A DNA stretch of 64,000 nucleotides, taken from positions 248,001 through 312,000 of the forward strand of contig JAYWIR010000048.1 in assembly GCA_036172245.1 (NCBI GenBank). Direction: 5' to 3'. Below the pieces are notes generated by a model, which was not told the DNA's origin, made no database searches, and worked only from the letters and a program-made list of their open reading frames with translations. Every line of letters begins with the position of its first letter. Within the stretch, counting starts at the first letter, position 1. Source of the DNA: Raillietiella orientalis (taxonomy: Eukaryota). The translations under genes and the position numbers were made by a program. Below, piece by piece: positions 1 to 64,000 of the stretch.

Positions 1-3000
1 GTGAAACAAGGAATAGTATTTGTTATGACCTGAGGTCAAAGTAACAAACTGTCAGAGTCTCAAACTGCTGTGTCTTAATGGCAGGTGTTACTTTGGTGAA
101 ACAGCAACGCAAAACACAACAAAAATTCAAAAACACTCTCGACTTCCGCTTGTCGGAAACCTCTCGACTGGACCCTGATAACAAAGTATCAATCAATTCG
201 TTGGAAACAGATATCGGAGGAGCTAAGCTCTTTTGGCAAGAATTTGCCAGCTACTCAGTATGAGTACTCTCAAGACTAAAAGATCTTTTTTTAAAATTAA
301 ATTTCATCATGTGATTTTTGTCTTTAGCTTTCCAGGAAAACTTCTTCAGATTCTTCAACATTCCTTTATGAGCACTGATTTCTTCCTTCGAAGATGAACC
401 AGCATCTTCAGTAGGAACTTCCGCATTTTCGTTAAAGTCAATCTGTTTGGTTTGTCAATCTGTAAGATGAATCTTCTGCTCACGGTTTGGACTGTCCCCT
501 TACTAAACCAGCATCGCAAGTACCCATGTACCTTCAGTCATTACATTTCTAATCCATATCTGTGAAATAGGCTTGCAATGGGTGCAGGTAATTCATTACA
601 GCTAATTTATCAGGTTTGGCAAGCAGAACCATGTCCGAAGGTTCGATCACCTTGGGAATTCCTGTCGATTCAGTAGCTTCAAACGCCTTTTTACAAGTTC
701 TCTTTTATATCATGAGGATCCAAGTTTGCAAAATCACTAAAGCAAATTCACATGAAATCATGCTGTGAATTATTCAGGCACAACCATGATTTACTGAAGC
801 ATTCGTAATATCAAAAAAATACTCCAACTCATATCGGATATGGTCGAAAGTGATGGAGAATGGCACAAAAAGCCAAAGCCATATTTGTCACTTTAATCCC
901 AGAATATTCGTTTGTTATTTCTTGGCACCAGCTCATCAAATCTTCACTTGATGTGTTACGTTGCTTCTAAACAAATACAACTTTACACAGTTTTCAGATG
1001 AAACAATCATTCGTTATCTATGTACGCTACAAGAAACGCAGCTGCCGACTTCCAGCTTTCAACTTCATTTTAGATGGGCACTGCCTGCGCCCTGGCATAG
1101 GAAAGCAAGCCCTCACTCCAAACAACACCCAGGCATACCACCCTAGAGAGGCCATGAACAAAATGCATGCAGTCTACAACGAAAAGAAAAAGTCACAGCT
1201 ATGCTATCTGTACTGATGCACTTGAAACGCATCAGCAGGTGCTTGCGCTAGATTCAGCAATCAAACACGGAACCACAGAACAACATGGTAAAAACAAAAA
1301 GAAAAAAAAAGGAAGTGCACATGATAAAACAATTCCAGGAACAGAAGCAGTCTTCCTTTAAACATTCGAAAATCCAGCGATTGTGCTGGCAATTGAGCTG
1401 TTTACCCTCTTTTCTTTTCTTTCTTTTCAAATTTAAACACTCATACTCCCAATTTCAAGTAGCTATGAGTATATATAGCTATTGAGCAGGCAATATCAAA
1501 TTCAATAAGAGGAAGCTTCCCATAGTTTCAGCTACTGATAAGGAAACTTAAGCAAGCGCATCTCAACATGTGAGCGATTTAATCCGTGATCTCAAACAAT
1601 CATGCCTTGTCAACAACTGTCTGATGTAAGAAAATCACTTCCTATGTTCGGAAAATGACCAAAAGTATGGTATGAATTCCATGTTGATCCAAAGAGACTC
1701 ATGATTGACATTCACTTTTAAAGTGTAAAATATAACGCCTGATAATGAAACATTCAGAACAACTTTGCACAGTTAAGTACAAAACTGTACTGTTAAGTGC
1801 AGTTTATTACACAAAGTTCAAACCATTCTGTTTAACAAGATGGAATGCAAGTGAGTTTAATGTATACAAGAAACGAAATAAAAACTAAGATACACTCAAA
1901 AGTTGCCTGGCATCGTTTCAATTACATGAATTATCACACAGATAAATGGAAAACCATGTCAACTTTTAAGTCAGAGTTCAGACCAACTTCGGCCAAAAGG
2001 AACAATGAGCTGTGTCAATCAATTTAGGTATGCTAAAGCACATCCAACAAAACTATGCAAGTGAAAATTGGAATAACTTCATCTAAAACGTTATGTGTAA
2101 GCTAGGATGACATCTGAATAGCACCCAACTTGATAAGAGAAGACATGGAGAACGACTTTGGCAACACGGATCTCAGAAGTACACAATGGAAAAAACACCT
2201 ACATCAAGAACCAACTCAAGAATAACATGTACAGTTAGGAATTTACAATTCATTCCTGGAATTAAGATTTCTGCTGTGACTGCACTCTTCACTTTACATG
2301 AAATCACGTGCAAATGGTTCTTCCAAATACAAAATATTGGATCGCAGGAATCAAAAATTTCAAAAACCCAAATCATCCATGTAAAGTTCGCACCTTCTTC
2401 AACTTTGCTCATAACTTCAGGATTCTGCCCATTATTCATTCCGATAGCTGTTTTCCTTTTCATGCTGGCAAGCAAATTCAGGCAATTTCTTTTAAACCTA
2501 AACAAGAGTTTCTCATAAACATGAAAATTTTCCTCCTCCTTCTAAACCTGCTGCATTTTCACCCTAAAACAGCATTTGATGATGCTCCCATTTCCCAGCT
2601 TTTCTTTCAGAATGAAAAGCTGCAAGAAATATCCAAAATTCTAAACAAACGTGATTTCTTTGGTATCACCGATGGGGAACTCTGAAATTGTAGACAGTGT
2701 GCATGACGGATATAAGAAATAGCAAAAACAACCTTTTAAAATCAAGCATCCCACGTATCAACATTCACTGCGACACCAATCTACCAGGAAACAACAGGCA
2801 CAAGGATTGTCACTCATGCACTTAAGGAGCACAAAGCAGAATATGCTGAAGCACTAAGAGAAATAGGCAGTCAACTGATTTGTGGGGAGAAACCGAATGA
2901 ATGAGTCATTGGGGAATAACTAGGAAAATCTCAACTTGACGTTCTTCTCAAATGATAGTTAGAAGCATTGTGCATCAGAAATCAAATTCTCAAATATCAA

Positions 3001-6000
3001 GTGCCAGACTAATTTCACCCTCTATCCTTGCAAGGGCTGCAATTTCGGACAGGATACACACCACTCGCAAATGTTAGAAAAATCCATTATCCTTCTACAG
3101 TTCTGAATACTTATATCATGTTGGAATGAGACCACTGTTCTTGTTATAGCAAATCGATTTGCTTTCCATAAGAGAATGCTAACCTTGGTTTCGGAAACAT
3201 TCTCAGATTGCAAAGAGTCCTTCTGTGTGAGATCGTCATCTTCTTCATGAAACAATAAGCTGAAACACAACACGGTTGCTCTCAGACAAACTTTCACAAT
3301 TGCAACATGCAAACAACAATCCCTACAGCAACACCTTATGTACCAATATATTATGCAAAATATATGGTACATTACACAAAAGATGACCAAGAAACAAAAG
3401 GCATGTACCTGCTTTCTGAGAATTGAAACACACAAACAGAAACTGCTGGAACTTGTTTAACAGCAACATAGGATTACCACATCACATCATCCAATCAACT
3501 TCTCAATCTAGAGACATTAACAAAATGCACACTCTACTAACCTTTCCAGAAAACACAGATGCTGTATGCAACCAAATAAGGAAAATGGAAAATGCAAAGT
3601 AAAGCAGAAGACATGCATTTTCGGAAGATGACCTGCAGTTTATATATGAAACTGATGTAATCAGATACAGAAGTAGATGTGGAAATTGCGTACATTATCA
3701 ATATCATTCTCAAATTCTTGTATTACATAAGAAGGGTTTCAAACAAATTACAACAACAATGAAGAAAACCATGAATAGTCCAAATCATTGTTTGAATTAC
3801 TTACAAGAATCGTTTGAACAAGAAGTGCAAACTTACGCTACATGCTTTGAAGCACCAATCTGACTGAAAAAAACAATTAACACACCTTTCCATTATCTGA
3901 AGCATGTTTGGCATGCCTATCACAAGATGGGTGCCTGCACATGCTATCAAAAACTGAACAGAATACGACAATTACTCAGAACAGTGAATTTGTACGCAGT
4001 AAAACAATGAATCAAACTCCTAACGTTTCAAAGAAATACTGTCCACATGAGTATTGCCATGGGATCCTATTGTCCAAATCATTTGCTACAAAGAGTGAAA
4101 ATACTAATTCCAAGTGATCAGAAAAATCAGGACATACTTACCTTGAAACTGCAAAGGGAATACATTACTTTCATGGACAGAATACAAACACACAGACAAA
4201 AAAAATCTTAAAGAAATATCGTAAAAAAAGATTGTATTTCTTTCTCTGCTCACATCCGTTAAATGGAATACATTAAAAGGAGAAAGATTGGAACAAGAAA
4301 ATTTCCGAGGAGAAGCTAAATGGCCAAACATATGCTTGCATTTCAAACAAACACCAGCAAGGCAACATCACAAATGCCCAATGAATCAATAAAAAATTAC
4401 AAAATTCCATGATTAAACAACTACTTCAGAGTATAAGTACACATCATCCTTTTTCATGAATATTGTTCTCCTACATGTCAATCATGCATTACAGTGTCTT
4501 CATTCCTGGAGCTGCTGATACAAAAGTGAAAGAAAATGGACACATGCAGCTGCAGTACGGTACCTGCATATCTTTGGGAAGCAGATCTGCAACACAACAC
4601 TGACAACATTCGCATTTACTTGTTGCAGAATGAAGAAATGCTCAGAAAAGAAAACAGAATCTCAAATTCACATAAATCATATCTTGGTGCAGAAGGTTAA
4701 TGCTTTTCATCACATTTTACAAAATGCACAAAATGATCACAAATCCACAAGATTACTTGGTGCTGACATTTGTTTAGTTAAAGCAGATAATTCAACAAAA
4801 TTTAATCAAATCTAAAAACTGAGACCAAGTGTTTTTAGATTTGATCTGAATTTTGTCATCATGCACTACATTATTCAAGCCACTTCTTGATGAACACTTG
4901 GAACATATCTATCAACACCAAAAACCTGTCATAAATCTACATGTGCCTGGAGAAAGAATGAAAAACCCTTCTATATGCTTCTATATACCATGCAGCATAC
5001 AATTTGTGTTACTTACAGAGGTAGTGGAAAATGGCATCAGGAATCATGAAAAACATGTGCAATACTTCTTTTCATGTTTCACCCCTATACTGCAAATGCA
5101 AATTCTGTTCCACAAAGAAGGGCAGAAAGCACAACACTTTCACTAGAAAAGCATAGGTGATGGAGGAAATTTCTCATTTTCTTAAAAAGATGAGTTGTTA
5201 ACAAAATCTACTCCACATTTGAAACTTTTGACACAAATCTCATCATACTCTATTTTTAAGAATAACAGATGGCAGCAGACATTTCCACTTGAAGAATTGG
5301 TCATGAAATACAGAACTGAAATCGGAGCATGCAATTTTATGCATGTGATAAACTATGCATAATTTGCCATGCATGACAAGAAAAATACTGTGCTACTGTG
5401 CACACGCACAATGCTTCAAGACTGGTTTGAGATTCAATTGGATATCATGTTGTGCTAAGATCATTGATGCATAAAGCTCCATGTTAAATTTACCCATTTA
5501 CCCATCATGTTCCGAGATTTTCAATTTGTAAGAATCTAAAAAATTAATCCCTTGTTAAACAAATCACTGAAAACATTTGCCATGATCAAAATAAGTTGGA
5601 AACAATATGAAACAATAGAATGTAATCATTCAGATACTTTCTTCTTAAATTACAAACAAGTCCATTCTTGATCTTCAAATTCTTGGTTTCTTGGGTATAG
5701 AAGTAATGTCCCCGTAATTTCCTTGTTTTCAAGAGTGGCCCTCACAATGAAACTTTTATAAGGATTTTTAATGGTGGGCTCCCACTCATGCATGCCAACT
5801 GGATACAATCCTCCTATTCCTTCTTGTCTAAACTACACATTGCTGCTTTGGTGTCCTACAAATAACTTTCCTTAAACAATTCATGCAATCAATCAATTTC
5901 ACTCAACTTTTGTTGCCAATTATTTACACAGTCAAACCCTTCTGATAGGAAAGGAAAAACCACACACGCTTACATGAAGAGGAATTCATATAAAAATTAA

Positions 6001-6170
6001 CAGTTTTAAGCTAACAAGAATGAAACAAGCTACGAATGTATTCTTCACTCGGTCTTCAAATGCATTCATTTAGAAGTACATTCCAAGATGGGTTCATTAT
6101 ATGAGGCGGTGAATGGAAAATTGGCTTCTCTTTGATTTACCTGTTGGAATCTCTTCCAAACTGAACCCAT
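1..6170 (-). pseudogene. EHBP1: Unprocessed pseudogene of EH domain-binding protein 1 (NT-C2 + calponin-homology); 3' part runs off the left edge
   Basis: Colinear minus-strand exon remnants. From ATG 6170: MGSVWKRFQQVNQREANFPFTASYNEPILECTSK* (cf. MASVWKRLQRVGKHASKFQFVASYQELMVECTKKW). 5855-~5650: TPKQQCVV*TRRNRR, frameshift, HEWEPTIKNPYK..ENKEIT..EFEDQEWT. ~5535-5370: FNMELYASMILAQHDIQLNLKPV with stops. 966-833: [35 protein letters not shown]. 736-~532: DFANLDPHDIKEN, frameshift, CKKAFEATESTGIPKVIEPSDMVLLAKPDKLAVMNYL. Lesions: TGA 6066-6068, TAG 5828-5830 at a conserved Trp, donor GTGAGT changed to ATGAGT at 832, extra base near 693. Confidence 0.85.
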
Positions 6171-6923
6171 AATGACTTTCTACATCCCCCATTTTATAAG
6201 TGCCCTTTTCGGAATGCGGAATGAAGGAAGATTTCATTTATGGAAAGATGTGCAAGTGCCTCATCTGTACGCTCCATTATGGAGACCGTTTACCTCTAGT
6301 ACTCTATGTATGCATGTGTAATATAAAGATATGCAAACAATACCAGAGATCAATGACTTACATAGAGTCAAACGCATACGGTGAATTATTTGACATCAAC
6401 GCGTTGAGTGTTCACTTTCTCTGATTAGAAACCCTTTTTACTTTCAGAACCTTGAATATATGCTGCCACATAGGTTGAAGACGAACCAGCTACTCATGAA
6501 CCTGAAAAATGCATTGGGTTGAATGCAAGTCGAGTCGTTCATTTCCTTCTTTGCACAACTCCGTCCCCTCCCTCTACGTTGACCGTGATGAACATTCCAT
6601 TTTAAAAGAACTTTTCAATTTGAGGAAACTCTGGTCTACTCATTCTTTTTTGAAAACGAGGAGAAAAACAGAAAACGGCAAAGGCCGTCGGCTTTTTCAT
6701 CAAGGAAACCACTGCTGGAATAAGTAACCGGCGCAAGCAATGACCGAAAACTAGCAGCAAGGATCGAACTAGGGACGAAGTGAAAATCTACAAGGAAACT
6801 CCATATCTTCGGCGGTCCTTGGGTGAACTCGTAGGAGCGCGACGATTACCATGTCCCACTTCTACCTACGGATAACCGACATCAGTTGCACCTTGGGCGC
6901 GACTTCGTTCCCGATTTTGCAAA

Positions 6924-9709
6924 TAGGGTTGCCAACTGAAGTTGATGGAATCCCGCTGAATGGTCTTCGAAAATCCACGATTTCCCCTAAAAAAATCTCC
7001 AGAGTGTAATATCTAGGATTTTTATTGCTCTTTTTATTTTTATTGTTATTCATAACATGCAATCAGCATTCGATAGGGGAAAAATAATTTTCATATATTA
7101 CTTACTCAAAATATCTGGTTCCTTGGATCATCCTCATGGAAGAAATAGTGCTGCGATTGTGAGGTGCTTGGAGTTTCGGTTCTTCGCTTGTCCACTTTTA
7201 TTCCTATAGGCAGCCAAGGTTCTTTTTTTCATTGATACCTCTGACACAATTGATAATCCTTGCAGCTTTGATAACGCGATCCAGACTTCATTGTGAGAAC
7301 CGCATTAACGAATTCCGATCCTATCCGGTTTCATAGTTCGGACTTCACGATGTTCATCAAGCTGAAGATTGTTTCTACTTGAGCATTAGACCATGGAAGA
7401 ACAATGGAAGATGTCATTAATTCAAGCAACTTTTGAAATGGATTGACATCAGATGCATCTTTATAACTAGCTACTTCTCTCCAGAATTCAATTGTTTTGG
7501 CACTTTTCTCGCACTTTGCACTTCTTAAATTGTTTCACTGGGTTTCTGTTTCTGTTATCTTGTCCGATGGAATTTGGAGATGCTTCATTAGGGGTATCAA
7601 TGGACCTTTGAGAACACGAAGAGCACCGGACACAGAAATTATTGACATTGATCTTAGCACCTTCGTATTATGAGGCACTCTTACTTGAAGCTCTTTATGT
7701 AACTCAAGAAGGAAAATAATGCAGCTTCATCTGAAGTCAGTTTCTTCTTCTCCTGGCAAACTGAGCAAGTGTAGTTTCTCCTTAACTTCATTGTCCAGAT
7801 AGGGAGATCAGTGAACATAGTTTCAAGATTTTCCGTCAGAAAGCTTTTCCTGCAAGATGGAAGCACAAACTTCTTGGCTAAGTCCTCTCCACTAAACAAG
7901 CCAGATTGTCCAGGAGGTTGGTATAATCGGCATTACTTGCCTCAAATGATATGTTTACCCCTTGCGCGTCAGCCAATACTTTTTGGAGGTACAGGAGAAA
8001 TGCATGGTTTTTCATATCAGAAAGCAAAGTGCTGAAAAGGGATGTTGTATAATCTCTCTATTTTGTATTCGCAATTTCAAACATAGCACTGAGTTCTACC
8101 CACTGATCCAGAATTCTGTCTATTGCAGTCTCAATCGACAGCCAATGTGTCTGGTACTTCTGTACAATATTTCTAGGATTGTGTCCATCATGCATGGCAG
8201 CAAATCGAACTTTTTAATCATTTCTTCGTAAGGCAAAATGGTGAAACCAATAATAAATTCCTCTCAGTAAAAAGTCAAGATTAGTGGGAAGGCAAGTTGA
8301 GGCTGCAGAGACAACTAATTGGAGTATGACACATGCAACAGATCATTGTAAGCCCTGGGCATTCACTCCAAAGTTTAGCTCACATGCCACGGTTTATGCC
8401 GTTCTTGATGCTCGCATTATTCATGTCCAATCCCTTTCATGTTTTGAATGTTTAATCCTCTACTATCAAATGTTTCCTTTACAGTCCCAGCAATAGATTT
8501 CTCATCACAGGTTTCAGCCGCTGCCAGAAAAGTATTATACATGATGGCTGATTGACTACACAGCAATATACAACAGCAATTCTTAGCGTTGTGCTTTCAC
8601 CACTATCGTTGGATTCATCAATTGAAATACTAAAAGGACCATTCCCTACAGCCTTTTCGAAGTGAGGTGCCAATACGAAGCTTGTTATAGCTGTACACCT
8701 TAGAACGATGTAATTGGATCTTGCAATTGAAGTTTCCGAGAGTTTCTGTTTACACAGTTCTCCGAGTTCGTCTACTGTCCACATTGCTGCGTGACATGCT
8801 TAAAGACTCTTCAGCTGCGTCTTCGGAGTCTGTTCGTTGAAACAAAAGTGTCCAGTTTTCGGGAAGAAGAATGGAGCTCTGGCTTCGTTTAGCAGTGAGA
8901 AATTTGCCCACACGATGTTTTGCAGCCAATACGCATTTGCAAAATCTGCATTCAGCTTTATCAGCTCTTCCCAGAATTTCCAAGATCCAATCTCTGAGCA
9001 GCACATCACCAGGCCACTCTTTCTGAAACAGTTGCTGATATTTTTGAGGGCCCATATCTTCAATGAAACAACGAACAAGAGTAATACCATAGACACCCAA
9101 TAATCTAACGTAACACGAGGTATTGAAGCCCACAATACCATAGCACACGGCCAACATACATAGTGTCATTTAATCTTCATATTCAGTAGTACAAAAGTAA
9201 AATGCAAACTAGCAGTTAATTGTTGATGACGTGAAATGAGTAAGCCACCGCTGTACGTGTTCGGTGCATTTAGAAAGAGAACACTACACTGCCGGCCTTA
9301 GTAGCTATGGTTCAAGGAAAACGTTAGAACAGTCTGTAAATTGTAGTGAAATGCTCGAGCGAATTGCCGTTGCACTACAAGAATCACAATTAAAACGTGA
9401 AAGTGTGTTAATAATAGGGAATTGGTTTTCCTCAACAATCTTTGTCACCGTTGCGATAATTTATCAATGTCACTCTACCTCCGTCAGGACTGAAACGGGT
9501 GGATAAAATATCCGGAATTCTATTTCAGACTATTGACAACTTCCGAAATTGAAAAATTTCTTTGCAGTCATGAAGAAACCGTGAACTTTGGCGGTCGGTG
9601 ATTTAAAAACTTCTAGATTCCCCCTCAGCGGAACCTAATATTTTTAGCTGCCAGTTGAGTTTCCAAAAACGCTAGGCCTAGAGGGAAAAACGCTAAATTG
9701 GCAACCCTT
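6924..9709 (-). mobile_element. Decayed hAT-superfamily DNA transposon with TIRs and 8-bp target-site duplication
   Basis: Left end TAGGGTTGCCAA (6924-6935) and right end TTGGCAACCCTT (9698-9709) are inverted repeats (11/12). Flanks TTTGCAAA (6916-6923) and GTTGCAAA (9710-9717) match 7/8, the 8-bp TSD length typical of hAT. A broken transposase lies inside on the minus strand. Confidence 0.85.
7230..9055 (-). pseudogene. Disrupted hAT transposase (N-terminal zinc finger, catalytic DES motif, hATC dimerisation region)
   Basis: MGPQKYQQLFQKEW..DWI..DKAECRFCKCVL from 9055; RCTAITSFVLAPHF..GNGPFSISIDESND in ORF 8479-8784; LPWSNAQVETIFSLMNIVKSEL*NRIG near 7300-7400 (cf. hATC LPxSNAxVERxFSxMNxVKTKLRNR). 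Split by stops and frameshifts; 3' boundary approximate. Confidence 0.8.
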
Positions 9710-10113
9710 GTTGCAAACATTGCCAAGTTGATCTCGATGCATCTTTCCAACCTGCGAACAAATCAACGTGTTTTCGGAACAAAGCACTTTTTTTTTTTTT
9801 CCTAATTTTACAGATTCCTGCAGTGGTTTTTCCAGCACGGCAACCGTGGTCCTTTTCTCCCGAGTTCGCCTCCAGAAGAGAGCTGAGAAGGAAATCTGAA
9901 GTGTGCAGAACGTTTGCGCCAACCCCAAGGCGCCCACGCTTAGCCATGCACGGACCAACAAACTGGGAAGAACGGGAGCGTCTCCTTGCTTTCGCAGCAG
10001 AAAAGGTCACCGGCAAACCGACTGATTTGCATGCAAAGTCGCTGGTAATCGCGGCAGCGGAAACGGAAGACATCGGAAAGACAAACGGTACTCCGTCTTA
10101 CAACTGCCATCGA

Positions 10114-12468
10114 ATGCCAGTATGGGAGGTCTCGCCTCCGTTCCAAACATGGTGAGTTTCCTTCGCACGTTCCTTCCGATTCGATTGCAGTCGTCGGGTG
10201 GCGCATTCGAGTTCTGGGCATCTTCACCACTCTCCAGCTTCCTCTCGAAGCCGTAAAAAGACACGCGTGCGACAGGATGCTGTGCAGTGCCACAGTCGAT
10301 TCGTGTGGTCAACCTCGCGTGGCCTGCCTGCGCACCTTAGAAATGACCTCATCACTGACGGAGGCATAGGCAATCTCTATTCTCCGCGAAATGAAATTCC
10401 ACCCCACGCGTGAGAATGGCGCTTTTTCATTTCTTTCCTGCGTCACCGTTCGGACCTGCTCTCTGGCAGCCACGAAACGCTCCAGAAGGCATCCAGGACG
10501 CGACCACTCGGGAGACGCACGCTGCTGCTACTGGATTTTAAGAAGGAAACGCAGTCTGGAGAATTGACTGGAAGCACCAAGACAGCATGACGTCTCCGCC
10601 TACGATCCGTGAAGCCTCTCTCGGATTGCTCTTGAAGCGAGATGACTCTGCCGAGATGCAAGCGGATTTCTCCGCGTTGTGCCCGCAGAGGCCTCTTCAG
10701 GATCCAAAAGCCGCAGTCAGTGGTCCGCTGAAGGTCTTGCACACGCATCCTTCATCTCGTCAACCTCTTCGACGAGCCATGCACTTCTTTATCGCCTCGA
10801 CGCGCTGCCATTTACATCCCACGTGACTGCATCTCACTTATTTTGTCACATGGGTGTTGATCTGCTCACGTGCTTCACAACGATCCGAACGAAAGGAGTC
10901 CTCCTTGAAGGGGAACAGCGACGGAGTTATGGTACTTGCTTGGCTCCTCTTCATTTCCTACTTGCAGTCTAGGCGGGTGAGCCGATGGGTGTTTCTTGTT
11001 ACGTTCTCTTCTGCGAAATGAAACAAGGAGTGAACACGTGAAGCATTAACGTGGAGTGACAGCAGACACTCGAGTTCTTTAACGAAAAGCAAAACATCCG
11101 CTTAGACTGGAAGAAAAAAAAAGTGAGCAAAGGCAAAGAACGTGGAGAAACAGGAAGCGTCTTTGGAAGGGTGCCTGTTCTTGTTCTTGTGGTGCTTTTG
11201 TTAGGGTTACTAATGCTATTGCTGCTGCTGTCGCTGTTGCCATTATTATTATTACTTTTTATTCCAGATCCACAAGGATTCACTGTATCCACCTGGGATT
11301 GGAGAGCACTCTAGAGAGTGGCAACTGTTCCTCTACAGTGCCAAGGTGAGTACCTGCCGTGGGCAAAAACAGGAAGTCAGCTGTCTGTTCCTTGGCAATG
11401 AAAATCTTAAAGCATCAGTTCCAGCTGTAAGATGCAAATGCAGATACAAAAATTTTCGCACTCACATTTACGGTTCTCCCAGTCTCACCTTTCTACGAAT
11501 ACCATTCTGCAGGCGATTCCGAAGTTGCGGCCGCATCTTTCGTATTATGTAAAAAAAAGCGTCTCCACAAAGATGCAGATGAAGATTCAAGCGTTTGCAC
11601 GGCACGTAATCTCACAAAGGTGTTCGAATAAAATGATAGCAACAACAGTTTGGTTACTTCCTGCAGTGGGCCACTCCAGGAGAGTGCACTATTCGAACGC
11701 CATCTTGTGCAGGTTCTCCGCCGCCCAGGTCTTGCGTGTGTCCGGGCCCCACGCATAGTGCAACGGATTCGTTCCTGCCCAGGCCTGTCCTAGTCACACG
11801 ATCGGCTTTCGAAAAGATGTAAAATCTATCTTTGTCAGTTGGAAGCCAAAAGAAAACAAGTGTTTATTTACTCTTGGAATGAGAATTCTTGTTGGATCAA
11901 ACAATTCTATCGTTTCAGCTCTGCCATCCTGGGCGTGGACAAATGCATTAGTAGGTCACCAGAACTCCATGTCTAGTCCAATCTTGTTCTGGCGTCCCTT
12001 TGGAGAGCGGAAGAAGCCGCCTTACACCACAACATGAAAACGCCTCCTGAGCGGTGAACGGGACCGATTGACCTTTTACGAGAGGACTGTCGCCATTTCT
12101 TCGTCGCCTCATGAGAATGTGGTCGTCTTGTGCAGTGGTCGACGGTACTTGAAAGGGAAGGTTTCTGGCAGCAGAAGACGTTTGAAGAAATGGAACTTGG
12201 GTAAATGATAGAAATGCCATTCTGCCTTCTTTTCTTTTCTCTCACCAAAACATCTGTCTGCGCAATGCCTTCGGCTTTCCCTTATCCGCATATTCATGAC
12301 TCGTCTTGTTATTCCTCCTTGGGAAGCCGTTTCCTGTGCTACTCCATGGGGCGCAACTTTCTACGGTGAAGAAAAGGTCTCCTTCATGTTTGTAGGCATC
12401 GAGAGGGTTGGAAGGATCTGGGACACGAGTTGCTCCTCAGCGAGTGCAGAATTCGAAGGAAAGAATGA
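10114..12468 (+). pseudogene. Degenerate spliced gene, tentatively DNAAF3 (dynein axonemal assembly factor 3)-like
   Basis: Good splice signals: donor 10152, 39-nt intron to 10190, clean 78-nt exon 11268-11345, acceptor before 12396. Colinear weak motifs versus remembered DNAAF3: VWEVSPP~WWGLSPA, LEAVKRH~LEAVARH (10244-10264), LTEA*/GNL~FLEVWGNA (TAG 10367-10369), GF*EGNA~KFRERDA (TAA 10539-10541), KRDDSAEMQADF~SRYDARRGVSDW. No continuous reading frame. Identity not verified. Confidence 0.35.
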
Positions 12469-15400
12469 AAATCATGGAGGAACCACGCTGATGTCTGCTT
12501 CCTTTGATCCATTCGCGGCCAGCAACGACGGTTGGAGTGGTTACTCCACAGGCACCCTGGTTTATTCAGAACTTGGCTAATTGCATCGAAGATGAAAGAG
12601 GGGGGACAAGCAGCTAAAAGGGGAAAGCATCCTCCATCTTCTTGGCCTCTCTATTCTTTTCTTTTCATGCTATGATTTCAAAGGTCCTTTCACTGAGGGT
12701 AACCTATCCTGGAAATTCCTCATAAGGCTAAAAACGAGTACATTACAATGCCCAGCAGAGTTTTACAAATTGCCGGGAGACAACTTCCAAGTCTTTGGAG
12801 TTTCCTCAGGCAGCTGTCTCCGAGTGGAGCGTGATGTTGTACAGCAAGGATGGCAGATAGATCATGGTGACCCATGGGCTTAAAGTAGTATAGATCATGG
12901 TGACCTATCTGATGGTTCCAGTTGGTCACTAGGGAGTTGTAAATGTATCCATTTCCCTCCTCAGGTGACGGACCCACCCCCATGAGGTTTTCAGGACCTT
13001 ACATGAACTTTAGGACGCCTTCACCTCAGACTTCTATTTGCGTGTTTTTCAGTCTGATTCTTTAAATTCTCCACCTGGATATGGATGCGACAGTTGATGT
13101 TTCAAACAAGCTCACTTGAAGATTCCTCGTCGAGTACCAGCATGGGTGCAGAATGCACGCTAGAGCGCGAAACCCTTCAGCGATCCGACATGTAGCAGTT
13201 GGCAGCAGCTGCACATGGACTTGAATCTCTTTTCTGTCTCTGATGAGAAGCTCTTGGTGAGGCATACCAGAAGGTAACGGGTTAAGGGTGAATCAGATGA
13301 CCTAGTTCTCGGTAGATAGCGACATGAAAATAGTGCTTCTCTATGAAATAGTTGATTGTGCAGGGAGAGATCCTTACCTATACGACTTTTGCATCCAACA
13401 TATTTTTTTTTACGTCTCTTGCTTGTTTATTGCTTGCTGATTGTCAGCGAGAGGAGTGTTCCTCACGAGCAGGTCAAACTAGTCATATCAGCAACCTCTT
13501 CTTGATGGATTCAAAATTAGGGGCTCAGCAGCGAGATTCTTTTCCAAAACGCTGCCATCAAGCTGTTGCAATTCCCGCAGTGCTGGGCTGAGGTCCAGGA
13601 ACAAATACGGTTCTATTTACAGAGAGTCAAATGAATTCCACGCTTCTTCCCATTTACCAGCTTCTTTCAAACGCTGATGCTTTCGATACTGAGCTCTCGT
13701 CACCACACTACACCTTGCTTAAATCTCCTTTGCATAACGCAAGCACATGACGTGCATTTTCGTTGCGGAGGAGTACCTTAATAGTGCCAATCTCCTCAGT
13801 CTAATTGCATACCCGGTACCAGGAACTTGTTTTATTTTGTTCAGCAGAACATGAGATTACGAGAAGTTTATCCGTATATCGGAAACCCCATTCGTACCGT
13901 GCCTTTTGAAAAAAAGGCTTCAAAAGAGAAGGAAGAAACAAAGAAGAAGAAGCGAGGATCAGAAATGAGAAATCCACCGTGAATTGCGTTGTAAAGGAAT
14001 GTGTCGTGGAAACATTACTTTACTCTTTTTAGTCTCAATTTCTTTCGTTGGTCTCTTGGTGTAAGAAAATATGAGAATCCCATCCAAACACAATTGAAGA
14101 TTGGCCTGCTGTTTTTCCCAGTTGTTTTTTGAACCCCGCTGATCGAAGCGTCATGAAGATGCAGCATTGCATACAGTTTACACATTTCGTAAGAATCATG
14201 GATTTTTGACCGGAAGTGACTTGCAAATGAGAAACTTATGAGGAAATAAATCTCTGGGGATGCGATCAAGCGTTGTTTCCGATTTTCGCAGATTAGATGC
14301 GTGGAAGGACTGCAAAGAAGGAAAAAAAAAAAAAAAAAAAAAAAGCGTTTCCGAGATGCACTGCTGCTTGAGTTTATAGCGGATCGACCTATTGTCAAAT
14401 GGTACACATTTTGCGATTCGAATATCGTAAAAAAGATACTGCTGTGGAAAATGTGCATTCCCCACAGGATCGCTTTCCGTGGACTTCCGTTGGAAGTGGG
14501 GATCGAGTTTCATGCTGCCTGCCTACAGCGCATTGCAGCGTGCGCGGAATTGGAGGCCCTGCGTCTGCGGGATGTTGCTTGGCGTTCTTTTATGTGATCT
14601 TGCAAAAAATATTTTCCCGATTGTGCACACATCATGTTTTTTGTGAAGCATCTTCTTCGTTCCGTAGGCCTCCGAAATGGACTTAAAGTAGTATGAATGC
14701 TCGAAACGTCTTCCGTTTGTCAAGCTCAACGAGAAAACAGGAAATGGCGCGGATGCTTTCAGCGTTTCGTGTTTTACCCCGCAGTCTGGCTACGGTGCGG
14801 CATTTTGAATTTCATCGCAGGCAGTTTCCTGGAATCCTTCAAGGGCTGCGTCGTATGTGGGAGATGCCGGCCGCAGTTTTCGTCGAAAACGGCAACCGAT
14901 TTGGTAAGGGAATGGCGTACACAGTAGAGTGACCTTCACAATGGGAGCATCTCACTACGCAGACGTATATGGGTGAAACAGCAACCGTGCGTAGTATTAG
15001 TATGTGATGGCAGTCTTCAGATTAATCAAAAATCAGTTTCCATAGCACAGAGCCCTTCAATGTCTATGAAGCAAAATCGCCAGGGTAAAAATGATCAGAA
15101 CGTTTGGTGATGAACTCAAGCTTGTAAGAAGAAAAAGTGGTTGTCTTGCAGTAATGAACTTCCAGAGTCGGAATCCCTAAATCTTGTTATGCAAGCAGCC
15201 CTATGAATCACTCACCGAGGTATACAAATGGAATAACCTGATCCTGGTATGAGGGGCTGCTTGAAATAGGTGCATGAGGTGATTGGAATTTCAGAAGTAA
15301 GCAAAGGGAAACTGGCATGAAGTGCAGGGAATCCCTCAGCAGTACCCAGCTCATTAAGGAATACATGAAAAATAGGAAAAAAGGAACTTTGTTGCCTCGG

Positions 15401-16199
15401 TCAATTTCCTGGGATCAGTGACATGGGTTTAGTGACACAGGCAATGTTCTAGTATTGAAAAGATTCAGATGGTACATGAGGATCCAAGATGAAATGTACT
15501 CTGCTACATGAAGGGATAAAGCTGTGGTGCATGCAGCAGGAAGAAAATCGCAATCTGTGTGATACTTTCTATCACAAATCCACTTTACGAGATGAGGCAA
15601 GAGTAATTGTTTCTAACGAATCTGAATTGAGCTAAGGTTTATTCTCCACAAGAGGCCAAATTTCTTCAGAGGATGCACTAATGAGAAGATAATGTGAGGC
15701 ATTTTAGAGATAGGGATGTTGACAGATGCTCATCCTGCAAATGAATTCCAATAGAAAGCAATTTCTTGAGAATGATTGCACATAAGCTTAAGTGCTTGTA
15801 GAGAAAGATGAGATTCAGTGGAAAATAATAGCAATAATAATAATAACAATAAGCATACAGTGAAGGCCTCTCTTAAGTGGAGCGTTTGAGACTGCCTCTA
15901 GGTGAACGTTGTGTAGGGTTTGCACCCACCCTTGATGCCTACCCACATAGTTCTTTTGTATGTGCGTTCACTGCCCATTTTAATTGGAGCATGAACAAGG
16001 ATGCGCGAGATGTGCACTCACACTTGTGGTGTGTTGCGATGCAAACCTTTCCACGGATGCCCATGCTTTATCCCCTCACCCAAAGTAACATCGGTCGACG
16101 CCAGGTTGCCAGTATTAAATCCCAAGGGCGATTCACAAAAGTTTCGCAATTCGTGTGAGAAGCTGAAGAAGAAGGAAAAAAAAAAATGAGCGCAATGGA

Positions 16200-17120
16200 A
16201 TTTGATCGCTTGCAAGTCTTGATCTGACTTCTCGTATTTTTGCGATCCTATAAGAACCTACGAATGAGGTAGCAGTATCCAGAGAAGGAAATCTCCTGGC
16301 CGAAGCGTACAACCGATGCAGTTTGCAACAACCAGGGATGCATCCACAGTAGCGCCGATTTTTTTTTTTTTTTTATTCTTTTTTGGCACCAGATGCTGAC
16401 ATCTCGTTAAAGTGACGCTTGCACCTTTCGCAGGAATACCGACGGACCACTTTGTCCCTTGGGTGGACAACTTTGTCCTACGTCACATCACACGATATGC
16501 GCGAACGATTTTTTCTGCAAAAGCAGTTTTGATGCGATTCATACAGGGCTTCAACGCACTTACACTACAGGGCTTCGACCACGAATCATTGAAAAGTAGA
16601 CAAGAAAGCTCTTTGGAAGGCCTGTACTGGATAAAGTCCCTAACGCTCGCCGAGCTCACTCATCAGAACTCATCAGGAAAGATGCAGCGCTCGCGGCTCG
16701 TGTTCTCGAAAGACGCTGTGAGCCGACTCCGAGTACCCAAACCTTCGACCGGCCATCCCAGTAGGACCTCCAGCTCCTGAAATGCATGTCCGCAAACCTT
16801 TCCCGAAGAAACAGCGGGAGTGTGCAAGTCGTAGGGGCGGATGAGAGCTCGAATTTTCCTCATCCGTCCAGCTGCGGAGACGGAGCAACACAAAGTGCAT
16901 TGATCCAACAAACGGCAAAAGGTTAGGAGACTGATCGAACAAGCGGAATGTTCGTGTTGGTCAGTGTCGTCGCAAAGCACACTGCAAGGCAGGAACCGTG
17001 AGTGCCACCGGGTCAGAAGGTCGGCTGAACGCAATGCGACCGCAGATCGCCGACCATCTCCGGAAGAAGAAAAAGCCCTTGAAACTGCTTCCTTCTTCTT
17101 CACCTCGATGCGTCCGCAGG
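16200..17120 (-). pseudogene. Possible degenerate gene head-to-head with KATNAL2, tentatively CFAP300 (C11orf70)-like
   Basis: Fragments in order on minus strand: KGFFFFR~GGYYFR, LLTRW/MRKIRA~LRQWSMLGRIKA, IRPY../CFFGK~FQSY..AFFKD, SKELSCLLFNDS~SDELRRVLLVEDS (following tandem TGA TGA at 16660-16665), DFLLWIL..KYE~EFLFCLF..QYE. Needs several frameshifts; weak by-eye match, boundaries approximate. Confidence 0.25.
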
Positions 17121-17219
17121 TAACTGTGCCCGAAGTATAGCACTTTGGAAGAAGTCCGTACCATCCGTTTGCAAATTTGGGTGGTAATTGGATTTGGGGA
17201 TTCGAAATATCTCCGTCGG

Positions 17220-17263
17220 ATCACCATGGAAAGCAGTAAATATGCTGGAATGGCTATGGAAAC
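17220..17263. promoter_or_regulatory. Two imperfect RFX X-box-like motifs at the KATNAL2 start
   Basis: ATCACCATGGAAAG (17220-17233) and ATGGCTATGGAAAC (17250-17263), each one mismatch from RYYNYY-AT-RRNRAC. X-boxes are the established promoter element of ciliary genes. Confidence 0.3.
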
Positions 17264-18904
17264 AGTAAGTTCTCGACCAAGGTGTAACTTTTTTTTTTCT
17301 TCCTTTTTTTTTTTTTTTTCTTTTTTTTTTTTTACAGTTTTTGAACTTTATGATTATTTCAGAGGACTCGACATGTCCGGGAACAACGTAAAGATCTGTT
17401 AGTGCTAATATACTGTTTCTTTCAAACCGAAGGGTAGGACTTGGTATGAAATTTCGAGTTTTGCTATGGGGAGTGTTTTAGATTTTTGGAATGCGCGCAG
17501 CAGTTGATCGTTGATAGCAAAATCCCCCTCAATCTGTACGAAGCATGCGACAACATTGATCTGCCCACTATCTTTCTCGAGTACGATCGCTATCACACCG
17601 CATTCTTTCAACGGCACCTCCGTTACTCGCGTTTGTCGAAAACGTGCCTTTGCACCAGCGAGCCCAAATCCACGAGACCGTCGAAAAAGCTCCTGGTTCC
17701 CAAATCCACGAACCCAAGCACTCCGCCCTCCACCTTGAGCATGAAGATAGAAGGCCAGTCGTGTGCTGCGGAAAAGCAAAATGGAACTTGCGATGCCGAC
17801 CACCGCTCCAGTGCAACAGCCACTTCGGAGGATGAGTGGAAAGCGCCAAGCAACGTACTGAGTAGGTGGAGAGATCTCGCTTTAACGCTGCTACAGGTGA
17901 ATCCACGATTCTGCCACCGCTTGTTAGCATCTTCTTGACTTTTAGGAGACCGTAACCCTACACGATCGAGTCGACTGGGAAGATCTGATAGGCCTCGATG
18001 AGCCCAAGACCGTCCTCCTAGAATCATTAGTATATCCCCAAAAATATCCCGAACTTTTCAAAGGAATTTTCAAACCAAGCAGAAATGTGCTCCTCTTTGG
18101 TCCACCTGGCACAGGGAAAACTCTGTTGGCTAGAGCAGTTGCTTCTCAGTGCTCGACGACCTTTTTCAACATTTCCGCCAGTTCCTTGGTTAGCAAGTGG
18201 AAAGGGGAATCGGAGAAATCGGTTCGACTCCTATTTGAGTTGGCACGTTCACGCGCTCCATCCGTAATTTTTATCGATGAAATTGACAGCCTAATAAACC
18301 ACAGAGATAGCAGCGTTGAGCAGGAAGGAACGAGGCGCCTAAAAACGGAAATGTTGATCCAGTTAGATGGATTGGTTCAAAATTCCTCCCAAGTGTTGTT
18401 ACTTTGTACCACAAACATGCCATGGTATGTGTCATTCGGAATCGCTCATTTCTGTGCTCGTAGGGAATTAGACATTTCGTTCACTCGAAGGATGGAAGAA
18501 CGCATTTACGTCGGTTTGCCGGATGCCAAGTCCAGATCTTTGTTATTCCAGAAATTTCTCCCTAGAAACTTGGGCTCCGATGAAGCAAAGTTCGAAGTTT
18601 GTGTTGATTACGAAGAGTGTGCGCTGCACAGCGAAGGATTCTCCGGCAGCGATATACAAACGATTTGCAGGAAAGTTGCAAAGATGCACCTCCGAAACGT
18701 GTTGAGGCGTTACGAAGGTATTTATGACCTCAGACAGTCATCCCGTCACGTCACACAGGTGCTCCTGGAGGGAAAAGAGACAGTTTGTTTCACGAGACCA
18801 TCCTCACCTCTGACTTGCTAGATCTGTTGTCCAAGTTAGAGCCGCTGTCGGAACCTTTGAGATCGAAGTATTCGCTATGGAAACAGCGAATTCATCTGGG
18901 CTGA
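17226..18904 (+). CDS. KATNAL2: Katanin p60 subunit A-like 2, LisH + AAA microtubule-severing ATPase, 6 exons, 467 aa
   Basis: Exons 17226-17264, 17363-17433, 17482-17896, 17946-18424, 18464-18717, 18759-18904; all GT-AG, phases compatible, 1404 nt. KATNAL2-type N-terminus RKDLLVLIYCFFQTEG..YEACDNIDLPTIFLEY; Walker A GPPGTGKT, pore loop SKWKGESEK, Walker B IFIDEID, second region of homology TNMPWELD..RR. Confidence 0.92.
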
Positions 18905-18957
18905 ACGGCTCACGTTGCCGCCCCTCTTCCTACGGTAGGTATCGAATTGTGCTCCCC

Positions 18958-21900
18958 TCAGCTGGAGGGGTAAAGGACGAAGATGCTCAGGGAAGTTTCA
19001 TTGCGTGTGCAAAGCGAAAGAGATTCCTTCACACTCACATCTGACGAAGAGTCGAAATTCCAGTGGTGACGCTTCTCGTGGTGTCCTGCAATGATGCTCG
19101 CACAAACGAGGAATTGCGATTCGATGTTTGCGATATTCGGCAGGAATTTGCAAAAATAAAACGAGAGATTCGTTAGTCCTGCTAATGGAAAAAAAAGTCT
19201 TTCCAAACAAATCCGTTCTCGAATCGAATTCTCTCCGGATCTCAAGGAACGAAACGACATCCTCCCTTGGCTATTGGTTTCCTCGCAGGCTTTTCAGTTT
19301 CTCGGTCCATACGCCTACTCTGCAGTTGGCAAGCGCGTTCCATCGATTTCTGGAGCAGACTTTCCTAAAGAGGTCTTGTTAGACCGACCGGGTCGCGATC
19401 CGAGTTGTCCATGGATACGTGGAACCGTTTCGCAGGCAGACTTTGCTGATTTTCACTTTGATTTCTCCCGTGGGACTTTGGGAGCGAAAATCCATCTTTT
19501 CCTCCCTCCGAATTCGAGATGCGAGCTTCCTTTCTTGTGCGCATCTCCCGATGGTGCAAAATCCGTGGTACAGCAATGAGATGCACCAAGTGCCTGAATC
19601 GCTCGTTGCTATGCTGCGTTCAGGGACCACGCAGCGCGAAGACACGCACCAAGAGATTCTATTCATCTGTGAATGCTGATCACGGAGTGCCGATCTATCT
19701 TTCCTCACCCTGATTCTTCTCCTCAGTTTTCCGTTGCTACCTGGTCCTAACCGTCCGAGTCCTTTTTTCAAACATGGACTCCGTTGGGGACGAAAATCCG
19801 AATTCCGTCCAAGCGAATGCTCCCTTTCTTCATTTCCTTCTTCCTCCAATCACGTGAACCTGACTGAGAACCTGATTGCCTTCCATCGACCTGTGCCCTG
19901 ATGTGGATCCATTGATTCTCCAACATTCTTCAGACCACCATCTTTCCCCGTGCAGTTCATTTTCTGCTTCCTTTCACCGCGTGCGGATTCCATCTCTCGT
20001 TGTTCATACTGTACGGCACTCGTCCTGTACGCTTTCCTCAAATAGACAGTCGACGGTCTTTCTTGGTAACGACATCCACTTGTTTCCTTTTGCATGTCTC
20101 CAGCTTTTCGCTGCACCACCATGCAGCAGAATCTTAGTTAACGAACAAGCAGTGCAGTCACAACAGCAAAAATAACCGCAAAAACAACACTTACGCTTCG
20201 TCTTCCCAATAATCTGCAGCTTGCCCGTCTGATTAAATTTATTCCTGTCAACAAGCTGGAAGTGCATAGATGTGCAGCAAGCCGTGTTTTTTATTTCTTC
20301 TCTCTCGCGTCACGTGGTTCTCACAGGACACAGTCTCCCCAGCATGCTCGCGTCTCCCATTCGGCTCTTACACTCACGTGCATTTCTCCCAGCGGAGCTT
20401 CCGAAAGAGAACATCTCTTCAAGATGAGGAATTCAGTCCTCGACGAATCTCTGGTCTCTGAATTCATTGTCCGGTCGCTCTTGAGGAAACATCCGTTGTC
20501 GGTACTCTTTCGTAATCTCAACAACCCTCAAGTGGATCTCGTAATCTCTGGACGGATCCCGACTTCTAGTCGCAAGGCGTTTCTCCCAACTGTGAGCTCT
20601 GAAGGAAACGAATGCTTCCCGGTCCGTCCCCTCCATCGCAGGAAGGCTTCCTAGAGAGCGTCTCCGCACCTCACCTCCGTATCTCCCGGGGAAGGGTGCG
20701 CAGCGTTCAGGCATCTCCAAGAGACAGCATTAGTTTGAATACGAATGAAACCAACACAGGACCACCGAACTGGCCCAGGTCTTGTTGTCTCGGACACAGT
20801 CAGTGTCGCTCTGAAACTTCACGTCCGCTGCTCCAATTTCAAACGTGCGCTCAGTCCATTGCCAGTCGTGGGAATTCGAGCTCAAGGTGTTTCGGAAAAA
20901 AGCAAATGAGACGCACGAAGAGCGGAGCATTGCCTTCCAGTTTTGGAAGGTGTTGCCTCCGCACTGGCCCACAGCCAGCCAGGGTCCAAGTTTTCAGCGA
21001 AGGTGCGAAGGCCAACACAGCAACGGTGTTGCTCCTGCTCGGAATCCTTGTGTTGCGACAGGCAAACAGGAATCGGCGAAGTCCCCATGAAGGGCAACTC
21101 TCTTCTCCAGAATTGGAGAATCGTGTCGAGTGGAATGTGGAAAGAGACTGCTGCAATCCAGCATCCGGCACCCATGTCGGACAGCATGTCGCCCAACTGG
21201 CCATGGACGCCAGATAAACACACAGTTCCCTTCGCAGCGGTAAGTTTTTTGCCGTGTGCGTTGACGGATAGGAGGCATACCCCGCAGATCCATCGACGCT
21301 TCAGCAGCTCAGGGCTGCGTTTGGTTACAAATAGGGAAATTTCCCATTCGTTGCTGAATGTCTCGATGACAGAAAATGAAGCCTTGAAAATGTGCTTTTG
21401 GAAGCAGAGCAATGGAGCGAACAGTTGGGGGATTTTACTTGGCCAAGTATGTGGCAGCGACTGTTCATTCTGTTTTCTTATGAGGAATTTGTTGTGTGAT
21501 TGAGTTCTCCGTAAACCGAAATTATCTCACGAAGGATGCGGAAACACATTCATCGAAGAGTGCTTCCCTGAAAAGAATTCCTTGCACTGCATCTTCGAAG
21601 CACCTGTGCCATGCTATCCTTTGGGATCTCGACGGCACCAAAGTGCACTCTCGGTCTCGTTTCACGAAATCACAAGCAGCTGTTTCTTTCTACTGATGAT
21701 TTTTGAAATGCGCTGCTGCTTCTATTTCTACCGTTCTCTCAGGCGTCCTCGTAGGGGGTGGCAGAGGTTTTAGAAAATACGAAAGAGTGGAAAATACCAA
21801 CTCTGTCTTCTTTGATGTTCAACATCGAAAGAGAAAAGAGGTTTTCTAATTTTTGCCAAGCAATTTCGCTCTCGTTACTTCTTGGAAAACCTCTGATTGC

Positions 21901-24744
21901 CTCCGTAAATTCAGCAAGCGCTTTTTCTTGGCTTTTTTGTTCATTCGGCATATTTATTTACTGTTGTCTTTCCGGTTCCACAATTCTTTTCAGCACCCTT
22001 TCTTTCTGTTTTCCGTTAGCTTTTTCATTCTTCGCCACGACGTCAAACACTGAATCTGAAAACCTTCTATTTTCGAATTCAGTGTCTCCCCTCCGCTTCC
22101 TGTTCTTCAGGACTGCACCAATTTGAGCAGTTCGTCAGTGGAGTCCATCCCAGAGATGGTGTTTGCCTTGCCCCCTCTTTAAAAGCGGAGGATCTTCATT
22201 CCTCCCTTTGCGAAAGCGCTGGAAACCATAGAAGGGTTATGGCCGATGGTGTGTCTTTCGATGATCATGAAAAGTTATTGAGATACAGAAAACCGCACGG
22301 TTCGGGAGACGCGCTTGCAATTTCGCGTCATCTTCCGGTAGATCATTTGGCATGGTGCATTTTTCTACTTCCCTCTTCCGCATGTTCTCTTTTTCCCTTT
22401 GGATAGGCTTTGATTGCAGCAGCCTCTGATGCGGTTCCATTTGTATGTCCATCGCTCACTTTGCCGTGTATTCTGCACATGTACATTCCTTTACCGTGTC
22501 AGTAGCACCCTTGCCAACAGGAGGAACCTTCCAGATCTCGGTTCGTGTTTGCCTCTTTTTTTCCAAAGGAAAGAAATTGGCAAAGTGCTGCAAATCCCTC
22601 TGTGCAATGCTTACTTCGTTCCTCACCAGGGACAGCAGCTTTGTAAACGAAGAAAACAACAAATTAGGAACGGAGGAAACTCGTCGAGAAGATTTGTCAG
22701 TCGTGTCCGTGCATCTTCTCCAATGGATTCTTTTCCTTCTTACTTCCTATAAGACTTCCTGCTGTTTCAGGAGGGATGTATGAAATTATACTTCTGCGTC
22801 GGATGCGCACAAGAGGGGAAAACGGACAGCTTTCGATGCCCTCAGCCAAGTGGCAAGTTCCCCGCCACAGCGAGAAGGATGGTGATTTCCGGATGCAACT
22901 CCACAGTTCGTCCCGTGATCAAAGTTTCTTCTGTACGCCCCAAGCAGCGACGCAGCCCACGCCCATTTCCCCTCTGTGGAGCTCCTAGAAGAGTTTTCCT
23001 TTGTCTTTTTCAATCCCGAAGATGCAGGCCAGGCGCCATTACTGAAGACTGTATTTTTGAATGGATTCGGAATTCCCTTTTCTGACGTAGAAATTGCCGA
23101 AAAGAGTCGTTTCCTTCTCTGATTTATATGAACTTCCGGGCAGCATGGAAAAATCGCTGCTTTGATGTATTCGGAATTTTCAGGTCTAAATCTTCCCTTT
23201 TAATGCTCAGGGCAGGGACAGGGACGAATATTCCCAGTGACAACAAGCATAAAAGCTGCTGGCAAGCCCATTTCTGTCTGCTTTGCCTTCACATGAAACT
23301 TCGGTGCTGTACCAACGAGCACCGCAGTATGGCTGTGTCCCTGCTTAACCATTTTCAACGGACGTGCGTGTGCTGCTGACATCCGTGCCTTCGACGCATT
23401 TCGTGCCACCTACGTCTCGAGATTTGTGTCCGGGTGGGGGCTGAAAATAGTTGAGAACCCTGATCGCTTCTAACGGGTTCAGTTTGTGTTCTTGCGCCGT
23501 GTTTTCCTAGAGGATGTGAAAGTTTCTGCGTTTTCCCGGAGTTGCCAGTTTGAAGCACCAATTGCTCTCATCTTCGAATTCCCGGAGATGGCTGCTTCGA
23601 ACATCCGTGTTCGTAGTGTGCTGTGGTGCATGAAGTTGATCGTGGCGCACCCTTCAAGCTCGATGGAACGAAGAGTAGTCGCAAGTCCTTCATCTTTGTT
23701 TCCTCCATTTTTTATTTTGTTTCGTTTTTGTGTTCTTTGAAAATTCTTCCGAGACCGAAATCACTTGGGTGGCGTCGTGTGTCAATGCATGTCAGACAAC
23801 CAGTCGACGTGGTTTCGCCACCTGCCTGGTTGTACCTTGCCCTTCTGGCGCGGCTCCGTCAACCCTCCAATGTTCCATTTCCCCTCGATTCTGTGGAGGG
23901 TGCATCCCCTACGGCCGTCAACGCCGGTCAAAGCAACCAACAAGGACGCGAATTCCCTACGAATGGCCCAATTTTCGCCCTTTGAGTAGAATGTCTCGTG
24001 CCTCTCCTTGCGATGTTTGTGTGCGTGGGTCCCTTCTGATTTTCCCGATCAGAATTCGGGCGGATGACAGTTCCAACTGTCCGTCGGGCAGAGTTTCTGC
24101 ATCCACGAATTCATCGCAGATTTCGGCGGAGACGATAAGAGTTCCGATTTTAGGAAACTCACAGACGTAGCTCAAACTCTGCTTGATAGTATAGTATTTT
24201 TCTCCTGCATTTGGAAATGATTATTCATTAGTTTTCTCATTTTTAGGTGATATCGTGTTTTTTCTTTTTAGGATCCTCTACGGGTAGTTCTGATAGTGGA
24301 AACAAAATGATACACTTTCAGACAATTTCTTATGTTTTGATCGTGTTTGTCTCTATCATTTCGGAATTTTCATGCTATAATAAATGTAATCAGCGACTTT
24401 TGATTGGTGATTTAAGGAGAGCTCCAGGGGACAACGGATTCTCTATCGAAATCAAAGGATATCCGGCCAAATACAATCCTAAAGAAACATATTCAAGTGA
24501 GTACCAAGTACCATTTATTTTTTCAGTCTGCTAAGATGAGATAAACTTGCGAATTAACAACCACTATGCCATGCAAGCGAGACCCCGATAAAGTTGTGTA
24601 ACCTTCAGGTGTAACTTTCTGGAGATACTATCAGGATGCAGAGACCTCTGCATCCTGATAGTATCTCCTCCCTTCTTTAGACGCTCTGTCAGAATAGTTT
24701 CTATCTACCTCACGTTTGAGAAGAGCTGATGCCGCTGTGCCCAT
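18958..24744 (-). pseudogene. Large degenerate multi-exon gene, tentatively C2CD3 (centriolar C2-domain protein)-like
   Basis: Long exon-like frames with splice signals, broken by single stops at 22456-22458, 21958-21960, 21522-21524 and 20433-20435. Exon 24204-23961 YTIKQ..ETLPDGQLEL..KGRKLGH resembles the C2CD3 N-terminal C2 (YAIRC..DGLPIGRVQI..SKKLGE). About 21700-21000 gives RVHFGAVEIPKDS..NSFQG, SFVR*FRF, FQKHIFKASFSVIE..VTKRSP and VSFHIPLDTILQ..ELPF..PV, colinear with the next C2CD3 C2 domain as remembered. A decayed gene is more certain than its identity; both ends approximate. Confidence 0.45.
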
Positions 24745-27700
24745 GGAAACCACTGCGAGGGGAGCTGGTAGCGTACTCGCCTCAGCGGCATTTCAGCATA
24801 GAAACAGTTTCGCTTCCGGTCTTCCCTGTCTTCCCGCAACACGGGCAGGGAGATCTGCGCTCGGTTGGTTTGCGTTGCTGCTTCAAGTCCAACGGGTTTC
24901 GCTCCTGTCATTTCCACCACTTCCTGATTGTGCGCCACAAGTCTTCTACTCGTATTCACGTATTCAGTGTTGGAAAGCGCGATGACCAAAGCCTGGAGGG
25001 AGTACGAAGAACCGGCTGATCTTTCGTTTGCTGTTCCTGAAACCGGTGCGAATCGGATTCTTCCATCTCGGCGTGCTTCTTGTGCGATCAGTTTTCTGCC
25101 GCCGTTCACGCATCCTCCGGACCCCTTTTCTGCCGGACGGAACAGTCCGTCAAACATCACGAAATGATGCTGCGAATGTTTTGCTCTTTTGCTCTTGTTG
25201 CAAGCGAGTCCATCAAGATGCATTCGGACTGGCTTTCTTTCGAGCGTGCCGCGTGGCTCTGGTCCTCGTGCGTAACCAGACATCAGGTCAATAACCATCC
25301 ACGCACCACGGTTGCCATCTCGAAGCGTGCATCTCACACACACAGATTCGGGAGTTTTGTATTCAATCCAGTCACACAGGGTCACGCATTTTTGTTGCTT
25401 CTCCTGTTTTTTCCTTCGGCGGCGAGCGCTGGACGGACTGGTGCGGATATCAGCAGTTGAGAATCGGCAAAGTTCCACGGTGAGGTTGTCTTCGGTATCG
25501 TTCCCTCCGACGGCGAAATCCGTTTTTCAAAACAGAATTCAGTAGGCGGAGAAAGGTCCACTCCCTCTTCGAACCCGACTTTACCCAGTGTCCGAAGAAG
25601 TTCTTCGCCGCACCCAAGCACAGGGAGTTGTTTCCAGGATACCCCTAGCTCTCTGTAGCAATGCCTTCCTTACGGCTGCGCTTTGGGTGGCTCGGGGGCA
25701 TCGGATGCTCCAAATCCCAACGCAGCCCCTTCCGATCGAGTGCACGATCGCAGCGACATGCACACGGCACCAGCATGCGCGCGGCTAGCACTCGCCGCCC
25801 ATTTCCGACTGCTGGTTCCTTTCGGGCAAATTCCTGAATCTTCCTGAACTTGGACGAGGGGCGGGAGACGGGTCCCGTGATCCGTTTGCTGTCCCGTAGG
25901 TGATCGTGGAGCTTGCGGCAAGGCTCGGCGATTTTCGCGTCAAAGTGATGAGCTCTGTGCAACGAAGCCCTTGGGAGGAGCAGCGTGCATCCTTAGCTCA
26001 CCGATCGGTGCCCCCAACGGCGGTGAAGTCCTTCGCGGACCACGGGAGGCACCATTTGCCCTTTCGAAAGTGCCACCTGGGCCGTGCAACGAGAAGCGTT
26101 CTTGCTTGCAGTTTCATGCCCGCGTTGTGCCCCTGCCTCCCTCTGGCAAGTTCTGACCGAGGTTCGACCTCTTCGGAGTGACCAGATGCCTCGAAAGGGG
26201 AAGCGGCGCAACCATCCTCTTCGCAAACGGCAGCTCCACGGAGTGAGGTGGAGGAAACTTGAACATCCATCGGGCTCCGAACCACCGATCCCGCTGCCGA
26301 CTGGCTTCTTCCAGTTCCCATTTCGCTGCTGCGGAGAACCACGATCTGATTTATCTCCCGCTGGAGAGGAGGTTCGTCTGCTGTGTCCGCAGCCTCCCTG
26401 AGCTGAGACTTATCGCGCTTCATCTCCCACTCTTGCTGCTTCGACGTCGGATCTCAGACTTGACTGGTTCCGAGGCGCACGCGCGCGGTGATCTGCGACA
26501 AATCTGGGTCCCCTCCCAGTTTCTTTTGGAATAGGTCAGCTAAAGATGCTGGAAGGTGGATGGCGGGATGCAGAGGAGACGTTCAGTGTTAAAGGTTTTC
26601 CTAGAGCAGTCTCTACGGCTAGAAGGTCTTGGTATTCTTTCTCGCCGCCACCACCACCACCGTAGGGCGTCCTTGAACAAGCGTCGTCTATAAGAACGCA
26701 CTTCTCCTGATGACCGTGGTCCTAGCTGACCAAGGTTCCCGCCTTCGTGCCTTTTCCGTCGGGCCACCTTCGTCGACCCCTCCCCTGTGACTTCCTCCTC
26801 GCAATGTCCGCTTCCCGTTGCCGTACCTCCCATCCCCCTTCAGCGCCGACGAAAAGCACCGCCAGTCTTGGAGCGGATCCGAAAGTCACCCGGACTTTGG
26901 CGTCCGCATCTGATCGGAAGCCAGGCTGGAGCGGGTGCAGGCAGGCAATGGCGTCTGGAAGGGAGCGCGTGACTCCGCATGAGAACTCCGTGACTCCGGG
27001 TGAGGCATGGGAAGCCAACTCCACGCGAGGGAGGGAGGATTCTTAGCGTAGCGAAGGTGGCAGCTTCTCGAAAGAGCTCACGACTTGCGGTGCTTAAGGC
27101 GCGGTGAAATGGGAGAGAGAAGGGCATCTCCGCACGTGCCGTACCGCGCAGGATGTTCTATGTCTGTTCCCATTCGCTTCTTCCGACGGTTCCGATGGAA
27201 CGCTTTCGCGGACCGAGGTTGATGACGGAAGATCGAAGGTTCCCGGAGGTGAAGAGTGAGGTACGCTTCGGCGAAGACACAGCGCTCTCTATTCCTCGCC
27301 ACCAGCCCCCGCTTCCTCTGGGAGAAGAAGAGAAGGAGGAGCGGTCGTTTCTCCCTTGCACGCTGCGAAGGAGGAGGAGGAAAAAAAATCCGATCCATCG
27401 TTCCCGTCTTCGCTTTCAGTAGGGAGTCCTGAGAATTTCTTTCCCCTTATCTCTTCTGTTCCTTCCTCTTCTCTCCCCTCTCCTAGACTGCTCTCCGGGA
27501 AGTCCGCCCTCTGGCTGGCAAGGCTTTGTTCACCATCTGCGCTTCGTGGGAAAACTTCCCGGGAGATCCACGTCTGTTCCCTTTTTTCTCCGACTGCGCA
27601 CACTCTTAGGTCTTTCTCCTTCCTTTGAAATTACCTGCCGCTTCCGGCTTGACTTACTTTTTGGCTCCTCCTTGGCACTGAGGCGTATTCCCACCCCTTT

Positions 27701-30700
27701 CTTTCGGTAAACGGAAACGATGAATTTTCCCGGATGTTTCTGCGCGCGCTCTCGCGAAAAGGAGGGGCGGTGGAGGGAAAGAACTGTACGAGGCAGTTCA
27801 GTAGAGAGGAACTGGGAACAGCTCCCTCCCTCCATCTCCCTCTCCGTTTCCCGCCCGCGCTTCCACCAAGTCTTGTTCCCTTTTGCCTGCGGTGTGCATA
27901 CTCTCTCCTCTTCGGAAGGAAGCTCCACCCCTCCCCTCCCCTCCCGTCTGGATCCCGCGAGCCGCAGTTCGGCTGCAACTGGGCGAACAGTAGAAGCTCT
28001 CCTGGCTCCCGAGAGGTTCTGCCTTGGTCCTTCCAGGGGGAGGAAAGACCAAGAGGGTGGAGAGTAGGGGAAATGTAGGACGAAAGCAGAGTTGTATGAG
28101 TTCCCGGGTAAAGCGCTTTCGTTCTTAACTCGGGATAGAGAAAGGGGACTCCACCGTTCTGAGCCTGCATCATCCTCTTCTGAGCAACATCTTACTCGCT
28201 TCGGTTCTTGTCCAGAGCGGGACTGCGCATTCCGTGACGTTAGCGGGGAAAAGTCAGCTGCGTTCGCTGGCCTCTCCACTGCCCTCCTTTATTTGCCTGT
28301 TTTCCCTTTCCTTCCTCCCTGCGGCTTTTCCGGACCTCCGAGTTTCAGTGTGGAAACGAGGGAGCGGAACGCTGAAAAGAACGATCGTGTGCTTTTCCAT
28401 CCGGGAAGAAAAGGAAAGTCTCTGCTCGTGACATCTTCCGGGAAACCAGAGAACATTCTCCTTCATGCCGGGAAAGTGGTGGCGTTTCGCCGAAGGGGAG
28501 CTACCGTGTATAGGTCACACATCCCTGCAGCGCGCGAGCTGTCCTGCTGCTGAATCGTGGCTATTTCGAAGGGGAGCTCCACCGAAACGATCGCTCCAGG
28601 TGGAGCAAAATGAAGGAATGCTCCGCCCTGCGTCACTCTCTCGGCGCTTCACTTTCCCAGGCGTCCTTCCTGGGAGGGCTGCTGACCAAAGTCATCCCGC
28701 GTCTTCGGTGCAGTCTGGATTCATGCGGAGCAGGAGTTGGAAAAGCTACTGTGGATGCAGTCTGGAAGATCAGCGATGGGTTCGGAGAGGGTGGGAGGGC
28801 GCGAAGGAGCGGCGGCTGAGCGGTCGCCCCCTCCTCAGAGTCCGTCGAAGAATTCAAGAGTGGAGCAGAGTCATGAAGCCACCACCAGCAGCAGAGCTGC
28901 TTCTTTCAGAGTCACATCAGTTCCTCTCCCTCATTTCCCAATTCCTCCCCCCTTTTTTTCTACCTCTTCCCCCACGGGAGCCACCTTTCTGCTCTTTTGT
29001 GGCATTCGAGGGACTTCCGTGCTCTCATGCAACACCCTCCCCACCAGCGTGGTCTACGCGGCACGAAGCTCGATCGGATTTGCGGATGTACTGAATGTTT
29101 CCAGCGCGTCGCGTTCCGAAGAACGCAAAGAAGAAGGGCGCCCGTCCTTTGCGATCCTGGGCCGTCGTTGTCCAAGGAGGAGGCTGCGGTAGCAGCATCT
29201 GCAGCCTAGCGGCCTCTCTCTAGGTCCGAGGGCCCCCTCCGTCTCCTCCTGGGTCCCTTCCTGAAATGGGTAGAGTCAGCTGCTTCTCCCTGCGGGGTGG
29301 CAGGAGCAGCCTTCACGAGAGGGCGTGCGTCTCCTCCTCCCTGCCATCCGTCTCAGTCCTCCTCTTCCTCCACTCTTCCCGACCTGCGCTGCCACCTCCG
29401 CTTTGCTCGTGCAAGCGGGAGAATGCTTGCGCAAACGACTCCAGGTGGAGCGCCTTGCCTTCCCGTCTCCGCCTGCTGCTGTTTCCGCTGAGGCGGAGGA
29501 ACCGATCCGCAGAAGCAGGGCACGCCCGCCCGCAACTTGCTGGCGGGTGGAATCACGTGAGCTTGCGTGACCTCTGTGGCCTGCGCACGGCTCCCTGCCC
29601 CTCCGCCAGGGCGCAGGCGGAAGCTCCACTGTCGACGCTTGTCTTTGAGGAGGCGAAAGAGGAGGGAGAGGGGAAGAGTCGGCAACAGGATGCTGCGTTC
29701 TTCCCCCTCGGTTGCACTCGGGAAGTTATTGGGAAGATCATCGTGGCGGCAGTGGAGGCACCGGGAGAGGAGCTCACATCTGCGAGCCCCCCTCCTTCCC
29801 TTCCCTCTTCCGTCGCCATCTTCTCTCTGTTCCTTCCCGCGTGCGGTCCAGCTGTGCACGTCTTGCCGCCTCGCTCAACAGCAGCAGTCGCAGCAGTTCC
29901 TCCTCACTCCATGGTTGCTTCGGGAACGTGAGCGCGCGCCCTCGACGCGTAGCAACACTCGTTGCAGTCAGGAACGAGTCCAGAGCGACGACGCCGTATT
30001 TCTTCTTCGCCACTTCGTCGTCTTCCCTACTGGTGATGCGTGCTCTCTTTCTGTGAGAGTGAGAGGCGCCCTGACACTCTCTGCCCCCCCCCCTCCTTTT
30101 CCGTTCAACTTTGAGTTCCCATTGCCCTAGGACGTCAGCCGAGCAAGGGGCATCTGACGAACAGGGGAGAGAGAAGGTGGATCCGAGCAGTATTCGTGGG
30201 GGGGGGGAGGAGCCGAGTTGGCCTCCGGAAAGCGTTTTCGTGGGTACGAGACCGTCCGATCCGCTGAGCACCTAGTAGCAGCGGCAGAAGAAGACTTCTG
30301 CGGCCCCGCCGGGACACCTCGTTCCGCTCCCGGAGGAATGCGCCCTTGGCGAGCGAAGAAGGCAGCTGGCGAACGCCCGCTCCGTGGAGATGGACTCTCC
30401 ACAGTGCCGCCCGGTGCAGTTGAGTGCTGAAAAACGTTCCAACGTCGTCTCGCCTCAGCACCTTCCGCGCCGGATCCCCAAGGAGAGGATGGTATGGGAG
30501 TTTAGTTCGCTCGCCAACGCACGCTCCTTTGGACAGCGTCCAAGGGAGTTGGGGATGAGCGCTTGCCCTCCTCAGGAGGGTGAGCCGACGACTGCCATGC
30601 AGCTCCATGGCCACGTCCGTCTGCAGGCGAGGTTTGCATGCAACGTCTGGGCTTCCTACGGAATTCCGAGGGAAACTCTATGCTCTCCCCGCTCCTCCTT

Positions 30701-33700
30701 CGATTGCCCCCGCGGTTGTGCCCGGCGAAGGGAGCTCTGCTTCCTTGCGGGAGAGGAAGGGACAACGAAGCGCCCTCTCTTACGGTTTCCTCCCACTTCC
30801 GGAGCTTCCTCCTTGTCTCTTTAGCACCGCGTCCAGGTCCACGGAACGAGTCTCCGCGCGTGACGCCACGTCCCCCCGTGAGGGAAGAGGGAGAGCGCAA
30901 GGCATCCCGCGCGTCCGCGGGTTGCACCGTGGCTGCCGGAAACCGAACGAGCGTTCCGCTGCTCATCCCGAGTGCATCCGTCCATCCTGCGTGACGAACG
31001 CGGATCCTGGCCTTGTGGGCAGCTCTGCTCGGCCCCACGGAGAGACAGCCGGTGCGTCCCTGAAAAGGTCGCCATCGCATACCCAGCAGACGTACCCCGG
31101 GAGACTTCCCCAGACAGCACAACGGTGTTCTGGGTCGGAGGGCGTGTGGCAGTCTTCGAGAATGGGGTACGCGGAAGCGGGTTGCCTCCCTTGCCGGGAA
31201 CGTGGCTTACAGGGAGAATCAAGAGATCGCGTGAGCGCATGCCAAGGCCAGGAACCTGCCAAGGGGATGAGGGAGGAGAAGCCTCCTCACCTTTCTCGAA
31301 TGCACACGCAAGCAATCGGAAAAAGTTACCGAGTGCGGGGCTGGCTTTCCGTCCCGGAGCGGTGCTCGTTGCCTCCGAAGCCGTCCGCAGACGCTCGCCC
31401 CGTCTTTCCGTAGGAGAGTCAAGAGAAAAGAATGAAAGGGGTGATGCACTGAAGCTGTCCACGGAAGAACCCGGAGTGTGGGCATCGTCCGAGGAGCCTC
31501 CCTGCTTTCCCGTTCTCGAACGCTTCTCTGCGCAGAAGCGCGACGGGAACCACAGAGCTCCAACGCCACCCTCTCTCCATAAGTGGAGCTTGCAAAGTGC
31601 CTGTTATATGCTCCTGGGCTAGTTGGTCCCATTCTACGGTCGGTTGCTGGTTCTGATCCGCTTCGCGCCGGTGTCTCCCACCTTTCATCCCACCGCCCGA
31701 CCCCGCTTCCTCCGGTAGGAAGCAAAAGTCCCTGTTGCCTGGCTTTGCTCGCGACTGTGCAACGAAATTCTTTCTTCTCTTGCTGAGGAATGCATTCGCT
31801 GCTGCCGTGGAAACCGCTGTTGCGAACGCGAATGACGCCTTCCCCTGTCTTCCTGTCTTCGCGTCAATCCGTTGCCCGCTCCGTTCGATGGCGATCCTGG
31901 GGTCCTCCGATCTTGGGCGGGGCCGACGCGCGCGCTTTGAATTTTCTCGGTAGAGACGTGTGGATGCGCCGTTGCCAACCTTACTTGCCGTACAACGAGC
32001 TTTGCTCTTTTTCCAGTTATCCTCAAAGGACCGAAAGAACTCTCGGGCAACCGAGTGAAATTTACGAATTTCTCTTTGCTGGTGGAACCGAGCCAATCGA
32101 ATTCTTTGTTCGGGTTTCACCAGGCGGGGATTTTCCAGCTTCTTCGGGGCGATGTGCTCATCAAGTTCTCCGAAGACTGCCCCAACATGGTGACCCATAC
32201 CTCCCTCGTAGCCAAACCCGAGATCGAAGTCTTGTGGATTGCGCCTCCCAGCGGCTCGGGATGCGTCACCTTCAGGTCAGTGGAGCGAACCCCGAGCTCG
32301 CAGAGTTCCTCCCGCAGAAACTCTGCCGAGCTCTATCTCGCCTGCTCTTTCCCCGGTTCCATCCTCCGTTATTCCGTGGGTCTGGGAGTCGTCGCGACGT
32401 CGGCGATGGTGCAAGCAGTGACAATGATCATGACCGCGGTCATGGTGGAGTGGCTGATAACGAGCGCTGGTGATGATGACTCTCAAGATTGACACTCGCG
32501 ATAGGGACGAACGTTAGGCGGTGATTTTTTTTAAATGATAATGGTAATGATGATCAGGGGTAATGGTGAACATGATGATAACGATAGCGATAATGATGGT
32601 CATGTACGGAGAGCCACTTAAAACCGGTCCCTTCATCCGGCCCTGCGGCGAAACGTCGCGGGACTTTATGCGGGCCGGTTTCCAGCTACTCGTCCACAGC
32701 GAGCTGCAGGAAATGCTCGACGAACGGAAGTGGCCTCGACCAGTTTCAAGGTCATGAGATCCGGTCTCAACTTTGCGCCTTCCACCGAAGTCTTCGCTCC
32801 GCGCAGGTGGACCCCAGCTCCCGCGCCCTGCGATTCTTCGACACCGAGGTGCAGGGAGGGAAAGAAGGAGGGGCAGGGTCTCAGAAAAACCCACTCCGTG
32901 GACTGGCGCCACCATGCAGCCTGGAAACAGGATGAGCGACTCGAAGCAGCATGGCTTTGCTGCAGACCTCAGCATCTGGAGGCGGCCAGGTTTTAAGTAG
33001 TTGGGTAAACTACTTATCTGGCATATAACTACGATGATAACCATGACGATGAACTCGTTTTCACTTCGGGGCGGAATGATAGATGAGCGTGGGTGACCTG
33101 ATGATCTCGACCTGATGTGTTTCTGGAATTCCTGCGCAGTAATACGAGGACCAACAAGGAAACCGTGGAGAAAATCGCCGGTCAAACATACGCGGGGATG
33201 TTTTTCAGCATTGGGAAAACGGTCGGAGCCATGAGCTTGCGGGGAGCTCCGTGTCTGTTCCCGCCCTGGTCACGTTCCGGCAAAGACGGCAAATCTCTTC
33301 TACGCTTTAGGAAATATGTGCGGATTTCCTGCCGTGTCCACCTTTTTCGTTCGTCCATTGCACGTGGACTTTCAGAGAAGGCGTCCTTCGTTCTCGCGCT
33401 GTCGTGCTTGAGCTTGAGCAACCGTCCGGTTGTGGCAGCACCGTCCAAGGGATCGCAAGCTCTGCAACATGGAACATCCAGATCAAACTGCAGAGTAGAA
33501 AATGTCGCCGATGTGTGTGAAGTTGTGCTTCAATTGCTCCTGCAGGGTTTCCTGGGAGTCATGTACCGCACACCTTGAGGCATTAGAGGCGGCACGGCTC
33601 TCACGAGACGGGGACTGCTTAGAAACTTCCTATCGGACACGGAGTCGCTTTGCAGGCTCCGTGGGCACGAAGGTGCACATCTTTGGATCCTTCCGTTTTC

Positions 33701-36700
33701 ATGGTCTCTCCCAAGTGGAAAACCCTATTCCCGCGTGAAAATGAGAAATTTCTCGAATCTGCTCCTGCGGCGGACAACCAAACAGCTACATTGATGCCTT
33801 TTCGGGTGCGATTCGTTCGCTTCTCTTTTTCCCACGCCCCACTGTAGAATTCTCGAAGGATTTCCTCCTTTCCCGTCAAGCATGGATCAAGGAGGCTTCC
33901 AGGATCACAGCAGTTTCAATCCCTCCCCCCCCCCCTTCCCTTCAGTCTTCACCGTTGCTTCCAATTCTCCTCGGAGGAGCTTTTCTTCTGCGTATTCACC
34001 CATTTGGGTTTTCTTCCTGCGTGCGTTTCCTTCTCCGCTTCCGACGGATTTTTCCGTCGCCTCCCGGGAACCATCCCTTGCGTTCCGTAGGAAGTGGAGG
34101 CAATAACGAAACTGTACTCTTCGTCTTCCAGAGTTGACCCCGCCTGTCCCTCATTCCCGCGCTCTGTGCGATGCTTGGAGACTTCCGGGGGACTGATCCC
34201 ACAGCTCAGATCACTGCTACTCAAGTCGTGGCTGCCGAACTCAGCAGATCTCTAGCTCTATACCCTCCTCCCCATCGGATGGATCTCTGCTTCCTCGGTA
34301 CTGTTGCTCGCAGTGTTAGTTTCTACGCTTACGTGCCCGAGCAAGCCGCGCTTCCGCAAATCCCAAATGCCATGGGCGATGTATCATGGGAACCTTTTTT
34401 GCACCCGCCCTGACTGGGCTTGCTGTGACACCGAACTGTAGAAGACAAAGTGGGAAAAACATTCGGTGGTAGCTTCGGGGAGGACACGCCTCAACATCGT
34501 GGGTGCTCGTCGAAAGACTTCGTTTTGCAGAGATTTGACTCGGGATTTGCGATCGCTCTAGAGCCCCTCGAACGAGCCTCTCTGACCAATCGGGTGCCAT
34601 GCACCAAGCTTGGGGTGACCTCACCATTTGCAAATCTGTTCTGCATGTGAACCGGGTTCCCTCTCGTGTGAAGTCGGTGCTTCTATCTGTTCAGGGCCAT
34701 AGTGGTCGACAGTACCAACGATGTATGGCACATGGACGATGGAAAGCTTACGAAGGAGCTCTGTGAAGACGTCCAGGTGGACGACAACGTCCTGCCTCCA
34801 GTACTCGACGAGTGCTGTGCTTGCGACGAAGCAAAGTACCAGGTACGAACCTCTAATCCCGAATCCCCACGGCTTTCATTCTTCTTCAAACAGGTCACTT
34901 TCGAAGGACTTTGGTCGAAGCACACCCATCCAAAAGATTTCCCGACCAACGAGTGGCTGACCCATTTCAGTGACATCATTGGGGCTTCTCACGACGTCAA
35001 CTTCAAGGTCTGGGAGGCCAACACAATAGCATCCGATGGCCTGCGGCAAGTGGCTGAGTGGGGAGCCACCAGGAAGCTGGAAAGTGAACTGAAGGCCAAA
35101 GTGAGCATGCGCTCTCACAAATCCTGTTCCACAATTTCTGAAAGACTCACCCTGGAGAGTCTCCAAAAGACTCTCCAGGGTGATAGAGCATCCTTTGCTT
35201 TCGTTTTCCGTTTCTTTCTCTGCGCATGCTCGGGGTAAGTCGTCTGGTCAGTGGAGAGGAACGAGGTCGTTTCTTCTCGACAGCGCCTACATTTCTCTCT
35301 TCGGGGAATAGGCAAGTTGAGGTTTGCTCCAAGCTGATGATGGGAACGAAACGGCGAGTGGTTTTTTCTTCATTTTGCATCTTGAAGACCCTTCTCGAAG
35401 GGGCGACATCCAAGTGTGCTGCTTTCGTATGCGATGCTTGACGCTCGTGCTTTCCAAGCACGTTTTTCTCTCTGCGTTGATTGCGGATCGACCGAGGTTT
35501 CTTTTAAATGCCCTCCCCCCTCATTCGTTCTGTTGGAGCTCAGCAGTGGTGCATTCTACGGGAAAACTGGTCAGCTCCTGTCAGCTCTTCTCTCATCATT
35601 GGAATGGCCAAACTTTCTTGTCGTCGTCTTTCCGCTCTGAGCTCAACGGTTTCTGTGGCAGCACTTGCAAAAGTCACTCGTGCTAGCATTGGCATCCCAG
35701 CGAATAGCACTCTCATCAGTGTATTTGTGACACTAACGAGAATCGTGGAATGCGCTGGTCTAGTCACAGGAGTTCAACCAACCTAAGAGATGGGGATCGA
35801 GGACATGTTTCTTGGATTCCATTTTCGGAGAAGCGGAGCGATCCGTGCCCAGCTCATCAGCCTGAAACAGCGCTGCTCTTTGGTTCTTCCCGATGCCAAG
35901 GTCAACCAAGAGATGATTCTTTCCCTGAGCCGGTCAAGAGGATCAGCTTGAGCTAGCGAGAGTGCTTTCCAGTTCTCTTTCCAGGACCCCTCCTCAGCTC
36001 CTTTCATGCCTGCCCTGAACTCTCAACTCATACAGAGGCATCATCGGAGCTGGAAGTCATCATGAGTTCTTCCTGGGCGAGATTATTATGTCCGCCAAAC
36101 CTGATCTTTTTCAAGACCTCCAAAGCCCAAGTGCAAAGACTGATTGGCGCGCCCTCTCCTTACTCATCCTACCGTCTACTGCAGTCGCGCTCCGAGACAG
36201 CTCGTAGCCCTCGTGGCGACAAAGATCAAAGCTCCTGTGGCTTCCATTTCGTCTGGGCTCCCGAACCTTGCCGACCGCCACTCTCTTTCTCTGGTACGGC
36301 TCTCTGCATGAAGATTTAGTGTTGGTGGTTTTCGTTGTGCTCGCGTCGCCGTTGCTCTGTTTCTTTCGCTCTTCTGAATGCGAGGACACCTCTAGATCTC
36401 GTTGTCTTTGCAGGAGGGCAACTAATTGGCAACTATTGGAGTGCAGGATTTTTGTTTTTCTTCCCTTCTTTCTTAATGGTTAGCTGGTCTTGACCCTGTG
36501 CGAAGCGAAAGAAAATTCCCAAGCTCGGTGCTTCCCAGAACGTTGACAGTCGTACAGCGACAATGGCAAAGGAGTCGCTACGCTGCGGAGGAATCGAAAG
36601 ATGGATCCAAGGCACCGAAGGTCGCCGATTGCCTCAAGTGTCGCTCGCTTCTGCAGAAGCTCCACAGTTTCCGCCCCCGTCCAAGGCGTCCCTCCCTTCC

Positions 36701-39700
36701 CTTCCCATCTCGGGCGGTCCAGGAGACCTTGACTGAAACCAAGGGCACAGCTCTGTTGCTCCAGGAGAGGTGGTACTCCACGGTGTGGTATTTCTGAGTT
36801 TTCTAGGGAAGTGGACCCTGTAACTGGGTGAGACCACCTCGTAACCCGCAGAACCACCACGCGACGAGCCACGGGTTGGAAGGCGTTCTTTCCTTCAGTC
36901 GCTAGGCAGCTGAAACGCTTACCGCCGCTTTCTCTGCATCTGCTCCCTTGTGAGCTCCTTCACTCGTCGATCCGCCTTTCTCGTGCTGTCCTTCTACCTG
37001 TTAGGCAGGATGCACGAATTCTCACCACTGACGAACGGTACTCTGCTAGAGGAAGGTCACCTGCTTCACCTTCGTCTATAAAGGAAAAGTGAGCAGCCCG
37101 CTGCACGGACAGACGCTAGGAGGAAAAGGATGACCCTAAGTGAATTTCGCGGTGATATTTGTGACTGTTTTTTTTTTGTGGCACGCGTCCTCCTCAAGGG
37201 GAAGAACACGAAACGGTGGGTCGTGAGCCTGTGCTGGTTTTCGTCCAGCAGCAATTCTTGTAATGGGAGATCATAATTTCCACCCTCCTTCCCCCATCCC
37301 TCTCTGACGGCGCGACTTGTTGTTGCGGGAGCAGTGGAAGCGATGTCTACGCGGGGGACGGGGGGACGGGTGCGGCCGAGACCAGTCGCTGATGCTCCTT
37401 TCTGTTCCCAAGAGCAAGCACATCCGCACCATCATCAAGTCCCGAGGGCTCTGGTACCCGAATGTGAACGGGAAAACGCTGGCCGTGTTTCGAGTCGACC
37501 GGAAGCACCACCTGATGTCGCTGGTCTCCATGCTCGGTAAGCAAAAGCGCTCGCGCCGCCCCCTGGGACGTCCTCGAGGGTGAGATGAGAGCAGCAGCAG
37601 CAGCATGACTGGCGGAAGGACTGCACGTCAAGGAGGCAACGGCGCGCTGCTGGAAGGTGCTCTTCCCTCTCCCTCTCAAGGCCGTCGATTTCCGGCGTTT
37701 GCTTTTTCGAGCTCCTCTACAACATGTGGTCGGTGGCGCCCGCCTACACAAACCCGCGCTCTCCCTTCCGGGCACCTTTCTGAAGCTCCTTACCTTTCCT
37801 ACTCCTCCTCTCGATCCAACCCGCTTGTGTGTGGAGCTCAGGGATGCGCGAGCGACCTGTTGGCGCTATCCTTGTTTCCGTACCAAGTCTTCCTAGGGAT
37901 CAGAATTGGTGTCTAAAAGGCCCCTCTTTCACAACCGAGGGGACCCACGCCGTCCTCCAGCCTTGCCATCAGAGGGTTGTTGTGCATACTTCCTGGTTTC
38001 TCTGTGCCTCTTCCCGCTGCGCGCATGGTTGGGGACACAGGTTCAAAGATGCAAGGCTCTTCAAGGAGCGCGGGAGGAAGTGAATTTCCAGAGGCTGGCC
38101 TTCAGAGAGATCAAGATGACTCAGTGACGAGCAGTACATGGAACCTCAGAAGCACCGATCTCTCTTCCTTTTCCCGAGGCTCCGCGCCGCGTGGGCTCGC
38201 AGGTCGGTGCACACCTCGTTCCTCCGAGAGAGGAGTCAGGTCCTTCCATCCTTCCCGGAAGATGGGGATCCACTCCTTGCGGAAAGGGGAGGCTGTCCGG
38301 AGTAACATCGTCTTCCCCTGCGACCATTTCGCCGGTGGAGGCGGTGGTGCTGTCGAGCTGGAAGATCCTTTATGAGACGGAGGTGCAGGAAATGGCACCT
38401 GCCGCCGCTGCTACTCCGGACGACGAGCCGCTCTTTCCTCCTGGCCTTTCCTTCCCGTTCCTCCTTTCTCCTCCTCCGGCGAGTCCCGGCTTCATGTGAA
38501 CTTCTGGTCCTACTGCTGAAGTGGAAGCACAGAAACAGCAATCCCTCCTCGGTCCCTCCTACATTCCTGCTACCTTCTCCCCTGTAATGGGTCGTCCTCT
38601 GCCTCCGTCACACTCGAGGAAGCAGACGAGGAAGTCTTTCTTCAGGACGGTTTCCTGGTCTGCTTCGGGAGAAAGCTGGGCTGTCCTCGATAGATCCTTC
38701 GACTCACGCGGCCGGCTGCTATAGCCACACGCCATCTTTTCTCTTCGAAAAAGGCGCGGGATGGAATCTTCCTTTGTGCGAGGGTGGTGGCTGACGGTGG
38801 AGAGAGGCCGTTCGCTCGTCTTCAAGGGCGTCTGATCGAGGGGACTGCCGAAACGAGAAGTCGCAAAAAGGAAAAGAAGGGGGAGAGATCTTAGGTGAAA
38901 AGGAGCGGGGTGGGTGGAGCGGAAACAGACGCCGTCGACAGAACCCTTTCCAACGACTTTTCCTCCAGGTCCCTCCCCGGACTGGTTCGTCGGCCTGCCG
39001 TCCTTAGAACTCTGCACGAAGAATTGCAGCTGGATTGAGTCCAAAACCATTGACCTGTACCCCTGGGATGCAGGGACGGACAACGGGATCACGTACATGG
39101 TGAGCTCTCCGCTGCCCGCAGGTAGCGGCGCTGTCCCGAATGACGTTCTTTTCCTCTTCACCACCCTTTTTCACTCGACTCCATGCAGTCCCCGAACTTC
39201 GCAGCGGTTCCTCGCCAGAAGATTACTAGGATCACCAATACCTGGCCCGACGACGCGCGCTCCCCTTTCTACGATCCCACGGGCGCTCCCGTGAGACCAG
39301 TAGCGAGAGTCGTGATCAGCAAACAGCGGATCTACGAGAAGAGCTGCTCGGAAGAAAGCTCTTCTGCTCCACTCCCCTCCTACGAGGTCGAACAGTCCGA
39401 GAACTCGGAAGACTCCCTGAGGCGTGAGTAGGCGATGTCCGCTGCTCCTTCTCCTACCCTCTCTCTTCCCGCACATCTCGCCCGCTTTCCCCTCTTTCCA
39501 GCGGAGTGTGCCGTCACCGCCTGGGGAGCTTTCAGCCCGTGCAACGTACCGTGCGGCAAGGGGCTGCGCATGAGGCAGAGGAGCTACGTGCTGCCCTTCA
39601 AGGCGAAGATGATGGCCTGCAACAGGCAGCTGGTAGAGAAGGAAATGTGCGTCGCGGACAGCCCGGAGTGCGGGTGGGTGGCCTCGCCTTGTGTCCCCCT

Positions 39701-42700
39701 CTCCTTCTTCGTCTTATGGCTCTCCTCCCCTTCAGGTTCAGCGGCGAAGAGACCGACAGCGTGGATGTTCCGGGAGACCTATGCAACGTCACTGGGTGGA
39801 GCTCATGGTCCGAGTGCTCGTCCACCTGTGGGAAAGGGGTCAGGAGCAGGTCAAGGCAGTACGTCAATCGGATGTCCCGGAAGTTCTGCGAGATACCCCT
39901 CCAGGAGAAAGAGATGTGCGAGAACCCCGTTCCCTGCGAGCAGGAAGACACGGAAGAGGTAGGGGAGAACACAGTGCTCTCTCCCGCGAGCGTGCAGCCG
40001 ATCGGTCCGCGTGACGTCTCCCGTCCCAAGGCCTCGGGAGGAGATGAATCCCCTCTTTTCGTCACCGGGAGATCCGCACCGATGTAACGGGAGGGCAGGA
40101 GCTTCCGAGGGACCGCCAACACCCCTCGAAGCCTGCAGTCTTCTTGATCTCGTTCCGCGGTCAGATGGACCAGAGAATGGAAGGAAGGGCAAGGGAAAGC
40201 GAAGCCACGCGCTCGCGCCTTCTCCCGTTCCGACTACGCTCCTCAGAAGAAGCCGCAGTGCCTCGTCCTGGGGTATGCGGGACCGAGCTCCGTACTCCTC
40301 GAGGGGATGCGCATGAGCTTCAGCAGGGCGCTCCCTCACTACCCGAATCGGCATGAGTTCCTGGAAAGGGCCCACATGAGGCAGGGAAGGACAACAGTCG
40401 GAGGCTCTTCGGTGGCAGCGGGGTCTGGTGCGCCCGAAACTAATGAAGGAAGCGCGAGAACAGACCCGTTATCCGTTACCATGGGAACGCGCCCTCGCAA
40501 GCCGCTCGGAATCCACGATCCCTTGTTCCGGAAACGGATGTCGCGGATGGGAATACGCAAGGAAAAGCGCTCTGTCGAGTCCTCCCGACGATGTCCTCAA
40601 CGTGCGTCGCGAGAGGGAAGTTGTCCGGAATTTGCTAGTCCACGTTCTCCCCAGCATCCCAAACAAAAAAAAGGAAAGAAAATCCCTCCTCTCGCTCGGC
40701 AGATCCCAGCCTGTTGCTCTCCGAACGCCGCTCCGCCGAGCTCCCCTAATGGATTCTCTCCAGCTGGAAGAACCACATTGGAGAAGGCAAACAGGGAAGT
40801 ACAGGTGCTGTTGCTGCTGCTTCTGCAGACTCGCGCGCGCCCAAGTTCCGTGCATCTGTCTCCCGCCCACACTGCCGCGTCGGAGCGCAACGATCAGGAA
40901 GCGATCGCGGAACACGTGACATCACCCCGAGCCTCTACCGCACCAGCGGTTGGGCCATGGGACGGAAGCTGCCGACACCCATCCGTAGGAGACGTTTGCC
41001 GCGAGCGTCTGCCGGCCACCAGCAACCTGCAAATCACAAGCGCGAGAGCATCCGGATGCGGTCTCGAGGAGTGACGCGTCTTCTGGTCCTTACCTTACCT
41101 CCCCCTAACCAAGGAAAGCAGCAAGCGTGAGGCAAGCTCTCACCTGAAGTCCTTCCCCGTTCCAGCCCATCCTTTGCACCCAGGAGGGATGCAGACAATG
41201 ATGGTGTGGTTGCGCCATTGCGATCACCTGCTTCGGCTCCACCTGCTAGCAGCGGTTTCGCCGACCCCCAAGCGAACGAGGCTCAGAACGGGGCTCTTAA
41301 GGAACGGCCATCGCTAACCGAGCTCGCCACTTCCGGGAATCGGGACGCGGCTGTCATCTGGAAGATGGGTCCGGGGAGAGGAAGAGCGTGTTCTTCGCTG
41401 CCCAGACGGGGCATGTGTGCTCCATTTCTTCGCAAACCCACTGCCCCGCAAACTTCTCCTCAACGGCGCTTACAGGCGATGCGGGGTCTCTGCGTCCGGG
41501 CTGACACCCGCCGTTTCTTGGGCTCGCGCTGCAAGGCACCCTCGCGAGAGTAGCCCGAGCGGAAACGACGCTTCGATCTTCGCAGCTGCACCTCCGCGCG
41601 AAGGGTTCGGAAAAAAGGCGGACAAAAAGTCGGCGCCGGGGACCCACTCGCAGCCCTTTTAAGGGAACTGCCCTCCCGCTCCTGACTCACTCGCTCTCTC
41701 TTCACCTCTCCTCCCTCCAGGAAGTCAGCGTACCCAAGAATTGTCAGATCACTCCGTGGAGCGAGTGGAGTCCCTGCTCCGCGACCTGCGGGAATGGCTT
41801 CCAAGTCCGCACAAGGATGTACTACGACAAGGAAGCGGCTGCAGATCACGGCTGTAACCTGGAGCTCACGCAGAAGAAGATGTGCGCGGGCGAAAGACCC
41901 ACGTGCCGACTGTCCGAGGAAGAGTCTCTAGGTAGGTTCCCTTGGCACACAAAGAAGCGAGGATGGCGGCGCCAGCGACGATTTTGAGAGGTTTTCCGCT
42001 GTCACGAGTGCGAGGATGGGAGCTGGTGACAGCGGAAAGTGGTCGAAAACAATGAGGACACGCATGCCCTCACCTCTCTTCGGCTCCATTTTGGAGCGAC
42101 TGTCGCACGATGGGTGGCGCGGACGACCCTTCGGCTTTCAAAGACGAGGGAGCTGCTGGCGGGCGAGCATACCCTCAGCTCCTATCGGGCGGGCAACTTC
42201 CCGTGCCGGCAATTCTCACGCCTGTGCCCCTGGAAGCGCCCTCGAGGGCACGTGGAGCAAAACACCAAAGATACAGGCTACCCCGCAGAGAGAGAACGAG
42301 GTGCCTCCCTTTCCCCTTTCCTCCGCATCGTCGTCTCCTCTCGCTACTTCCCTCGAAGTGTTTCCCAGGCGGCTCTTCCCTTAAGACGTGCGGAGTCAGG
42401 GATGCCACAAGTGCCGCCCTCCACCCGCCCATTTTAAGGGAAGTGCACCATCCCCAAACTGGTGGAAGGTGCCTTCTTCCAGAGCCACCGGGGTCTCCTC
42501 CAAATATGAAAGCACCGAGGCGACATGGTGGCCTGAACTATCTCTACGACCTCACCCTCCTCCCTTCTTGTGGTCTCTACCTTCTTGGAGGGAAGACGCG
42601 ACTTCCCTCCAAGAGAGGAAGGGCAGACCGACCGGCCCCGGAGGAGTCTGCGGCTACTCTGATTCGCCTCCTTTGCTGGTCCTCAGGGCCTATCCTCTTC

Positions 42701-45378
42701 TTTCCACGCCACGACCGCGGCCTCTGCCTGCTCGAATCCCAAGGAAAGCAGCTTCCCAACGTGGGATCGGATCGAGGAGTGGAGATGGGGCAAGGGGATA
42801 GGAGAAATGGGATGGGGAAGAACCGGGCTACGCGCGTGTTGGCGAGGCGCCCGGTGCTGCTGCTGCTGCTGCTGCTCTCACCTCAGCCACTTATGCCTCT
42901 TTGCAGCCGTGGGAAGAACACGCCACGCACCGCCCCTGAACCACCGAGCCCTCCCGACGCGAGGAGACCCGAAAATCCCGCTGCTCGAGGCCGAGCTGGT
43001 GAGACAATTCTGCCCCGCTCACCTCCGGTACCCGGGCAGCAGCCACCACCTGCTGGTCCTCAGGGAGGGGCGCGAGGAAAACTTCATGCAGTTCTCCTTT
43101 TCCTCCCCTTCCTCCTCCCCTTCCTCCTCTCCGCTCTTCTCCGCCGCCGAGACTCCAGCCCAGCACGAAGGGGAGCACCTGGAGGATGAAGGTGTGCTTG
43201 GGGGTCACCACTACCCGCTAATCCGCATCGCCACCTCACAAGGCAATCCGCGTCTTTCTTCATCTCCCATCCCCGCTTCTTTCCTCCTCCTCCTCCCTCA
43301 TCCCGGTCAGGGATTGGGGAGGCAGGCGGGGAGGAAAATCCGTTCACCCCTAGACCACGCGCTCCCCCTCCTCCTCGGGAGACGACCCTTCCGAGTTGCT
43401 GGCGTTGCCACCTCGGGGCTTCGTCGGTCCCCTGGAGTGCTCAAGCGTTCGCTCTTTCTCTTCCCGGGGAGAGTCTGGCTGGGAGCGGGGGAGTCTTGGG
43501 GGAGGAGTGCCCGTGCGGCGAGATCCCTCGTTTCGCCGCCCAGCTGGATCTGAGTGTTGGAGCCTCATCTCTTCCTCCTCCATTCCAGAGACCTGCAGAC
43601 TGGAGAAAAACGTCGGCGCTTGCAGGGGATACTTCCGCAGATGGTTCTTCGATGTGGCTAAGGGCCAGTGTCAGCCGTTCATCTACGGGGGTTGCCGAGG
43701 AAACGGCAACAACTTCCATACCTATGAGGAGTGCCGAAAGACCTGTCAACGCCTCGAAGGTAATGCTCAACCCTGGAATTCCTTTTTTACGTGGGGGGAG
43801 GGGAAGGAGTTGCACTTACACTCTGTCGATCCCTCTGGGCACGCATCTTCTTTCGCTCCAATCGCGGGCGGGGAGAGTTGCCGTCCTGGAAAGGGCAGGT
43901 CGAACGCTTCCTTTGCTCTTCACCTCTTGAGGGGAAGCAGCGGCGAAGGGAGGCCGTCCTTCCATCGCCCCTCCGCTCGTTTCTCGTAGGGGGCTGGTCA
44001 GCCCGATCTGCTTCCCGGCGCTCCAGTCCGCAGCCTCGGCCCCACTAGTTTTGTTCGTTCCTCACGGCCCTGAACTCGCGCAGGAAATCCCCAAGGGTTC
44101 TCTGAAGGAAATGAAGGTCGATCCCTTCTTCCTTCTAACATTTCGTAGTGCAGAAACTTTGTGAAAGTTCTCGGAAGGGAGAAGGGGGGAGAAGGGAGAG
44201 AAAGCATGGTTCCCGCCGTTGGTCAGCTGCACCGTCGGTGTTTCGACCGAGCGGCAGTCGCAGTGCCGCTCGACCCGTGGCGCAGCCTCCTCTCCATCTT
44301 TACGGTCATTTGGGGCGGCTGCGACGGATGCTGTCAGGCGCCGCACTCCTGGAGCTACCGCTAGCTAAATTCCTAACACTCTGCCCTTCCTCTCCTTCTC
44401 CTTCCCGGTCCTTTCTGACAGGCAGGAGGGCTCGAGTCACCCACTCGTCCTTCCAATTCCTGCGCAGACGGGACATGGCTTCAGGAAAAAGAAGCGGACG
44501 ATGCTGAGAGAAGGGCTCCTCGCTCACCTTTCCATCCCTTTTTTGTTTCTACAGGAGGGGGTTGAGCATCCTGACAGCCAAGGGAAGAGTGGCTCCGTTC
44601 CCGTGGCTGACCTTCGCTCCACAACCAGCAACCTCTTCCTCCACGGCTTCACCTTCTTATTTGTCTTCTTCTTCTTGCAGATCTAACGACCTTCGCCCTG
44701 CAAAACAATTCGATCCTTTCTGATCAGATGCGGTCTCCGTGGGACACGCCCAGGGATGCCCCCCTGACCCCAGTGGACTGCGTCGTCAGCAGGTGGAGCG
44801 CGTGGTCGTCCTGCAGCGTCACGTGCGGCGAAGGCTACAAAACGAAGACGCGGATTATCAAAGTGAGCAGCGTCTCCTTTCAGGAAGGGGGAACAAGCGA
44901 ACAGTCCCGGGGCACGAGAGCAGGGGAGCGCCAGAAAGGGTCTGGCGATTTCTCTGCCATCGTTGCCTGGAGCAGGAGGAGACGGGAAACTGGGAGGAGG
45001 AAGGGAAGAGGGACTCTCGGGCATGGACTCCTCCTCTCTCCGGAAACAACCAGGCAAGAGGAGGAGTTTTTTTCCTGCTGCTGCAGCGGAGGCAGCCTCC
45101 TTTCCGTTCTTCCCCTTCAGACGGCCGAGGGCCAGCACCTCGAGCGAGTAGTCCTTCGCCTTCGTGTGCCAATCGTTCCCCCCTCCTGCTTGCCTGTCTC
45201 AGGAAGGCGTGCCTTCCCTCCCCCTCCTCCACTCCTCCTCCTTGCGAGGCGAGAACAGGGCCGGTATCACTGCAGAGCTGGTCCCTTTCAGGTCCACCCG
45301 AGGGACGGAGGAGTTCCCTGCCCGGTCAAGATGCAGAGAAGGCAAAGGTGCGAGAACCCCCCTTGCTCCGCCTTCTGA
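24307..45378 (+). CDS. SPON1: F-spondin / fat-spondin family ECM protein: signal peptide, Reeler, Spondin_N, 3x TSR, Kunitz, TSR; 13 exons, 779 aa
   Basis: Exons 24307-24496, 32017-32275, 34695-34842, 34894-35100, 37413-37536, 38969-39099, 39189-39423, 39502-39673, 39736-39958, 41721-41931, 43589-43759, 44681-44862, 45292-45378; total 2340 nt, phases compatible. Motifs WIAPPSGSGCVTFRA, CCACDEAKYQVTFEGLWSKHTHPKDFP, GPSPDWFVG, LYPWDAGTD, WSxWSxCSxTCG repeats, Kunitz FIYGGCRGNGNNF. Confidence 0.95.
24621..24668. repeat. Perfect 23-bp inverted repeat with 2-nt spacer
   Basis: GGAGATACTATCAGGATGCAGAG-AC-CTCTGCATCCTGATAGTATCTCC; the arms are exact reverse complements. Confidence 0.97.
24737..24750. 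promoter_or_regulatory. RFX X-box-like motif at the putative start of the C2CD3-like remnant
   Basis: GTGCCCATGGAAAC (minus strand GTTTCCATGGGCAC), one mismatch from GTHNYYATRRNAAC; contains a minus-strand ATG at 24744. Confidence 0.35.
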
Positions 45379-45542
45379 AGTGGTCGCGCCCGGGAGACCC
45401 GTCCCTTCCCAGAGGTTGTCGTCGCACCAGACCCCTCCCCCGTCTTCGCCTCGCCAAGGTGTCCGCAGTGTTTCATAGCCCAGCTTCCTGCCTCCTCTCC
45501 AACTCCTCCTGGGGAGAAGGGCGCCAGCAGGTCGATCCCGGC

Positions 45543-45548
45543 AATAAA
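45543..45548 (+). terminator. Candidate polyadenylation signal of the F-spondin gene
   Basis: First AATAAA seen after the stop codon, about 165 nt downstream. Confidence 0.45.
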
Positions 45549-46599
45549 AAGAAAAAAAAAGGATGCTGCTGCTGTCCTCAAGCCGAGTCTTTCCTCGCCT
45601 CCCTTCCGGTTCACGGTTGGTCCACTTCCCTCGTCCCACTAGGAGCGCTCCGCTCCTGGTGGGGGGAGGGAAGAGCTCTTGCCTGTGGAGCAGCTCGCGG
45701 AGCACCTGCGTTCTCCGGAGCATTCGCCGTCGCGCCGACCTCGCGCGTCGAGGAAGACGGCCTCGGTTTCGCGCGCGGCTGTGCGCGCGTGCGCCCCGCC
45801 CAAGTAGAGCTGAGAAACGGAGAACTCCCAAGTGCCCAGGAGACGAGCCGCCGACCCCGTGGACACAGCCTCCCACCGGCCTCGCCTCCTCCTCCGGGCC
45901 GGACGGTCTCTCGGAGGAGTCTCGCGCGGCGGTGGCGGAAGAGGGCACGAATCTCTTGCAGCATTCCAAAGTGGCACAACGCGGACCGAGTAGCTTCGCC
46001 CGCTGGCACAGGAGCCCTTAAGCGGTGACATTCAGCCCACGGGAAATGCCGCAAGCATTCTCGCTGCTGCTCCTCTCCCTCCCTTCCTCCCTCCTGAAGG
46101 ACGCCGTTGGCCGAAGAGAAGCTCCTCCTTCTCTGCGATGTCAGAGACCCTCCCGCTTCGTCCCGAGTCGCCTGCAAGCGCCGCCCTGATCCCCTCGCGC
46201 GTGAAAGGTGGAATGGGGGGTGAGAGGATGGGCGAGGGGGAGGGGAACGCTTTTCATGAGATCCCCTCTCAGCATCGCAAAGTCGTCACCAGTCTCGAGC
46301 TGAAGGGTCACCCTCAGAGGATCCTCAGACCCCCACTCCGCTGCGGCGAGCCAGCCGCCGTTCCTCGCATGCTCGAAGCGAGGAGGTAGAATGAGCCCGC
46401 CTACACAGGGTGGGGTGAGTGCGTCCAATGCTTAACCCCCCGGTGTCCCCCCTCGTCGCACTGAGTCGCGGCACGCTCCCCCTCCCAGGAGTCCGCAATC
46501 TCTAGGTGCGCCCAAGAATTATCCGGATCTCAGGGGCGCGGAACCCTCCTCATGGGACAAGGAAGATCCCTCACGTGTTCTCCTTGACGGCGTCTGGAA

Positions 46600-47590
46600 A
46601 GCAGGGTCGACTCTCTCTTGTTCTTGCGATCCGCGGGCTTCTTCCGGAAGTCGAAGAATCCCGTGGTGCGTCCTCGAGTGCTGCGAAAAGAGAAGCGTGC
46701 GGGAACCCAGAGAGTTGGCAACTTGGGAAAGCGAGAGCATCGCCTGAGGGAAGAAGGGGGGGGAATTTCAGTAAGACAGAGCGAGGCCCGTTCTGTTCGG
46801 GGACGGATGCAGGTAGCCGACGGCAATTGGCAGACGTCCACGCTCGTGGCGGTGGTGGTGACCGTGGCGCTTCAATCCCAGACGAAGGGCAAGGTGAATG
46901 GGAGACGGACCAGCTTACGGACGCTGCGACCCCGAGTGTCCCACCCCGAGGATTTCTGCGCTGGAGTGAGCTGCTGGATATTCCGCTGGAAGATCTACAG
47001 TGGCGCCCCCAGTGCCCCTCGCACCCTCCCTTTAAAGTGGCAGCAGCCGCCGTTGATGCTGCCCAACTGCGGTCTAACTGGCAGCGCCCGCAGGCATCAC
47101 TGGACCTGGGTGTCTGTGGATCCGAACTGTGCCAAGTGCGGGGAACGTGAATTCCTCCCGCACCTGCTTGCGCATTGCGTTGCCCTACCACCATCGTGGG
47201 AGTGTTTCGCGACGACCCTCCGTACCGCGAGTGACAACCTTAGGGGCTGACCCTTCTTCCTACGGGACGTCCTTCGGTCAGCAGCCTCGCCAGCAGCTCT
47301 CTCCTACCTAAGTGGGATTGTAGCGGCCTGAAGCGATGCAAGAGGAGGATGCGGCGACAGGGATGCCACATCCACTTTGCCGCCCGCTCCATGAGGATGG
47401 CAACAGGATGGCCCCAACTGAACAATATGCAGCAAGAACTTACCAGCATCCTCTAAAGGATGCCGAGGTACCTCACCCAGCAGAACGTGATCTCATCCTG
47501 TACCCTTCCAAGTTTGCGTATTTATTTTTAATTTTTTTTTGTTCGTCCCTTCCCCTCTGCTGCTTTTCACCCGGGTGTGCCGGGACGCTT
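46600..47590 (+). mobile_element. Decayed 3' fragment of a non-LTR retrotransposon (RNase H end + CCHC zinc knuckle)
   Basis: ETDQLTDAATPSVPPRGFLRWSELL (resembles the RNase H tail GNExADxLA), then in another frame VSVDPNCAKCGEREFLPHLLAHC (CX2CX7HX4C typical of LINE ORF2 C-termini). Frameshifted; boundaries approximate. Confidence 0.7.
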
Positions 47591-47619
47591 ATCACTAAAC
47601 TATCCGGGAACAAATTTTC

Positions 47620-48450
47620 CGGACAAAGGGCACAGAAAAACGAAGGGAGGGCTCCCCGACACTCAGGTCTGTAAATCCGAAAGTCCAGAACCGGAGGGAG
47701 GGGATCACAAATACATATATAAAAAAATGTAAAAAAAAAAGCCACAGGAGGTGGGGACAGGGGTCTTTGGCTTCGGCCGTTCCTTCTCTTCAGAACCAGC
47801 GTTGGATGCCGGAGATCTTCCTGATGTCTTCTGGAAGATGAGGCCACCTGGCAGCTGACGTCATGTTGTCGTCGGCTATCCCGGTGGCCTCTCGAAGAAT
47901 CGCCTGCGACTCCAGCTGTCGGTGGGCCTTGTCGATGGCACGGATGCAACAGACCGTTGTGACAACCGCACTTAACGACAGGAGCCTGGAGTGAAGAGGC
48001 GGCGGTGTCCCCCTGGTGCAGGAGAGCTGAAGCCAGCCTCCGCCGCAGTCTTTGGAGGACACAGCAGTTGAAAAGAAGGTGCGGAAGCGTTTCTGCTGCT
48101 CCGCACCTTTTACAGTTCGGCGAGGCAACTCCCTCGGAAACAACGTTGCTACGCTGGTTGCAATGGAAGCTCCAATGCACCAGCAAGATTACGTCCTGCT
48201 TCCATGGAAGGAGGAACACAGAAGTGTCCACGCACGAGGAAGGGACCACTAGTTCTTCGGGGGGCACACAAAGAAGTTCTCTCCACCGAAGGAGTCCCTT
48301 TGGAATGTTGCGAGGCGTGGCGGCGTCTGCCAGCTCTCTAGTCCTACAGCCGCCCATGGGTCCCACCTCCCCCTCTGTTGCCATGGCAGACCTCACCGGT
48401 CTGAGTACCGGCAAACCCGGCAGGTTCCATTTGAAACGGAGGTGATTGGA
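47620..48450 (-). mobile_element. Second, related LINE 3' fragment in opposite orientation
   Basis: ORF 47473-48414 contains TRELADAATPRNIPKGLLRWRELL and GVASPNCKRCGAAETLPHLLFNC, paralleling the + strand copy. Boundaries approximate. Confidence 0.7.
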
Positions 48451-49386
48451 CCACAGGACCTACCACAAAATATGTAAATGTTCATTTTGATCAAATAAAC
48501 GCCCCAGCTCATCCAGGTCAAAATCCAAGTCGAGTTTCCCAGACGAGAAGCCCCTCGCAAAGAGCGCTGCGCATGTGCGTTCGCTCCCTGTAAGCCGCAC
48601 TCCGTTTTGATCTCCGCTTCTGCCACCCGAGGCAGCCCTGCTTCTGGTTGGTGAGCCAGCAGGGTTTCTCACACTTTCGATTCACATCTACCCCGTGGTT
48701 CGGAATGCTTATACTTCCGCGTGGACCACTGAAGGGCGCCAGCGCTTCAGTGTCCTCTTCGCCATCTTGGATCACAACGCCTCGGGAGCATCATACAAGA
48801 GCACCTTCGTGGAGGCGCTTTCGATCGAGTCCGAAGCGGAAATTCCTCTATTTGCAGGTGGTGGGGCGTCCGTGCCTTCAAGTTCTCCGCCTCTCGTTAC
48901 GAGGTTGGTTTTGCTGCGTTCCTCTTTTTTCTCACATCTTCACAAATGGGCCGACAGAAACTTTAAAAGAGACCCCTTTGAAAGAACACACCCTCAGAAC
49001 GGATCACTGGATCGTCGTCTAAAAGGATTATCAAGCGGTGCCACACGCAGGCGAAGGGTATTCGGGTTTCCAGGAATGTGTGCAGTGATGTCCCCTGGAC
49101 AAAATCCAGGGGAGACGCTCCGAATGGTTGCAGTTCTGAACTTGTCACCCCGATCCCCTTTGGCCCCTTAACTTCCGTCCTACTGAGAGCTCCCGTTGGA
49201 CGATCAAGTTATTTGGCTGGGGGTTTCTTACTGGCCGCCTCATCACACTTTCTTCCATGCTGACTTCATTCATGCAGCCAGGCTAAATCTGCTCCCCATA
49301 CGGGGGGAGTTCCGAGAAGAAGAGGAGCGATCGCTCGTGCTGATATCGTGCTGTCTGGGTCGAGACACTGCCTGCCCCACGTACTA

Positions 49387-50645
49387 TCAGGCCGATGCTA
49401 AAATAATTGCGGTTTTTGCATATCGACTATAAAGACGCATGTATCGGTTAAAAATCACATTTGTCAATGAAAATCAGACCATCGGCCTGCACACCTTTCC
49501 CCCAACGGGAAACGAGTCTGTTTATTTCTACAAGATAGAATTCTGAAGTGCTGAAATCGAAGCGAATCCATCAAAAGCACTTCGAGCTGATGCTGGACCT
49601 TAGCTAGTCATCTCTCGAAGGGGGAAATTATTCAAGTGTTGGAAAAAAAATGAGAATCTTCCGGAGACAAGTCCGTAGAATAAGGTGAGTGAGGTGAGGT
49701 TTCATCACCCAGCTCATCTCATGTTTTTCAAGTCCTTTCTGAGTCGTGAAGAAGGATTGGTCCTCTTCGGTCGCTGACTGACGCTGGCCGTGAACGATGC
49801 AGCTTCCCATGCATTTTTTCGATTTCCTGACGATGTTCTTCTGCTGCTGTTGTTCCGCCATCCAGGCTTTAAGAAGTCGTGGCGAATTATGCCGACCACC
49901 AAACAGTGACCACAGTCTTTTTTTCTTGAAGCTTCGGCTTAGGAAGCTGTTTGGGTGCTCCTTCTACTCGGTCTAGCCGCTGAGACGAACGTTCCCGACG
50001 GTTGTAGAGAAAGAATCCACTTTTCATCGCATGCGACCATTTCTGTTACGCAAAAGAAGCGCAGAGCAGACGTCGTGTGTCCGAATTGCTTGAAGTCCGT
50101 TTCTCTCATGCGGCACCCGTTGATTTACCTTTTCTGTTTTTCCAATCAGGCTCGAATGTCGAAGAACTGCTGAGTGACCAACACGGAGTTCCTTTTCTGC
50201 CACCTCTCGGGTTGATTTATACGTGGGCCCGCTTCAATGATGGTCCTTAAATCATTATTGCCTATAGCTGAAGGACGTCCACGACTCTCCTTACGCTTTC
50301 AGGGCTTCCGTTTCCATCACGGAATTTGTGGAGCCAATGCTGAGTTGCACGGTCTGACTCTTCGCCAAAGACAAATTGGATATTTCCAGCGCTTTCCAAT
50401 GCTTTACCAACCGAACTGAAACTCGTGCAACAAAATCGCGCGAATTTGCTTTCTTTCCACGACCACCTTGAGAGGTCATATCCGGCAATGCCAGAGAATG
50501 AAGACAATAGACGTAAGCCGAAATCAGCAGCGCCAATTTCATCGTTCGCAACGAAGCATCACGTGAATATAACAAAAAGAAAACTGGAAAAATCGGCGCC
50601 AAAATTGAAATGATGAAAACCGCAATTACTTTCGCACCAACCTAT
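49387..50645 (-). mobile_element. Full-length (1259 bp) decayed mariner transposon with Hsmar1/cecropia-like TIRs
   Basis: Right TIR AAAACCGCAATTACTTTCGCACCAACCTAT (50616-50645) followed by TA. Left TA (49385-49386) followed by TCAGGCCGATGCTAAAATAATTGCGGTTTTTGC. Broken transposase on minus strand: RKQIRAILLHEF, GRPSAIGNNDLRTIIEA, RVPHE, VACDEKWI, PKPKLQEKKTVVTVWWS, GPILLHD, PYSTDLSPEDSHFFQHLNNF. Confidence 0.92.
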
Positions 50646-51699
50646 TAAATCATTGTATGAAGCACTCACCCCTACACAGAGCTAGGCATGATGCAATAGC
50701 TGAAAGATCACAGAAAGCCACACATTTTCCATGAGGGAACATGCAGAGTCGTGGTCCATTCCACTGCCATGATCTGCAAGTTTCCTCGAAAGACTCCTGA
50801 AGCCAGGTCACTATTCCCTCGCACCCCTCTATCCCCATCAAGGAATCTGCTATTTCCTGGCGTGTGGACCATCTTGAACCAGGACCGCTAGGAAACAGCT
50901 GGGAAGTGCGCCGAACTCAAAAGGAAATAGACGTCTTCCCTCTCGATGCGAGGCATCCTTTCGACCATGAAATCAGTTCCCAATCTGTTTCATGGGGATT
51001 TTTTTTATCTCTTCTGCTTTCTTCCCGTGTCGGAGTGTCCGCGTATCGTTCAAGTTGGTCTGATGCTGCTCCCATAGGAGTGCTTCCTGCTACCCTCTGA
51101 AACTTTCACCTTCTAGGATAAGTTCACTGGCTCCTCTCGTCAGTGAAAAGTAAGGAAAAGAATTTCCATTTCATGATCGCAACATCACTTACACCTACTT
51201 TCGGGAATACCCCACATATCGCATGTTTTTGATATTCTCCGAGTCCCTAAATTCACGGCCTTGTTGTACCTGAAGGTCCAGATGCTCTGGGGCTTGCACT
51301 GCCTACCGAAAGGAACATCTTAAGGAAACCCATTATTTCTACAGCAACTGCTCAGCTAAAACCCGTTGTAACGTGAGGTCAGCAAAGACTTTCGAAAGGA
51401 CGATCATTCGATACTTCAGTCATTTTATTCAATCTTCCGCATACAATAAATATTCGGGAGGATCTTCCACAATTTGCCACCTACTCATCCGATCAAAAGA
51501 CTTTCTGGCAGCTTTTCATCGTGGGTGGTGACCCAAGACGTACAGGCATCGCAGCTGTGCTGACTGCTGCTGCACACCACCATCCTCTTCTTCATGTTTG
51601 GTTCTGCTCTGCGGATCTTCTTTAGATCCGAGAAACGTCATGAAGGTCCCTCGCATCCATGCGGACCGCATGGAGCGAATGATGGAGCATTCTGCCATG

Positions 51700-52200
51700 A
51701 GGCGCAGCCCCGAGACAGGTGTTAGATCCACTCGTTGGGTTCATCAGTCAGACAAAGTAGTTCCATGAAGCCCTGCAAGAATAACAGCATGCTCCACAAT
51801 GAGCGGCTCTCTCTGAATTCGGTATGACCAGGGTAAGTAACAAAGTATGGCCAGGGTAAAATGCCACGGTGAAGAACTCCTCGCTGATTTTGAACCATTT
51901 GCTTTAGAACGCAAATGTTCGCATTGGCCGAAGGCAGATTTCCGTGCACTGGAGGAGATACAGCTGAACACAAGAACCTCCGTGGAGATTGTGTTCGAGT
52001 CTTAGACCAGAAGTGTCATACAGTGCTCCATCCTTTAAATGTTCAGTAAGGAATCATGTTTTCATAGCTCTCAAGATCCATAACCTCCAAGGATCGATTA
52101 TCGAGTCCAGTCGTCGTGTAGAGAACCACATACCAATCAGTGGATCAAGAAGCAATCTTCTTAATCACATGTGAGTTCCCTGCTTAGAAAGAAGGGACCA
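51700..52200 (-). mobile_element. Possible very old LINE (post-RT region) remnant
   Basis: WILRAMKT*..LRLEH followed by CSAVSPP loosely recalls the WILRTF..PRLEYCSxVWSP stretch of CR1/Jockey-type LINEs; heavily degenerate. Confidence 0.25.
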
Positions 52201-54888
52201 CATTTCGGCTGTTGAAGGGTCCAGGAACTACGCCTCTGAAAAAACATGGTCTTCTTAGGCAACAGCAAACTCCATAACCCATGGCAACAGCAAGCTCTTG
52301 CTTATTAGCCCTTTTTTTTTATCGATATTTATCCTGTAGGAATGTAGACACTGATACAGTCCAAGTGCTGCCACGGGTTTTCGAGAACGGTTTTGAAGCT
52401 TTGCAGTATGCAATCCAGAATACTTGCATCCATTTCCTCTGGCAGCAGCGAGTTGTACGCTCATAACAGGTAGACATGGCTTTCAGGTCCTTGACAGCCA
52501 TCAACTCAATGTGCCACGATGTGGTAATTGGTGTCAAGAACTTTTCTTTGACCTTCCCCCATAGCGCCTTCTCTGCGTTACTTTCCTTGATCTCTCTCAG
52601 CTTCTTTGCTCGGGACCCGGCAGTCGATGGAGGAGGAGACAGGACCATGACAGAGTAACTGTGCTTTTCAGGAGAACTATAAGAACCATTTTCAGTGGTT
52701 GCAAATGTTCGACTGCCTGAAGCGTTGGTTTGTCTCAAGTAACTTGAGCTCACTTTTCAACTCAAGTGCTCGCTCATACCCAGTGAGCACTAGGTTAAAT
52801 TGGATAGCACATGAGTCACGAAAATGTGAAAATCAAACATGTTATCGTATGACTCGTTGTTGACGACTCTGGATATGAAGGAAGGCACAGCTTTTGTAGG
52901 TACCATTCTTTACTTCAGGAAGAGGATTTGGGATTTTGTTTCCGAATGACCATGAGTGGATTGACAGATTGACTGCGAGTCCAGCAATGATAATCATTCT
53001 TTAGAAGTTTACATCCCTATCAGTAAAGTGTACATATTTCAATAAACACCAAAAAAAGAAATTTTGCTTTAGATGAATGAAAATGCTGTAGACTAAGAGC
53101 ATCAGTGCAATATAACTGAGAATAAGAGCAAGGTGAACGTACACGGTAATTAAATAATTCTTACAGTTTGCTGCAGTTTTAATAATTAGCATTACTTTTG
53201 GACTTTCATTAGCAATTTTTAGCAGTCTCAAGAGCCTCTTTTTTTGCCGAACTTGAGCCATTTGCTTTTTCTGCTTCTAAAGATCACCAAATGCAAAGTA
53301 CAGTTTATATAGAAAGCAACAAGTATTTTCCATTGAAAGGCATCTTTGTCATGGAATAGGTTTCTCTCTGTTTCCTTTATGCCACTAAACTTTGTAGTTC
53401 GCTGTTCCACTTAGAGATGGCATTTAAAAATTCGCTTAGGTTTAAACTTGCAAACTGGCTCTAATGACTCGAATACGACTCCAGCACATGAATTTCCTTG
53501 AATGTTCCAACACTAGATAGTTTTTTTTTTTTTTTTTTTATCTAGGATCATAAAATTACCAGACCGTGCGACATATATAATTTATTCAATGAATATAACT
53601 TGTGAAATCTCTTCTTTTCAAGAACACTTGATCAGTTTCCTGAAATTTCAAAATTTCAACAAGATCATATGATTTTCTCACAGAGAGAGATGCAAAATCG
53701 AGCAAGATTTCTTTAGTTGCAAAATTTTCCCAAAATGCCTGAAAGTATTGAAACGTTCCTAGCCATCAACGAAACTGCAAATTCCGTGACATAATTCGAT
53801 GGTTCATAGAGACCTATTGATGCTGTTCTTCGTATCTGTCAATGAACTTTCTTAAATCGTGACTTATGAGGATAAGTTAGCATATTACCGTTATATTTTA
53901 TTATGCTTCATTAAGGGTCAAAGGTGTGTTTTATCAAAGGTATAATTTGATCACTGTTTATAAGTCATGTTTTCTTTTTCTTAGAATAGAACGTGAAAAG
54001 GAATCAAACGTTTCTGGAAAAATAATTATAACAAATAATAACAAGCACAATACGGAGGTCTGATAATTATCTACATGTGCTGGAGAGGTTCTTTCTACAG
54101 GGGGAAGCAATTCGTAGAAATAGGAAATAAAGCATTCTCAAAACTTCATCCTAATGAACTTGTTGGCATTGTAGTAAAGGATCTCAGATTGCTAAATGCA
54201 TCCAAAATATAAGAATAATTGTTTGGTGGAATGTATGCCTTAGAATTGCATAATTTATTACTCTCATCCTGCAAAAGTTCTAAATAAGTCTGCATGTAAG
54301 CAAAAGCCACATTCAGTAAAATCAATCCCTTGTAGTCGAGAAGTGGAAATCATGCGCAATTTGTTGAAGTATTAAAGATAAAATCAATCTAATTAGAAAT
54401 GAGTGTTCATAAGGAATCTATGGGAAGTCCAATGTATTTTATTGAATTAAATTATTTATCATAATTAGTTAGTTTGTAAACAATGAACCTTAAGCAATTT
54501 TAGTCCTGCAGTGACATATTATATTCAGACTACATTTAGAAAAATAAACATGTTAAATTTCGTTTTTGTTTGTAAACAAATTTTTCAGAAGTAAAAAAAT
54601 ACTGCCACCCAATAAGACACCATCAACGATCATAGTTGGGGGATACCAATCACAGCTTCAAAGAACGGATGAATAGGAGGTTCAAAGTTTTCATTGAATT
54701 GAATAATTTTTTTAAGGTTTACACTGGATCACACTACAACGGTGTCTTTAATCACAGGCAAAATAAAATATTCAAACCTAAAAGTAAAACTGAATAAGAG
54801 GTGTTTGCCAGCCCTGGCTATGTAATGGCAGCTTGCGGAACGCAACTGAGTGGTGCCTGCCTCATTTAGTCAAAGAAAAAAAGGCAAA

Positions 54889-55901
54889 ATGTTTTTTTAC
54901 AAAGTTTCTAAAACAATTTTTGTACATAAACTTCAAATAAGGAAATGTTCAGAAGCAGCGGCGACTAGTATTGAAAAGAGTACGTACGGTTTGCTTGGGA
55001 CATAATAGAAGGAAAAATTGGTGCATTCGTTCCTGTCATTATTTGGCACATTTTAAATGATTATATGATAATGCTGTATTATTATGTTATATGTCGTAAG
55101 AGGCTGGATTTCTTTTCTGAGTTCAAATTTAACACTGTATTGCTAAATAACTGAAGGTGCGATACTTGTTTCCATATTTGAGTATGTGTACCCACGTAAA
55201 ACATTTGCTATGAATCGTAAGCTGTAGATGCAACTGCACGTTATCTTGTTTTTAATTTCACTCGAGAAACTACACAATCCGTGAATTGGCAAAATTTATT
55301 TACGTCATGTGCAACAAAATTTCCAAACAAAGTAGATTGATTTCCACCATTGAAATAGGTATTAATCAAGTACTTCTCCTTGGCAGAGTCGGCGGTTTTC
55401 CACAGAAAAAAGGCACACTAGAACATCCAATAGTTGTGTTCAGCTTAGCAACAAATACAAACTATGCTAGAGATAATGGTAATGTATGTAACTAACTTGC
55501 AGAATCTTCTGTTTTTCAGCATACTTAAGCATTTCATTGAGCATTTGTGAATCATTTGAAAACAAGTAAAACAGTCTCTTGATAAAATAATTTTATTTAA
55601 CATTTGCTGAATTGTTGGCATTTAATTTTCTTATGCCAATTAATACTAGTGATCTGATCAACCTGATCACTCCTAAGGTCTGTGATCACTAGGTCAGGTT
55701 GAACAACGCACTGAATGGCACAAAATCACCATCTTCAAACCAGGACTAAGAGAACTGGTAGCAAAATTTTTGAGCAAGGGCCAGCGAGTTCTGGTTCAGG
55801 GAAAACTGATGTATGGTGAAATTCGTGATGCAGAAGGAAAGACTCATCCTAGCACGACAATAGCAGCTGATGATGTAATTTTTATAAATCGGGTAACATG
55901 A
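54889..55901 (+). CDS. SSBP1: Mitochondrial single-stranded DNA-binding protein (mtSSB), 3 exons, 139 aa
   Basis: Exons 54889-54979, 55359-55478, 55693-55901 (420 nt). Basic N-terminal presequence-like stretch, then EKSINQVLLLGRVG..HPIVVFSLATN..QRTEWHKITIFKPGLRE..KGQRVLVQGKLMYGE..TTIAADDVIF (SSB OB fold). Confidence 0.93.
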
Positions 55902-55938
55902 TTATCAATCAGTACCTGAATGGCAAATTTAAGCTTTC

Positions 55939-57489
55939 TTAAACAGTCAGATTTTCTTTCTTGGGTGACAAAAACTGGGATCTGGAGTCGATACTAGCCA
56001 TGCTTAGATCAGTAGGTTCATCATCTGGATCATCACCTTCGTTTTTGTATCCAGGATTAGATGTATGTCTTAGCAACGACAGATTGCGAATGTTCTTCAG
56101 CTCACTGGGATTGCGCAGAAACCTAAGACAAAACAGTCTGCAAAACAAGTTAAGCACATACTCACTGGTAACAATGTCGTTCGCCCTGCACTTTTTTAAG
56201 AATGTTGACCCGATAGTAATAACGCAGTGCCCTGGACATTTTGTCATAGTTCATGGATAGGTGATTCTTTTGGATGCCCCATAACTTTGCCAGACCAGCA
56301 GGGTCCATGATTTTAAATACCCCAGTTTCATGATTGCGCCATGCAATGTAATGGGTATACCGCTGGGCTGGATCATTGAGCAGCTGTTGCAAAAAGTCCC
56401 ATAGAAGGCGGCCATCTGTACAGAAAGCATTAGGATTTCCACAGCATTTGATACAAGATATTACTGCCTCCTGTGTCTGTAACATCAGGGAGAACATCAG
56501 AGTTGCCACTTGTTGCATTTGAGCTACAAGTTGCTCCAAGCCCCTCTACTTGGCATAGGTGGTTGGCAGTGGTATTGGCTGATGACTCTCCACAGTGTGC
56601 ATAGCAGGGAGGCGATTTATGTAGTGGGGAGGAAGAGGAGTCAGCAGAACTCTCATCAGAATCCGTCTGACTGCTGAGAGAACATGCTTGGAGATAAGGC
56701 ATGTTGCTGTCGGAATGCAGAGGCTGCACTGACCCTGGTATTGGGAATCTTGCACCATTGGCATTTGCACCATCTATGTTTTTGGGACTACTGGAAGACT
56801 GGCTATCGAAAGAAAGCGCAGGACTGAGAGTCAGCGAATTTGAAGAGGGAATGCCAGTAATAGCAAGAAAATTGGGAACATCTCTAGGATGCCAGCGTTG
56901 TGTAGGAGTCAATGGTAGTGAAGGAGACAAGGGCATTTGGCCGAAAAAGGGGCTAGGCGGAGGTGCCCGTGCTTGAAGTAATATTTGTAATGCATTGTGT
57001 AGGATATCTCCTGCCCCTGGAGCTCTTTCTCCGATATCCGACTTTGTAAGCAGACATAAAGCCTTGCCTGAAAAAAAAAAAAAAAAGAAGAAGAAAAAAA
57101 AAAGAAAAAAGCAAGCCTTAAAAAATGCCACTTGGAAGCAATGTGCTCACCGTTCATGCAGAATCTATCTGGATCTATTGAAGGCACATCAAATTCATTT
57201 TGGAACCATTTCAGGAATGTCACCACATCATCTCGGGTCCACATCCTTGGGTCCGCATCTAACAATTGCTTTGTGCCCTTGCAAATGAAACAGCTTAGCT
57301 TAGCTTACTCAGGTTTGTTGGTAAATGCGCTCGTAAATCCAGAAACGGCGAACTGTTGACTGGCGTATGCACAAACATGGACGAATACCTAAACAGTAAA
57401 TCCGGACTAAATGTCAGTGGTAAAGATGACATTCTATCCATTGGTGTTTGTGATAACTGAAGGGGAGGTACTGGCGCAGGAACTTTCAT
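55939..57489 (-). CDS. aop: ETS transcriptional repressor Yan/anterior open (TEL/ETV6 family): SAM-PNT + ETS, 5 exons, 441 aa
   Basis: Exons 57489-57309, 57258-57151, 57067-56465, 56415-56166, 56122-55939 (1326 nt). PNT domain DPRMWTRDDVVTFLKW..FCMNGKALCLLTKSDIGERAPGAGDILHNALQIL. ETS domain NGRLLWDFLQQLLND..DPAGLAKLWGIQKNHLSMNYDKMSRALRYYYRVNILKKVQGERHCYQFLRNPSELKNI, which closely matches Yan. Confidence 0.93.
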
Positions 57490-60400
57490 TGGTGGTTTTT
57501 TTTTTGTTTTGTTTTTTCAAATACACTGAATCTTCGAATCTTCAGCTGGAAACTGAACTTAGCTTATCTGCTTTCATGATTCATGATTTGATGTTTCACT
57601 GATCAGAAACACGACAGCTAAACAATGTATAGGAACTGATGTAGCAGATGTGTTGAAATGAACACTTGTGTCAAAAGAAGAAGAAGGAAAAAAAAAAAAA
57701 AATAAAGGCAAAGAAAAGAAAAGCAAAGAGAAGAAAAGAAAAAAAAAAAAATCTGAATTTCGTCTGCACGCAGAACAAAGCAACTTTCGCACTTGGTCAA
57801 CTGATGAAGATGTCACTTTCCCGTTACATTTTTTAAAGCACGGAGAAACAAAGCGATGAGATTCGGCTGTACATGTATTTGCTGAATGGAAGCTTTCTTG
57901 CACCTCAGCAGCATTCCCTCCAACACGATATACCTCAAATGCAAATTCCCTTGACCCTTTGCAACATGCTCGTGCGTGAAAAGCAAGTAGAGGTTTTCCT
58001 CTTAAGGAACTCGTGTTATGTACACAAACGAGGCGAGAGCACCTCGTACGGTGATGGCGTACAGTACTGGCGATCGCCCTTCCCGATCGCGAACTTCGCG
58101 GCCGAACGCGAACAGGGAAGTTTTCGATGGAATTGAATGAACAGCAAATTTTCTTCCGGTTCCTAACTTGAAGTGCTGGGCTAACCGCATTCGTACACGT
58201 GTCGAAGCCCAGCAGCCTCTGGGGATAGGTACACGAAAGGGCGAGCATGCGCCCTTTGCGGCCGACCCATCAGGAGTCACCACCACCACCTCACCACTTG
58301 GCGCCGCATTCGGTTCCGGAGCACACATTTCCACACGAGTCCCTTTTGCCTTGGGCGGCCCCAGTGAACACCGGTGAGTGGCAACCGTGTGATGATGACC
58401 CACGACGCGCCCGTCGCGGGCCGATCCGTAGTTGTAACGTGGCGATAATGCACGCCGCACCACAGAACGCTTTCCGAATCGCGAAAGTTCAGAACTGGCA
58501 TGGAGAGTTTCAGCAAAAACTCCCGATTTATATATGCTGGGGAGGGGGAAGGAAGACACGGCAACAGGAGAAGGTAGCAGCACCCGGTGAAACGAAAGCC
58601 ACTTGCTGAAAGTCCACGAAGATCGACGAAATTCACGAAACGCATCCTTTCCTCCGTGAATGGGCAGCGGGGTTGGTTCCACTTCTGCACTGGCTGCTGC
58701 CCGACGCGCAGCAAAGGGGCAGCAGCCACGCGACAGGGCGGACTTTTCTGCAAGAACCGCCAGAGTGAGGCGGCCCGAAGCCGAAGCGCGGGGGTGTCCG
58801 CACCGGGCGACGGCGCAAGAGTGACACGGGACGACCCTGCACCTTCAAAACAGGTGACCCAAACTCGATCTTTCCGTCCACTGTCATCTTTATCGCTCGT
58901 TGCTGACGATGCGCGGCTGCAATGTTCAAAAGTGCTTCTTATCCACGAAATTCGATCGGCATTGCAACCTTCCCCACCTCCGCTTCGTTAGCAACACGAT
59001 TTCATCCAAGCTCCAGTATCTCGCCTTACGGTGTTCCTTTCCCGTTCCGTGATCTTTCACGAGAGCAGAGCGAGGGAGCTTTTGACGCTGCGATGCAGCA
59101 AATTCGTTCCTAAGCGTCCTATCCGAAGCATTCGCGGTTACGGAGGGTTCGCAAACATTTACAAAGAACCAACTAGGAGGAGATGAAACCTCTTTAGCTG
59201 GTCTTTGATTCATCGGGAAACCGGGGCACACGGAAGAAAGAGAGGAGGGGACGGAGCGTGAAGCAATCACCTTTGAAAATTCGGGAATTCGGGGAGAGCT
59301 TCCTTCTCTTCAGCCTGAAACCGGATCCCATTCGCTTCCTTGAGCTATGGAGAACCCTCCCATCCCAAAACCAACACGGCTTTCTCTTTATCCGGTGGTG
59401 CTCTACCTAACCTTGCGCGATCGCATGCGCCACAAAAAAGACGAGACAGGCTTGCCACCACTGCGTCCTGGTGGCCTTCCCCGCTTTCGGCGCTCTCGAG
59501 CATCGGGGAACGCACGGTTCAAACAGCGCCCAACGCGCCGCCCGCTTCTCGGCCACCGCCAACGAACTGCATCGTTCGAGCCGATTTTCGTTCTGGTCCT
59601 TTAAAGGAGGAGGAAGAAGAAGACGAAGAAGAAACTCAAATTTAAGCATACGACTCGCTGTGCGCGCGTCACACGAGAAACGGTGTGCCCAGGAACTCGA
59701 TTCGAATACTCGTGACCTGCACGTGGGAAGTGTACACACAGTGGCAGCGCGGTCGTTCCAGGGTTAATGTGAGGAGCAAAAAAAAAAAGTCTATCCGCCG
59801 CTGCGAATCGTTAAAAATGTGACGAAGTACGGATACCAACCGCCCTGCATCATCCCTCAAGACGAACCCCATGTCCTTAGCAAGACCGGTGATACAGCCA
59901 CTTCATCTCTTCGGAGTCGGATCTGAGGGCAAAGTCCTCTCGCAGAGCAGTAATCTACCAATATGTGTAACAAACAGGAGAGAGAAAGCATTCGCAGAGT
60001 TTAGGTACGAAGATTGCTATTTGCTCCACGTTTAAAAATCCACCACGTCTACTCAGAAGGAATACATCTGCCTTATCTGGACTGTTTCATAAACGGGCCA
60101 TAAATACTTAAAGTTAGTGTAACGCGTCGCATTTATGTATACGTTCCTCAGTGCAAGTTGCTGATAGGCCGACCGTCCAACCACAGAAATGGGAAGCTGT
60201 CGCTGAACGCGTCTCTGCATGCTCCGCATGAGTATAGCCGCACAAATGACGGCACTTATCAAGCAGCGCTGCAGAGGACTTCCATCAGTAAACAAATGGC
60301 TTCTGATTAATCTGGCAGCCAACTGTCCCATTTATGGATTCCGAGGGGTATTTCCGAAAGGCGCGGGCGAGGGGGAGGGAGGGAGGGAGGGAAGGGAGGG

Positions 60401-61828
60401 AGGAGGGGGGTTACACGAGAGGTGCGAGCACTTTGGACCGATCACCTCCAAGGCGAGTGACCTGCCATGGGAGGATGTGGCACTAACCCCTAACGCCAAA
60501 TGGGAAAGGCGAAGCCGCCGGAGCTGCTCGTCGCACAAGCCGGATGCGTTCGCGACCGAACACGTACGAGGGATAACGGCCACTGATCCTTAATGCGCTC
60601 GCTTTTTTTGACAGGGCGAGAGAGCAGGCACATCTGAAGTGATAAAACAGATCCCGAGCAGCCAGCCAGCCAGCGTGTCCAACGGAGAAACCGAGCAGCC
60701 CCCTTTATCTTCCGGAGGTACTCGGGGAGGGGGGAGGGGGAAGTCGGGAGCGCATGCGCAGAGTCCTCGCGGTCATCGGCGAGGCGACCAGAACACCGCA
60801 TCGCGTGATTGATCAGCGTAATGGGGGGGAAAAAACACCTCCGTCTTCTGCTATCTGATCCTCTGACCTCTCCTTCCTTCCCTCCCCCCCCCTTTTTTTT
60901 TTTTTCCTTTTTTCTTTTTTTTTTTTTTTCTTACACCGGTTTATGCATGTGCACTCTCGTACGAGAGGACAGCACACTTTTGACCCAAACGATGGCGCAT
61001 GCATGCACCTCCGACTCGAAGAACACGTAATCATAAATAATTATAGAAAATACAACGGCGTGATCCAATTACGGATATAAAATTTGCATAATAGGGGGGA
61101 AAAAATGATTTTTTTTTTTTTTATGCGACTGCACGGTGATTTTTTATGCGACTCCCTTCCATACCACGGCACTGCTTAATTGGCGGGATCTCTCTCCGCA
61201 ACGCTTTCTTACCGTGAAGATTTGTGAAACTTTCGAGCGATCTCTGCAAGTGTCGAGCGTTTTAGCAAAGGGGGGCAGCGGCTCGGCGATTCAAACCAAA
61301 AAGGCGGATCTTCCAGCTGCCCAAGAACGGATGCCAAAGATCTCCGGGATACGATACGGTGCAAGGAGAAAGAAGAACAGGAAGAAAAGAGGGGGGGGGG
61401 GAGGGGAGACGTTTGCGCCGCGAACTCCTGCAACCCCCGGCCTACGATCTCCCGAGATCGGCGAGGGGACGGACGGATCCGTCGGGAACTTGCGCCTACC
61501 GGCACCCGCGGGAAGAAGGAAAGCGCCACTGCCCGACCGAAGGGATTTTTCCGCTTCGGAGGCCACGGCCGCACGCTTGCAACGGGCGTGTCGAAGTTCC
61601 CCGCTGCCAAGACGGAAATCCCCGCGCTCTGGGAGGCTGCCGCTCGCCTGCAAAGAGCTCTTGCGACAGACCCTTCTGCTGCGGATGCCGAAAACTGGTC
61701 GTGCGCATGGGTGGTACGAAGCAACTGCTGCATCCTTGCGCGCATCCGGAAGAAGTACTACGTGATGCCATAGGAGTTGCTGCTGCTGCTCATGACGAAA
61801 GCTCCAAGCGCTTACTACGAGCGCAAGA

Positions 61829-61830
<2 letters not shown>

Positions 61831-61860
<30 letters not shown>
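61831..61860. repeat. (AT)15 microsatellite
   Basis: Thirty alternating A/T bases read directly. Confidence 0.95.
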
Positions 61861-61864
<4 letters not shown>

Positions 61865-63270
61865 TCAATTAGTTGCCTAGAAAATGGAAGTCACCACGTA
61901 AGGCAAGAGCCGAGTGAGACCGGTGCTTTTATTTTCATCTCATTTTTTTCGCTGGCACCGTAATCTTTTCCCCTGCCGTTCCAAAAAACCCACCGGATAT
62001 AGGAAATGCGTGAGTATTTGTAAAGCTGATAAACAGGCAGACGGGAAAAGCATCCACCGAAAGAATTTAAAGATGTGCCTCAGATATACACGAAGATATC
62101 ACGAAGATAAGAGCAGGAAAAATTTGCTCGAAAAATTACAAGCACGGCGTGCTCGAGCAAGAAAACAGAGAGAGACCCGAAGAAACAAACAGGAAAACAT
62201 GTGGGCATTTCCCCTTGAGGTAGAAGGAGGCAGCCACTTCTGACGAATCGCGCGAGCACAAGGAAGACGCAGACGAAAGAGCTGCACCGTGCGCGACCGG
62301 CAAGTGCGTCGAGTCCCCCCTTTCTGCATCCCTTCGTGTCGGGAAACCGTCCGCTAGGACGCGACGGTTGCCTCGCAACGAAATTCCGTTGTCCTCCTCG
62401 TCTCTCCGCCTTCGTCTTCTTCTTGCTCACGAGTGCGCCGGATGCATAGCCGGTGGTTCCCCGGAGGCGCGCGCAGATAAGGGACCGTCGTCGTCCCTCC
62501 TCTCTCCGCCTCTTCTGCACCAACGCCGAGGGACGCGGACGTGCGAGCGCACCGAAAAAGTTCGCACCCGCTCGGCCCCATCGACCGTGCCGCACCTCGT
62601 TGCAGGGGGGGGAACCCACCGCTCGGCGAGCAGGGCCTCATTGTTCGTCGTCCACGCACCGAGGGGCCTCCCTTACACGACCGGGGGGGGGGGATGATCG
62701 CGAGCACCGAAAACGTTTCAGGCCCGGAAGGTTTCATCCAGTTCCTCGAAAACGGATTCATTCCGGGATCGAACCCTCAGCCGTGCGGGCAACGCGCTCG
62801 CAGCCATTAACAACGTCTCCGGAGCATCGAAACCCAATCACCTGGGAAATGCCCTCCGCCTCGGCATTCTCGCATGCTGCCGAGAAGACCGGAACGGTGG
62901 AGGGAACACGAGTGTGCACCTGCTCTCTCCACCGACCGTGGTCGACGTCCACCTCCTCGCCAGAACCGAGCACGGAAAACCAACGGCGAATACAGACTCG
63001 CGCCACGGGCCCGGCACGGGTTGAGGAAGAAACGGGGGGGGGGGGTCCGACCGGCTCGGAGTCGCCTGGCGTACGGAGGGAAACTCAGTCGGCAGTGCGA
63101 ATCATTCAAAGCACCACCACCACCACCTCTTGCCACTTTGAGACGTTCCAGAAGTGAGGCCAACGCATGCGCAGCATTTGGCCCGTTACCCCGACGTGCG
63201 TACCGTACTGCGAGTTCCCAGAGTTCCATTATCCACACTTTTACGAAAATTCTGCAAAATGTTACCGACC

Positions 63271-63272
<2 letters not shown>

Positions 63273-63309
<37 letters not shown>
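63273..63309 (+). repeat. Poly(A) tract, 37 nt
   Basis: Uninterrupted A run; length may be affected by homopolymer sequencing error. Confidence 0.9.
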
Positions 63310-63310
<1 letters not shown>

Positions 63311-64000
63311 AAAAGGGATGGAAGCAACGTGGAACATCCTCTTTCGCTCTTGGCTCTTTTTTTTTTTTTTTTTGAGACAGGTCAGATTCGTAATGGAACG
63401 AAGCTCGCGCATTCAACTGCCTCGGAGCGCGTAAGTGGAATCAGAAGAACCTCGCAACGAAAATAGGGAATGCACACAAAGGCTGGTGCGCCACGATTCC
63501 CAGGACTCCCTCCCTCCCTGCTCCCGAGAATCGAAATTCACATCCGATCCGAGCAAGGATGCGCGTCGGAAAACGTCTTTGTTCCGGTCCAACAAGGGTG
63601 ATGGAGAGAGCCTTTTCGGCCTGCAGTTCGAGAGGCAGCCCTCTCTTCCGAGCGGCAGCGCTGTGGTGGCAACCGGCGCTGACCAGCAGCATGGACCCCT
63701 CCTCTCTCTCGGTGGAAAAAGTCGCACGAGTCCACAAAGGAGAGAACCCGCTAGGAATGCGGATGGCCAGAAACCAATGTGCAGCGAGCGGTGCAACAAC
63801 ATCCCGGGCAGCAGCAGCAGCAGCAGCAGCAACGTGTCAGACGGTAATTCGGACAAACCGTCAAAGAGGTTTGAACCCGATGCCATGCCTGTAATTCGAC
63901 CCGCGTGCCCACACGCTCCCAGGAAAGCCAAATCGTCCGCGGCCACATCCACTATGAAATTGCTCCGGGCGGCAGCACCACCATGGCACCACCACTCTCA

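Follow-up and report, generated by a model that had tools for sequence, protein, structure and literature searches.

The window is a stretch of 64,000 nucleotides of eukaryotic DNA, whose KATNAL2 clusters with insects in a tree; its first 24.7 kb are considered here (Table 1). The minus strand carries, between 6170 and the left window edge, the 5′ two-thirds of an apparently dead EHBP1 gene. A decayed hAT transposase copy sits ~1.1 kb upstream of it, and an apparently intact KATNAL2 follows further to the right. We consider it probable, as an account of the whole region, that the segment holds one dead host gene, one dead transposon and otherwise intergenic DNA, and is thus an ordinary, insect-like piece of genome and no gene graveyard.

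Table 1. Features placed in the first 24.7 kb of the window, with strand and supporting evidence.
Feature	Position	Strand	Evidence or detail
EHBP1, non-processed pseudogene (supported), 5′ two-thirds (NT-C2 + CH)	1..6170	-	tblastn with eight insect EHBP1s; frameshift-aware alignments to three references each; Pfam CH
EHBP1 exon 1	6067..6170	-	starts with ATG at 6170; 34 codons plus TG, the first two bases of a split Trp codon
EHBP1 exon 2 (NT-C2)	5653..5855	-	TAG at 5830-5828; frameshift between 5801 and 5784
CH-domain exon a	833..966	-	18-nt in-frame deletion near 880
Former intron inside CH domain, 96 nt (putative)	737..832	-	5′ ATGAGT, 3′ CTTTAG; intron status inferred from sequence
CH-domain exon b	561..736	-	extra base at 696
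hAT-superfamily (DUF4371-type) transposase fossil, intronless, decayed	7247..9043	-	HMMER homologues; P0178 alignment
No gene or remnant detected	9044..17362	.	Pfam, ORF-length and Rfam/tRNA screens, of limited power
KATNAL2, apparently intact (part of LisH, linker, AAA ATPase with Walker A/B, C-terminal helix)	17363..18904	+	Pfam AAA, E=2.9e-35; named homologues; tblastn
No gene or remnant detected	18905..24744	.	Pfam, ORF-length, read-through and Atlas screens, of limited power

In tblastn searches, eight full-length insect EHBP1 proteins matched the minus strand colinearly at 6170-5396 and 966-561. Residues 1-34 aligned to 6170-6069 and residues ~37-101 to 5855-5653, followed by a weak piece at 5488-5396 and the CH domain at 966-561. 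The best two-piece match for the CH domain reached E=1e-27 to 6e-28, and the best protein matches of the CH exon were insect EHBP1s with 69-77% identity. The NT-C2 region was also present. Identity over residues 1-34 was 62-65% in six of the eight references, 56% in one and 50% over 24 residues in another, and residues 58-101 likewise aligned to this region. Pfam found no NT-C2 in the EHBP1 fragments, either as single ORFs or by read-through. Its two CH matches (ORF 552-704, E=1.5e-4; ORF 832-966, E=8.4e-3) were both under the gathering score. EHBP1/dEHBP1 (PMC7442826; PMC3255984) is an adaptor for Rab8/10 and EHD proteins that combines NT-C2, CH and bMERB domains with a CaaX box. The window copy shares the colinear NT-C2 and CH domains, its C-terminal CH exon being 71-80% identical, but differs in its destroyed reading frame and deleted CH core motif. 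The C-terminal half of the gene, with the bMERB domain and CaaX box, would fall past the left edge (position 1) of the window.

Introns were retained in the relic, with exon ends placed by eye, without transcripts. Approximately 210 nt separate exons 1 and 2, and the G finishing the split Trp codon stands at 5855, right after the acceptor TTTGTAG. The join reads SKW-TPKQQCVV, colinear with SKWKPTKLSVVW of the references. Within the CH domain, removal of the 96-nt piece that ends in CTTTAG yields FRPYPIDFANLDPHDIKEN, colinear with FRPDLIDFDSLSPHD(I/V)K of the references.

Multiple lesions interrupt this gene structure. The TAG in exon 2 replaces a tryptophan conserved in all eight references, and the frameshift of the same exon lies near 5797. 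The CH core TTSW(R/K)NG, a segment present in all eight references, was removed by the 18-nt (6-residue) deletion. The putative CH intron begins with ATGAGT in place of GT, a donor change of GT to AT at +1. A surplus base at 696 puts ...DIKEN and CKKAFEA... in different frames, at the same place with each of three references. The exon 2 frameshift, the 6-residue deletion, the ATGAGT and the base at 696 each recurred with all three references and are visible in the sequence. Exon 1 ends in AAA TG followed by AATGCA, the expected GT donor being absent. A possible GT to AT donor change was also seen at 560-559; of all the lesions, this one and the missing exon 1 donor are the least sure. The frameshift-aware aligner has no splice model, and its calls at 5658-5657 and the TAA at 5647-5645 were left uncounted as lesions. 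Both could be no more than the exon 2 boundary, with a GTAATT donor at 5653.

Retained introns together with these lesions support a non-processed (intron-bearing) EHBP1 pseudogene, in keeping with the broken, intron-keeping gene proposed in the initial annotation. Function would have been lost through the nonsense mutation, the frameshifts, the CH-domain deletion and the loss of splice donors. Non-processed animal pseudogenes combine the same elements, namely homology to a conserved multi-exon gene, retained introns, a premature stop, frameshifts, an in-frame deletion and a mutated donor. Nothing in kind sets the present relic apart from them; it is special only in the identity of the gene and in the question of a live copy.

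Base composition changes along the window. An AT-rich, CpG-poor block spans 1-8 kb, with the EHBP1 relic and the transposon inside or next to it, and the live genes occupy GC-richer DNA. GC content was 0.34-0.40 in 1-8 kb, rising to 0.42-0.50 over 8-26 kb and 0.53-0.62 over 26-48 kb, and CpG observed/expected was 0.48-0.53 in 1-8 kb versus 0.74-1.10 across most other parts. The plus strand of 1-6 kb was asymmetric, with a GC skew of -0.105 to -0.135 and an AT skew of +0.087 to +0.164. The only tandem repeat found was a poly-T tract at 17289-17333.

No part of the window is richer in AT than the one that carries the lesions, and EHBP1 could in principle be alive and its lesions consensus or assembly errors. 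We regard this as highly improbable. Base substitutions account for at least two of the lesions (TAG for TGG, AT for GT), another is the 18-nt deletion, and neither frameshift lies within a long homopolymer. Some 11 kb away, ~1.3 kb of KATNAL2 coding sequence is free of lesions. The KATNAL2 frame stays open across three GT..AG introns (17434-17481 and 17897-17944, 48 nt each; 18424-18462, 39 nt), from near reference residue 14 as far as its stop codon; its first coding exon with the ATG was not located. The Pfam-matched exons of other genes were similarly clean: the F-spondin domains, the mtSSB exon, and the ETS and SAM_PNT domains of a yan-like ETS gene all stood in open frames, as seen by Pfam only, unspliced. 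The substitutions, the 18-nt deletion and the undamaged KATNAL2 thus make assembly error unlikely, as the initial annotation had argued, and we infer that the EHBP1 lesions are real mutations and that no functional protein is made. That annotation named EHBP1, KATNAL2, F-spondin, mtSSB and yan correctly throughout. Its statement that the last four splice cleanly was borne out for KATNAL2 from about residue 14; for the other three it extends to the open frames matched by Pfam.

Over 193 aligned residues, the EHBP1 relic was 56% identical to the references, which were 73% identical among themselves. The corresponding values for KATNAL2 (235 columns) were 53% and 70%, the same ratio. EHBP1 therefore shows little extra protein divergence beyond that of the intact gene, which suggests that its death was fairly recent.

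We lean towards the relic being a decaying duplicate. The sole reason for this lean is that Drosophila flies homozygous for dEHBP1 loss die (PMC3255984). Given a real pseudogene, the alternative is a unitary loss, in which the lineage gave up its only EHBP1 locus or at least the NT-C2/CH part of it. A second EHBP1-like sequence was absent from the window, to which the search was confined. Likewise, only poly-T/poly-A matches appeared when 1-25 kb was compared with the whole window, indicating no internal duplication and hence no paralogous block within it. The strand asymmetry of 1-6 kb and the CpG depletion would fit a locus long transcribed and methylated, but a duplicate would carry the same composition. 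The lineage is also fast-evolving, with a KATNAL2 end branch of 6.38 versus a median of 0.38. Set against the Drosophila lethality, these points leave a unitary loss rather unlikely.

Were this the sole locus, decay would have been fairly recent and partly by G-to-A change (TGG to TAG; GT to AT in one donor or two). That a fast-evolving insect dispensed with this endocytic-recycling adaptor, or cut it to its C-terminal half, we judge distinctly unlikely. The best match to the window KATNAL2 in protein collections was only 51% identical, so that their lack of a near EHBP1 paralogue is uninformative. The relic, which we still take more readily for a duplicate, would matter more only if the genome had no intact EHBP1 elsewhere.

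The hAT fossil was recognized through its homologues. With ORF 8482-8799 as query, an exhaustive HMMER search returned 28 matches and a word-indexed one none. DUF4371 was found in 11 of 17 homologues scanned (mostly single-stretch matches among the 28), three of which also carried Dimer_Tnp_hAT. Residues 7-631 of P0178 (679 aa) aligned in four pieces in different frames (E=7e-82). Pfam gave no direct match on the window's own hAT ORFs, and their DUF4371 and dimerisation regions are known via the homologues. The near full-length, colinear P0178 match and the lack of introns agree with hAT transposases, which carry DUF4371 and a C-terminal dimerisation domain. The window copy differs in its 10 in-frame stops and at least three frameshifts. 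A search for terminal inverted repeats gave only short, imperfect pairs of 17-22 nt in inconsistent order, none of them convincing. The fossil does not derive from a host gene.

Three further spliced remnants, tentatively DNAAF3, CFAP300 and C2CD3, had been proposed beside EHBP1. Pfam screening of 1-24.9 kb covered every stop-to-stop ORF of ≥45 aa (316; E≤0.05, one ORF only to 1e-4) and every ORF of 27-44 aa (280; E≤0.01). None of these 596 ORFs matched a DNAAF3, CFAP300 or C2-domain family, and the only meaningful matches were to the CH domain (two ORFs) and AAA families (one ORF). In neither 9.3-17.3 kb nor 18.9-24.75 kb did long ORFs exceed the number in composition-matched shuffles (P 0.16-1.0). 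The two longest unexplained ORFs were not protein-like in Atlas (recognition 1021 and 2075, both below 2300) and had no usable match; scans for Rfam families and tRNAs found none. Six-frame read-through of 11.0-17.45 kb and 18.9-24.75 kb against Pfam was empty and of low power. Such scans carry little weight because read-through of 1-6302 lost even the known CH matches. A codon-position chi-square scan was powerless in this genome, leaving the KATNAL2 exon itself undetected. As a lead only, regular-expression searches of 1-25 kb with a few short motifs gave no DNAAF3 match and five scattered single CFAP300 matches without a cluster.

Eroded or finely split intron-containing remnants of one or more of these three genes nevertheless retain some grounds. 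All five other gene names given alongside them proved correct, and in a genome whose introns measure 48 nt a gene-free 14 kb is a long stretch. The Pfam screens also overlooked known decayed sequence: on single ORFs they missed two of the four clearest EHBP1 pieces (exon 1 and the WEPT... piece, both NT-C2) and the whole hAT fossil. Against this stand the 596 ORFs free of the expected families, the chance-level ORF lengths, the sparse motif matches and the finding that the one extra protein-like region is a transposon. On balance, we consider such remnants unlikely. The remaining 14 kb held no detectable gene remnants; 9044-17362 is probably intergenic and perhaps holds the first KATNAL2 exon.

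The suggestion of up to four intron-containing dead genes is thereby reduced to EHBP1. The proposed DNAAF3, CFAP300 and C2CD3 remnants found no support, and an intronless transposase fossil stands as the sole additional protein-like region. The initial annotation had also expected such remnants to escape ORF-based annotation, and this holds for the EHBP1 relic: it would go unseen by an ORF-based pipeline and might come out of a homology-based one as a gene in fragments.

Weak Pfam matches to the CH domain were found in two short minus-strand frames, 552-704 and 832-966. A homologue search with the first frame returned 38 proteins, of which the full-length ones were insect EHBP1 (69-77% identical). 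Alignment of eight insect EHBP1 proteins by tblastn gave a colinear placement on the minus strand (see table), and the C-terminal half would be expected past the window's left edge. The NT-C2 and CH exons lie 4.4 kb apart, separated by AT-rich DNA (966-5396), in contrast to the introns of under 50 nt in the neighbouring gene.

Coordinates of features in the window
Feature	Position	Strand	Evidence or detail
EHBP1 CH domain	966-561	minus	tblastn
EHBP1 reference residues about 120-149 (weak)	5488-5396	minus	tblastn
EHBP1 reference residues 58-101	5784-5653	minus	tblastn
EHBP1 reference residues 37-53	5851-5801	minus	tblastn
EHBP1 reference residues 1-34	6170-6069	minus	tblastn
KATNAL2 intron	17434-17481	plus	48 nt, GT..AG
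KATNAL2 intron	17897-17944	plus	48 nt, GT..AG
AAA ATPase exon (KATNAL2)	17946-18818	plus	Pfam E=2.9e-35
KATNAL2 intron	18424-18462	plus	39 nt, GT..AG
KATNAL2 further intron	starts near 18717	plus	
F-spondin: Reeler, Spond_N, TSP1 and Kunitz domains	31.9-45.4 kb	plus	Pfam on open frames
SSB exon	55686-55898	plus	Pfam E=9.4e-14
ETS + SAM_PNT	56165-57304	minus	Pfam on open frames

Lesions were assigned by sequence reading, conservation in the references and frameshift-aware alignment (three references per region). EHBP1 exon 1 ends in ...TCT AAA TG and is followed by AATGCA instead of the expected GT donor; the G completing the split Trp codon lies at 5855, right after the acceptor TTTGTAG. A TAG stands at 5830-5828, where all eight references have Trp, and a frameshift is located between 5801 and 5784. 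The CH core lacks the 18 bases of TTSW(R/K)NG, kept in 8/8 references, and its frame is shifted by one extra base at 696. Within the CH region, a 96-nt piece (832-737) begins with ATGAGT (expected GTGAGT) and ends with CTTTAG; its excision restores perfect colinearity with the references (FRPYPIDFANLDPHDIKEN). A possible GT to AT donor change at 560-559 and aligner calls near 5658-5645 are uncertain and were not counted. Colinearity in tblastn, lesions and retained introns bear out the initial annotation's reading of EHBP1 as a dead spliced remnant. Because its introns are retained, the copy is, judged by sequence, a non-processed pseudogene.

The alternative that these lesions are sequence errors is opposed by their nature, which includes substitutions and the 18-nt deletion, and by the position of the frameshifts, neither within a long homopolymer. 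KATNAL2, 11 kb off (17363-18904, plus strand), moreover has a clean frame that runs from roughly reference residue 14 through its stop codon, with canonical GT..AG introns. Random assembly error is thus unlikely for EHBP1, as was originally argued. The pseudogene shares 56% identity with the references, against 73% among the references themselves (193 aligned residues). The intact KATNAL2 AAA region gives the same ratio (53% against 70%, 235 columns), so the low EHBP1 identity can be put down to the lineage. Little extra protein divergence has accumulated in dead EHBP1, which, on these small samples, suggests a fairly recent death. No close EHBP1 paralogue occurs in the protein collections, which is uninformative, as the species' own KATNAL2 is missing there too. 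A Drosophila study (PMC3255984) describes dEHBP1 mutants as homozygous lethal, and for this reason we lean towards a decaying duplicate over the sole copy.

Several protein-like minus-strand frames at 7.3-9.2 kb were seen by eye; they had no match in Pfam or in a word-indexed homologue search. When the 106-aa frame 8482-8799 served as query in an exhaustive HMMER search, 28 proteins matched (E<=1e-3). The Pfam scan took in 20 of these, leaving out eight multi-stretch matches (P0162, P0172, P0174, P0176, P0180-P0183). The top three were bacterial FG-GAP or cadherin repeat proteins; they match a short acidic motif and were rejected as spurious. DUF4371 was present in 11 of the other 17, just two over the curated cut-off; three also carried a hAT dimerisation domain, and six had no domain. 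By tblastn, 16 of the 17 match 7247-9055. The alignment of P0178, a 679-aa HMMER match, spans its residues 7-631 (E=7e-82); it is broken into four pieces that lie in different frames, and it contains 10 in-frame stops. No clear terminal repeats were found around the fossil. On these matches, the second dead coding sequence is an intronless hAT transposase fossil on the minus strand and not a spliced host gene.

Homologues of the AAA exon carry the name KATNAL2, the closest just 51% identical. In a 23-row tree the window sequence groups with the eight insect sequences in a well-supported set, its end branch measuring 6.38 versus a median of 0.38. The DNA therefore probably comes from an insect or a close relative absent from the protein collections. 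The Walker A/B and arginine-finger region looks normal by eye despite the long branch. KATNAL2 had been listed as intact; this holds for its frame and introns, but the first coding exon was not found. A 45-nt poly-T/pyrimidine tract (17289-17333) lies immediately 5' of the first recognisable exon, and comparable tracts are present near 57.1, 60.9 and 63.3 kb.

Three further spliced remnants had been proposed, under the tentative names DNAAF3, CFAP300 and C2CD3. Pfam searches of 316 stop-to-stop frames of >=45 aa and 280 of 27-44 aa, starting in 1-24.8 kb, gave only scattered weak unrelated families beyond CH and AAA. Across 9.3-17.3 kb and 18.9-24.75 kb, long frames were no commoner than in shuffles preserving local trinucleotide content, and the two longest unexplained frames had no Atlas match and low recognition scores. 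Rfam and tRNA scans were empty, no internal duplication was found within the window, and a regex of a few DNAAF3/CFAP300 motifs, usable as a lead only, gave no cluster. These screens are weak: of the four clearest EHBP1 pieces, the single-frame Pfam screen failed to pick up two, it overlooked the whole transposase, and the codon-position test was blind to KATNAL2 itself. Six-frame read-through gave nothing for 11.0-17.45 kb or for 18.9-24.75 kb, at low power, and this means little because read-through of 1-6302 missed even the CH domain. The three remnants are unsupported, and we consider it improbable that the region holds at least one further real remnant. Instead of a graveyard of four dead genes, it is unremarkable DNA that contains a single host pseudogene and a single dead transposon. 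A 273-aa open frame (24708-25526, minus) crosses the end of the studied region, with no Pfam or Atlas match (low Atlas recognition, 1021); it is probably not a gene, because such long frames are at chance level in the shuffles.

Apart from the three remnants, the five gene names in the initial annotation were correct. GC varies blockwise from 0.34 to 0.62 along the window. Two blocks, 1-8000 and 52001-56000, are AT-rich and CpG-depleted (GC 0.34-0.40; CpG observed/expected 0.48-0.59, and 0.48-0.53 in the first), amid GC-rich DNA (up to 0.62) with a ratio of about 0.9-1.1. The first contains dead EHBP1, with the transposon at its edge and just past it; the second adjoins mtSSB. Germline methylation of broadly expressed genes could account for both, as could a regional bias in mutation. 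The F-spondin exons (31941-45375) are scattered across 13 kb of 53-62% GC, where chance long open frames abound on both strands, and a Kunitz/BPTI domain (43354-43986, E=2.2e-19) lies amid the TSP1 repeats.
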